From Laetmonice hystrix (Eukaryota), in assembly GCA_965235115.1 (NCBI GenBank), contig OZ249442.1, positions 25,172,001 to 25,236,000 on the forward strand: a DNA stretch of 64,000 bases. Direction: 5' to 3'. The notes under the pieces are model-generated. The model had not been told where the DNA came from. It saw only the letters and a list, made by a program, of their open reading frames with translations, and did no database searches. The position numbers and the translations under genes were made by a program. This document shows positions 1 to 64,000 of this stretch, piece after piece (position 1 is the first letter of the stretch; each line of letters begins with the position of its first letter).

Positions 1-230
1 ATATCTCCAGCAAACACTCTTATAATATGGAAAGCTTCTTTCATATATATGCCCCGTAATAGGTACCAGTACCGATCTAGTTTCATTCTGTCCAATGCTT
101 CAGAAAACTATACGGCTGCAAGAATTCCTCTCCGCTACTTCTCTTAGTCCACCTTGTTATTTTATATTAGCCTCGCGGGAGTCTAGCTCCCTGAAATTTT
201 TAAGACGAAGTTTTAAATACCTCTTGCCCC

Positions 231-1233
231 ACAGACAGACAGAGATAGAGATAAACTACCCCTACCTCAGACAGACAGAGATAGAGATAACCTACCTTTA
301 GCCTACCTCAGACAGACAGAGATAGAGATAAACTACCTTTAGCCTACCTCAGACAGACAGAGATAGAGATAAACTACCTTTAGCCTACCTCAGACAGACA
401 GAGATAGAGATAAACTAGCTTTAGCCTACCTCAGACAGACAGAGATAGAGATAAACTAGCTTTAGCCTACCTCAGACAGACAGAGATAGAGATAAACTAG
501 CTTTAGCCTACCTCAGACAGACAGAGATAGAGATAAACTGCCCCTACCTCAGACAGACAGAGATAGAGATAAACTACCCCTACCTCAGACAGACAGAGAT
601 AGAGATAAACTACCTTTAGCCTACCTCAGACAGACAGAGATAGAGATAAACTACCTTTAGCCTACCTCAGACAGACAGAGATAGAGATAAACTACCTTTA
701 GCCTACCTCAGACAGACAGAGATAGAGATAAACTACCTTTAGCCTACCTCAGACAGACAGAGATAGAGATAAACTACCTTTAGCCTACCTCAGACAGACA
801 GAGATAGAGATAAACTAGCTTTAGCCTACCTCAGACAGACAGAGATAGAGATAAACTAGCTTTAGCCTACCTCAGACAGACAGAGATAGAGATAAACTAC
901 CTTTAGCCTACCTCAGACAGACAGAGATAGAGATAAACTACCTTTAGCCTACCTCAGACAGACAGAGATAGAGATAAACTACCTTTAGCCTACCTCAGAC
1001 AGACAGAGATAGAGATAAACTACCTTTAGCCTACCTCAGACAGACAGAGATAGAGATAAACTAGCTTTAGCCTACCTCAGACAGACAGAGATAGAGATAA
1101 ACTAGCTTTAGCCTACCTCAGACAGACAGAGATAGAGATAAACTACCTTTAGCCTACCTCAGACAGACAGAGATAGAGATAAACTACCTTTAGCCTACCT
1201 CAGACAGACAGAGATAGAGATAGAGATAAACTA
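231..1233. repeat. 41-bp minisatellite (agacagacagagatagagataaactacctttagcctacctc), about 24 copies
   Basis: direct inspection. Confidence 0.95.
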
Positions 1234-1257
1234 GCAAGAACCCGTGCGCCGCACGGG
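1231..1257 (-). mobile_element. Helitron-type 3' terminus (element extends rightward; 5' end possibly near 2169)
   Basis: Minus strand reads CCCGTGC-GGC-GCACGGG hairpin, 6 nt, CTAG, then T. Confidence 0.65.
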
Positions 1258-3090
1258 ACCGAAGGGGGCTAAAAGGGGTCGACCATGAAGTACATACACA
1301 CAAAATCATGGAAAAATGACCCCCTGTCCCAGTCCCTTGCGTACGATCTTAAAACAAATGACCACCGCCAGTGTGTACAGGCCAAGCACACAAGCCGTGA
1401 TATTCTAAACAAGTTAAAAAAGATTTGAACACAATTGGTGCTCAAATAGTTAAGATATAAGCACTTGAGTGCCCGAGTCTGCTTCGAGCCTGCTCAGCTG
1501 GTGGAGGCCGCCATTAGCGTCTGCTCCTTAGGCTAATCTCAAACTGCGCATGCTCGACCTAGGTCTGACCAATCACAGCACGACTGCTTTCCAGTTTGGG
1601 AGGAACTAAAAACTGAGGCACCTGTTGCGTTGAGCGATTCGGAAGGTAGCGAACAGCGAGGTTGACAGCTTATAAGCCATATTTGTTAGAACAAAAACCA
1701 TCGATAGTGATGAGGAATGGCTCGGAATTAAGCCTACCGATGTCAGGAGATATATCACGGTGGACACGGATCTGGGCAGCCGTGGGTTTCGGCCGGAGCT
1801 CAGCCCAACTGGGCCCGGGCCCCACTCTGACTACGACCGGGCACTGCATGAGATCACGGGCAGTGTCGGCACAGATCTGTTGCGTTAAAGTTGTGACTGT
1901 GACCGTGGGGTGACTGTGACTGTGGGACTGACCCCCATCGATTCGACCACCCGCCTCGGCCGCCTTTAGCCTATAGTCTAGCCTAGCCCCGACAACCCCG
2001 GCCTCAACTGATCAATTCAGCGCATGCTCAATAGATGCAAAGATGGGCACAAATGGCTGCGCCGCTGAAGCCAGTGATTTTGACACGGTTGTCATGTTCG
2101 ACATATTACTTCTTGGAATGGGGGGACATTTATTTCTAACCACTACTCTTAAAGGTGAGTATATATAGAGGCCTTGCAGCTGTCCAAATGTGATTTTTTA
2201 CTGGACTTCTCCTTTAATGGACGGCCTCTGAGGCTAAGCGGTATGGTGAGAGCTGCTCCACTCGATTATCGCGGTCTCGGGAGAAATGATACACAACTTT
2301 CCCCTCGGAGAGGGTCAGAGTCTCTCGGACTACAGCACAGATCAACGGGCTCACTAGGTGGGCGGCCGGGTGCGGGGGTCGAGTCCGTGGCACAGGCTTG
2401 ACATGAACTATGTTGAAAAGTGGCTCGATTATCGCGATTGCCGTAAACGAGGTCAGTTGTTGGCTGGAGACCTGCCCTCTGCTGCTGACCTCTACCGCCG
2501 CACCAGAGATAGTGCGGCCAGACTGCCACCAGAGGGCGCAGGTCTCCAGCCAAGGTTCGTAGCCGATCAACAACAACAATGGCGGACAGTTCGGGCGGTT
2601 GTAGTGAAACATGTGCCAAAAAGTGCCTTATAGCGCCAAGGAAACAAACATTAATATACATCAAAACAAACAGGGGAATACTGTAAATATGCCTGGCATA
2701 CTTTCACGTTGATGCTTTGAAAGGGAAAAGCGGTAGAGCGATGACAACGCAGCCCCGTTACGGTATTAGTATATAAGATACAGAGATAGAGACACAGAGA
2801 GCCGATATATAAACATTGGTGTTTCAAATTTCTGTTGTTGTTCGTATAGGTCAAGTAGACCGTTCAGAACCATCTGTAGGGCTGTACTTTTTTTTCGAAA
2901 AGGTTGCACGGCAGGAAGAATTTTATAAGTGATTCAAGCAAGATACACGTGCAGGGGTAGATGGCTGCCTTCCAGAAATATTGTAAGTGGTTGATTCGAC
3001 AGATTTTCATGATCGTAATAAATCACTTCTGTTTGGAAGGTCAGAAAACGTTTAGTGTTGCTCTCATGGTTTATAGGCATCGTTTCATGC

Positions 3091-4335
3091 TCTCATGGAT
3101 TATATGATATAAGCAACGTTTAGAGTTGTTCTCATGGATTATGATATAAGCAACGTTTAAAGTTGTTCTCATGGATTATATGATATAAGCAACGGTTAGA
3201 GTTGTTCTCATGGATTATATGATATAAGCAACGTTTAGAGTTGTCCTCATGGATTATATGATATAAGCAACGGTTAGAGTTGTTCTCATGGATTATATGA
3301 TATAAGCAACGTTTAGAGTTGTTCTCATGGATTATGATATAAGCAACGTTTAGAGTTGTTCTCATGGATTATGATATAAGCAACGTTTAGAGTTGTTCTC
3401 ATGGATTATATGATATAAGCAACGTTTAGAGTTGTTCTCAACGATTATATGATATAAGCAACGTTTAGAGTTGTTCTCATGGATTATATGATATAAGCAA
3501 CGTTTAGAGTTGTTCTCATGGATTATATGATATAATCAACGTTTAGAGTTGTTCTCATGGATTATATGATATAAGCAACGTTTAGAGTTGTTCTCATGGA
3601 TTATGATATAACCAACGTTTATAGTTGTTCTCATGGATTATATGATATAAGCAACGTTTAGAGTTGTTCTCATGGATTATGATATAAGCAACGTTTAGAG
3701 TTGTTCTCATGGATTATATGATATAAGCAACGTTTAGAGTTGTCCTCATGGATTATGATATAAGCAACGTTTATAGTTGTTCTCAAGGATTATATGATAT
3801 AAGCAACGTTTAGAGTTGTTCTCATGGATTATATGATATAAGCAACGTTTAGAGTTGTTCTCATGGATTATATGATATAAGCAACGTTTAGAGTTGTTCT
3901 CATTGATTATATGATATAAGCAACGTTTAGAGTTGTTCTCATTGATTATATGATATAAGCAACGTTTAGAGTTGTTCTCGTGGATTATATGATATAAGCA
4001 ACGTTTAGAGTTGTTCTCATGGATTATGATATAAGCAACGTTTAGAGTTGTTCTCATTGATTATATGATATAAGCAACGTTTAGAGTTGTTCTCATGGAT
4101 TATGATATAAGCAACGTTTAGAGTTGTTCTCATGGATTATGATATAAGCAACGTTTAGAGTTGTTCTCATGGATTATATGATATAAGCAACGTTTAGAGT
4201 TGTTCTCATGGATTATATGATATAAGCAACGTTTAGAGTTGTTCTCATGGATTATATGATATAAGCAACGTTTAGAGTTGTTCTCATGGATTATATGATA
4301 TAAGCAACGTTTAGAGTTGTTCTCATGGATTATAT
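3091..4335. repeat. 37/39-bp minisatellite, about 32 copies
   Basis: atgatataagcaacgtttagagttgttctcatggatt(at). Confidence 0.95.
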
Positions 4336-4725
4336 CAGTCTTGGAATGGTCCCATCCCCCGCATACACATCATTGCGTACATCATTCGGAGGTTATCTGA
4401 AGTTACCTAGAACGGTTTGAGATAATAAGATGCTTTATGACTTGTCCTAACTGTCCAGCTGGCCTCAGGACGTGTCTGCAGATGTAATTTATGACTGGCT
4501 CAAAGGGACTATAAGAGTATTCATTGATTTTCGTCTCGAGGTCACTGTTGAAAGTCTCCCCAGTTCGTACAACCAGACTCCATCTCGATCTTTTACCCTC
4601 GTAATATAGTGAAAGAATAGGCAGCAGTGGAAGGGGTTACAGAGACAGACATACAGACATACAGACAGACTGGTAGACAGGGAGACAGACACGGAGGGAG
4701 AGAGAGAGAGAGAGAGAGAGAGATA

Positions 4726-4978
4726 GTTTGTGCGTTAGTTCGGTAAGCCTCTCTGTATAATGATGTTTTGTGAGTTAGTTCGGTAAGCCTCTGTGTATAA
4801 TGATGTTTTGTGAGTTAGTTCGGTAAGCCTCTCTGTATAATGATGTTTTGTGAGTTAGTTCGGTAAGCCTGTCTGTATAATGATGTTTTGTGAGTTAGCT
4901 CGGTAAGCCTCTCTGTATACAAAAAAGTAATGATGTTTTGTGAGTTAGTTCGGTAAGCGTCTCTGTATAATGATGTTT
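4726..4978. repeat. ~40-bp tandem repeat, about 6 copies, after (GA)n
   Basis: tttgtgagttagttcggtaagcctctctgtataatgatgt. Confidence 0.9.
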
Positions 4979-5395
4979 TGATCAGGACATCATCTCACAG
5001 ACTCTTAATAACGGTAAGGAATAGGAAAGCTGCTGCAAAGAAACATCTTAAACATCGATCATCAATCTTCTCCTCTATAAGAACAGTTACTGCAACATGT
5101 ATCTACTCCTGATAGCGAGTATCTAAATGAGCTCGTTAATGTACATATATATTCTTTAGTACTGTTGGCTCACCACTGAGACCATCTGTCGTGTGGAATC
5201 CGAGCTTGCTTTGTTTAGAGGGAGACCACAGCTGTTAGGTGTGTTGTTATTTTGCCGTTATGGATCGAAACATTAGGGGGGGGGGGTCCTTCTAAACTTA
5301 TCAACATCTGCGATACGGGCAGTTTTTGTCTCAGTTACGTGCCTCACGCAAGTCTCAAGCGTTCCTTCTTTGTGTTATTGTGTGATTTTCTTTAG

Positions 5396-5549
5396 ATGCA
5401 CGGGCATAAAGGCTCAGGCATCTCATATGTCGGGTGTCGAGTTGCGTCATTTGGCCTGTTCCTGCTGCTGCTGCTACTGTTATGTTGGGGTAGCTGTTGG
5501 GTTGAAGACTTGAAGACTCGTTGTTGGAATTCCAATATACTTTATTGTG
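5396..5549 (+). CDS. Candidate first coding exon (signal peptide) of the LRP-like gene
   Basis: ttttctttAG immediately before ATG; MHGHKGSGISYVGCRVASFGLFLLLLLLLCWGSCWVE.. has n/h/c-region character; donor G|GTGAGG at 5550 is phase 1, compatible with 10660. The Leu run is partly a CTG microsatellite, so this could be chance. Confidence 0.45.
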
Positions 5550-5804
5550 GTGAGGATTTCCTCTCCACTCTGGACACTCTACAATACTGCCGATCCTTCC
5601 TCCTGCGTCTCTTACTCTCTCTATATATAGGCCCTTCTCTCGGGCATGCAGGTGCGCGTCTAGGGCCATAAAGGTATAACTCTTTTGTAACCGTGGGGGC
5701 AATTACGCTAACTCATATATATATATATATGTATAATCCCTTAATGGGAGTGACAAACAATAAGGTTGTAAAACTGTATGTGTAGGCAAGGTGAAACCTG
5801 ACCA

Positions 5805-6088
5805 TAACACTACTACTGCTACTGCTGCTGCTACTACTGCTACTGCTGCTGCTACTGCTGCTGCTGCTGTTTCTGCTGGTGCTACAATGCTGTTGGTACT
5901 GCTATTGCTGGTGCTACAATGCTGTTAGTACTGCTATTGCTGGTGCTACAATGCTGTTGGTACTGCTATTGCTGGAATGTTGTTTCGGCTGATGCAATGC
6001 TATTTCTGCTGCTGCTGTTGCTTCATTGCGTTTTCTGATGCTGCTGTTTCCGCTGCTGCTGCTGCTGTTTCCGCTGCTGTTGCTGCTG

Positions 6089-6126
<38 letters not shown>

Positions 6127-6165
6127 TTCGCTGATCCTGCTGCCCCTCCTCCCCCTCCTCGTTTC
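5805..6165. repeat. Degenerate (CTG/CTA)n trinucleotide low-complexity tract
   Basis: direct inspection; source of poly-A/S/L ORFs. Confidence 0.9.
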
Positions 6166-7142
6166 GCCTTTGATCACGGTACTGACTGAAATATTAAAGC
6201 ATCAGTGATGACGTTTTTGTGTCGCACATCAAAATAATGAAAATCCCCAAAAGTCAATGAGTATTGATTGTCTAACACGATGAACTCTAACCCTGATCAG
6301 ATTACATTGGTATTACATTGATCAGATTACATTGGTATTACCACCGCTGAATGACTCGACATGTGACCTTCTTTATTTGTCATTAGTGTGTTAACGGGGA
6401 CAGGACGATAATCATGACCACCTGAATGAGGAACCTTCTCTTTGTCAATGAGGGTATTTGGGGACGACAATATTGGCCCGGTCCTAATGCCATTGATTGG
6501 GAAAAACTACTACGTGTGCTCTACGATAACAACACCTGCTTCACTTGCTTTCCTTGGAATTCCACTTCACTAATTCCAGACGGCCATTTTCTCTGTTGCT
6601 TTCAAAGCGATGGTGTTTATTTTGTTGGAGGAGCTCGTGGTTTTATCCCTGCGGGAAATTATAAAAGTCGCTGAGCCAATTGCCCTCAAGCAGAGCTCGC
6701 CCGCGCATCACTGGCAGATGCTTCAGGCTACAAGCCAAAACATCCTCTCTAGTTTGTGAATACGCCGGAAGTTAACGCCTGACAGCTCCATCAACCAAAC
6801 TGATCTACACTAGAATTTTCAGTCTCAGCCCTAAAGCTTCATTCTATTCTCGTTGGGACGGGATCTTTTCTCATCGTTATCACGAGATCTTTTCTTGTTA
6901 TCTCGAGATCTTTTCTCGTTATCTCGAGACCTCTTCTTGTTATCTCGATTTCTTTTCTCGTTATCGAGATCTTTTCTCATACTGTAACCTTCTCATCACG
7001 TACCCTCCGCTCCCCCTGCTAGTCTGATTCGCTGATCTATGAAGTGGTTTATCATTCCATAAGTCAACAGTGAAAACCTTGCCGTCAGGGGGTGAGCGCT
7101 CAGGATGCCCGGAAATGATGGATTTGTTAGGTACGAACCGAT

Positions 7143-7563
7143 GGTGAATGTGTGGCTGGATCTGTTCGGGCCCCATCAGGCCAGGGGACCAGTGGGCCGT
7201 GCGGTGAATGTGTGGCCGGATCTGTTCGGGCCCCATCAGGCCAGGGGACCAGTGGGCCGTGCGGTGAATGTGTGGCCGGATCTGTTCGGGCCCCATCAGG
7301 CCAGGGGACCAGTGGGCCGTGCGGTGAATGTGTGGCCGGATCTGTTCGGGCCCCATCAGGCCAGGGGACCAGTGGGCCGTGTGGTGAATGTGTGGCCGGA
7401 TCTGTTCGGGCCCCATCAGGCCAGGGGACCAGTGGGCGGTGCGGTGAATGTGTGGCCGGATCTGTTCGGGCCCCATCAGGCCAGGGGACCAGTGGGCCGG
7501 GCGGTGAATGTGTGGCCGGATCTGTTCGGGCCCCATCAGGCCAGGGGACCAGTGGACCGTGCA
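7143..7563. repeat. 60-bp GC-rich minisatellite, 7 copies
   Basis: ggtgaatgtgtggccggatctgttcgggccccatcaggccaggggaccagtgggccgtgc. Confidence 0.95.
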
Positions 7564-9084
7564 ATCATTCGATCAGTTCCACTCACAGACGCCAAGACGC
7601 CATGGATATTGACAGTGTTCTTGTTGCCTGCCCGCCAAATAAAGGTTTCATAGGCCTATTGATTCTTAAAGGGATCAACCTTTCCAGAGATAACCTGTCC
7701 TGTCCGCACAGAAATATATCATATTACAACGATCTACCTCATCTGTCGATTTACAACAACAGCGAAACAGAACAAGCAAATGTGCCATTCTTCCCTCATA
7801 CTCACCAGGTGGCGCCAGTTATTTCCTCATACTGGCACTTAGGCCTACAGCAAGTGCCGCTTCACCCCCAGTCTTGATCATCCAGACCCTCAGTGGCCGT
7901 TGTCCCGAGCGTTGTTGAGTACATAAGCGGCCCGTTTACTAGCCTCGTCCTCAGGTCTATATTGACTAGCAATCCTTTTACAATACATTCAAGTGTTAAA
8001 TATCCTTGCTCTTGGCATCGGTCCCTATGAGAGGCTAGGGTCTGCATCACGCATGGCCACGTTGGCCACGCTCCAAGCAGAGATCGGTCACTCCGTTGAC
8101 GTTGACCAACTCAACGGAAGCGGAAGTGCTTGGAGTTTGGCAGGGGACCAGGCTACCCGTTTACATGGTTTCAGTTTCCGGTTTGCTCGCAGCTGATTGG
8201 TCAATTTGCCGGAAATCTAGCAGTAGGCGCCACGCATTAAGAAAACATATATGTTATCTGATGTGATCAGGTCTAGTAGTATAATTATGTCCGGACTATT
8301 CGGCTACAGGCTGACTTGTGCGAGACATTGTATCTACATAATAATCGGTGTTGATTGTGTTAGGCTTAGTCAATCATTAATACCTGTTGACGGAGACGCA
8401 TTCGGAATTACGGAATCCACTTACTATCTCCAAAACATTTGAAGGTTAAAATCTCGTCTGAACCATTGCACAATAATCAGGGACGGTCTGAGGATGATGC
8501 ATGTCAAGTCGAGTTTTGATATCATTGATAATGCCCCATAGACAACTCAGACAAAACGTAACGATCTCGATTACTTTCAAACCTGAATGGAACTCCCATA
8601 AATAGACTCAATATGCATGGTCCTAGATTTTAGATCAAATATAGTGACATGGCAACCGTATCTGTTTTTTTACCCCCCCCCCCCTCCCCCAATAACACTG
8701 TTCTGCTTCACATTTTGAGAATTGACAGTTTGGAAGTGGTAACCTTTGGATACTGGTATATGAACTTCTGTTTAATGCCATTTCTCATTACCTTGGGTCA
8801 TCTATAAAGCTCAAACAAAGGTTATTTTTCAATTTCTCATAGCTCAAAAATTATGTACGATAACCACATTATTAGTAGAGGAAGTCGTATATTAATTTCC
8901 ATTTAGCTCTATTTTCTTCAACCTTTCGTGACCTTAAAAGGTCAATCAAGGAAATCCACTTTTTCTGATATCTCCAGAACTGTCGAGGATAACCCCAGTT
9001 ATTATTATAGATGAACAGAAAGTGTTAAGTTCCAGTTAGTACTTTCCTAATCTTGATATTTCATTCTAAGTCACGCACCTTTTC

Positions 9085-9545
9085 ACTGGGTCACATCTCC
9101 AAACTGTACATAACTCTATCAGTGGGTCACATCTCCAAACTGTACATAACTCTATCAGTGGGTCACATCTCCAAACTGTACATAACTCTATCAGTGGGTC
9201 ACATCTCCAAACTGTACATAACTCTATCAGTGGGTCACATCTCCAAACTGTACATAACTCTGTCAGTGGGTCACATCTCTAAACTGTACATAACTATCAG
9301 TGGGTCACATCTCCAAACTGTACATAACTCTATCAGTGGGTCACATCTCCAAACTGTACATAACTCTATCAGTGGGTCACATCTCCAAACTGTACATAAC
9401 TCTATCAGTGGGTCACATCTCCAAACTGTACATAACTCTATCAGTGGGTCACATCTCCAAACTGTACATAACTCTATCAGTGGGTCACATCTCCAAACTG
9501 TACATAACTCTATCAGTGGGTCACATCTCCAAACTGTACATAACT
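9085..9545. repeat. 36-bp minisatellite, about 13 copies
   Basis: cagtgggtcacatctccaaactgtacataactctat. Confidence 0.95.
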
Positions 9546-9981
9546 GCATAGTTACTAAGATGGAGAGGAAGTATATACAAAGTTTCATTTGACAATATTT
9601 TCTTTGACCTTTATTGACCTTGAAAGATCAACTGAAGTCGTGCATCCTTTCTTTGAGAAACCATAGCTCATGTCGGGGGCTATGAGCTTCACAACTTGTT
9701 CAGAGTTAATTAAAGTGGTTATTTTAATACAGTAACTAAACTGTTACATTTTCCACCAGAACGTATTCTTCCTATGTAAATTAGGTCTTTTTAATTTTAA
9801 TATTCATCAGAGAGGAAAGAAGCCATACCAGTAATAATTAAAATTGCCTCGAAATTAGTTGCATCAACTTCACCCCATTATGCTAAAGGGGGTTGAAGCA
9901 GATGTTTGAAATAAACATTTAGTGACAATTACTAAGGCCTTCTGCAAAGGAGTGTATGTCGAAAAAACCTGCAATACTATG

Positions 9982-10420
9982 GCAGGCAGCCATCGCCGAT
10001 AGAAAACCTAAGGCAGGCAGCCATCGCCGATAGAAAACCTAAGGCAGGCAGCCATCGCCGATAGAAAACCTAAGGCAGGCAGCCATCGCCGATAGAAAAC
10101 CTAAGGCAGGCAGCCATCGCCGATAGAAAACCTAAGGCAGGCAGCCATCGCCGATAGAAAACCTAAGGCAGGCAGTCATTGCCGATAGAAAACCTACGGC
10201 AGGCAGCCATCGCCGATAGAAAACCTACGGCAGGCAGGCAGCCATCGCCGATAGAAAACGTACGGGAGGCAGCCTTCGCCGATAGAAAACCTAAGGCAGG
10301 CAGCCATCGCCGATAGAAAACCTACGGCAGGCAAGCAGCCTTCGCCGATAGAAAACCTACGGCAGGCAGCCTTCGCCGATAGAAAACCTACGGCAGGCAG
10401 CCTTCGCCGATAGAAAACAT
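9982..10420. repeat. 31-bp minisatellite, about 14 copies
   Basis: ggcaggcagccatcgccgatagaaaacctaa. Confidence 0.95.
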
Positions 10421-10659
10421 CGGAAAGGAGAGGTATTCTGGGATTGTATAAAGAAGCAAAGGAATGTGGAAACGTGCATCTCCATCACAATTTGCAATTA
10501 CGCTCACGCTTAAAACTAATGAAGCCGGACCCTTTTAGAAGATGTAGGCGATTCTAGACAGTGTTAACGTGATGCCTTAGTCGTGGCAAAACAGAGCCTC
10601 AGATGGTTGCAGTGCGCTGACATACAACACGTTAATGATACTGGTCATAACTTCATTAG

Positions 10660-10710
10660 GCGGAGAACCGGTCTGTACATTACGGATTAATGGATCTTCA
10701 ACAGAGACAG
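10660..10710 (+). CDS. Candidate exon 2 (GGEPVCTLRINGSSTET)
   Basis: cttcattAG acceptor, CAG|GTGGAG donor, phase 1-1; RINGSSTETV resembles the 'R..nGs..etv' spacer of YWTD repeats. Confidence 0.45.
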
Positions 10711-12455
10711 GTGGAGGAGAGCTACGGAATGAGGTCAGTCAGGCTCACACTGAGGGTGGAGGAGGGGTACGGAATGAGGTCAGTCAGGCTCACACTGAGG
10801 GTGGAGGAGGGGTACGGAATGAGGTCAGTCAGGCTCACACTGAGGGTGGAGGAGGGGTACGGAATGAGGTCAGTCAGGCTCACACTGAGGGTGGAGGAGG
10901 GGTACGGAATGAGGTCAGTCAGGCTCACACTGAGGGTGGAGGAGGGGTACGGAATGAGGTCAGTCAGGCTCACACTGAGGGTGGAGGAGGGGTACGGAAT
11001 GAGGTCAGTCAGGCTCACACTGAGGGTGGAGGAGGGGTACGGAATGAGGTCAGTCAGGTTCACACTGAGGGTGGAGGAGGGGTACGGAATGAGGTCAGTC
11101 AGGCTTACACTGAGGGTGGAGGAGGGGTACGGAATGAGGTCAGTCAGGCTCACACTGAGGGTGGAGGAGGGGTACGGAATGAGGTCAGTCAGGCTTACAC
11201 TGAGGGTGGAGGAGGGGTACGGAATGAGGTCAGTCCGGCTCACACTGAGTGTGGAGGAGGGGTACGGAATGAGGTCAGTCAGGCTCACACTGAGGGTGGA
11301 GGAGGGGTACGGAATGAGGTCAGTCAGGCTCACACTGAGGGTGGAGGAGGTAAGTACGGAATGAGGTCAGTCAGGCTCACACTGAGGGTGGAGGAGGGGT
11401 ACGGAATGAGGTCAGTCAGGCTCACACTGAGGGTGGAGGAGGGGTACGGAATGAGGTCAGTCAGGCTCACACTGAGGGTGGAGGAGGGGTACGGAATGAG
11501 GTCAGTCAGGCTCACACTGAGGGTGGAGGAGGTAAGTACGGAATGAGGTCAGTCAGGCTCACACTGAGGGAGGAGGAGGGGTACGGAATGAGGTCAGTCA
11601 GGCTCACACTGAGGGTGGAGGAGGGGTACGGAATGAGGTCAGTCAGGCTCACACTGAGGGTGGAGGAGGTAAGTACGGAATGAGGTCAGTCAGGCTCACA
11701 CTGAGGGTGGAGGAGGGGTACGGAATGAGGTCAGTCAGGCTCACACTGAGGGTGGAGGAGGGGTACGGAATGAGGTCAGTCAGGCTCACACTGAGGGTGG
11801 AGGAGGGGTATGGAATGAGGTCAGTCAGGCTCACACTGAGGGTGGAGGAGGGGTACGGAATGAGGTCAGTCAGGCTCACACTGAGGGTGGAGGAGGGGTA
11901 CGGAATGAGGTCAGTCAGGCTCACACTGAGGGTGGAGGAGGTAAGTACGGAATGAGGTCAGTCAGGCTCACACTGAGGGTGGAGGAGGGGTACGGAATGA
12001 GGTCAGTCAGGCTCACACTGAGGGTGGAGGAGGGGTACGGAATGAGGTCAGTCAGGCTCACACTGAGGGTGGAGGAGGTAAGTACGGAATGAGGTCAGTC
12101 AGGCTCACACTGAGGGTGGAGGAGGGGTACGGAATGAGGTCAGTCCGGCTCACGGCTCACACTGAGGGTGGAGGAGGGGTACGGAATGAGGTCAGTCAGG
12201 CTCACACTGAGGGTGGAGGAGGGGTACGGAATGAGGTCAGTCAGGCTCACACTGAGGGTGGAGGAGGGGTACGGAATGAGGTCAGTCAGGCTCACACTGA
12301 GGGTGGAGGAGGTAAGTACGGAATGAGGTCAGTCAGGCTTACACTGAGGGTGGAGGAGGGGTACGGAATGAGGTCAGTCAGGCTCACACTGAGGGTGGAG
12401 GAGGGGTACGGAATGAGGTCAGTCAGGCTCACACTGAGGGTGGAGGAGGGGTACG
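10711..12455. repeat. 45-bp minisatellite, about 38 copies, starting at the candidate exon 2 donor
   Basis: gtggaggaggggtacggaatgaggtcagtcaggctcacactgagg. Confidence 0.95.
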
Positions 12456-12460
12456 GACGG

Positions 12461-13080
12461 ATGTATCTTCATGTGGTGGGGTGTGTGTATTTATGTGAAC
12501 GAATCAAATAATGATGTATCTTCATGTGGTGGGGTGTGTGTGTATTTATATGAACCAATATAAACAATGATGTATCTTCATGTAGTGGGGTGTGTGTTTT
12601 TATGTGAACCAATCAAATAATAATGTATCTTCATGTGGTGGGGTGTGTGTGTATTTATGTGAACGAATCAAATAATGATGTATCCTCATGAGGTGGCGTG
12701 TGTGTGTTTTTATGTGAACCAATCAAATAATGATGTATCGTCATGTGGGGGGGGGTGTATTTATGTGAACCAATCAAATTCATGTGGTGGGGTGTGTGTG
12801 TATTTATGTGAACGAATCAAATAATGATGTATCTTCATGTGGTGGGGTGTGTGTGTATTTATGTGAACCAATCAAATAATGATGTATCTTCATGTGGTGG
12901 GGTGTGTGTGTATTTATGTGAACCAATCAAATAATGATGTATCGTCATGTGGTGGGGTGTGTGTGTATTTATGTGAACCAATCAAATAATGATGTATCTT
13001 GATGAGGTGGGGTGTGTGTGTATTTATGTGAACGAATCAAAGAATGATGTATCTTGATGAGGTGGGGTGTGTGTGTATTA
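12461..13080. repeat. ~55-bp minisatellite, about 11 copies
   Basis: atgatgtatcttcatgtggtggggtgtgtgtgtatttatgtgaaccaatcaaata. Confidence 0.9.
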
Positions 13081-13119
13081 TGTATCTGATTGTTGGGCCT
13101 GTGTCCTGCCGTCTGTCAG

Positions 13120-13178
13120 TGTACGAAGATGGATTTGATGAGGTGCCGGTGTTTGACAGTGACCAACGTGTTATTATA
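13120..13178 (+). CDS. Candidate exon 3 (VYEDGFDEVPVFDSDQRVII)
   Basis: gtcctgccgtctgtcAG acceptor, ATA|GTGAGG donor; phase 1 to 0 matches the phase-0 start of exon 17872. Confidence 0.5.
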
Positions 13179-13284
13179 GTGAGGTAATGACACAGGCGTG
13201 CCCTCCGCTCTGATCGATGATTGTGTATCAGGGTGGGGACATTGACCCTGCACCAGTCACACTTATCCATCATCCCTCGCCCCA

Positions 13285-14970
13285 CGCCTCACCCGCACAA
13301 TGTCACACCGGCTCCTGACAACCGCTTCACCCGCACAATGTCACACCGGCTCCTGACAACCGCTTCACCCGCACAATGTCACACCGACTCCTGACAACCG
13401 CTTCACCCGCACAATGTCACACTGACTCCTGACAAACGCTTCACCCGCACAATGTCACACCGGCTCCTGACAACCGCTTTACCCGCACAATGTCACACCG
13501 ACTCCTGACAACCGCTTCACCCGCACAATGTCACACCGGCTCCTGACAACCGCTTCACCCGCACAATGTCACACCGGCTCCTGACAACCGCTTCACCCGC
13601 ACAATGTCACACCGGCTCCTGACAACCGCTTCACCCGCACAATGTCACACCGGCTCCTGACAACCGCTTCACCCGCACAATGTCACACCGGCTCCTGACA
13701 ACCGCTTCACCCGCACAATGTCACACCGACTCCTGACAAACGCTTCACCCGCACAATGTCACACCGACTCCTGACAACCGCCTCACAATGTCACACCGAT
13801 TCCTGACAACCGCTTCACCCGCACAATGTCACACCGACTCCTGACAACCGCCTCACAATGTCACACCGGCTCCTGACAACCGCTTCACCCGCACAATGTC
13901 ACACCGATTCCTGACAACCGCTTCACCCGCACAATGTCACACCGACTCCTGACAACCGCTTCACCCGCACAATGTCACACCGGCTCCTGACAACCGCCTC
14001 ACAATGTCACACCGACTCCTGACAACCGCCTCACCCGCACAACGTCACACCGGCTCCTGACAACCGCCTCACCCGCACAATGTGACACCGACTCCTGACA
14101 ACCGCCTCACCCACACAATGTCACACCGGCTCCTGACAACCGCCTCACCCGCACAATGTCACACCGGCTCCTGACAACCGCCTCACCCACACAATGTCAC
14201 AGCGGCTCCTGACAACCGCTTCACCCGCACAATGTCACACCGGCTCCTCACAACCGCTTCACCCGCACAATGTCACACCGGCTCCTCACAACCGCTTCAC
14301 CCGCACAATGTCACACCGACTCCTGACAACCGCCTCACAATGTCACACCGACTCCTGACAACCGCTTCACCCGCACAATGTCACACCGACTCCTGACAAC
14401 CGCTTCACCCGCACAATGTCACACCGACTCCTGACAACCGCTTCACCCGCACAATGTCACACCGACTCCTGACAACCGCTTCACCCGCACAATGTCACAC
14501 CGACTCCTGACAACCGCTTCACCCGCACAATGTCACACCGACTCCTGACAACCGCTTCACCCGCACAATGTCACACCGGCTCCTGACAACCGCTTCACCC
14601 GCACAATGTCACACCGGCTCCTGACAACCGCTTCACCCGCACAATGTCACACCGGCTCCTGACAACCGCTTCACCCGCACAATGTCACACCGGCTCCTGA
14701 CAACCGCTTCACCCGCACAATGTCACACCGGCTCCTGACAACCGCTTCACCCGCACAATGTCACACCGGCTCCTGACAACCGCTTCACCCGCACAATGTC
14801 ACACCGGCTCCTGACAACCGCTTCACCCGCACAATGTCACACCGGCTCCTGACAACCGCTTCACCCGCACAATGTCACACCGGCTCCTGACAACCGTCAC
14901 CCGCACAATGTCACACCGACTCTTGACAAACGCTTCACCCGCACAATGTCACATCGGCTCCTGACAAACG
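13285..14970. repeat. 38-bp minisatellite, about 44 copies
   Basis: caaccgcttcacccgcacaatgtcacaccggctcctga. Confidence 0.95.
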
Positions 14971-15051
14971 CTTTCAATGCACGGTTCTCTCCCCGCCCGC
15001 TGTGAAACCATTGCAATCAGTTTAGTCGAAGATTTGCCGGTAAAGACATGC

Positions 15052-17825
15052 GACCCCCTCGTCAATGATAGAGTTTGGCGTGACAGATGGTTCACCTGTG
15101 ATATGTGACCCCCTCGTCAATGATAGAGTTTGGCGTGACAGATGGTTCACCTGTGATATGTGACCCCCTGGTCAATGATAGAGTTTGGCGTGACAGATGG
15201 TTCACCTGTGATATGTGACCCTCGTCAATGGTAGAGTTTGGCGTGACAGATGGTTCACCTGTGATATGTGACCCCCTCGTCAATGATAGAGTTTGGCGTG
15301 ACAGATGGTTCACCTGTGATATGTGACCCCCTGGTCAATGATAGAGTTTGGCGTGACAGATGGTTCACCTGTGATATGTGACCCTCGTCAATGATAGAGT
15401 TTGGCGTGACGGATGGTTCACCTGTGATATGTGACCCCCTCGTCAATGATAGAGTTTGGCGTGACAGATGGTTCACCTGTGATATGTGACCCCCTCGTCA
15501 ATGATAGAGTTTGGCGTGACAGATGGTTCACCTGTAATATGTGACCCTCGTCAATGATAGAGTTTGGCGTGACAGATGGTTCACCTGTGATATGTGACCC
15601 CCTCGTCAATGATAGAGTTTGGCGTGACAGATGGTTCACCTGTGATATGTGACCCCCTCGTCAATGATAGAGTTTGGCGTGACAGATGGTTCACCTGTAA
15701 TATGTGACCCTCGTCAATGATAGAGTTTGGCGTGACAGATGGTTCACCTGTGATATGTGACCCCCTGGTCAATGATAGAGTTTGGCGTGACAGATGGTTC
15801 ACCTGTGATATGTGACCCTCGTCAATGATAGAGTTTGGCGTGACAGATGGTTCACCTGTGATATGTGACCCCCTCGTCAATGATAGAGTTTGGCGTGACA
15901 GATGGTTCACCTGTGATATGTGACCCCCTGGTCAATGATAGAGTTTGGCGTGACAGATGGTTCACCTGTGATATGTGACCCTCGTCAATGGTAGAGTTTG
16001 GCGTGACAGATGGTTCACCTGTGATATGTGACCCCCTCGTCAATGATAGAGTTTGGCGTGACAGATGGTTCACCTGTGATATGTGACCCCCTGGTCAATG
16101 ATAGAGTTTGGCGTGACAGATGGTTCACCTGTGATATGTGACCCTCGTCAATGATAGAGTTTGGCGTGACGGATGGTTCACCTGTGATATGTGACCCCCT
16201 CGTCAATGATAGAGTTTGGCGTGACAGATGGTTCACCTGTGATATGTGACCCCCTCGTCAATGATAGAGTTTGGCGTGACAGATGGTTCACCTGTAATAT
16301 GTGACCCTCGTCAATGATAGAGTTTGGCGTGACAGATGGTTCACCTGTGATATGTGACCCCCTCGTCAATGATAGAGTTTGGCGTGACAGATGGTTCACC
16401 TGTGATATGTGACCCCCTCGTCAATGATAGAGTTTGGCGTGACAGATGGTTCACCTGTAATATGTGACCCTCGTCAATGATAGAGTTTGGCGTGACAGAT
16501 GGTTCACCTGTGATATGTGACCCCCTGGTCAATGATAGAGTTTGGCGTGACAGATGGTTCACCTGTGATATGTGACCCTCGTCAATGATAGAGTTTGGCG
16601 TGACAGATGGTTCACCTGTGATATGTGACCCTCGTGAATGATAGAGTTTGGCGTGACAGATGGTTCACCTGTAATATGTGACCCTCGTCAATGATAGAGT
16701 TTGGCGTGACAGATGGTTCACCTGTGATATGTGACCCCCTGGTCAATGATAGAGTTTGGCGTGACAGATGGTTCACCTGTGATATGTGACCCTCGTCAAT
16801 GGTAGAGTTTGGCGTGACAGATGGTTCACCTGTGATATGTGACCCCCTCGTCAATGATAGAGTTTGGCGTGACAGATGGTTCACCTGTGATATGTGACCC
16901 CCTGGTCAATGATAGAGTTTGGCGTGACAGATGGTTCACCTGTGATATGTGACCCTCGTCAATGATAGAGTTTGGCGTGACGGATGGTTCACCTGTGATA
17001 TGTGACCCCCTCGTCAATGATAGAGTTTGGCGTGACAGATGGTTCACCTGTGATATGTGACCCCCTCGTCAATGATAGAGTTTGGCGTGACAGATGGTTC
17101 ACCTGTAATATGTGACCCTCGTCAATGATAGAGTTTGGCGTGACAGATGGTTCACCTGTGATATGTGACCCCCTGGTCAATGATAGAGTTTGGCGTGACA
17201 GATGGTTCACCTGTGATATGTGACCCTCGTCAATGATAGAGTTTGGCGTGACAGATGGTTCACCTGTGATATGTGACCCTCGTGAATGATAGAGTTTGGC
17301 GTGACAGATGGTTCACCTGTGATATGTGACCCCCTCGTCAATAATAGAGTTTGGCGTGACAGATGGTTCACCTGTGATATGTGACCCTCGTCAATGGTAG
17401 AGTTTGGCGTGACAGATGGTTCACCTGTGATATGTGACCCCCTGGTCAATGATAGAGTTTTGCGTGACAGATGGTTCACCTGTGATATGTGACCCCCTCG
17501 TCAATGATAGAGTTTGGCGTGACAGATGGTTGACCTGTGATATGTGACCCCCTCGTCAATGATAGAGTTTGGCGTGACAGATGGTTCACCTGTGATATGT
17601 GACCCCCTCGTCAATGATAGAGTTTGGCGTGACAGATGGTTGACCTGTGATATGTGACCCCTGGTCAATGATAGAGTTTGGCGTGACAGATGGTTCACCT
17701 GTGATATGTGACCCCCTCGTCAATGATAGAGTTTGGCGTGACAGATGGTTCACCTGTGATATGTGACCCTCGTCAATGATAGAGTTTGGCGTGACAGATG
17801 GTTCACCTGTGATATGTGACCCCCT
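15052..17825. repeat. 53/55-bp minisatellite, about 51 copies, with a 760-bp higher-order period
   Basis: gtcaatgatagagtttggcgtgacagatggttcacctgtgatatgtgaccccctc. Confidence 0.95.
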
Positions 17826-17871
17826 AGGTTGTGACGTGTAGTACTCAGTCGGGCTGTGTTTTCTCTTGCAG

Positions 17872-18004
17872 AGTTCGTGGCGAGCCGTCGGTGTGGCAGT
17901 CGACGTCCGCCAGGGCCTCATGTTCTGGACAGATATAGGTACCGACGGGCGGGGCATCTATCGGGCCCATCTCAACGGCACGGGCTCACAGCGGATTGTT
18001 GCCG
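17872..18004 (+). CDS. Exon: propeller 1, SSWRAVGVAVDVRQGLMFWTDIG..RIVA
   Basis: ttttctcttgcAG / G|GTACGT; FWTD motif. Confidence 0.92.
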
Positions 18005-21000
18005 GTACGTGCTGTCATACAGGCCTTGTAAAACTGCTCCGAGGGCGAGTATCAAAAACATTATGTCAAAAATTGTACGTGCCCTTACCGCTTTCACTGC
18101 TACTATCTGATACCATCTAAGAAATTTGCCGCAATAAATATTCAGGTTACTATATTTTGACCAAGATTATTTTCCATTCTGAGGCAAGGAGAAAGAGCTA
18201 GGTGAATCGCCCGACCCACTACAAAGTTAGGAAAAAGTCTAGTCAAGCCTTTTCAACTGGTCTAATCCTCTGTCCAAACACCAATACTGCAACCCTACTG
18301 GTCGGAACCTGCACTGAATGTGGGACCTGCACAGAATGTGCATACACTAATTGTACCATACTGGTCGGGACCTGCACTGAGTGTGCATACACTAATTGTA
18401 CCATAATGGTCGGGACCTGCACTGAATGTGCATACACTAATTGTACCATACTGGTCGGGACCTGCACTGAGTGTGCATACACTAATTATACTGGTCGGGA
18501 CCTGCACTGAATGTGCATACACTAATTGTACCTTAATGGTCGGGACCTGCACTGAATGTGCATACACTAATTGTACCATACTGGTCGGGACCTGCACTGA
18601 GTGTGCATACACTAATTGTACCATAATGGTCGGGACCTGCACTGAATGTGCATACACTAATTGTACCATACTGGTCGGGACCTGCACTGAATGTGCATAC
18701 ACTAATTATACTGGTCGGAACCTACACTGAGTGTGCATACACTAATTGTACCATACTGGTCGGGACCTGCACTGAGTGTGCATACACTAATTGTACTGGT
18801 CGGGACCTGCACTGAATGTGCATACACTAATTGTACTGGTCGGGACCTGCACTGAATGTGCATACACTAATTGTACCATAATGGTCGGGACCTGCACTGA
18901 ATGTGCATACACTAATTGTTGTTTTATCATATCTCTCTCCCCCAGTCACTGGTAACGTAGGAGAAATTAATTCCACGTTTTATCCCTGGGTCCATGTTAG
19001 ATAAGACAAGCTTTGTTTACGGCTTTGTGGTGAATCGCTTACTGTAAAATCTTATCAGACCTGGGCGGGACGGGAGGCGGGACGGGAGGCGGGGTGGGAG
19101 GCGGGACGGGAGGTGGGACGGGAGGCGGGACGGGAGGCGGGGTGGGATGTGGGACGGGAGGCGGGACGGGAGGCGGGACGGGAGGCGGGACGGGAGGCGG
19201 GGTGGGAGGCGGGGTGGGAGGCGGGGTGGGTGCACATTTATGTTTGCTTTACACCGTAACCTTAAGATAATTGCGGTCGTATCTAATATGTTTATGGATA
19301 ATGACATCATTATGATGATGGTGTATCTAATATCTGTTTATGGATAATGACATCATTATGATGATGGTGTATCTAATATCTGTTTATGGATAATGACATC
19401 ATGATGATGATGGTGTATCTAATATCTGTTTATGGATAATGACATCATTATGATGATGGTTTGTCTAATATCTTACCCAGACGTCGGAAGATCTAATGGG
19501 TTGTCTCTGGACTGGACGGTCCTGCACGTTTACTGGACGGACGAGGAACGGCAAACAATAGAAATGTGTGACTACCACGGCAGCAAGAGAAAGATCGTCA
19601 TTCACACAGGTCTGCGCTGGCCGCGGGGCATCGTTATCGACCCTGGACCGGGGTCAGTTCAACCTTCTATTGTTTCGGTCATCTTAGACTCTGGCATTGG
19701 GGATGGGGGTGTGGTGGGGAGTCTTTGAATAGTCCATATTAGGTGTGGGATGTGGGGCCGCAGTGGATCCGTAGTCCCTGCATCCTGAACACATGGTTTC
19801 TCATCTCAAGGTTTATAACATCCATTACGTCAAGTTTGTTAGTTACTTACTGTAAGTTTAACATCCTGAACACATGGTTTCTCATCTCAAGGTTTATATC
19901 ATCTCCATCCATTACGTCAAGTTTGTTAGTTACTTACTGTAAGTTTAACATCCTGAACACATGGTTTCTCATCTCAAGGTTTATATCATCTCCATCCATT
20001 ACGTCAGGTTTGTTAGTTACTTACTGTAAGTTTAACATCCTGAACACATGGTTTCTCATCTCAAGGTTTATATCATCTCCATCCATTACGTCAAGTTTGT
20101 TAGTTACTTACTGTAAGTTTATCATCCTCAACACATGGTTTCTCATCTCAAGGTTTATATCATCTCCATCCATTACGTCAAGTTTGTTAGTTACTTACTG
20201 TAAGTTTATCATCCTCAACACATGGTTTCTCATCTCAAGGTTTATATCATCTCCATCCATTACGTCAAGTTTGTTAGTTACTTACTGTAAGTTTAACATC
20301 CTGAACACATGGTTTCTCATCTCAAGGTTTATATCATCTCCATCCATTACGTCAAGTTTGTTAGTTACTTACTGTAAGTTTAACATCCTGAACACATGGT
20401 TTCTCATCTCAAGGTTTATATCATCTCCATCCATTACGTCAAGTTTGTTAGTTACTTACTGTAAGTTTATCATCCTCAACACATGGTTTCTCATCTCAAG
20501 GTTTATATCATCTCCATCCATTACGTCAAGTTTGTTAGTTACTTACTGTAAGTTTAACATCCTGAACACATGGTTTCTCATCTCAAGGTTTATATCATCT
20601 CCATCCATTACGTCAAGTTTGTTAGTTACTTACTGTAAGTTTAACATCCTGAACACATGGTTTCTCATCTCAAGGTTTATATCATCTCCATCCATTACGT
20701 CAAGTTTGTTAGTTACTTACTGTAAGTTTAACATCCTCAACACATGGTTTCTCATCTCAAGGTTTATATCATCTCCATCCATTACGTCAAGTTTGTTAGT
20801 TACTTACTGTAAGTTTAACATCCTGAACACATGGTTTCTCATCTCAAGGTTTATATCATCTCCATCCATTACGTCAAGTTTGTTAGTTACTTACTGTAAG
20901 TTTAACATCCTGAACACATGGTTTCTCATCTCAAGGTTTATATCATCTCCATCCATTACGTCAAGTTTGTTAGTTACTTACTGTAAGTTTAACATCCTGA

Positions 21001-24000
21001 ACACATGGTTTCTCATCTCAAGGTTTATATCATCTCCATCCATTACGTCAAGTTTGTTAGTTACTTACTGTAAGTCTAACATCCTCAACACATGGTTTCT
21101 CATCTCAAGGTTTATATCATCTCCATCCATTACGTCAAGTTTGTTAGTTACTTACTGTAAGTTTAACATCCTGAACACATGGTTTCTCATCTCAAGGTTT
21201 ATATCATCTCCATCCATTACGTCAAGTTTGTTAGATACTTACTGTAAGTTTAACTGACCAGGTTTAACTGTCCCTCGCTGCTGCCGAGACGTATCACCCC
21301 AATCACATCCAATCCCCTAATGGGAAGAGTCTGAACGGGTGGGTTCAAACACCAAGTGAAGGATGAGACTAAGACAATTGGTTGAGAGCTAAAGTAATGA
21401 GACAAAAGCGTAGGTCGGGACGGCAGGAAAGTGAATTGGCTTAAAGAGGTTTGGCGGAGGAGGAGCGGAGGTTCGGTACATCGTCTGATAGGTTGAGGAA
21501 TTTGTTAGCTTCAAGAATAAAGTAGTCTAGAAGTCTTCGGCCCAAGTTGGAAACATGGAGTACCTAGAAGAGATTTTGTATGACTATTCGGCTTTTCTGA
21601 CTATTAAATTGGCATGTAGAGAGATAGGCGGCTGTGATACTGCATGAGACTTCTACAATCACAATAATTATTGTTTCCGTAATCGCTGTGGATTTATAAG
21701 ATGTGATTTGGACACTTTTGCCTGACATATCATAATTGCCATACAGTTGGGTTATTCTTTCATTTTTATCCATTGCCAAATGGCTCGAAGATATATTATT
21801 GATGTAGGCCTACATAGCCTGCAGTTACTGGTTGGATGTGTTACAGGGTTTTGTACTGGGGCGACCAGGGAACACGGCAGATAGAACGTTCCTATCTGGA
21901 TGGTTCCGACCGGCACGTGGTCGTCGGTACGGACTTGGTGTGGCCGAATCAACTAGGCATCAGCCACACGACCAGGTACGTACAGGGGTGTGGCAGGGTG
22001 GCTTGGGGATTGGGGGTGGCGTTATCAGCAATGAAAGCACTCCGGGGAGTTATTGAAAGGGGCAACTCATGATCCCTGGGTAGTACTTCTAGCAGATTTG
22101 TTGGTGGGTTGGTGAGTCATGGTGGGTGGAGGCGGAGGGCTAGCTGTAACCTCCCAGTATGCCGCAGCCTGCAGCCCAGGAGGCTGGGATAGGGACTGTG
22201 GGATACTGGGATAGGGACTGTGGGATACTGGGATACTGGGATACTAGAGGTAGACACTAACGCTCCGAGATGAGATGATAAATGTCTGTTAACCTAATTA
22301 AATAGGAATCTCTCTCAGGTACCAGTCAGGATTATCTCTTCTCGTAGTGATTATCTCAAGGCTGTATTCGTATACTTTATGACGATGTCTGTTAACCTAA
22401 TTCAATCTCTCTCAGGTACCATTAATGATTATCTCTTCTCGTAGTGATTATCTCATGGCTGTATTCGTATACTTTATGACGATGTCTGTTAACCTAATTC
22501 AATAGGAATCTCTCTCAGGTACCAGTCAGGATTATCTCTTCTCGTAGTGATTATCTCATGGCTGTATTCGTATATACTTTATGACGATGTCGTCCTCTCC
22601 GTACTGAAGGTAAGAGAATTCTCGAGCAATGTGTGAACATCGACCAGCACAGAGGTCGTGTAGACATCTCATGCCAAGGTCGACTGTACCGTCAAACGTT
22701 CTACACGTGCCCCTCCCCATCCATCCCCAAACTCCCGTGTTTCGCTACATTTCCAATACCCCCTCTCCACCCGAATTGTTTCAGGAGGCTGTATTGGGTT
22801 GACGCCTGTTTCAGGAGGCTGTATTGGGTTGACACCTGTTCCAGGAGGCTGTATTGGGTTGACACCTGTTTCCGGAAGCTGTATTGGGTTGACACCTGTT
22901 TCAGGAGGCTATATTGGGTTGACACATGTTCCAGGAGGCTGTATTGGGTTGACACCTGTTTCAGGAGGCTGTATTGGGTTGACACCTGTTCCAGGAGGCT
23001 GTATTGGGTTGACGCCTGTTTCAGAAGGCTGTACTGGGTTGACACATGTTTCAAGAGGCTGTATTGGGTTGACACCTGTTTCAGGAGGCTGTATTCGGTT
23101 GACACCTGTTTCAGGAGGCTGTATTGGGTTGACACATGTTTCAAGAGGCTGTATTGGGTTGACACCTGTTTCAGGAGGCTGTATTCGGTTGACACCTGTT
23201 TCAGGAGGCTGTATTGGGTTGACACCTGTTTCAGGAGGCTGTATTGGGTTGACGCCTGTTTTAGGAGGCTGTACTGGGTTGACACCTGTTTCAGGAGGCT
23301 GTATTGGGTTGACACCTGTTTCAGGAGGCTGTATTGGGTTGACGCCTACACGGTGACGATCGAATCGTGTGATCTTGACGGCGGATCCCGTCGGAGGGAC
23401 CGGCGACTGGTAGAGACGGCCTACTCGGCGCCAATCTACGGCCTGGCTGTGGTCGGTAACACGGCCTACATCAGTACCTGGTATGACGGCGCCGTGTACT
23501 CGGTGGTCCTCGACCTGCTGCTGCCAGCCGCTGACAGTAGTCCTCTCACAGTACTGGCTGACCACCTCACTCAGGGAGAAATCTTCAGTGTGGCTGTCGC
23601 TAATATCAACACCCAGCCTCAGAGTGAGTATCCGCTGCTTCAGGTTTATGGCGTAGATTTTGGTTTCGGTTATACGGGTAAATGTAACTCGTGATGAAGG
23701 AATCCTTTATCACTGGTGGCAGTTGTTTCCTCTGTTACAGTCAGAATATCTCCTTTTTTATCTGTGATGTCTGTGTCCTCAGTTACAGCTGACAGTAAGC
23801 GTCCTTTGTTACGTCCTCAGTTACAGCTTACAGTAAGCGTCCTTTGTTACGTGTAACAGTTGTGTCCTCAGTTACAGCTGACAGTAAGCGTCCTTTGTTA
23901 CGTCCTCAGTTACAGCTGACAGTAAGCGTCCTTTGTTACGTCCTCAGTTACAGCTGACAGTAAGCGTCCTTTGTTACGTGTAACAGTTGTGTCCTCAGTT

Positions 24001-27000
24001 ACAGCTGACAGTAAGCGTCCTTTGTTACGTGTAACAGTAGCGTCCTCAGTTACAGCTTACAGTAAGCGTCCTTTGTTACGTGTAACAGTAGCGTCCTCTG
24101 TTACAGCTGACAGTAAGCGTCCTCTGTTACAGCTGACAGTAAGTGTCCTCTGTTACAGCTGAGAGTAAGTGTCGTCTGTTACAGCTGAAAGTAAGCGTCC
24201 TCTGTTACAGCTGACAGTAAGTGTCCTCTGTTACAGCTGACAGTAAGTGTCCTCTGTTACAGCTGAAAGTAAGCGTCCTCTGTTACAGCTGACAGTAAGT
24301 GTCCTCTGTTACATCTGACAGTAAGTGTCCTCTGTTACAGCTGACAGTAAGTGTCCTCTGTTACAGCTGACAGTAAGTGCAGTCCGGAAGCGTCCTCTGG
24401 CTGTTCCCACATTTGTCTCGTGACTGCTGGCGCCACCTACAAGTGTGCTTGTCCCACGTATGGGTCTCTTGTCCTGGGTCCAGATGGCAAGACGTGTCAA
24501 GGTGAGATTTCACTTTACAAAGGTAGCACAGAAAGAAATATTCCAGCAAAATTTCCCATTCCTACAGTTTTTTGGTTCTGTTTTGAGTTTTGAATTGGAT
24601 ATTATAGTAAAAGTTTTTACATGGAAAAATTGTTTTTACTTCATCAAAATTAGTGAATGAAAAGGTCTTAATAACCATGGCGGGGCCATGTCCTCGCCTT
24701 GGAATCTTCAGTCATCCATGAATGCAGCACACTGCACTACGTTCATTAAAGTCCGTCACCGTGACCTAGCGTGACCTAGCGTGACCTAGCGTGACCTTCC
24801 GTGACCTACCGTGAGGGATTATTGTGGCGATTTAGACATTTATAGAGCAACGGATTGCCGAACATAGTGTTTGTGCACTGACCGTACTTCTGGCTAATTA
24901 ACTATCCTATTTAATCTATTTAATGTTAACACAACCGTAACTTCTAAACGGCCTGAGGAAAATGTAGACAGTTTTTAAAAAAATATTGTAGGCAACGACA
25001 AAATGTTGCCAAAATTAATTTGAATTTTGCGCGTTACGAGGCTCTGTTACGGTGATAGTACACAGGCCTGCGTCACACACCTCCATCAATGTAAACTTCA
25101 CGAGGCTCTGTTACGGTGACAGTACACAGGCCTGCGTCACACACCTCCATCAATCTGATTATTTATTTGTTTTTTTTAACAATTTCATTTGTTCGAAAGG
25201 CATATATATTTGGATGGCTGTGTTAACTCGATTGGTGGTAAGTCCACGCTGGTGGTGTGGTCAATAGACAGTTCCATTATGTGATGACCTCACTGCCCTG
25301 TCGCCTGGAGCAGAGAACTAGACGGAGAACTCTGTAGTCTACGGCTCGGGGAGAGTGCTGATAACCAACGTCTAACTACTTCAATCAACTCAATCTCCTT
25401 CATCGTGTAATCTAGTCTTCAAACCGTCTCCGACCTGCTGTATCAAACGTCTCCCCGCCGTCTTATATAAATCATTGACCTCATGTTGTTGTGACGTGGT
25501 GTGGGACCTGCTGTATCAAACCTCGCCGTCTTATATAAATCATTGACCTCATGTTGTTGTGGCGTGGTGTGGGACCTGCTGTATGAAACGTCTCCTCGCC
25601 GTCTTATATAAATCATTGACCTCATGTTGTTGTGGCGTGGTGTGGGACCTGCTGTATCAAACGTCTCCTCGCCGTCTTATATAAATCATTGACCTCATGT
25701 TGTTGTGGCGTGGTGTGGGACCTGCTGTATCAAACGTCTCCTCGCCGTCTTATATAAATCATTGACCTCATGTTGTTGTCACGTGGTGTGGGACCAGCTG
25801 TATCAAACCTCGCCGTCTTATATCATTGACCTCATGTTGTTGTGGCGTGGTGTGGGACCTGCTGTATCAAACGTCTCCTCGCCGTCTTATATAAATCATT
25901 GACCTCATGTTGTTGTGGCGTGGTGTGGGACCTGCTGTATCAAACGTCTCCTCGCCGTCCTATACATGTATAAATCATTGACCTCATGTTGTTGAGAATG
26001 AAGAGACGATATAAACGCTTGTTCCCAACGTGGCAAGCGGTGGACCTGCCCTGAATCACCAGGGAGGGCGGGGGCCTTCGTGTGCTCAGAAAGGATGAAC
26101 ATTCCGAATCGCTTGGCAATAAAAAAAATGTACAAATCGGTTTAAAATTGGAGCAGTGTCGGGTAACACGGGACCGACTTTGCTTCCTTCCGTGGCCGGC
26201 AGTTCCATTAACGACTCCTCCGATACAGACTTGCCGCCCGACCGCCTGCCCTCAAGCAAACACTTTTTTGGCTCTTCTCTCTGAGAATTATTTGTAGCCA
26301 ATACGAAGCTGCCCCAATTTCTTGTGTGTGTCTCATATAGGATGCGTAATGACAAAAGCCAAGGAAAGGTTCTATTTTCGTTGGCATCTTCAAAGCGTCA
26401 GGCAATAGAAACGGTTTCCCACCTTTAAGTGGGTCAAAGGAGGCATCAATAGGAGTCTGGTCGTCCGATCAATGTACGTCCTGGTCGTAACATTCACACC
26501 GACACAATCACAGGTTGGGTGGCCGTCGGTACGGTGTGTTGTGACATACTGGGGATGACAACATGTAGCCAGGCCAGGCTCTCTCATAGGTTTTTGTTAA
26601 AGTGAACATGTGTACGAGCACAGCTATTGTTGACATCGGACATGATGCTGCCTCTCCGACATGTCAATAATCATTCACGAGCGTATTGAGGAGGTTTGGG
26701 GAGGCGAGCGTATTGAGGAGGTTTGGGGAGGCGAGCGTATTGAGGAGGTTTGGGGAGGCGAGCGTATTGAGGAGGTTTGGGAAGGCGACAGTATTGAGGA
26801 GGTTTGGGGAGGCGAGCGTATTGAGGAGGTTTGGGGAGGCGTATTGAGGAGGTTTGGGGAGGCGTATTGAGGAGGTTTGGGGAGGCGAGCGTATTGAGGA
26901 GGTTTGAGGAGGCGAGCGTATTGAGGAGGTTGGGGAGGCGACCGTATTGAGGAGGTTTGGGGAGGCGTATTGAGGAGGTTTGGGGAGGCGTATTGAGGAG

Positions 27001-30000
27001 GTTGGGGAGGCGAGCGTATTGAGGAGGTTTGGGGAGGCGAGCGTATTGAGGAGGTTTGGGGAGGCGACCGTATTGAGGAGGTTTGGGAAGGCGTATTGAG
27101 GAGGTTTGGGGAGGCGTATTGAGGAGGTTTGGGGAGGCGTATTAAGGAGGTTTGGGGAGGCGAGCGTATTGAGGAGGTTTGGGGAGGCGAGCGTATTGAA
27201 GAGGTTTGGGGAGGCGAGCGTATTGAGGAGGTTTGGGGAGGCGAGCGTATTGAGGAGGTTTGGGGAGGCGAGCGTATTGAGGAGGTTTGGGGAGGCGAGC
27301 GTATTGAGGAGGTTTGGGGAGGCGACCGTATTGAGGAGGTTTGGGAAGGCGACAGTATTGAGGAGGAAGACAACAAAAATATCAGTTTTGAAACTGTGTG
27401 CAGGAGACTGCATGAAACTTACAACAACAACAAAATAAAAAATTTGTTCTCTTCTCGACGCGAGTGTCGATTTGGGTCGAAATAGTCCTGAGGTGTTGGT
27501 GGACTGTGCCCCGTTTATATGGAAACACTGGGGTCGTCAACGCGATGGCGCTCATCAATATATTGTATTTGCCAATAGTCGTCAAAGCGAGGGCGCCCAT
27601 CAATACTAGTATATTGTATTCGCCAGTAGAATTTTTAATGTTACCAGTGATATGGATCAGTTCAACATGTTTTTGTTCATTTCGTCCGTAACCGCAGCCG
27701 GTGCTATTATTGGCTGAGACGATGAAGTAAATCGTAAGTAAGTTAAAACTACAGCCTTGCCGGAAAGATTTCATCGTGATGCTGCAATATCAACTCAATG
27801 ATATCGATTGGTGAGATAACGAGTGCGTGATGGCACAATAACTGAGTGGTCGATTGGTGAGATAACGAGTGCGTGATGGCACAATAACTGAGTGGTCGAT
27901 ATCGATTCGTGAGATAACGAGTGTGTGATGGCACAATAACTGAGTGGTCGATATCGATTCGTGAGATAACGAGTGCGTGATGGCACAATAACTGAGTGGT
28001 CGATATCGATTGGTGAGATAACGAGTGCGTGATGGCACAATAACTGAGTGGTCGATATCAATTGGTCGATATCGATTGGTGAGATAACGAGTGTGTGATG
28101 GCACAATAACTGAGTGGTCGATATCGATTGGTGAGATAACGAGTGCGTGATGGCACAATAACTGAGTGGTCGATATCGATTGGTGAGATAACGAGTGTGT
28201 GATGGCACAATAACTGAGTGGTCGATATCGATTGGTGAGATAACGAGTGCGTGATGGCACAATAACTGAGTGGTCGATTGGTGAGATAACGAGTGCGTGA
28301 TGGCACAATAACTGAGTGGTCGATATCGATTGGTGAGATAACGAGTGTGTGATGGCACAATAACTGAGTGGTCGATATCGATTGGTGAGATAACGAGTGC
28401 GTGATGGCACAATAACTGAGTAGTCGATATCGATTGGTGAGATAACGAGTGTGTGATGGCACAATAACTGAGTGGTCGATATCGATTGGTAAGATAACGA
28501 GTGTGTGATGGCACAATAACTGAGTGGTCGATATCGATTGGTGAGATAGCGAGTGCGTGATGGCACAATAACTGAGTAGTCGATATCTCCGACACTACAT
28601 GGCCGACCGTGAAAAGTCTCCGTAATACGCGTGAGACAAGAGACAGATGGCTTCAGACTTGTTCAAGTCATCGTTGAGTTCAGAATCCGGCTGGATTCTG
28701 AATCGAACCGGCTGAGATCGGTATTCCAATCTCAACTGGCTGAGACTGGAATCTGACATACTTAGTTTACATACATACATGTCAAGATTGAAATTGGAAT
28801 TATTACTTTATTATACTAGTTTAAGCAATAAAATTCCGGTGGGTTGAGGTTTAGGTCAAGGGGATAGTGTAGTAGCGAGAATAGACGGTATACAGGACAC
28901 GGCTTGGTTTACATCAAGGGCTCGCGGTGTCGGTGCTAGGAGTATGTTAGCGCATCGATAGAATTACACACTTCAGCTTCAAGAGAGGTGCCATGATGAT
29001 GTGATTCCCTGTCTCCGCTGCAACCTTTCGCCCTTAAAGAATATTGAGTAAAAATAAACGAGGTGCTGAAAACATTTTATTTCCAGCAGATATAAAGTGT
29101 CCCGGGCTGCGGTTGACAGCTCGGTGTAGTCAGAGCCCTCCCACGTTTATTTTTGTTGGTTTCAGAACCGGAGGAGGTGTTGTTAGAGCCCCACGTTTAT
29201 TTCTGTTTGGTTTCAGAACCGGTGGAGATATTGTTAGAGCCCCACATTTATTTTTGTTGGTTTCAGAACCGGAGGAGGTGTTGTTAGAGCCCCACGTTTA
29301 TTTTTGTTGGTTTCAGAACCGGAGGAGGTGTTGTTAGAGCCCCATGTTTATTTCTGTCGGTTTCAGAACCGGAGGAAGTGTTGTTAGAGCCCCACGTTTA
29401 TTATTGTTTGTTTCAGAACCGGAGTAGGTGTTGTTAGAGCCCCATGTTTAGTTTGTCGGTTTCAGAACCGGAGGAGGTGTTGTTAGAGCCCCACGTTTAT
29501 TTCTGTTGGTTTCAGAACCGGAGTAGGTGTTGTTAGAGCCCCACGTTTAGTTTTGTTGGTTTCAGAACCGGAGGAGGTGTTGTTAGAGCCCCACGTTTAT
29601 TTTGTTGGTTTCAGAACCGGAGGAGGTGTTGTTAGAGCCCCACGTTTATTTTGTTGGTTTCAGAACCGGAGTAGGTGTTGTTAGAGCCCCACGTTTAGTT
29701 TTGTTGGTTTCAGAACCGGAGGAGGTGTTGTTAGAGCCCCACGTTTATTTTGTTGGTTTCAGAACCGGAGGAGGTGTTGTTAGAGCCCCACGTTTATTTT
29801 GTTGGTTTCAGAACCGGAGGAGGTGTTGTTAGAGCCCCACGTTTATTTTTGTTGGTTTCAGAACCGGTGGAGATCTTGTTAGAGCCCCACGTTTATTTTT
29901 GTTGGTTTCAGAACCGGAGGAGGTGTTGTTAGAGCCCCACGTTTATTTTTTCGGTTTCAGAACCGGTGGAGATGTTGTTAGAGCCCCACATTTATTTTTG

Positions 30001-33000
30001 TTGGTTTCAGAACCGGTGGAGATATTGTTAGAGCCCCACGTTTATTTTTGTTGGTTTCAGAACCGGAGGAGGTATTGCTGTACGCAGACAAGGACAAAGG
30101 CCAGGTGGGACTGCTGCCGCCAGGGGGCGATGTTGCTGGTGACGACCGGTTAGTGCTGGCATCTAGCAGCATGCCTGTTGCTGTTGGTTACGACCCGATT
30201 AAGCAACAAGTTTACTGGAGTGATGTAAAGGAACGGGTCATATACACGGTGAACCTGAACGGCGGCGGGCGGCGGCAGTTCCTCAATGAAAGTCACGGTA
30301 TCGGCACCGTGGACGGTAAGAAATCGGCGGCCATGACCGAGGTGAACGTTTCCGGATCCACTGGCTCCTGTTTTTCATTGAGAGCGAACACACTTTATAG
30401 GCCTACTTCCGGCCGTGTAGTTTCTGGGCCTAGTTTTTAAAAGAAGATCGAGCAGTATCTCGAGCTTCCAATACAAACACACTGAAATATAGACTTGCCA
30501 CAGGTTGCCACTGACTATGAAAATATAGACTTGCCACAGGTTCCCACTGACTATGAAAATATAGACTTGCCACAGGTTCCCACTGACTATGAAAATATAG
30601 ACTTGTCACAGGTTCTCACTGACTATGAAAATATAGACTTGCCACAGGTTCCCACTGACTATGAAAATATAGACTTGCCACAGGTTCCCACTGACTATGA
30701 AAATATAGACTTGTCACAGGTTCCCACTGACTATGAAAATATAGACTTGCCACAGGTTCCCACTGACTATGAAAATATAGACTTGCCACAGGTTCCCACT
30801 GACTATGAAAATATAGACTTGTCACAGGTTCCCACTGACTATGAAAATATAGACTTGCCACAGGTTCCCACTGACTATGAAAATATAGACTTGCCACAGG
30901 TTCCCACTGACTATGAAAATATAGACTTGCCACAGGTTCCCACTCACTATGAAAATATAGACTTGTCACAGGTTCCCACTGACTATGAAAATATAGACTT
31001 GCCACAGGTTCCCACTGACTATGAAAATATAGACTTGCCACAGGTTCCCACTCACTATGAAAATATAGACTTGCCACAGGTTCCCACTGACTATGAAAAT
31101 ATAGACTTGTCACAGCTTCCCACTGACTATGAAAATATAGACTTGCCACAGGTTCCCACTGACTATGAAAATATAGACTTGCCACAGCTTCCCACTGACT
31201 ATGAAAATATAGACTTGCCACAGGTTCCCACTGACTATGAAAATATAGACTTGTCACAGCTTCCCACTGACTATGAAAATATAGACTTGCCACAGGTTCC
31301 CACTGACTATGAAAATATAGACTTGCCACAGCTTCCCACTGACTATGGGTAGATTAGTAACTGTTGTCTTGGTCCTCCAGGCCGTACGGACCAGCGGCAC
31401 CACGGCAGATTTAAAGCGCATGACTTGTTTTCAACAAATATTCGAAATAGCACAGTTTCTGTAACCCCTCTTGCCACCTAGACTTTCACTTTGATACATG
31501 CAGTTGCCAGAGATTGTATAGGCCTATATCACCAAGATTATAAAAAAAGCAAAAGTCAAAATATGTAAAAGTCAATCTGAAGGTCTACTCACCACTCTTT
31601 TTAGCAGTTTTGCCGTCTTCTCCGCCAAATCACCGGTACCAGAAATATGTAAAAGTATGTTGATATGATCCACTTCACACCCGTTACAACGGAGTTACGG
31701 ACAAATTTTCGACAAAGTTATGCTAACAAGATATTGACAAGGAATCAACTGGGCAATATTTTCAGTGCATCTGCGGGCATTAAATATAGACTGGCGTGTC
31801 TGACTAATTACTCTAATTATGATGTGTTAATCAGCACACCTCTGAGACCGCCACATCTCCGTTCTCTCTCACCAGGTCTGTATGTTGATTGGCTGCACAG
31901 ACGACTGTACTTCTGTAACATGGGTAACTTGGCGCCATACGATGGTGGCCCGCTGTATACCTGGCACCGCATCGAATTCATCGGGCTCGACGGTCAGCAG
32001 CGCCGCACAGTGGTCACTGACGTCAACAAGCCAAGGGCCATCTACCTTGACCTCACAAAAGGGTAACAATTCGATGTTTTTTTATCCTTCATATGGCGTC
32101 AAAGTTTATGGTAAAATTTTTAGGAGTTCTCTATGAAATGATTGACGTCAGGGTTGTAATTTATAAAAAGGTTGCGGATGAGAGTGATTTATAAAAAGGT
32201 TGTGGATGAGAGTGATTTTGTGCCGTAGGGGTGAACGACATATCTGCTGCACCGAATAAAGATTAAAGTTTGAAGATACTGAAGTTTGAAGATTAAAGTT
32301 TGAAGATACTGAAGTTTGAAGATTAAAGTTTGAAGATACTGAAGTTTGAAGATTAAAGTTTGAAGATACTGAAGTTTGAAGATTAAAGTTTGAAGATACT
32401 GAAGTTTGAAGATTAAAGTTTGAAGATACTGAAGTTTGAAGATTAAAGTTTGAAGATACTGACTGGCAGTATTCTCTGCCGCTGTAAGCCCCTGTTCCGG
32501 CTAGATATGTCTGAACGGCTTGTTATGTCCGATACAAGATAATTTCCGTAACCATCAGCTGCAGCGATATGTCCGGTACCGGAGACATTCTAGCTGCAGC
32601 TGATGGTTACGGACCGGTACCGGACTGGCACCGGTACCGGATACATCTAGCTGATATTTGTGGTCATGTCAATTTCTGCGGATACATCTAGCTGATGTTT
32701 GCGGACATATCCGGATTACTGGATACATCTAGCTGATGTTTGCGGACATATCCGGATTACTGGACACATCTAGATGATGTTTGCGGACATATCCAGATTA
32801 CTGGACACATCTAGTTGATGTTTGCGGACATATCCGGATTACTGGACACATCTAGCTGATGTTTGCGGACATATCCAGATTACTGGACACATCTAGCTGA
32901 TATTTGCGGACATGTCAAATTATGCTGACACATCTACCTGATGTTTGCGGACAGATCTCTTGTTGGACAGAACTAGCCGTTTGGACGTATCTAGCCGGAA

Positions 33001-36000
33001 CACCTATAAATGTTTTTAGAAGGACCTCTATCTCTCGCACATATTTGTAATCGATCATGGATCTAGGCCTATAGCCGTACATACATAGGATAATATTTTT
33101 TTAATTCATAGGAATAAAGAGCTATCCGATACTGTTGATATCCAGGATATCAAAAAACGATGTGAAAATTTCTTTTAGAATACTGCCAGATGCTCGTATA
33201 CCCAGGCTAGGGACGGTTTGCCCCATTCCAAAGGCCTTGTTTGATGATATGCGTGTTTGTACGGAGCCCTGTTGGGGACATGAAGAGAAAGAATTTTGTG
33301 CTAATCTCGAAATTACCACTTAGTGACGTCATTAACTCGTTATAATGACGTCACTAAGTCGTTATTACGAATTAATCGCGTTCAGAGAAAACATTTTTGG
33401 TGATCTCGAAATTACCACTTAGTGACGTCATTAAGTCGTAACACCACAACATTTTTTCTCTTCATGTCCCCAACAGGGCTCCGTATGTCTGACCCTGTTG
33501 TGGGAAATAAAATAGATTGTAATTCTAAATAGATTGCGCGACCCGCGTAAATGCACCCTCTTATATATGCGCATATAGGATTTAATTTTAGAACGTGTTT
33601 TGGTAGCGGCACCGACTCTCAGCCGCTTGCAGCTATGTACGTTTCAACACTTTGGTTCATAGCTATGTTGTAGATCTCAGTTGACCGTATTTTACCGTGA
33701 ATAGAATGTCTGATATTTATATTATGGTTTCAGCTACATGTACTACACTGACTGGGGTGTCAGGCCGCGCGTCATGCGAGCCGACCTTAACGGACAAAAC
33801 CCGGTAGAAATACGCAGCCCTGGAAACGTGAGCAACCCGAACGGTCTCGTCGTGTACGACCGGTGGCTCTACCTGGTGGATTCCAACTACAACAACCGTG
33901 TTGGGGCTGCCTATTTGGCTGTCTATGACACACACACCGGGCAGTGGACAACTTTGGATATCGGAGAGGTAGGCCTCTCATTGACAACCCAGAGAGATTT
34001 CGTTTGCCAAAATGTATGTTTACACTATTTATAAAGGAGGCAAGATACAATTATACCAAAATGTTACCAGTAAACCAGCATAGTCCAACACAAAGTGGGC
34101 CAGTGTTTCAGAAGTATGGTTTATGTTTATAAATTCCCAGTGTAGATGAATGAACCAGTGTAAACCAACTTATATAATGGAATGGCATTGTTCCGAATTA
34201 TAGATTGGGTTTTCACTTTGATGTTGGGTTGTGTTTATGAATACTTTCTTTTCATCTCTTTAATTCAGAAATCTTCGTCGTCTAACACCTGCTCACTATG
34301 ATACACACATTGTAAATCTTGTAGTCTAACACCTGCGCACTATGATACACACATTGTAAATCTTCTAGTCTCACACCTGCTCACTATGATACACACATTG
34401 TAAATCTTCGTAGTCTAACACCTGCTCACTATGGTACACACATTGTAAATCTTGTAGTCTAACACCTGCTCACTATGATACACACATTGTAAATCTTGTA
34501 GTCTAACACCTGCTCACTATGATACACACATTGTAAATCTTCTAGTCTCACACCTGCTCACTGTGATACACACATTGTAAATCTTCGTAGTCTAACACCT
34601 GCTCACTATACAAACATTGTAAATCTTGTAGTCTAACACCTGCTCACTATGATACACACATTGTAAATCTTGTAGTCTAACACCTGCTCACTATGATACA
34701 CACATTGTAAATGTTGTAGTCTAACACCTGCTCACTATGATACACACATTATTAATGTTGTAGTCTAACACCTGCTCACTATGATACACACATTGTAAAT
34801 CTTCGTAGTCTAACACCTGCTCACTATGATGCACACATTGTAAATCTTGTAGTCTAACACCTGCTCACTATGATACACACATTGTAAATCTTGTAGTCTA
34901 ACAACACCTGCGCACTATGATACACACATTGTAAATCTTCCTAGTCTAACACCTGCGCACTATGATACACATATTGTAAATCTTGTAGTCTAACACCTGC
35001 TCACTATAATACACACATTGTAAATCTTCCTAGTCTAACAACACCTGCTCACTATGATACACACATTGTAAATCTTCCTAGTCTAACAACACCTGCGCAC
35101 TATGATACACATATTGTAAATCTTCCTAGTCTAACAACACCTGCGCACTATGATACACATATTGTAAATCTTGTAGTCTAACACCTGCTCACTATAATAC
35201 ACACATTGTAAATCTTGTAGTCTAACAACACCTGCGCACTATGATACACACATTGTAAATCTTCCTAGTCTAACAACACCTGCACACTATGATACACACA
35301 TAAATATGAAATCAATTAAACTGTCCGTAGTATAATCTAGAGGAATGCGGAGAAATGTCTGCAAACTTACTTAGATATTGATTCCAGATGCTAGTTAAAA
35401 CTCAGAAATAATCTGTTCATTATCTTCGCTTTTTGGTACCAACAGAAAGGTCGTAAAAATACCCTAAAATAAATGCGGCAGTTTACTTTATAACATTATG
35501 TGTTACAATGACTTAATACTTAGCCTCTGGATGCAGTTATTTAACATTAAACCTTATCATTTTGTAGGTTTACATCCCGTTTGGTCTGGATGCAGTTATT
35601 TAACATTAAACCTTATCATTTTGTAGGTTTACATCCCGTTTGGTCTGGATGCAGTTATTTAACATTAAACCTTATCATTTTGTAGGTTTACATCCCGTTT
35701 GGTCTTGCAGCCAAGGAAGGGCAACTTTTCTACACGGACTGGTTGTCCACGGAAACAACGACTGGCGCAGTGTTTGTGTACGACGTCCACTCACAAAACA
35801 CGTCAGTCCTCAACAAGTACATGTGCAACCCGACAGGGCTCTTCTACAGTCCTACCAGACACAGTCTGCCAGGTCGGTCACCAAGCCCTAACCCTAACCC
35901 TAACCCTAACCCTAACCCGACAGGGCTCTTCTACAGTCCTACCAGACACACTCTGCCAGGTCGGTCACCAAGCCCTAACCCTAACCCTAACCCTAACCCT

Positions 36001-39000
36001 AACCCGACATGGCTGTTCTACAGTCCGACCAGACACACTCTGCCAGGTCGGTCACCAAGCCCTAACCCTAACCCTAACCCTAACCCTAACCGTAACCCGA
36101 CATGGCTGTTCTACAGTCCGACCAGACACACTCTGCCAGGTCGGTCACCAAACCCTAACCCTAACCCTAACCCTAACCCGACAGGGCTCTTCTACAGTCC
36201 TACCAGACACACTCTGCCAGGTCGGTCACCAAACCCTAACCCTAACCCTAACCCTAACCCGACAGGGCTCTTCTACAGTCCTACCAGACACAGTCTGCCA
36301 GGTCGGTCACCAAGCCCTAACCCTAACCCTAACCCTAACCCTAACCCGACAGGGCTCTTCTACAGTCCGACCAGACACACTCTGCCAGGTCGGTCACCAA
36401 GCAATCATACTCAGAAAAACGATAAACGAGATTACATACTACTAGTTAGCCCAAGCTTACCTCTGAGATCTTTGTGAGATTGTATTCAGAATATTAACCT
36501 CATGGTAAATAAGTAGGAACACTCAATCAAAGTAGGGCCTATAGAGTGTGTATGTTTGTATATTCAAAGCAAATGTAGATGGTGCCTATTTATTTAACCA
36601 AACAGTAAGTGACGATTCCTGTGGCGAAGCCCACTGTAGCGACATCTGTGTGCCAGCTCCGGAACTAAGCGTAGAAGAAGCCCGGTGTATGTGTTCAGAG
36701 GACGGTGGTTTGGTGCTGGGTATGGATGGGCGGACTTGTCAAGGTGAGCTGCACCCAATCACAAATATTGTTGGCCGAATCTGTTGGGCAGTCTACTAAT
36801 TATAAACCTTCTCCTGGGGCAGACAAAAAAAGTTTGCCCAGGGGCGGGGGCGGGGGGGGGGGGTGGGGGTGGGTGCATCAACCGATTATATCAGGGGGGC
36901 CGTGGACCCGTAAAAATAACCTTTTAGGGGGCAAATGTCCGAGACAAGGAAAAGAAAAAAACCTGAAGGGGGTGCGCACCCACTGCACCCCGTCACACTC
37001 AGTTGTGATCTATAAATAACCCATATTGTTGTAAGTAGTCAGTAGTATTGCTGCTTACAACGTCCACACCCTATCCAGGCATGAGATCCAATCAAAGAGT
37101 TAATACAACTTGTTATTGTTGTAAGTAGTCAGTAGTATTGCTGCTTACAACGTCCACACCCTATCCAGGCATGAGATCCAATCAAAGAGTTAATACAACT
37201 TGTTATTGTTGTAAGTAGTCAGTAGTATTGCTGCTTACAACGTCCACACCCTATCCTGGCATGAGATACAATCAAAGAGTTAATACAACTTGTTATTGTT
37301 GTAAGTAGTCAGTAGTATTGCTGCTTACAACGTCCACACCCTATCCAGGCATGAGAGCCAATCAAAGAGTTAATACAACTTGTTATTGTTGTAAGTAGTC
37401 AGTAGTATTGCTGCTTACAACGTCCACACCCTATCCAGGCATGAGATCCAATCAAAGAGTTAATACAACTTGTTATTGTTGTGTGTTTATTACAGAGTCG
37501 GAGAGTTTCCTGTTATTGACGGACTTAAACACGATCAAACTGGTTCCCCTCGCCAGTCCCCGAGACAAACACGTCTACACACTCTACCACGGCCACTACA
37601 CCGCTAACTACGTGGCCGTGACCTACGACGCTATCACGAGGGACGTGTATTGGAGTGACCTTCACAGGTCAGTAGTTTAGAGGTCGTTTAGCTGCAGTCG
37701 CCTACAATGACGTACATGTATGCAGAGTTTTCACGAATGCTCAGACGCTGCTGACAGCGATTTTAGCATTGCAACCGCACGGTGCATTGTGGGACTGGTG
37801 GTGTGTTTTGGCTACCAAACAAGCCACGTGCACTCGCATGCTACCCCTGAGTACCCAACGAACCATGACTCGTACGGCTACTAAACAAGTCACGTGCACT
37901 CGCAGCTACCCCTGAGTACCCAACGAACCATGACTCGCACGGCTACCAAACAAACCACGTGCACTCGCATGCTACCCCTGAGTACCCAACGAACCATGAC
38001 TCGCACTGCTACCAAACAAACCACGTGCACTCGCATGCTACCCCTGAGTAGGCGACTTACAAGTGTCGGCTTTGACGATGTATTCTACATAGAAACATTA
38101 TTATAAAAGTAATTGGCCTGAAAAAGCTAAAGTGGGGTTCTAAAGTGTTTCTTTTTTTCTGCAGCAAGGGGATACTGGTTGGTAATCTGGATGGACGCCC
38201 TGTCCGCGTCTTCCACAGCAGTGACAAGACGATCGACGGCATGGCGTTAGACGGCAGAGGTCGCCACCTGTACTGGACGGGCTACACTCGTTACACGGGC
38301 GTCATCGCCATGGCGTCCGTCAATCCAGGGGGCGCTGCGTACGTGGAGCTGATCACTGGTCTCGACCAACCTCGAGCTGTCGTCCTCGATCTCGATCAGA
38401 GGTAGCGTGTTTGGAACCGAGGCTGTCTAGGCAGCGGGAAGTCAAACTAGAACCACTGACAACAAATTAAGTCTGAGAACAAAAGTCAAACTAGAACCAC
38501 TGACAACAAATTAGGTCTGAGGACGAAAGTCAAACTAGAACCACTGACAACAAATTAGGTCTGAGGACGAAAGTCAAACTAGAACCACTGACAACAAATT
38601 AGGTCTGAGGAAGTCAAACTCGAACCACTGACAACAAATTAGGTCTGAGGACGAAAGTCAAACTAGAACCACTGACAACAAATTAAGTCTGAGGACGAAA
38701 GTCAAACTAGAACCACTGACAACAAAGTCCGAGGACGGAAGTCAAACTAGAACCACTGACAACAAATTAGGTCTGAGGGCAAAAGTCAAACTAGAACCAC
38801 TGACAACAAATTAGGTCTGAGGGCAAAAGTCAAACTAGAACCACCGACAACAAATTAGGTCTGAGGACGAAAGTCAAACTAGAACCACTGACAACAAATT
38901 AGGTCTGAGGACGAAAGTCAAACTAGAATCACTGACAACAAATTAGGTCTGAGGACGAAAGTCAAACTAGAACCACTGACAACAAATTAGGTCTGAGGAC

Positions 39001-42000
39001 GAAAGTCAAACTAGAATCACTGACAACAAATTAGGTCTGAGGACGAAAGTCAAACTAGAACCACTGACAACAAATTAGGTCTGAGGACGAAAGTCAAACT
39101 AGAATCACTGACAACAAATTAGGTCTGAGGACGAAAGTCAAACTCGAACCACTGACAACAAATTAGGTCTGAGGACGAAAGTCAAACTAGAACCACTGAC
39201 AACAAATTAGGTCTGAGGACGAAAGTCAAACTCGAACCACTGACAACAAATTAGGTCTGAGGACGAAAGTCAAACTCGAACCACTGACAACAAATTAGGT
39301 CTGAGGACGAAAGTCAAACTAGAACCACTGACAACAAATTAGGTCTGAGGACGAAAGTCAAACTAGAACCACTGACAACAAATTAGGTCTGAGGGGGAAA
39401 GCTGATAAACTATGAGGGGCCCAAGAGGGGTCAGTCTTCCTTCGCCACAGATGTTTTTATGGAATAAAACTTACAATGCTAACCCCAAAGAAAAAACAAT
39501 ACACGCCCCACCACCCCTCAACCCTCCCCCCCCCCCCTAGAAAAAAAGAAGAAGAAAAAGAAAAGAAATAGAGACGTATGAATGATGTCAAATAGATACA
39601 CTCTGTAAATGATTGTGATGTACAAATCGAGAATGTCTGAGCAGACCTGTTTTGTTCTAGGTACATGTATTGGACCGAGTATGGTCGGGTGTCTGGACAA
39701 CCTAAGGTTTGTCGGTCCTTCCTGGATGGTTCAAACAACGAAACCATCCTAGATACGAACCTGTCCTGGCCTAACGCCCTGGCTATCGCGGGCGGCAAAC
39801 TCTACGTCGCTGACGGATTCCAACTCAAGATAGAACAACTTAACATGGATGGTAAATTAATAACGGTTTTAATTTGGATAGGATTGACTATTTTAACTCT
39901 ATGGTCATCTTATATCATTGGTTTGGAATGGCACTAAGTCGGAGTTGTTTTGTATTTTGATAGCCGATCTCTGAAACCAGTGTATTATTTGTTCAGCTAC
40001 GTTTGAAAGTGAGCATCCAAATAATGAATCCCTTTGAACATCCCGGCATATATTACAAACAAGTACGGGTATTACATGTAGCTGCTGCTGCCAGTTGACA
40101 TCATTACGGGTTCGCAGAACAGAAAGAGAATAAAATGTTTCCACGGGTCCTTGGCAGCACATCTTGTCCCATTCAGTATGATTGATTTGTGGGGGGTGCC
40201 CAGGGAATCCCTGCTCTCCCCTAACCACCCTTATTATCGTTCATACATTGTGTTGTTCGTTAACCGTCCAGGTACTAGCCGACATGAAGTGGTCCAGTTA
40301 TCGGGTCAGATGGAGCATATATTCGGTATGGCCGTCACTGGGCGTAACGTCTATTACACGGACTGGTCGGCCAACACGACCGTCATGGCTGACGTCATCA
40401 CCGGTGACGTCATGACGCTGGCTTCCAACCTCTACCGACCGGGTGCTCTCTACTTCCACCGCCAGGGGCACTCGGCAGGTACAGTTTGGCTTTCCATCGC
40501 CCGTCTGGGTCTTGGTACCATGTTACATGTTAGCGTTATTAAAGTTTTGGGGGCGGTCTCTGGACCGAGGTTTGGGGGTCAGGATTGGGAGAATATGATA
40601 AATTTCTCGTCGATGTCAGACCTGCCAAATCTTTATGTCTAACAAGTGGGAGAATCTCCCCACTTGAGGTAATCCCAAGCGGGAGATAATTCGCGACAAA
40701 ACGGTACCAGTGATTAAACATCTTGTATTCACGAGTGACGTCGCCATAATTCAACAGGGGGCGCATGCAAAGATAGGCCGATACCAAAGAACAGCAGAGA
40801 GGCCTCATGTGAACACCATCAACTAGATGGCGCTACCGAGCCTGGGGTTGTGGTGCCTCTGAAAAAAAGGCGCCCTTTAACCCGCATCTATGCAAATGAA
40901 TGGTCAGGCGGGAGATTTCACAGGTTAGTCGGGAGACCGGGAGAAAAGGGCAAAAACACCCCAAATTCGGGAGTTCTCCCGCCTAAGCGGGAGTTTTGGC
41001 AGGTCTGCGATGTAACTGTGAGGATCTTACTGTCGGTATTTGCCAGCTGTCTTGTTTCTGTCCATCTGTACAAGGGACATTATAATAAAGTGATATGTAC
41101 AGTGGTTCTAGAACACTTGCATGCTGATTCACCCCCCTGAACATTTGTCTGAAGGACATATCTCCCGCGGACTCCCCCCCCCGGACATTTGTCTGAAGGT
41201 CATATCTCCCGCGGACTCCCCCCTCCGGACATTTGTCTGAAGGTCATATCTCCCGCAGACTCCCCCCCCCGGACATTTGTCTGAAGGTCATATCTCCCGC
41301 GGACTCCCCCCCCCCCCCGGACATTTGTCTGAAGGACATATCTCCCGCGGACTCCCCCCCCCCCTGGACATTTGTCTAAAGGTCATATCTCCCGCGGACT
41401 CTCTCCCCCCTCCGGACATTTGTCTAAAGGACATATCTCCAGCGGACTCCCCCCCCTCCGGACATTTGTCTGAAGGACATATCTCCCGCGGACCCCCCCC
41501 CCACCTACGGACATTTATCTGAAGGACATATCTCCCGCGGACCCCCCCCCCCTTCCGAACATTCGTCTGAAGGACATATCTTCCGCGGACTCCCCCCCCC
41601 GGACATTTGGCTGAAGGACATATCTCCCGCGGACTCCGCCCCCCCCTCCGGAAATTTGTCTGAAGGACATATCTCCCGCGGACTTCCCCCCCGGACATTT
41701 GTCTGAAGGTCATATCTCCCGCGGACTCCCCCCCCCCTCCGGACATTTGTCTGAAGGTCATATCTCCCGCGGACTCCCCCCCCCGGACATTTGTCTGAAG
41801 GTCATATCTCCCGCGGACTCTCTCCCCCCCTCCGGACATTTGTCTGAAGGACATATCTCCCGCGGACTCCCCCCCCCCCCCCGGACATTTGTCTGAAGGT
41901 CATATCTCCCGCGGACTCCCCCCCCCCCCGGACATTTGTCTGAAGGTCATATCTCCCGCGGACTTCCCCCCCCCCGGACGTTTGGCTGAAGGACATATCT

Positions 42001-45000
42001 CCCGCGGACTCTCCCCCCCTCCGGACATTTGTCTGAAGGACTTATCTCCCGCGGACTCCCCCCCGGACATTTGTCTGAAGGTCATATCTCCCGCGGACTC
42101 CCCCCCCCCGGACATTCGTCTGAAGGACATATCTTCCGCGGACTCCCCCCCCCCCCGGACATTTGTCTGAAGGACATATCTCCCGCGGACTCCCCCCCGG
42201 ACATTCGTCTGAAGGTCATATCTCCCGCGGACTCCCCCCCCCCGGACATTCGTCTGAAGGACATATCTTCCGCGGACTCCCCCCCCGGACATTTGTCTGA
42301 AGGACATATCTCCCGCGGACTCCCCCCCCCCCTCCGGACATTTGTCTGAAGGTCATATCTCCCGCGGACTCCCCCCCCCCCGGACGTTTGGCTGAAGGAC
42401 ATATCTCCCGCGGACTCCGCCCCCCCCCCCCTCCGGACATTTGTCTGAAGGTCATATCTCCCGCGGACTCTCCCCACACGGGCCCACACCCCATCCTGTT
42501 TATTGCCCACACCCCATCCTGTTTATTACCCACACCCCATCCTGTTTATTACCCACACCCCATCCTGTTTATTGTCCACACCCCATCCTGTTTATTGCCC
42601 AGACCCCATCCTGTTTATTGTCCACACCCCATCCTGTTTATTACCCACACCCCATCCTGTTTATTGCCCAGACCCCATCCTGTTTATTGCCCAGGCCCCA
42701 TCCTGTTTATTACCCACACCCCATCCTGTTTATTACCCAGACCCCATCCTGTTTATTACCCACACCCCATCCTGTTTATTACCCACACCCCATCCTGTTT
42801 ATTGCCCAGACCCCATCATGTTTATTGCCCAGACCCCATCATGTTTATTACCCACACCCCATCCTGTTAATTGTTTATATCAGTGACTTTTTATGCAAAA
42901 TTATATTGACTATCCGTACGCATGTATGTTAACGAGGTATGGCAAAAAGACATATAGATGAAACTATTATAAAACGTGTGTATTCACACACATACATTGT
43001 AAGTACATTTAACAATACTCAATGTATCACACACATATGTAGTATGTTTTCATTTCATATATTAGAAATACAATGATTAATTGACGAAAGTTTATTCCTA
43101 GAAGTTCAGTAGTCGGAAAGTTTACACGTCTTTCCAAGGTCCCTAAATGTTATACATATTGTTGTTGTTGTTGATATGATTTGGCCCTGAAACAGTAAAC
43201 ACCTCGAGAGAGTTAGTTATTACCTTTGGGAGATGGTAAAGCTCGCATTGTCTGGTTCGTGTTTTTGATTCATATTGAAACATGTAAACACGTTATTTTG
43301 TTATTCTGTTATTCTGACCTGCCCCTGTAGTGTATGCTACAGTGGTCACATGACCCCCTGCATAGTCCATTTGTGATAATGAATAAAGAAATGCTAACAA
43401 TGTTTAATTAGTAATTAGTAATTAAGCGGCCGTGTTGTGACAGGTTCCGACGAATGCAGTGACCACCAACACAACTGTAGCTTTATGTGCGTGTCCGTGC
43501 CCAATGGACGCCGCTGTACGTGTCCACTCGGCATGCAGCTGGCGTCAGACGCTAGATCATGTTTAGATGGTAAGTGATCACAAACATGCAGTGACCACCA
43601 ACACAACTGTAGCTTTATGTGCGTGTCCGTGCCCAATGGACGCCGCTGTACGTGTCCGCTCGGCATGCAGCTGGCGTCAGACGCTAGATCATGTTTAGAT
43701 GGTAAGTGATCACAAACATGCAGTGACCACCAACACAACTGTAGCTTTATGTGCGTGTCCGTGCCCAATGGACGCCGCTGTACGTGTCCGCTCGGCATGC
43801 AGCTGGCGTCAGACGGTAGATCATGTTTAGATGGTAAGTGATCACAAACATGCAGTGACCACCAACACAACTGTAGCTTTATGTGCGTGCCCGTGCCCAA
43901 TGGACGCCGCTGTACGTGTCCGCTCGGCATGCAGCTGGCGTCAGACGGTAGATCATGTTTAGATGGTAAGTGATCACAAACATGCAGTGACCACCAACAC
44001 AACTGTAGCTTTATGTGCGTGTCCGTGCCCAATGGACGCCGCTGTACGTGTCCGCTCGGCATGCAGCTGGCGTCAGACGGTAGATCATGTTTAGATGGTA
44101 AGTGATCACAAACATGCAGTGACCACCAACACAACTGTAGCTTTATGTGCGTGCCCGTGCCCAATGGACGCCGCTGTACGTGTCCGCTCGGCATGCAGCT
44201 GGCGTCAGACGGTAGATCATGTTTAGATGGTAAGCTCTCACCAATATGTAATCCCAAACTGGTATAGGGTTTCTATGAGGACACATAATTGCTTATAAAA
44301 AGTAAATGGAACAATATAGTTTCAGACGATACGTCCAGAGACGTAAGGACACATGTAGTACGACCCTGGTAGGAGAAATGCCGCTTGTTTTATTGTAACA
44401 AACTGTGTGTTAACACGTCAACTCTCCGTTTGTCTCAGAGCACGTGTGGACGGTAGCAGACTGGGTGAGATGTCCTCAGAAATGTCACCGGTTTGGTCAC
44501 TGTGCGCATCTCGTCTCAACCTCCGTCTACCGCTGTGTGTGTGGCGACGGTTTCCATGGAGACGGACACACTCAATGTGAAGGTAGTAACAATGACGTCA
44601 TGGTACGATAGGGGTGTGTCAGAACACGTTGTGGTTCGTTCAGGATTGATTCCAGGCCTCTGTGTAGGTCTACTTGTAGGTGGGTTAGTATCGGGGGTGT
44701 GGGTCTCAGTGTAAACAGGGAGTATCATGGGGTTTATTATAGAATTATTATGATTCCAGGCCTCTGTGTAGGTCTACTTGTAGGTGGGTTAGTATCGGGG
44801 GTGTGGGTCTCAGTGTAAACAGGGAGTATCATGGGGTTTATTATAGAATTATTATGATTCCAGGCCTCTGTGTAGGTCTACTTACTTGTAGGTGGGTTAG
44901 TATCGGGGGTGTGGGTCTCAGTGTAAACAGTATCAGGGGGCTTATTATAGGGGGTTATACACAAGCGGAGGGTAGCTTAGATCTAGATATCTGACATGCA

Positions 45001-48000
45001 CTACCGAGGCGAGTTATCCTACCCCAGAGTGTGGCCGTAATAAAACTTCTCATGTCGGCATCAACACATAACGTACCTGGTAGACTACCACACCAGCAGG
45101 TGCTGTTGCCGTTTTTACATGTGCCAAAATGATTACATAACTATTGACCTACCACTTGATACGATGTCGTATACCTTGTTTTTTACATGTGCCATAATGA
45201 TTACATAACTATTGACCTACCACTTGTTGTCGTATACCTTGTTTTTTACATGTGCCATAATGATTACATAACTATTGACCTACCACTTGTTACGATGTCG
45301 TATACCTTGTTTTTTTTACATGTGCCATAATGATTACATAACTATTGACCTACCACTTGTTACGATGTCGTATACCTTGTTTTTTTACATGTGCCATAAT
45401 GATTACATAACTATTGACCTACCACTTGTTACGATGTCGTATACCTTGTTTTTTTACATGTGCCATAATGATTACATAACTATTGACCTACCACTTGTTA
45501 CGATGTCGTATACCTTGTTTTTTTTACATGTGCCATAATGATTACATAACTATTGACCTACCACGTGTTACGATGTCGTATACCTTGTTTTTTACATGTG
45601 CCATAATGATTACATAACTATTGACCTACCACTTGTTACGATGTCGTATACCTTGTTTTTTTTACATGTGCCATAATGATTACATAACTATTGACCTACC
45701 ACTTGTTACGATGTCGTATACCTTGTTTTTTTTACATGTGCCATAATGATTACATAACTATTGACCTACCACGTGTTACGATGTCGTATACCTTGTTTTT
45801 TACATGTGCCATAATGATTACATAACTATTGACCTACCACTTGTTACGATGTCGTATACCTTGTTTTTTACATGTGCCATAATGATTACATAACTATTGA
45901 CCTACCACTTGTTGTCGTATACCTTGTTTTTTTACATGTGCCATAATGATTACATAACTATTGACCTACCACTTGTTGTCGTATACCTTGTTTTTTTACA
46001 TGTGCCATAATGATTACATAACTATTGACCTACCACTTGTTACGATGTCGTATACCTTGTTTTTTACATGTGCCATAATGATTACATAACTATTGACCTA
46101 CCACTTGTTGTCGTATACCTTGTTTTTTTACATGTGCCATAATGATTACATAACTATTGACCTACCACTTGTCGTATACCTTGTTTTTTACATGTGCCAT
46201 AATGATTACATAACTATTGACCTACCACTTGATACGATGTCGTATACCTTGTTGGCAGCCTGTCCTGTAGACACGTACAAGGCGTCACTTAGCAACGCGT
46301 CATGCACGACGTGTCCCCCAGGCTCGGGTACCATTGGTTGGACCGGAAGCACGACTTGTATGTGTGACGATCCAAACTTTGACTTTAGCGGCGGCAAGTG
46401 TACTTTTCACGTCATAGGTAAGTAATACCAACAACGAAACCGTTAGTAAACCAAACGTGATCATGTTGCTGCTCTCATCCCCAGAAATCATTGTCAACTT
46501 ACCGGCACGATTGGCTCTCGTTACCAAGTTGACCAAAGTTAATTTGGTAAAATGAGGAAATTTTAAAACATTTTCACACATAGGAAAGTTTGATGTATAG
46601 GATTGCGATATGTTCTATAGGGGGGTTGCTATCCGTCTAGGTATATCGCACGTGGTAACTTACACCCCACGAAATTTGGTCTAAAGTAACGATCCATAGC
46701 CCTGACCTTATCCCTAACCCCTATCCCCGGTCCCGACACCTCCCAAAAACAAACATTTTGTGGTAAAGTTAGCTCCCTTTGGCCCTTAGATTGGATTATG
46801 AAACAGGATTTGTCGCTAAAGCTGATCATTGTCTCGTCCCCTTGTTAATCTCCAACACATTAATCAGGACCATAAGGCGTTTAAAATGATAAATGGTGAC
46901 TTTGAAAGATAATGGAAACGAATGATACTTTCATTTCAGAGGATGTCGCCGAGAATGGGAGTGAAATTGGCGAAACCTCTCGTGGTACGTGGTAAGATTG
47001 TCTGATCGTCTGCCCGTGTTGGTGGCGCTAGGTGGCGCTAGGTGGCGCTAGGTGTCGGCCGATCGATGTGCGCCACAGAAAGACAGGAAAACATCGGCTT
47101 GGGGGGGGGGGGGTCATCAAAAAGAATACTCTTTGTACGCTTGTGAAAATGTTGAACCACCCCTGAGTTTAATATGTCCTAGAATCTTATTGTAGCGAGT
47201 CTGTTGGCAGTATTGATATCCTGACTGTGTGATGGTAACGGTGATTTCTGACGTATTAGTTGTAGGCCTATACCTGATTACTTCCACTGGCAGGTTGCAA
47301 TGTGACACCCCTGTTGTTGAGGCAGCCGCTCTATGGGAGACTCGAGTGTGTGGTGGACGCGAGCAGGGGGCGATTATGTCGGACATTGTGTGACAGCGTT
47401 AACTTTTACCTGAACCCACGGCCCGAGTACAGCGCCATCTACTGTCTGCCGACTGGCGTCTGGCAGAACAACTTTCCTTCAGACTACGTCCTCAAGGCTT
47501 GCCTTCGTACGTATATGGGTTAACGGCATCATGTTCTGGTTTGGTTCTAGTTACGGGGCCTTGGCGCCGCCAGAAATAGCTATAGTTTATAATAGTGACG
47601 AGCCTATATTTTGATCATGAGCTATGCTGACTCCAATGTGAACTATTTTTCAATTTATTTTTTAATAGGAAAAACCTCAGAACGTATGATTGTGAGGAGG
47701 TTATTTTTCTGGTTCACTGGGCCGTGTAATTCCAAGAACAACACCCTAAAGCGGGCGATAATTGGGGCAATGTTGGCCGTACTCGAGCAAGACGGGCTTT
47801 GTTCGCGCTCGTACGGCGGTCGTGACGTCTGCCTTAGCTGTGACGCCACTTTCCTTGACGTCACGTGCCGCGTAGGGCGCAGGCGCAGATCATCGAGTAG
47901 GCGCAGGAGTGCTGACCTCTTGGTACTGTGGACAGTCCGTGCCAATTCAAGGTCAGAACACGTTTGGTATATGTCTGAGTACATAGAGTACTATCACGTA

Positions 48001-51000
48001 CCAGCCATTGGTCATTGGTTTGGTACTATATGTCTGAGTACATAGAGTACTATCACGTACCAGCCATTGGTCATTGGTTTGGTATATGTCTGATTACATA
48101 GAGTACTATCACGTACCAGCCATTGGTCATTGGTTTGGTATATGTCTGATTACATAGAGTACTATCACGTACCAGCCATTGGTCATTGGTTTGGTGTCTG
48201 ATTACATAGAGTACTATCACGTACCAGCCATTGGTCATTGGTTTGGTGTCTGATTACATAGAGTACTATCACGTACCAGCCATTGGTCATTGGTTTGGTA
48301 TATGTCTGATTACATAGAGTACTATCACGTACCAGCCATTGGTCATTGGTTTGGTATATGTCTGAGTACATAGAGTACTATCACGTACCAGCCATTGGTC
48401 ATTGGTTTGGTATATGTCTGAGTACATAGAGTACTATCACGTACCAGCCATTGGTCATTGGTTTGGTATATGTCTGAGTACATAGAGTACTATCACGTAC
48501 CAGCCATTGGTCATTGGTTTGGTGTCTGATTACATAGAGTACTATCACGTACCAGCCATTGGTCATTGGTTTGGTGTCTGATTACATAGAGTACTATCAC
48601 GTACCAGCCATTGGTCATTGGTTTGGTATATGTCTGATTACATAGAGTACTATCACGTACCAGCCATTGGTCATTGGTTTGGTATATGTCTGATTACATA
48701 GAGTACTATCACGTACCAGCCATTGGTCATTGGTTTGGTATACGTCTGATTACATAGAGTACTATCACGTACCAGCCATTGGTCATTGGTTTGGTATATG
48801 TCTGATTACATAGAGTACTATCACGTACCAGCCATTGGTCATTGGTTTGGTATATGTCTGAGTACATAGAGTACTATCACGTACCAGCCATTGGTCATTG
48901 GTTTGGTATATGTCTGAGTACATAGAGTACTATCACGTACCAGCCATTGGTCATTGGTTTGGTATATGTCTGAGTACATAGAGTACTATCACGTACCAGC
49001 CATTGGTCATTGGTTTGGTGTCTGATTACATAGAGTACTATCACGTACCAGCCATTGGTCATTGGTTTGGTGTCTGATTACATAGAGTACTATCACGTAC
49101 CAGCCATTGGTCATTGGTTTGGTATATGTCTGATTACATAGAGTACTATCACGTACCAGCCATTGGTCATTGGTTTGGTATATGTCTGATTACATAGAGT
49201 ACTATCACGTACCAGCCATTGGTCATTGGTTTGGTATATGTCTGAGTACATAGAGTACTATCACGTACCAGCCATTGGTCATTGGTTTGGTATATGTCTG
49301 AGTACATAGAGTACTATCACGTACCAGCCATTGGTCATTGGTTTGGTGTCTGAGTACATAGAGTACTATCACGTACCAGCCATTGGTCATTGGTTTGGTA
49401 TATGTCTGAGTACATAGAGTACTATCACGTACCAGCCATTGGTCATTGGTTTGGTATATGTCTGAGTACATAGAGTACTATCACGTATCAGTCATTGATC
49501 ATTCATAGGGCATCAAAGTTAGTCTCTCTGAAATAGGAGTAACTTTAAGATATAAGATGCAACCATGTGTTTCTAACATATCGGTTTAAAAAAATGGTTG
49601 GCTTCATTAAAATGATTGGAAGAGTTGAATGCCAATCTCTATGGTTATGAATTTAGACTGATACCGCATGGCATTTGACTGATCTGATAGGGGGATGCGT
49701 TCAAGGACAATTTTTGGACGCATGACAAGACATAATCTTGAATGCTACCAGGGCCATTGTCTAGGCCTCGCTAATATCGCGAAGAATCCACTGATCTATG
49801 TAATCTTGAATGCATGATTTTATATTCCCGGGGTTTTGTGTTTTTTCCATACGGGTAGCATAGAGAAAAGCCTGTCGACGGCCGAGCAGAGGGTGAACGA
49901 TCGAGTAGCTCAGCTTCAAGCCCGTTTTGACATGGGTCTCACCTTCCAGGCGGGTGATGGCACGTATGTAAGTGTGTGGCAGTCAGGCAGTGTGGCGCCA
50001 CTTGTACTACGATGTGGTCACGGAGCGGTCAACAGTTCCAATATCTGTCGTAAGGATTGCTTCAACACATTGTTTTGACAGTTTTTACACTTTATTTTTT
50101 TTTTTTGAAAAATAATAATACATGTAATAAAATATCCAGGTCGGGGGCATTACACAGGTCGGGCGGGGACGCTAAACACGTAACTTTTTTTATTTGGCCT
50201 AATTGTAGTATTTCGTTGTTATTGGATAGTAATTTTAATAAGGGAATATAGGGTAGCAATCACACGTGAGGTTGGCGGGATAGTGTCGTCTCCATGGTTT
50301 CCTATTGTTTTCAGTTGTGTGTCCTGTTGGTACGTACAAGTCTGGAGATTGGTGTGAAGATTGTCCACCAGGGGGCTATCAGGACGAGGAGGGCCAGGAA
50401 GACTGCAAGGTTTGCCCTGGACACGGGACTACCTCCCCACCCGGCGCCTTCCGACAGACACAGTGTAAGCATCCTTGTGGCAGTTATACCAGCGAATAGC
50501 AATCCGCGACGATACTAATTATAGCATTGCCCCCTTCAATGACGTCACATTTTAAATGTGCACAATTAAAATACTCGGATCAACATCACCCACGGAGCAG
50601 CTGTTCACTGTGTACAAACAAACACGCGACCGGGTGGAGAATCTACAAATAGATATTGTGCTTAAACTACGGTCCGAAAAATTGGTGTTTGATGCCAACA
50701 GGATGCTAACAACAAACTAAGCAATGCTGTTACGGACTGTGTAAAAGTGATGACAGTAGATGACAACCCCCAGAATGAAAGACGTTCTCAAAACCAAAAC
50801 CAAAACGACCCCCCCCCCCCCATGCAGTGCTGGGATCGTGGAACCATGCAGTTTCTTCTTTGCAATTTTACCTCAACCATTTTATAGAAAGTAGATCTAT
50901 ATTCGTGCAGTGTATCCTGGTTTACCTCTATTTTTTCCAAAGCAACTTAGCATTTACAGGGGCGGATCCAGAGGGGTTGTTGCCGGGGGGGGGGGGGGGG

Positions 51001-54000
51001 CACCGGGTGTTGCCGGGGGGGGGGTGGGAGGGCACCGGGCCTGGGCGAGCGCCGGGTGCCTATTTTCCAGGGCCCGTATGCATAAAAGAGGAGGTAACTA
51101 TACTGTGGTTCAGCCTATTCCAAGAATTGTTATTCACCGCTACCCGGTTTAGAAAATTCGGTATACATAAAACCAAGTAGAACAATTCTGCGTAGAACTA
51201 TACGAAGTATAAGCGTATTCCACAGTGTAGTGGTATTCCACGGTATTTGAGTGCAAAACCACCAGGAAATCCATAATTAGATGACCTGCACCCGTTATGT
51301 AATGCAAATCACAAGACAGTTATAGCTGCCACACAGTCAACATGTGGTCCCAAGGAGACACACAACAGAGGAAAGAGGGAGGTGGAATACCTGACACAGT
51401 TCTGCTTAAACCACCGTTATGCATACCGACAATGGTGTAATCGTGAGGTTATACCTGGAATAAGCTATACCTGTTCCACCTTTGTGCATCCGGGCCGTGA
51501 GAAATATGAGTTCGATTATCAAGCGCCATGGTTGAGTGGACAGGCGAGTCCCAACGACGACGACCACCACAGAAGTGGTGGCAACCTCTATTGGGATCGC
51601 TCGTGTCGGTATTGGTAGACCTACCAATACCTACCAATAAAGTAGACTACTTGTACAGTGGTGTGTAAGGTTGGTAGAACACATTTCTGTGAAGTTGTGT
51701 CGAATATATGTAAGGAACCTAGAAGGTTCTAACTGCACATAAAAAAATTCTAATTATCTAAACTATTGAAAACGAAATGCAAGTATTTATTATATAGAGA
51801 AAATATACACGGACTCGTCTTTTCTGATACAACTCACTAGAGGCGCTGCTAAACCACGTGCAAGAAATTGCCTATTTTTATTCCAACTCCAAGCAGCAAG
51901 CGTTCAAGTTTGATAAGTGGCACCACCATGAAACGGTGGTGGTCACACCGGTCACGGTTCTTGACTTTCTATGGCCGGTCGGGGCCACTCGGACGAGTCC
52001 AGGGGCCAAATATATTCAACTGGACCAACGAACCCAGCGTCATTTAGTGGTGTTGGCCATTCATTTCTCAGACTGCCAACGTGATGACAAAGTGAGACAG
52101 ACCACGGCCACGCCTCATGTCTCCAGGCAGGTTATACGACTCGGGCTTCGCCCTCGGCGTCTAACCTGCATGGAACCATTGGTGGGCCGTGGTTTATCCC
52201 TCACTGCATGGAACCATTGGTGGGCCGTGGACTATCCCTCACATAAACCTGCATGGAGCCATTGGTGGGCCGTGGTCTATCCCTCACTGCATGGAACCAT
52301 TGGTGGGCTGTGGTCTATCCCTCACTGCATGGAACCATTGGTGGGCCGTGGTCTATCCCTCACTGCATGGAACCATTGGTGGGCTGTGGTCTATCCCTCA
52401 CTGCATGGAACCATTGGTGGGCTGTGGTCTATCCCTCACTGCATGGAACCATTGGTGGGCCGTGGTCTATCCCTCACTGCATGGAACCATTGGTGGGCTG
52501 TGGTCTATCCCTCACTGCATGGAACCATTGGTGGGCCGTGGACATAAACCTGCATGGAGCCATTGGTGGGCCGTGGTCTATCCCTCACATAAACCTGCAT
52601 GGAGCCATTCCTGGGCCGTGGTCTATCCCTCACATAAACCTGCATGGAGCCAATCGTGGGCCGTGGGCTATCCCTCACATAAACCTGCATGGAGCCATTG
52701 GTGGGCCGTGGTCTATCCCTCACATAAACCTGCATGGAACCATTGTTGGGCCGTGGTCTATCCCTCACATAAACCTGCATGGAGCCATTGGTGGGCCGTG
52801 GTCTATCCCTCACATAAACCTGCATGGAACCATTGGTGGGCCGTGGTCTATCCCTCACATAAACCTGCATGGAACCATTGTTGGGCCGTGGTCTATCCCT
52901 CACATAAACCTGCATGGAGCCATTGGTGGGCCGTGGTCTATCCCTCACATAAACCTGCATGGAACCATTGGTGGGCCGTGGTCTATCCCTCACATAAACC
53001 TGCATGGAACCATTGGTGGACCGTGGTCTATCCCTCACGTACACTGCATGGAACCATTGGTGGGCCGTGGTCTATCCCTCACATAACCTCACGTACCCTT
53101 CACCACCCTAACTCCACGGTCCAGGCGCGGGGCCAGACCGGTTCACATGATCCGGTCAGGCATCCAGTTTTTTTTAATAAAATACAAAAAGTTGTATTTA
53201 ATAAAAAAAAAGTTGTATTTAATACAAAATGTTTCTGTATTAAATACAACAAGTTTTTGTATTAAATACAAAACTTCGACGTTTTACGTAAACTTGTATC
53301 ATAGGCCATAGGCCTTATACACCTGAAGTTATATCTGAACCGGAAATGGCCTCGGAAGTTCCGATTGGGGTCGAGACGGGGCGCGAATACTCCGTCACGT
53401 GACACGCCTGGGTCGGGTGCATACAAACGCCGTTGCCCCCCCCCCCGCTTCAGTCAGGCACATAGTGAGAATGGTGACAAACTTTGCTGTTAATTACTCC
53501 AAAGTCAGCCCTCATATAAAAATGGGCCACATTGTGTTACGGAGAAGGGATCGCCCAAACCTGTAGGGACAGGCCAAACCTGTAGGGACGAGCCAAACCT
53601 GTAGGGACAAGCCCAACCTGTAGGGACAGGCCAAACCTGTAGGGACAGGCCCAACCTGTAGGGACAAGCCAAACCTGTAGGGACAAGCCAAACCTGTAGG
53701 GACAGGCCAAACCTGTAGGGACAGGCCAAACCTGTAGGGACAGGCCAAACCTGTAGGGACAAGCCAAACCTGTAGGGACAGGCCAAACCTGTAGGGACAA
53801 GCCAAACCTGTAGGGACGAGCCAAACCTGTAGGGACAAGCCAAACCTGTAGGGACAAGCCAAACCTGTAGGGACTGTAGGGACAGGCCAAACCTGTAGGG
53901 ACGAGCCAAACCTGTAGGGACAGGCCAAACCTGTAGGGACAGGCCAAACTTGTAGGGACTAGCCAAACCTGTAGGGACGAGCCAAACCTGTAGGGACAGG

Positions 54001-55902
54001 CCAAACCTGTAGGGACAGGCCAAACCTGTAGGGTCAAGCCAAACCTGTAGGGACAAGCCAAACTTGTAGGGACTAGCCAAACCTGTAGGGACAGGCCAAA
54101 CCTGTAGGGACAGGCCAAACTTGTAGGGACGAGCCAAACCTGTAGGGACAAGCCAAACCTGTAGGGACAAGCCAAACCTGTAGGGACAGGCCAAACCTGT
54201 AGGGACAGGCCAAACCTGTAGGGACAGGCCAAACCTGTAGGGACAGGCCAAACCTGCAGGGACAGGCCAAACCTGTAGGGACAAGTCAAACAGGCCAAAC
54301 TTGTAGGGACGAGCCAAACCTTTAGGGACGAGCCCAACCTGTAGGGACAAGCCAAACCTGTAGGGACGAGCCAAACCTGTAGGGACAGGCCAAACCTGTA
54401 GGGACAGGCCAAACCTGTAGGGACAGGCCAAACCTGTAGGGACGAGCCAAACCTGTAGGGACAAGCCAAACCTGTAGGGACAGGCCAAACCTGTAGGGAC
54501 AGGCCAAACAGGCCAAACTTGTAGGGACAGGCCAAACCTGTAGGGACGAGCCCAACCTGTAGGGGCAGCCCAAACCTGTAGGGACAAGCCAAACCTTTAG
54601 GGACAGGCCAAACCTGTAGGGACAAGCCAAACCTGTAGGGACAGGCCAAACCTGTAGGGACAAGCCAAACCTGTAGGGACGAGCCAAACCTGTAGGGACG
54701 AGCCAAACCTGTAGGGACAGGCCCAACCTGTAGGGACAGGCCAAACCTGTAGCGATAAGCCAAACTTGTAGGGACAGGCCAAACCTGTAGGGACAAGCCC
54801 AACCTGTAGGGACGAGCCCAACCTGTAGGGACGAGCCAAACCTGTAGGGACAGGCCCAACCTGTAGGGACAGGCCAAACCTGTAGCGATAAGCCAAACTT
54901 GTAGGGACAGGCCAAACCTGTAGGGACAAGCCCAACCTGTAGGGACGAGCCAAACCTGTAGGGACAGGCCAAACCTGTAGGGACGAGCTCAACCTGTAGG
55001 GACAAGCCAAACCTGTAGGGACAGGCCAAACCTGTAGGGACAAGCCAAACCTGTAGGGACAGGCCAAACCTGTAGGGACAGGCCAAACCTGTAGGGACGG
55101 GCCAAACCTGCAGGGACAGGCCAAACCTGTAGGGACAGGCCAAACCTGTAGGGACAGGCCAAACCTGTAGGGACAGGCCAAACCTTTAGGGACAGGCCAA
55201 ACCTGTAAGAGTCGGATTAAAATGTTTCAGTCGGAATTCTTTGTGATTTTTTTCTATGTAAACTGGGAATCGGGGAAATGGACAGCGGTGGCGGTTTCTG
55301 CATGGTTCTAGCCGTACTTATTTATATTTGCAGGTTACCTAAGTTTGAACAGCCCCCCGGCGACCCGAAACTGTGTGATCATAGGCGCGGGAGGGGTGGT
55401 GTTAGCACTACTGGCCGTACTCCTGGCTTACCTCTGCCGGAGACACTTCCGACATCACCGCCACTTCACCGGAAAAATGTGTAAAACGGGCCCGTCCGAG
55501 TCGGAGAGTCCGTACGTTATAGAAATACGTACAAACAGTCACAGTGACATTGCCTACGAGGAGATCAGGGAGGAAGATCCCCCGAAAGCCATACACCGGG
55601 AGGCTCAACAACAACAGCAGCAGGAAATCTGCACCAAAGACAGTATTCTCAGTAAAAGCCTAGAGTTGGCAAAGGTGAAAAACAGGTCAGCGTGTTCGGC
55701 GGAGACGTTTGACAAATTACAGCCCGTGATGACGTCATACAGCAGGGAGGAGATATGTTTACAGGTTCAGTCGGTGCTCCAGGCTGAGGCTGGCGGTGAC
55801 GAAACCGAGGCTGAAGTGGCACATAGCGAGGAGGACCCAGAGACGGAAAGTAGCGTGGCTCTTTTAGAAGGCACAAATCAACAGGAGAAAAACCAGGCAT
55901 AG
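17872..55902 (+). CDS. Multi-exon gene (22 confidently placed exons): LRP-like type I membrane receptor, 3x(YWTD propeller-EGF)-EGF-ephrin-like Cys repeat-sushi-like-unnamed domain-Cys repeat-TM-tail
   Basis: Hand-spliced exons 17872-18004,19481-19652,21847-21975,23325-23623,24367-24501,30061-30315,31876-32062,33734-33968,35686-35872,36606-36743,37496-37667,38165-38401,39661-39851,40272-40478,43444-43569,44439-44582,46259-46417,47294-47506,47669-47951,49859-50049,50315-50464,55334-55902. All introns GT..AG, all phases compatible, total 4512 nt (divisible by 3) ending in TAG; YWTD-type motifs and EGF cysteine patterns in the expected order. Confidence 0.9.
18295..18920. repeat. 45-bp minisatellite, about 14 copies
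   Basis: ctggtcgggacctgcactgaatgtgcatacactaattgtaccata. Confidence 0.93.
19065..19230. repeat. 12-bp G-rich repeat (gggaggcgggac), about 14 copies
   Basis: direct inspection. Confidence 0.93.
19481..19652 (+). CDS. Exon: propeller 1, DVGRSNGLSLDWTVLHVYWTD..PRGIVIDPGPG
   Basis: cttacccAG / GG|GTCAGT; YWTD motif and LRWPRGIVIDP. Confidence 0.95.
19783..21255. repeat. 87-bp minisatellite, about 17 copies
   Basis: 29-aa periodicity in the 504-aa ORF. Confidence 0.95.
21847..21975 (+). CDS. Exon: propeller 1, GVLYWGDQG..IERSYLDGSDR..WPNQLGI
   Basis: ttacAG / AG|GTACGT; typical YWTD repeat. Confidence 0.95.
22775..23345 (+). repeat. 30-bp acceptor+exon-start array, 19 copies
   Basis: cctgtttcAG|gaggctgtattgggttgaca; the last copy continues into the exon. 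Confidence 0.95.
23325..23623 (+). CDS. Exon: propeller 1 end, RLYWVDAYTVTIESCDLDG..IYGLAVVG..NTQPQ
   Basis: last tttcAG of the 30-bp array / A|GTGAGT; YWVD motif. The true 5' boundary is ambiguous because upstream acceptors are in frame. Confidence 0.88.
23775..24378 (+). repeat. 26-50-bp acceptor+exon-start array, about 18 copies
   Basis: gtgtcctctgttacAG|ctgacaGTAA; the last copy continues into the EGF1 exon. Confidence 0.93.
24367..24501 (+). CDS. Exon: EGF-like 1 (CSPEASSGCSHICLVTAGATYKCACPTYGSLVLGPDGKTC)
   Basis: six-Cys LRP-type EGF, phase 1-1, G|GTGAGA donor. Confidence 0.95.
25430..25992. repeat. ~65-73-bp minisatellite, about 8 copies
   Basis: gacctgctgtatcaaacgtctcctcgccgtcttatataaatcattgacctcatgttgttgtggcgtggtgtgg. 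Confidence 0.9.
26677..27365. repeat. 27-bp purine-rich minisatellite, about 26 copies
   Basis: gagcgtattgaggaggtttggggaggc. Confidence 0.93.
27800..28585. repeat. ~52-58-bp minisatellite, about 14 copies
   Basis: gatatcgattggtgagataacgagtgcgtgatggcacaataactgagtggtc. Confidence 0.93.
29135..30073 (+). repeat. ~50-bp acceptor+exon-start array, 19 copies
   Basis: gagccccacgtttatttttgttggtttcAG|aaccggaggaggt; the last copy continues into the exon. Confidence 0.95.
30061..30315 (+). CDS. Exon: propeller 2 start, EPEEVLLYAD..AVGYDPIKQQVYWSD..
   Basis: last ttggtttcAG of the ~50-bp array / G|GTAAGA; YWSD motif. Confidence 0.93.
30484..31347. repeat. 36-bp minisatellite, about 24 copies
   Basis: tgaaaatatagacttgccacaggttcccactgacta. 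Confidence 0.95.
31876..32062 (+). CDS. Exon: propeller 2, GLYVDWLHRRLYFCNMG..KPRAIYLDLTKG
   Basis: ttctctctcaccAG / GG|GTAACA. Confidence 0.95.
32491..33004. mobile_element. MITE with ~28-bp TIRs and internal tandem repeats (PIF/Harbinger-like)
   Basis: Left cctgttccggctagatatgtctgaacggct; right agccgtttggacgtatctagccggaacacc; partial second copy at 63296-63415. Confidence 0.75.
33734..33968 (+). CDS. Exon: propeller 2, YMYYTDWGVRPRVMRADLNG..NPNGLVVYDRWLYLVD..
   Basis: ggtttcAG / GAG|GTAGGC; YYTDWG motif. Confidence 0.95.
34275..35300. repeat. ~44-48-bp minisatellite, about 23 copies
   Basis: gtagtctaacacctgctcactatgatacacacattgtaaatctt. Confidence 0.93.
35515..35705 (+). repeat. 59-bp acceptor+exon-start triplication
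   Basis: AG ends at 35567, 35626 and 35685, each followed by gtttacatcccgtttggtct. Confidence 0.93.
35686..35872 (+). CDS. Exon: propeller 2 end, VYIPFGLAAKEGQLFYTDW..CNPTGLFYSPTRHSLP
   Basis: third cattttgtAG / CAG|GTCGGT; PFGL..FYTDW motif. Confidence 0.92.
35827..36402 (+). repeat. 81-93-bp exon-end+donor+(CCCTAA)n array, 7 copies
   Basis: donors at 35873, 35960, 36047, 36140, 36221, 36302, 36389. Confidence 0.95.
36606..36743 (+). CDS. Exon: EGF-like 2 (CGEAHCSDICVP..ARCMCSEDGGLVLGMDGRTC)
   Basis: six-Cys pattern, phase 1-1, G|GTGAGC. Confidence 0.95.
37023..37482. repeat. 90-bp tandem repeat, about 5 copies, ending at an acceptor
   Basis: direct inspection. Confidence 0.9.
37496..37667 (+). 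CDS. Exon: propeller 3 start, ESFLLLTD..VAVTYDAITRDVYWSDLH
   Basis: gtttattacAG / AG|GTCAGT; YWSD motif. Confidence 0.94.
38165..38401 (+). CDS. Exon: propeller 3, IDGMALDGRGRHLYWTG..LDQPRAVVLDLDQ
   Basis: ttctttttttctgcAG / AG|GTAGCG. Confidence 0.95.
38440..39392. repeat. 44-bp minisatellite, about 21 copies
   Basis: aagtcaaactagaaccactgacaacaaattaggtctgaggacga. Confidence 0.95.
39661..39851 (+). CDS. Exon: propeller 3, YMYWTEYG..SFLDGSN..WPNALAIAGGKLYVAD..LNMD
   Basis: ttttgttctAG / G|GTAAAT. Confidence 0.95.
40272..40478 (+). CDS. Exon: propeller 3 end, HIFGMAVTGRNVYYTDW..RPGALYFH
   Basis: ccgtccAG / CAG|GTACAG; YYTDW motif. Confidence 0.94.
40617..41007. mobile_element. 391-bp MITE, 13-bp perfect TIR (CAGACCTGCCAAA), 6-bp TSD CGATGT
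   Basis: TIRs start at 40617 and end at 41007; CGATGT at 40611-40616 and 41008-41013. Confidence 0.85.
41135..42470. repeat. ~42-48-bp minisatellite with variable poly-C, about 30 copies
   Basis: ggacatttgtctgaaggacatatctcccgcggact(c)n. Confidence 0.93.
42480..42868. repeat. 24-bp minisatellite, about 16 copies
   Basis: cacaccccatcctgtttattaccc. Confidence 0.93.
43444..43569 (+). CDS. Exon: EGF-like 3 (ECSDHQHNCSFMCVSVPNGRRCTCPLGMQLASDARSC)
   Basis: gtgttgtgacAG / G|GTAAGT; six-Cys pattern. Confidence 0.93.
43454..44234 (+). repeat. 132-bp tandem array of the EGF3 exon body plus donor, 6 copies
   Basis: GTAAG donors at 43570, 43702, 43834, 43966, 44098, 44230. Confidence 0.97.
44439..44582 (+). 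CDS. Exon: EGF-like 4 (CPQKCHRFGHC..YRCVCGDGFHGDGHTQC)
   Basis: ccgtttgtctcAG / G|GTAGTA; CxCxxGFxGDG signature. Confidence 0.93.
45110..46252. repeat. ~62-69-bp minisatellite, about 17 copies, ending 6 nt before an acceptor AG
   Basis: ttttttacatgtgccataatgattacataactattgacctaccacttgttacgatgtcgtataccttg. Confidence 0.93.
46259..46417 (+). CDS. Exon: ephrin-receptor-like Cys-rich repeat (CPVDTYK..CTTCPPGSGT..GSTTCMC)
   Basis: cttgttggcAG / G|GTAAGT; CPxxTYK..CxxCPxG..T..GSxxCxC pattern. Confidence 0.9.
47294..47506 (+). CDS. Exon: sushi/CCP-like domain (..PLYGRLECV..CRTLC..IYCLPTGVWQ..AC)
   Basis: ccactggcAG / C|GTACGT; G..C, C..G.W and terminal C pattern; domain name inferred. Confidence 0.8.
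47669..47951 (+). CDS. Exon: unnamed extracellular domain with polybasic RRRRSSSRRRS site
   Basis: ttttttaatAG / AG|GTCAGA; open frame with FTGPC..LC..VC..VTC followed by an Arg cluster. Confidence 0.82.
47960..49490. repeat. 53/57-bp minisatellite, about 27 copies, starting about 10 nt after a donor
   Basis: tttggtatatgtctgagtacatagagtactatcacgtaccagccattggtcattgg. Confidence 0.95.
49859..50049 (+). CDS. Exon: SIEKSLSTAEQRV..LRCGHGAVNSSNIC
   Basis: acceptor after ttttttccatacgggtAG, C|GTAAGG donor; phase 2 to 1 fits both neighbours. Confidence 0.82.
50315..50464 (+). CDS. Exon: GCC2/GCC3-type (ephrin-like) Cys repeat (CPVGTYK..CEDCPPGGYQDEEGQEDCKVCP..GAF)
   Basis: cctattgttttcAG / T|GTAAGC; splicing T+GT recreates the conserved terminal Cys. 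Confidence 0.92.
51071..51496. mobile_element. Degraded inverted-repeat element (possible MITE)
   Basis: GGCCCGTATGCATAAA versus the reverse complement of TTTGTGCATCCGGGCC (2 mismatches), with patchy similarity further inward. Confidence 0.4.
52165..53080. repeat. 37/46-bp minisatellite, about 22 copies
   Basis: ctgcatggaaccattggtgggccgtggtctatccctca(cataaac). Confidence 0.93.
53555..55205. repeat. 19-bp minisatellite, about 86 copies
   Basis: ccaaacctgtagggacagg. Confidence 0.95.
55334..55902 (+). CDS. Terminal exon: TM helix (VIIGAGGVVLALLAVLLAYLC, 55375-55437), basic stop-transfer RRHFRHHRH, cytoplasmic tail, TAG
   Basis: tttatatttgcAG acceptor, phase 1; 21-aa hydrophobic stretch followed by basic residues. 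Confidence 0.9.
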
Positions 55903-56199
55903 CAAGAGGAGAGACGTGACTCATGTATGCAGCTTGCCTTCCCCTAGAGTCGGCGTTAGATTTTTATCACTGCCGACGTCATTTTGTACATATTGAAGGT
56001 GGAGACAATATATGAAACTCTGTACATAATGTAAGATCCTTATTTATTGATACATCCTTTCAACAACAACGTGCAACAAATCAACAACGTGCAACAAATC
56101 AAGATGTTTAAATATCTTTCTATGTTGTCATCGTTTGTCTGTCATACATGTATGTGTGTCACGGTCGATAGATATATATAGTAGTAGATTCGAGGGAAA

Positions 56200-57400
56200 T
56201 AGAGATATAAGCCACACTAAGGAAATCATGAAATAGAGATGTAAGCCACACTAAGGAAATCATGAAATAGAGATGTAAGCCATAACGACGAAATCATGAA
56301 ATAGAGATGTAAGCCATAACGACGAAATCATGAAATAGAGATGTAAGCCACACTAAGGAAATCATGAAATAGAGATGTAAGCCACACTAAGGAAATCATG
56401 AAATAGAGATGTAAGCCACACTAAGGAAATCATGAAATAGAGATGTAAGCCATAACGACGAAATCATGAAATAGAGATGTAAGCCATAACGACGAAATCA
56501 TGAAATAGAGATTTAAGCCACACTAGGAAATCATGAAATAGAGATGTAAGCCACACTAAGGGAATCATGAAATAGAGATGTAAGCCACACTAAGGAAATC
56601 ATGAAATAGAGATGTAAGCCACACTAAGGAAATCATGAAATAGAGATGTAATCCACACTAAGGAAATCATGAAATAGAGATGTAAGCCACACTAAGGAAA
56701 TCATGAAATAGAGATGTAAGCCATAACGACGAAATCATGAAATAGAGATGTAAGCCATAACGACGAAATCATGAAATAGAGATGTAAGCCATAACGACGA
56801 AATCATGAAATAGAGATGTAAGCCACACTAAGAGAATCATAAAATAGAGATGTAAGCCACACTAAGGAAATCATGAAATAGAGATGTAAGCCATAACGAC
56901 GAAATCATGAAATAGAGATGTAAGCCATAACGACGAAATCATGAAATAGAGATGTAAGCCACACTAAGGGAATCATAAAATAGAGATGTAAGCCACACTA
57001 AGGAAATCATGAAATAGAGATGTAAGCCACACTAAGGAAATCATGAAATAGAGATGTAAGCCACACTAAGGAAATCATGAAATAGAGATGTAAGCCAGAC
57101 TAAGGAAATCATGAAATAGAGATGTAAGCCACACTAAGGGAATCATGAAATAGAGATGTAAGCCACACTAAGGGAATCATGAAATAGAGATGTAAGCCAC
57201 ACTAAGGAAATCATGAAATAGAGATGTAAGCCACACTAAGGAAATCATAAAATAGAGATGTAAGCCACACTAAGGAAATCATGAAATAGAGATGTAAGCC
57301 ATAACGACGAAATCGTGAAATAGAGATGTAAGCCATGCCAAAGAAAACTGAAATAGAGATGTAAGCCATACCAAGAAAACCATAAAATTGAGATGTAAGC
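56200..57400. repeat. 34-bp minisatellite, about 35 copies, downstream of the stop codon
   Basis: aaatcatgaaatagagatgtaagccacactaagg with a cataacgacg variant. Confidence 0.95.
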
Positions 57401-59469
57401 CAAGGAAACCACAAATATCGATTGTAAAAGAGGTCAGTTAGTTGCGAAATTTTAATTTTCATAATTTGAAAAGGGGACAATAAGGAAATAAAGTGAAATA
57501 TTTATATTACTATTCTTCTTTATGTTTTAAATGAATTACCGGCATTACCCATTCATTGACAATCAGTTTCAGTGATGCTGAGACTGTGACCTCAGATAAC
57601 CTTTGACCTTAACATTTTTGCATTTTAATGGATGTTCGGCGCAAAAACTGCTGGGTCTCGAACGGTCGTATTTAAAATAATATGTTATATGAACATTTGT
57701 TCGGGGGCTAAGGGGCTACATACCCCTAAAATCTGAATGATGTAATAAAAACTATGGCGAGAGTGGCCACCTCAATGGCCAGGGGTTTTGTCCGATGGTA
57801 AGTCTCCCCGCCATATACACTGGTTCGTCCTGCCGGCCGATTTCGGTATGGTTGTCGATACTGAACAAAAATGAAAAATACAGGAGGCTGCATATTGGAC
57901 GGTATCCTGTCACCACAGGTAAAATATCCCTCCAAATAGTTGGTTTAATGTAGAAATAAATAACGTATTTAATGTCACTCATATTGGACGGTATCCTGTC
58001 ACCACAGGTAAAATATCCCTCCAAATAGTTGGTTTAATGTAGGAATAAATAACGTATTTAATGTCACTCTTATATATACGAATATCTAGAATCATGTATT
58101 TTTCATTTTCTACTATACAGCCATTTTTACCCGTCCAAGGTAAAAGTCGGCCGGCTGTGGAGACGTGTAGGCCTAAGCCCTTTATCTCCCCCTCCCCCCC
58201 CCCCAAAAAAATAAAAATCCTGAAGCCCCCCTTCTAATCGCGACATTTTGTCAAAGCCTAACCACTTGTACAATGCTTCTTTTTTTTAGTGGGGAGCGAC
58301 ATTTTAGTTTTATGCGATACAACAATAAATCATGCTATTTATTCAATTCCATTCGGGATATTTTCCTATATAACGTTAGACACTATACAGTGCTAATTAA
58401 TAATGGCTGCCTTTAGGCCGATTTATGGCTAGCAGAAGGTATTTTTGTATCGTTTTGATAAGGAGAATGCGGTGTGGATGTATTTTCTGATCACATCTTT
58501 TGCTACAGTTGCCTTGCGTTCTTTGATTTTGTGACCCGCATGTGGCTGGTCGGACCCACAAACCGGCACCAAAACCCACTGACCAGCGAGGACAGCCATA
58601 GGACCCGCCTGAATGATAAATCTAGGCCTAAAACGCTCAGGCCTACTGCTAGGCCTATCCTTCCTACTTTGTGTCGTTGGTTGAGGATAATCTGCGGCTT
58701 GATCACACGTAAATTAGTAAAATTAGCTCAAAATACCTGCGTCAGGCACTTTCTTTGCTAAACCACATCAAGTGGCCTAGATCTAGCCATATACGATAGA
58801 TGGCGATTGTTGCCTCCCCCCCCCCTTATTTTTGCAGACTGAGTTTTTAACGAATTGTTAATGAAAAAACGTTATTTTCTACTAACTCTAAGACCTCGGA
58901 TTTTGTTCCCAGATGCCAGGAAAACGCGTATTTGGCACTTGAATCTTCAAATGTTTCGGGGGGAGACCCCCAGACTCGAGGCTCGAGGCTCGAGAGCTCG
59001 AGACCCCCCGCTCGAGACTTCGCGCCTTCGGCGCTCGCATGACCGATTTGGGACCGATGTGTATGGAAGTAAATACTCAGGGATTCGTAGTAAAGCATGT
59101 CAAGCAAAAGGTGTCTTTTATTCATACAGGACCAAGCATTACATTTTGCTTTTACTAAATACTGCTTTACCTTCAAGTACGAACTATAAAGTAAACACTT
59201 CATTTTATTCATATCATCCCATGGTCTCTGGGGTTGGCTTCGGGTTTGCTTTCTGGTGGACTAAGAGAGCTGCAGCTAGCACAGCAGGCACTTATCTTCA
59301 TCCAGAAACGATGCTTTTCTCCCTGTAGCCATGGTAGACATGATGGCAAGAGCTGAAAACCTCCCTTTATAGGGGACAGCATGTAGACTATAGTCACCTG
59401 GTGGCGCTGCTATCGCTGCTGACCTTGTTGCCACCTTGTTCTGTGCGTGTTGCTGCTCCCTCCAACCCC

Positions 59470-60130
59470 AACACCACGACGTGACTACCCCACAACACCC
59501 CCTACTGGTTAATGAACTTACATGGCCGTGTTAACACCATAAATGACCGTGTTAACACCATACATGACCGTCCTAACATCACGACGTGACTACCCCACAA
59601 CACCCCCTACTGGTTAATGAACTTACATGACCGTGCTAACACCATACATGACCGTGTTAACACCATACATGACCGTGTTAACACCATACATGACCGTGTT
59701 AACACCATACATGACCGTGTTAACACCGTACATGACCGTGTTAACACCATACATGACCGTGTTAACACCATACATGACCGTGTTAACACCATACATGACC
59801 GTGTTAACACCATACATGACCGTGTTAACACCATACATGACCGTGTTAACACCATACATGACCGTCCTAACATCACGACGTGACTACCCCACAACACCCC
59901 CTACTGGTTAATGACCGTACATGACCGTGTTAACACCATACATGACCGTGTTAACACCATGCATGACCGTGTTAACACCATACATGATCGTGTTAACACC
60001 ATACATGATCGTGTTAACACCGTACATGACCGTACATGACCGTGTTAACACCATACATGACCGTGTTAACACCATACATGACCGTGTTAACACCGTACAT
60101 GACCGTCCTAACACCATACATGACCGTCCT
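59470..60130. repeat. 21-bp minisatellite in three blocks separated by a repeated ~40-bp spacer
   Basis: catgaccgtgttaacaccata; spacer cacgacgtgactaccccacaacacccccta. Confidence 0.92.
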
Positions 60131-61273
60131 AACACCACGACTGACCGCAGTTGTATGTCTACCTTGTTGACACCTTGTGAACACCTTGACGTGGGCACCA
60201 TTAACACCTCCGTCTTAAGGATGTGGGAGAGCCCATAGAGAATTTATCAAATGCGACGGTTGGCTCGGTTTCAGCGCGGATTTCAACTGGCGGACTGTGT
60301 GTGGGGTCGACCCCACCTTGGAAAAAGCTGGTTACACCCATGAAGTTCTATGTATAAAGACAACAGGCGCCGATTCACGCCAAGAGATCGGGAATCGGTG
60401 CGATCGCAGCGCTACCTAGCGTACAGTAGCAAACGCATGCGCTCCTCACATGATCAAATACTGTACGATGATTGGCCAGGGCCCGGTTTTTTGTTTCCCG
60501 CTAGGGAATCCCAACTAAAGGATTAATAACTGAGTTAACACAGGGGGCGTTTCCCCCGCCGGGGCGTCTTGCCCCAGCCTACTCTAGGCCCTATTATTCA
60601 GTAGGCTACTTAGGGACTGACAATTCTCGTATTTCAGATCAGTTTTCCTATTATGGGCCCGGAAGACGCAACAGACTCAACCAGTATTTGTGAAAATCCA
60701 GAATTTTTCACACGTTAAAAATTGTACAGACCTTTTAGGCCTATTTATTAGTTTGAACGTCATGCAGGTAATCTAGGTCTTGATATATGTTGATATGTAC
60801 ACTAATATGTTATATGAAGAACGTTGGTGATTGGTGGTGGTAAATATAAATTGACTGAGAAACATCAGTTTTAGTTTTGATGTTACTATCAGTGTCCAAA
60901 TGTTACCAACGTTTCAGGTTATAGAATCAGTAGCTTCATGTCGGGCGAGGTGAACGAGCGCGTGTTGCCGGACTCGTGCGTGCGATCCTCAGACGTGGGC
61001 GAACTCTCCACTTTACGAGGGTCAACTTAGCATATTAATTAAAGGAAATCAGTCCGAAATTATTTTAAGAGGTTTCTAGCAGTCTGGTACCATGGCGCGT
61101 CCATATCGTCAATATTTTTAATTAATTGATTAAGCGTTTACCTATTTGGCTAGAGACGAGAGCACGCGAATCAAATCATGCCCTTATTTGGATTATGGGG
61201 GAGGGCGGGAGCAGGGGACCAGTCAGGGGGAGCAGTGCGACGCAGCGCATGCGCTGTGTGATAGGGCCGCCAT

Positions 61274-61676
61274 CAGGGGCGCCGGAAGCAAATTATTATT
61301 GGGGGGGGGGGGGGGGCAAATGAGCTGAAGCGAAAGTCATAGGCTACAACATGTTTAGTAAAGCAGGGTCGGAGGACCTCCCCAAGAAAATTTTAAAAAC
61401 TACACACCCTAAAACGCTTTTCTACGCCATTGTAAGGCAGGATTTTTTTATGTTTTGAAGGCGTGAATGAATAAATTACAATGTATCATTAGGACAATCG
61501 ACCCAGTCTTTGACGCACCCAAGTCATGGCTTCAACAGGCCTACTGTATGTGGAAAAACCTGCCCTTTTTCATTCATGATCACAGATTATTGGGGGGGGG
61601 GCGATGCCCCCCCCCCCCCCAACCAGATTATTGAGGGGGCGGTTGCCCCCCCTGCCCCCCGCTTCTGGCGCCTATG
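61274..61676. mobile_element. 403-bp hAT-type MITE with 8-bp TSD GCCGCCAT
   Basis: Termini CAGGGGCGCCGGAAGC / GCTTCTGGCGCCTATG; GCCGCCAT at 61266-61273 and 61677-61684. Confidence 0.85.
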
Positions 61677-61946
61677 GCCGCCATGACTGTTAGCATGGTT
61701 AGGGCGACAGTTTTCTAGGTTCTCAGTCCATTGAGATGAAAAATATGGGATGTATCGCCTCATTATGGCTCATAATCAACAACAGACCTAGCATAGCATA
61801 GCATAGGATAAATTCAAGATCAGGTAAGTTTGAAATACGCGAATTCGTAGGAGATGGGGACACCGCCCTGACAAAACTCGGCGGCCCTAGGGTGATTGAT
61901 TACCTTTAAGCTAGGTTTATTAGGAGAAACAACCAATGTCGCAGTG

Positions 61947-62139
61947 NNNNNNNNNNNNNNNNNNNNNNNNNNNNNNNNNNNNNNNNNNNNNNNNNNNNNN
62001 NNNNNNNNNNNNNNNNNNNNNNNNNNNNNNNNNNNNNNNNNNNNNNNNNNNNNNNNNNNNNNNNNNNNNNNNNNNNNNNNNNNNNNNNNNNNNNNNNNNN
62101 NNNNNNNNNNNNNNNNNNNNNNNNNNNNNNNNNNNNNNN
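61947..62139. other. Assembly gap (193 N)
   Basis: run of n. Confidence 1.
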
Positions 62140-63295
62140 CTTCTTGGAAGGAGACGAGACCAATGCGTAACGGGTGCTCTATTGGTGTATATCCCGTTTA
62201 GACAGGGCCAGAGGTGAGAGAAATCTGTGCCGGTAGCCCCCCGCTCGGCTGTTCCACTATCAGCCACTACCCCCTCATGAGTCGTGGAGAGTTGGGTGGT
62301 CAGCGGTCAGGGATGGTAAGGGATAGCTAAAAGGCAAGCGACAAAGGGTGTCACTAAATAAAATGACTGATTACGGGTGTTACTAAATTGAATGGAAGGG
62401 CTGAATCTGTATAGAATATATTTTTCTCAATTAAAGGGAAATGTGAGTGTTCAAAGCGCCACCTAGTGAGCCGCGTTGGTACCACGGGGAAAATGTGAGT
62501 ATTCAAAGCGCCGCGTAGTGAGCTTTAAAAGAAAACTGTTTGGCTTATTTATGCAGTCAACTAGTTTGATCTGGAAATCAGAAATATGTTTTAAACAATT
62601 AACCAAACTGTGTGCCAGAACCTGTCTACTCCATTGAATGCTACAGTTAAGACCCATGTTTTACCAAGGCACTGACTGTTTGGCAGGCTGTAGCTTTTTT
62701 GTTGTTTCGGTGACCCCCAATTTTTTTTGTTTTAAACTATTAGTCTTGATCCACTTTATCTTGTCACCGAGTTTTAGGAGAAAATTGGTGGTCATTTTTT
62801 AACTATTAGTCAAAATGTCTGAAAAATCCTGTTTTTCCCATTGAAACCTATAGTAAAGACCCTAACTCTAATTCTAACTCTAAAAATCTAATTCGGTGAC
62901 ATGATTTTTTTTGGTTTCTTTGTACTCCTAAGGACAAAGGCTATCCCCATAAAAATATTTTGAAAATTCTAGTGGTGGATTCGAACACTCACATTTCCCT
63001 TTAACATCACCGAAAGGTGCACACAAACTACGCTTTTGGGAGCTGGCTGACCTGCCTGCGCATGTAGAATGTGAACCCTTGTGGATACCTCCTCCTGGCT
63101 GAACAGATCACTGTTTCATAGAGGTTTGGGTGGGCTTTCCCTGCTCCACATAATTATATCCCCACAACACCCGCTGACCCCCCAACTCCCCTCCAACTCC
63201 GTCCACGCCTCAGTGAGGTGGGGGGGGGGGGTGTAGTGTCAGGGAGTGGAACAGCCGAGCGGGGGTCTACCGGAACAAATTTCTCACACCTTCGG

Positions 63296-63415
63296 CCCTG
63301 TTCCGGCTAGATATGTCCGAACGGCTAGTTATGTCCAACAAGAGATATGTCCGCAAGCATGAGCTAGATGTGTCCGGAGAAATTGATATGTCTGCAAATA
63401 TCAGCTAGATGTAAA
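63296..63415. mobile_element. Truncated second copy of the 32491 MITE
   Basis: ccctgttccggctagatatgtccgaacggct.. matches the 32491 left end. Confidence 0.75.
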
Positions 63416-64000
63416 CTGCCGGTCTCGCTCAGCCTTGGCATATCTATTTTAATACATCGCTGAAACAGAAAAATTGAGACCAACTAAAAGAAATCAGGGA
63501 TTGGTCTGACTCTTCAGGGTCAAAGTCCTAACGTTCGTATCTGGCGTCTGGAGACATACGATAGCCCATTGAGAGTCAACTGGTTTGGAACCTTGCCGCA
63601 GTTTGATCACACTGACGGGGTACGGGTTCTATTTCTAGAACCCTTTTAGAAGAGTTGTCCACGGATCTTCGAGTTACACCCTCACCTCTCCCTCGTGGAC
63701 ACCAACCGAGCCGAACTCTTCGTACTGTCAGGTTTTCAACAGCGTCTGTTCCAGACTACGACCGAACGTGGAGACCCGAGTCTCGCCTTTCCTAGACAGT
63801 TGTAAAGTGTTACTAATTGCTTTATATACCCACCCTGTTGGTCGGGTACCAAAGGACAGGTGTGACAGACCCAGCACAGGGGTTGATCACGATATTAATC
63901 TATATCTCAGCGAAATCACAAACCTTAAGGTAGTTGCGTTGTAGGTAAACATTTAAGCATAGTTTTAAAAATGCATTTGTCTTGATTCTTAACATTTGGT

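What the first reader, a model, noticed from the sequence alone, without database searches (positions are those of the whole stretch)
17872..55902. Unusual receptor architecture: LRP-type propeller/EGF stack joined to SVEP1/SCUBE-like Cys modules, with no LDL-A repeats and no NPxY
Seen: 3x(YWTD-EGF), EGF, ephrin-receptor-like Cys repeat, sushi-like domain, a ~160-aa unnamed domain, a second Cys repeat, TM and tail. Known: LRP1/2/4 and LDLR have LDL-A clusters and NPxY; LRP5/6 have LDL-A and PPPSP; GCC2/GCC3 repeats occur in SVEP1, SCUBE and Eph receptors. Inference: a lineage-specific chimera built from phase-1 symmetric exons. I do not recognise a named orthologue.
Basis: partly seen in the sequence, partly recalled or inferred. 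Interest (0 to 1): 0.75.

Follow-up and report, generated by a model that had tools for sequence, protein, structure and literature searches.

The report
LDL-A-less LRP-like receptor, SEA-like stalk
This is a real, intact gene for a large cell-surface receptor that joins LRP-type propellers to an unusual stalk next to the membrane. It is one of two look-alike genes in this genome, and the stalk also occurs in other species, so it is a small uncharacterised family rather than a one-off chimera.

Summary
Twenty-two + strand exons (17872-55902) splice into one open 1,503-codon frame. It encodes three LRP4/LRP2/LRP6-like YWTD propeller-EGF units, a fourth EGF, an Ephrin_rec_like repeat, a six-cysteine CCP (sushi) module, a ~156-aa domain with no Pfam match, a second Ephrin_rec_like repeat, a TM helix and a 155-aa tail.

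No LDL-A module lies in the window or in the 100 kb upstream. The tail has no NPxY, NPxF or PPPSP.

"Lineage-specific chimera" is only partly right. A colinear paralogue lies 4.5 Mb away on the same chromosome; it has a mucin region and a HYR domain in place of EGF4 and the first Cys repeat. The C-terminal cassette (CCP, unnamed domain, Cys repeat, TM, tail) recurs on contigs of at least two other samples.

My reading is a furin-processed, two-chain, LDL-A-less LRP-like receptor.

Not resolved: the 5' end (signal peptide and start of propeller 1), any RNA support, and a fold of the whole domain.

Other first-reader notes of this scan cover the exon-end repeat arrays of this same window.

The parts
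17872..18004 (+). Exon 1 of the partial model: propeller 1, first YWTD motif (MFWTD). The signal peptide and about 35 aa of blade 1 are missing upstream.
   Evidence: Phase-0 acceptor TTCTCTTGCAG|AGT; weak Ldl_recept_b hit, E 0.044; in-frame model.
19481..23623 (+). Exons 2-4 (19481-19652, 21847-21975, 23325-23623): the rest of propeller 1. The exon 4 acceptor is the last copy of a 30-bp acceptor ladder. The exon 4 donor could be 23677 instead of 23623.
   Evidence: Ldl_recept_b E 2.6e-10, 5.7e-6 and 0.0094; solved LRP4/LRP2/LRP6 chains at E down to 2.4e-75; junction scores.
24367..24501 (+). Exon 5: EGF1 (LDLR-type EGF after the propeller), a phase 1-1 exon.
   Evidence: FXa_inhibition E 5.9e-8 and EGF_LRP2; donor AAG|GTGAGA.
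30061..35872 (+). Exons 6-9 (30061-30315, 31876-32062, 33734-33968, 35686-35872): propeller 2. The exon 9 donor is repeated seven times in a tandem array.
   Evidence: Ldl_recept_b in exons 6-8 (best 3.8e-7; exon 9 gave no Pfam hit); LRP4 at E 1.9e-22; colinear paralogue exons.
36606..36743 (+). Exon 10: EGF2, a phase 1-1 exon.
   Evidence: FXa_inhibition/EGF_LRP2; donor AAG|GTGAGC.
37496..40478 (+). Exons 11-14 (37496-37667, 38165-38401, 39661-39851, 40272-40478): propeller 3. The exon 11 acceptor could be 37439 instead of 37496.
   Evidence: Ldl_recept_b in exons 13 and 14 (E 9.1e-7 and 0.019; exons 11 and 12 gave none); LRP4 at E 8.9e-46; junction scores.
43444..43569 (+). Exon 15: EGF3, the first of six tandem copies of this exon (array 43454-44234). 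Every copy keeps a GTAAG donor and is followed by an in-frame stop, so only one copy can be coded per transcript.
   Evidence: Translation of the array; junction scores.
44439..44582 (+). Exon 16: EGF4 (six Cys), a phase 1-1 exon.
   Evidence: EGF_3, EGF_2, cEGF and EGF hits, all below the cut-offs; junction scores.
46259..46417 (+). Exon 17: first Ephrin_rec_like (GCC2_GCC3/TNFR-like) Cys repeat.
   Evidence: PF07699 at 23.9 bits against a cut-off of 23.1; donor TAG|GTAAGT.
47294..47506 (+). Exon 18: CCP (sushi)-like module with six Cys and a Trp.
   Evidence: No Pfam sushi hit, only a weak HRM hit. 40-48% identical to three relatives with 19 invariant columns. Its profile hits CCP modules of MASP-1 (E 0.0019), E-selectin and CD46.
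47669..47951 (+). Exon 19: first half of the unnamed domain (X1), modelled as beta1-alpha1-beta2-[RRRRSSSRRR loop]-beta3.
   Evidence: No credible Pfam match. Five relatives share three invariant Cys and a basic R-x-K/R-R loop. AF2 mean pLDDT 73. SEA domains are among the best fold matches.
49859..50049 (+). Exon 20: second half of the unnamed domain (X2), modelled as alpha2 followed by three short strands; it ends in the first Cys of the next repeat.
   Evidence: Aligned with L020 and the paralogue. AF2 mean pLDDT 61, helix 8-25 and strands 28-31, 37-41, 45-49.
50315..50464 (+). Exon 21: second Ephrin_rec_like Cys repeat.
   Evidence: PF07699 E 4.3e-12, 46 bits.
55334..55902 (+). Exon 22: short stalk, TM helix (model residues about 1328-1348), basic stop-transfer stretch and 155-aa tail, then the stop codon. 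Tail motifs: YVIEI, YEEI and EEICLQV.
   Evidence: Hydropathy and motif scan; motifs shared with L020.

Best explanation
One gene encodes a large type-I membrane glycoprotein of at least 1,503 aa. Its order is three LRP-type six-bladed YWTD propeller-EGF units, a fourth EGF, an Ephrin_rec_like Cys repeat, a CCP module, a ~156-aa alpha/beta domain, a second Ephrin_rec_like repeat, a TM helix and an acidic tail. This part is shown.

It belongs to a two-member family in this genome. The family is defined by a conserved cassette next to the membrane (CCP, unnamed domain, Cys repeat, TM, tail) placed behind a stack of propeller-EGF units. This is also shown.

Inferred mechanism:
- With no LDL-A repeats, the propellers themselves are the ligand-binding surface, as in LRP5/6, LRP4 or nidogen.
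- The unnamed domain is a SEA-like alpha/beta sandwich. Its beta2-beta3 turn has been replaced by a proprotein-convertase (furin-type) loop.
- The protein is therefore cut in the secretory pathway into a large ligand-binding chain and a small membrane chain that stay joined non-covalently, as in Notch S1, LRP1 or mucin SEA domains.
- This gives a stalk that can be shed or pulled apart.
- Uptake or signalling would go through the tail's Tyr motif (YEEI, a YxxPhi site) and the conserved EEICLxV motif.
For: Gene and architecture:
- 22 exons give a 1,503-codon open frame.
- Pfam and solved-structure sequence hits support every named module.

Single gene and family:
- The paralogue at C7:20.62-20.636 Mb is colinear from EGF1 to the last Cys repeat. 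In it, EGF3 and a mucin stretch share one exon that leads into HYR, CCP, the unnamed domain, the Cys repeat and the TM.
- Profile searches of the genome find exactly these two loci.
- Cassette relatives occur in other samples (P0001-P0003, P0005, L018, L020).
- Tail motifs Y[VI]I[EQ][IV] and EEICL[QE]V are shared with L020.

No LDL-A.

SEA-like reading:
- AF2 of the first half gives beta(6-16), alpha(24-40), beta(62-67), a low-confidence basic loop, then beta(82-92), at mean pLDDT 73.
- AF2 of the second half gives alpha(8-25) followed by three strands.
- All five aligned relatives have R-x-K/R-R in the loop between beta2 and beta3.
- Furin cleavage inside SEA-like domains next to the membrane is established for Notch and reported for KIAA1549 (PMC2726630, PMC13570299, PMC6586460).
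Against: - No RNA run exists for this organism in the index, so no splice junction or transcript end is confirmed, and the first exon or exons were not found.
- The two halves of the unnamed domain could only be folded apart, because the tools take contiguous references only. The second half is low confidence (pLDDT 61).
- Co-folding the two halves gave no answer.
- Cleavage, ligand binding and endocytosis are untested.
- The YEEI motif is not conserved in L020 or the paralogue, which carry NPNF and NPAF instead.
Confidence: 0.55

Rival explanations
1. The architecture is as described, but the unnamed domain is not SEA-like and is not cleaved. It would be a different or new small alpha/beta module, and its basic loop would serve another purpose, for example binding heparan sulphate or lipid, or acting as a flexible spacer.
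Against: The order and lengths of the secondary-structure elements match SEA. SEA domains are strongly over-represented in the top rows. The dibasic motif is kept at the same loop in five sequences that are otherwise 24-49% identical.
Confidence: 0.25
2. It is an ordinary LDLR/LRP-family member whose LDL-A cluster lies in 5' exons that were not found, either more than 100 kb upstream or too divergent to detect.
For: The 5' end is unresolved and at least one upstream exon must exist. Introns here reach 5.5 kb, and 47% of the upstream 100 kb is tandem repeat.
Against: No LDL-A was found in 164 kb by regex or by an HMM of the genome's own modules, while the control locus gave 43 hits. None of the 150 best genome matches is near. 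Other genes (exosome-subunit-like and DHHC-like exons) lie 80-96 kb upstream. The missing piece of propeller 1 is only about 35 aa. In LDLR, LRP4 and LRP5/6 the C-terminal part is quite different.
Confidence: 0.07
3. Two neighbouring genes were joined by mistake: a secreted propeller-EGF protein, and a separate small receptor starting at EGF4 or the first Cys repeat.
For: No RNA evidence for any junction. The EGF4-to-Cys-repeat and CCP-to-X1 junctions have modest splice scores.
Against: All boundary introns are phase 1 and the frame stays open. The same order occurs in the paralogue, where EGF3 and the mucin linker share one exon that runs on to HYR and the cassette within 3 kb.
Confidence: 0.08
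4. The locus is a decaying copy. Tandem duplications of exon ends (acceptor ladder, donor array, six EGF3 copies) disrupt splicing, and the gene is no longer functional.
For: Over half of the window is minisatellite. Three arrays duplicate exon borders.
Against: All 22 exons are open and in frame with usable splice sites. Cys patterns and motifs are conserved against relatives. The arrays leave one complete exon copy at the correct edge.
Confidence: 0.05

Closest known systems
LRP4, LRP5/6 and LRP2 (multi-propeller members of the LDL receptor family)
   Same: Tandem six-bladed YWTD propeller-EGF units; these are the best sequence matches of the propeller exons. Type-I membrane topology and phase-1 module exons. 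In LRP5/6 and LRP4 the propellers themselves bind ligands.
   Different: No LDL-A repeats. No NPxY or PPPSP. The region next to the membrane is a CCP, SEA-like domain and Cys repeat instead of LDL-A or O-linked sugar regions.
Pro-EGF and Drosophila Cueball (YWTD/EGF membrane proteins without LDL-A)
   Same: Propeller and EGF modules with a TM and no LDL-A repeats (from my own knowledge, not tested here).
   Different: They have no Ephrin_rec_like, CCP or SEA-like cassette.
SEA and SEA-like domains next to the membrane (mucins MUC1/3/12/13/16/17, TMPRSS proteases, Notch HD, KIAA1549, dystroglycan, EpCAM/Trop2)
   Same: Position just outside the membrane, flanked by Cys-rich modules. Predicted beta-alpha-beta-beta-alpha-beta order. 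A processing site in the beta2-beta3 turn; furin cleavage there is known for Notch S1 and reported for KIAA1549 (PMC2726630, PMC13570299, PMC6586460). SEA domains are the best-represented fold matches. The paralogue even has a mucin stretch upstream.
   Different: No Pfam SEA match. No G/SVVV autoproteolysis motif. Extra disulfides (three invariant Cys in the first half). The fold was modelled only as two separate halves.
SVEP1, SCUBE1-3 and ELAPOR1/2 (Ephrin_rec_like / GCC2_GCC3 proteins)
   Same: Ephrin_rec_like repeats, with weak TNFR_ELAPOR1 hits. CCP, and HYR in the paralogue and L020, also occur in SVEP1.
   Different: No vWA, pentraxin, CUB or MRH domains in any scanned exon. Those proteins have no YWTD propellers, and SVEP1 and SCUBE have no TM.
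Uncharacterised AlphaFold DB proteins A0A2G8KUY5, A0A2R2MKN2, A0A7M7N6Y6 and A0A210PDD8
   Same: Best predicted-structure matches of the first half of the unnamed domain: probability 1.00 for the first three and 0.87 for the fourth, TM by query 0.45-0.74, 14-26% identity. One is auto-named SCUBE3, which suggests adjacent Ephrin_rec_like repeats.
   Different: Lengths are 407-1,222 aa, so most cannot hold three propellers. Organisms were not shown, and the sequences could not be fetched to check their other domains.

Membership tests
LDL receptor / LRP family | YWTD six-bladed propeller followed by an EGF module | tested here: met
   Ldl_recept_b and FXa_inhibition/EGF_LRP2 hits. LRP4, LRP2 and LRP6 are the best solved-chain matches. 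Three such units in the model.
LDL receptor / LRP family | LDL-A (complement-type) ligand-binding repeats | tested here: not met
   None in the window or the 100 kb upstream by regex or own-genome HMM (best E 0.49; control 43 hits). No PF00057 match near the locus among the 150 best. The 5' end is unresolved, so this is not absolute.
LDL receptor / LRP family | Cytoplasmic NPxY (or PPPSP in LRP5/6) | tested here: not met
   Regex on the 155-aa tail found no NPxY, NPxF or PPP[ST]P. The paralogue has NPAF and L020 has NPNF.
LDL receptor / LRP family | Single TM, type-I topology | tested here: met
   One hydrophobic 19-21-mer at model residues 1328-1348, followed by RRHFRHHRH. The signal peptide was not found.
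SEA domain (PF01390) / SEA-like domains | Sequence match to the SEA profile | tested here: not met
   No SEA hit for either half or for any of the five relatives, even at E up to 10. No hit to solved-chain sequences.
SEA domain (PF01390) / SEA-like domains | Alpha/beta sandwich with beta-alpha-beta-beta-alpha-beta order | tested here: inconclusive
SEA domain (PF01390) / SEA-like domains | Processing site in the beta2-beta3 turn (G/SVVV autoproteolysis, or furin as in Notch S1) | tested here: inconclusive
   There is no GSVVV motif. A conserved R-x-K/R-R loop sits at that turn in five of five sequences. Cleavage itself cannot be tested here.
Sushi / CCP (PF00084) | About 60 aa with four conserved Cys, a conserved Trp and a Pro/Gly pattern | tested here: inconclusive
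   No Pfam sushi hit at E up to 1. Six invariant Cys, Trp and the P-L-x-G pattern are present. The profile hits CCP modules of MASP-1 (E 0.0019), E-selectin (0.028) and CD46 (0.037).
Ephrin_rec_like (PF07699, GCC2_GCC3) | Pfam match over the gathering cut-off | tested here: met
   23.9 and 46.0 bits against a cut-off of 23.1. The paralogue scores 35.8 bits and L020 47.9 bits.
SVEP1 / SCUBE | vWA and pentraxin (SVEP1), or a C-terminal CUB with an N-terminal EGF array (SCUBE); secreted | tested here: not met
   No such Pfam hit in any of the 20 model exons scanned, and a TM is present.

The most novel reading that the evidence does not exclude
The ~156-aa domain founds an undescribed family of SEA-like "furin-switch" stalk domains, always set between a CCP and a TNFR/Ephrin-like Cys repeat. 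The two genes here would represent a new class of LDL-A-less, two-chain LRP-like receptors of invertebrates, whose ectodomain is released by force or by a second cleavage in a Notch- or mucin-like manner.
Probability: 0.25. Interest if true: 0.65.

Novelty: new variant of a known kind. Interest (0 to 1): 0.45.

Why it matters
Propeller-EGF receptors are central to lipoprotein uptake, Wnt signalling and synapse formation, and nearly all described ones carry LDL-A repeats and NPxY or PPPSP tails. This is a conserved variant without them. It is anchored through a CCP, a SEA-like domain with a furin loop and a Cys repeat, so it would bind ligands through the propellers alone. It would also be a fresh case of the furin-cut stalk next to the membrane known from Notch, mucins and KIAA1549. 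The stalk domain has no Pfam entry and appears, by structure, in uncharacterised proteins of other animals, so defining it would help annotate a set of orphan receptors. The finding is still a domain-shuffling variant in an animal genome rich in mosaic receptors, with no functional data.

Tried and rejected
- RNA evidence: the look-up of sequencing runs listed only three runs of one study, none on record as RNA and all kept as contigs.
- 5' end: phmmer of all exon peptides against the six-frame ORFs of the window plus 100 kb upstream found no further propeller or EGF exon. Pfam on ten upstream ORFs gave nothing. A signal-peptide-like ORF at 5396-5549 ends in a phase-1 donor that does not fit the phase-0 acceptor at 17872. 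It remains only a candidate.
- Complex prediction on the two exon-encoded halves of the unnamed domain returned "no answer" (score 0.01, pLDDT about 37, alignments not used). This is evidence neither for nor against.
- Foldseek of the first-half model against PDB, Swiss-Prot models and the ESM Atlas gave only generic alpha/beta rows. The language-model look-alike search gave nothing above 0.78.
- A profile word search with the first-half alignment found only the same three ORFs. The CCP profile added one ORF, P0005, whose contig DNA could not be read; the same was true of the P0002 contig.
- Paper searches for this domain combination found nothing relevant.
- The weak HRM hit for the CCP exon (E 0.094) and the Rpr2 hit for the first half (E 0.037) were rejected as chance.
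- P0004 (781 aa) from the representatives search is a tandem-repeat ORF, not a relative.

Full report
**Observation.** The window is an animal chromosome segment (G000:C7:25172001-25236000; the genome is 627 Mb in 35 contigs). More than half of it, 33,374 of 64,000 bases, is tandem minisatellite. Between the arrays, the + strand carries short open pieces with clear domain signatures. I chose GT-AG sites only by frame compatibility and simple splice scores. This gave 22 exons from 17872 to 55902 that join into 4,512 nt, or 1,503 codons, with one terminal stop.

**Named modules.** Pfam gives Ldl_recept_b in 11 of the 14 propeller exons, FXa_inhibition/EGF_LRP2/EGF in the EGF exons, and Ephrin_rec_like above the gathering score in both Cys repeats. 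Single propeller exons match solved LRP4, LRP2 and LRP6 chains at E 1e-22 to 1e-75, ahead of nidogen and LDLR. The third EGF exon lies in a six-copy tandem array. Each copy ends in a GTAAG donor followed by an in-frame stop, so one copy is coded per transcript. All introns at module boundaries are phase 1; those inside the propellers and inside the unnamed domain are not.

**What is absent.** No LDL-A module lies in the window or in the 100 kb upstream that I fetched. A strict and a loose regex found none. An HMM built from 20 LDL-A modules of this same genome scored nothing better than E 0.49, whereas a control locus gave 43 hits. The 150 best PF00057 matches in the genome include none near this locus. 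The 155-aa tail has no NPxY, NPxF or PPP[ST]P. Its only YxxPhi motif is YEEI.

**5' end.** The model begins inside blade 1 of propeller 1, so at least a signal peptide and about 35 residues are missing. I could not place them. The index holds no run recorded as RNA for this organism.

**Not a one-off.** The first exon of the unnamed domain (93 aa) was scored against 1.84 billion representative proteins. It found three exon-sized, unannotated ORFs (47, 52 and 32% identity) and one spurious repeat protein, but no annotated full-length protein. The contig of one hit (L020, 4.8 kb, short introns) carries, in order, a HYR domain (2.4e-17), the same six-Cys CCP, both halves of the unnamed domain, an Ephrin_rec_like repeat (1.1e-12), and a TM with tail. 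Its tail shares Y[VI]I[EQ][IV] near the membrane and EEICL[QE]V near the C-terminus with the window gene.

**The paralogue.** In the window's own genome a second locus at C7:20.62-20.636 Mb matches. Read out, it is colinear with the window gene from EGF1 through propellers 2 and 3, EGF3, CCP, the unnamed domain (with RVKR), the Ephrin_rec_like repeat and the TM. It has a roughly 380-aa Ser/Thr-rich mucin stretch and a HYR domain (5.5e-14) where the window gene has EGF4 and the first Cys repeat. Its tail has NPAF. EGF3 and the mucin stretch share one exon, which argues that the propeller part and the cassette belong to one gene. Profile searches of the genome find only these two loci. A related sample (ERZ26222911) also has two loci on different contigs.

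**The sushi-like exon.** It has no Pfam sushi hit, but it is 40-48% identical to three relatives. Six Cys and one Trp are invariant, as are the Pro, Leu and Gly of the P-L-x-G turn. Its profile hits CCP modules of MASP-1, E-selectin and CD46. I therefore read it as a CCP with an extra disulfide.

**The unnamed domain.** Neither half, nor any relative, matches Pfam or a solved-chain sequence credibly.

- Alignment: five first halves share three invariant Cys and, in every sequence, a basic R-x-K/R-R loop (RRRRSSSRRR, RRRRKRR, RQRR, RRRKR, RVKR) followed by a hydrophobic strand.
- Models: AlphaFold2 on this alignment gives beta(6-16), alpha(24-40), beta(62-67), a low-confidence basic loop, then beta(82-92), at mean pLDDT 73. 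The second half gives alpha(8-25) and three short strands at pLDDT 61. Together this is the beta-alpha-beta-beta-alpha-beta order of SEA and SEA-like domains, with the basic loop at the turn where mucin SEA domains cleave themselves.
- AlphaFold DB clusters: the best matches are uncharacterised proteins of 407-1,222 aa. Probability is 1.00 for the top three, TM by query reaches 0.74, and identity is 14-26%; one is auto-named SCUBE3. So the domain probably exists outside this lineage, in unstudied proteins.

**How it most likely works.** Shown: the architecture, the paralogue, the conserved cassette, and the absence of LDL-A and NPxY. Inferred:

- Without LDL-A repeats, the three propellers are the binding surface, as in LRP5/6, LRP4 and nidogen.
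- The conserved dibasic loop in a SEA-like stalk implies cleavage by a furin-type convertase into two chains held together by the split sheet. This parallels Notch S1 (PMC2726630) and is proposed for KIAA1549 (PMC13570299).
- Such stalks with a structured N-terminal neighbour can act as proteolytic switches (PMC6586460); here the neighbour would be the CCP.
- The tail's YEEI and the conserved EEICLxV would serve uptake or docking.

None of these steps was tested. Co-folding the two halves gave no answer.

**Rivals.**

- The domain is not SEA-like and is not cleaved (0.25).
- LDL-A exons lie hidden further upstream (0.07).
- Two genes were mis-joined (0.08).
- The locus is a decaying copy (0.05).

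The evidence for and against each is given in the Rival explanations section.

**Verdict.** This is a new variant of the propeller-EGF receptor kind. It is one of a small conserved family, and its stalk domain is undescribed in Pfam. Interest is moderate: mosaic receptors are common in such genomes, but the conserved furin-loop stalk behind an LDL-A-less propeller stack is a concrete, testable feature.

Noticed in passing
window 22777-23343, 35827-36402 and 43454-44234: Three intronic minisatellites are tandem copies of exon borders: about 19 copies of the exon 4 acceptor plus RLYWVD codons, seven copies of the exon 9 donor, and six copies of nearly the whole EGF3 exon with its donor. Overall 52% of the window is tandem repeat. 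Other first-reader notes cover these arrays.
   Followed up: partly
G000:C7:20602392-20611298 (loci L025-L026), + strand: An uninterrupted 2,969-aa ORF lies about 8 kb upstream of the paralogue's EGF1 exon. It looks like a large Helitron-type transposon protein with a helicase part and an endonuclease-like C-terminal part, and appears intact. It may sit in the paralogue's 5' intron or flank.
   Followed up: no
window about 46636-46751: A stretch of about 112 bp in the intron between the first Cys-repeat exon and the CCP exon has at least 40 copies at 88-92% identity across many chromosomes. It is probably a SINE or MITE family.
   Followed up: no
window 5396-5549, + strand: An ATG-initiated ORF has a signal-peptide-like core (FGLFLLLLLLLCWGSCW) and a phase-1 GTGAGG donor. 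It is a candidate first exon, but its phase does not fit the acceptor at 17872, so an intermediate exon would be needed.
   Followed up: partly
100 kb upstream of the window (loci L011-L013; about -96 kb on the - strand, -85 and -80.5 kb on the + strand): These are the nearest recognisable upstream coding pieces: DHHC-palmitoyltransferase-like exons on the - strand and exosome RNase-PH-subunit-like exons on the + strand. A gag-like 347-aa ORF lies at about -41 kb. They were judged by eye only.
   Followed up: no
window 61947-62139: A run of 193 N (gap or mask) lies downstream of the gene. It was left untouched.
   Followed up: no
L020:3438-3875, and the paralogue tail at par 42963-43283 (locus L027): The relatives' tails carry NPxF motifs (ENPNF in L020, YTNPAF in the paralogue). 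The window gene has none and has YEEI instead, so sorting signals may have diverged within the family.
   Followed up: partly
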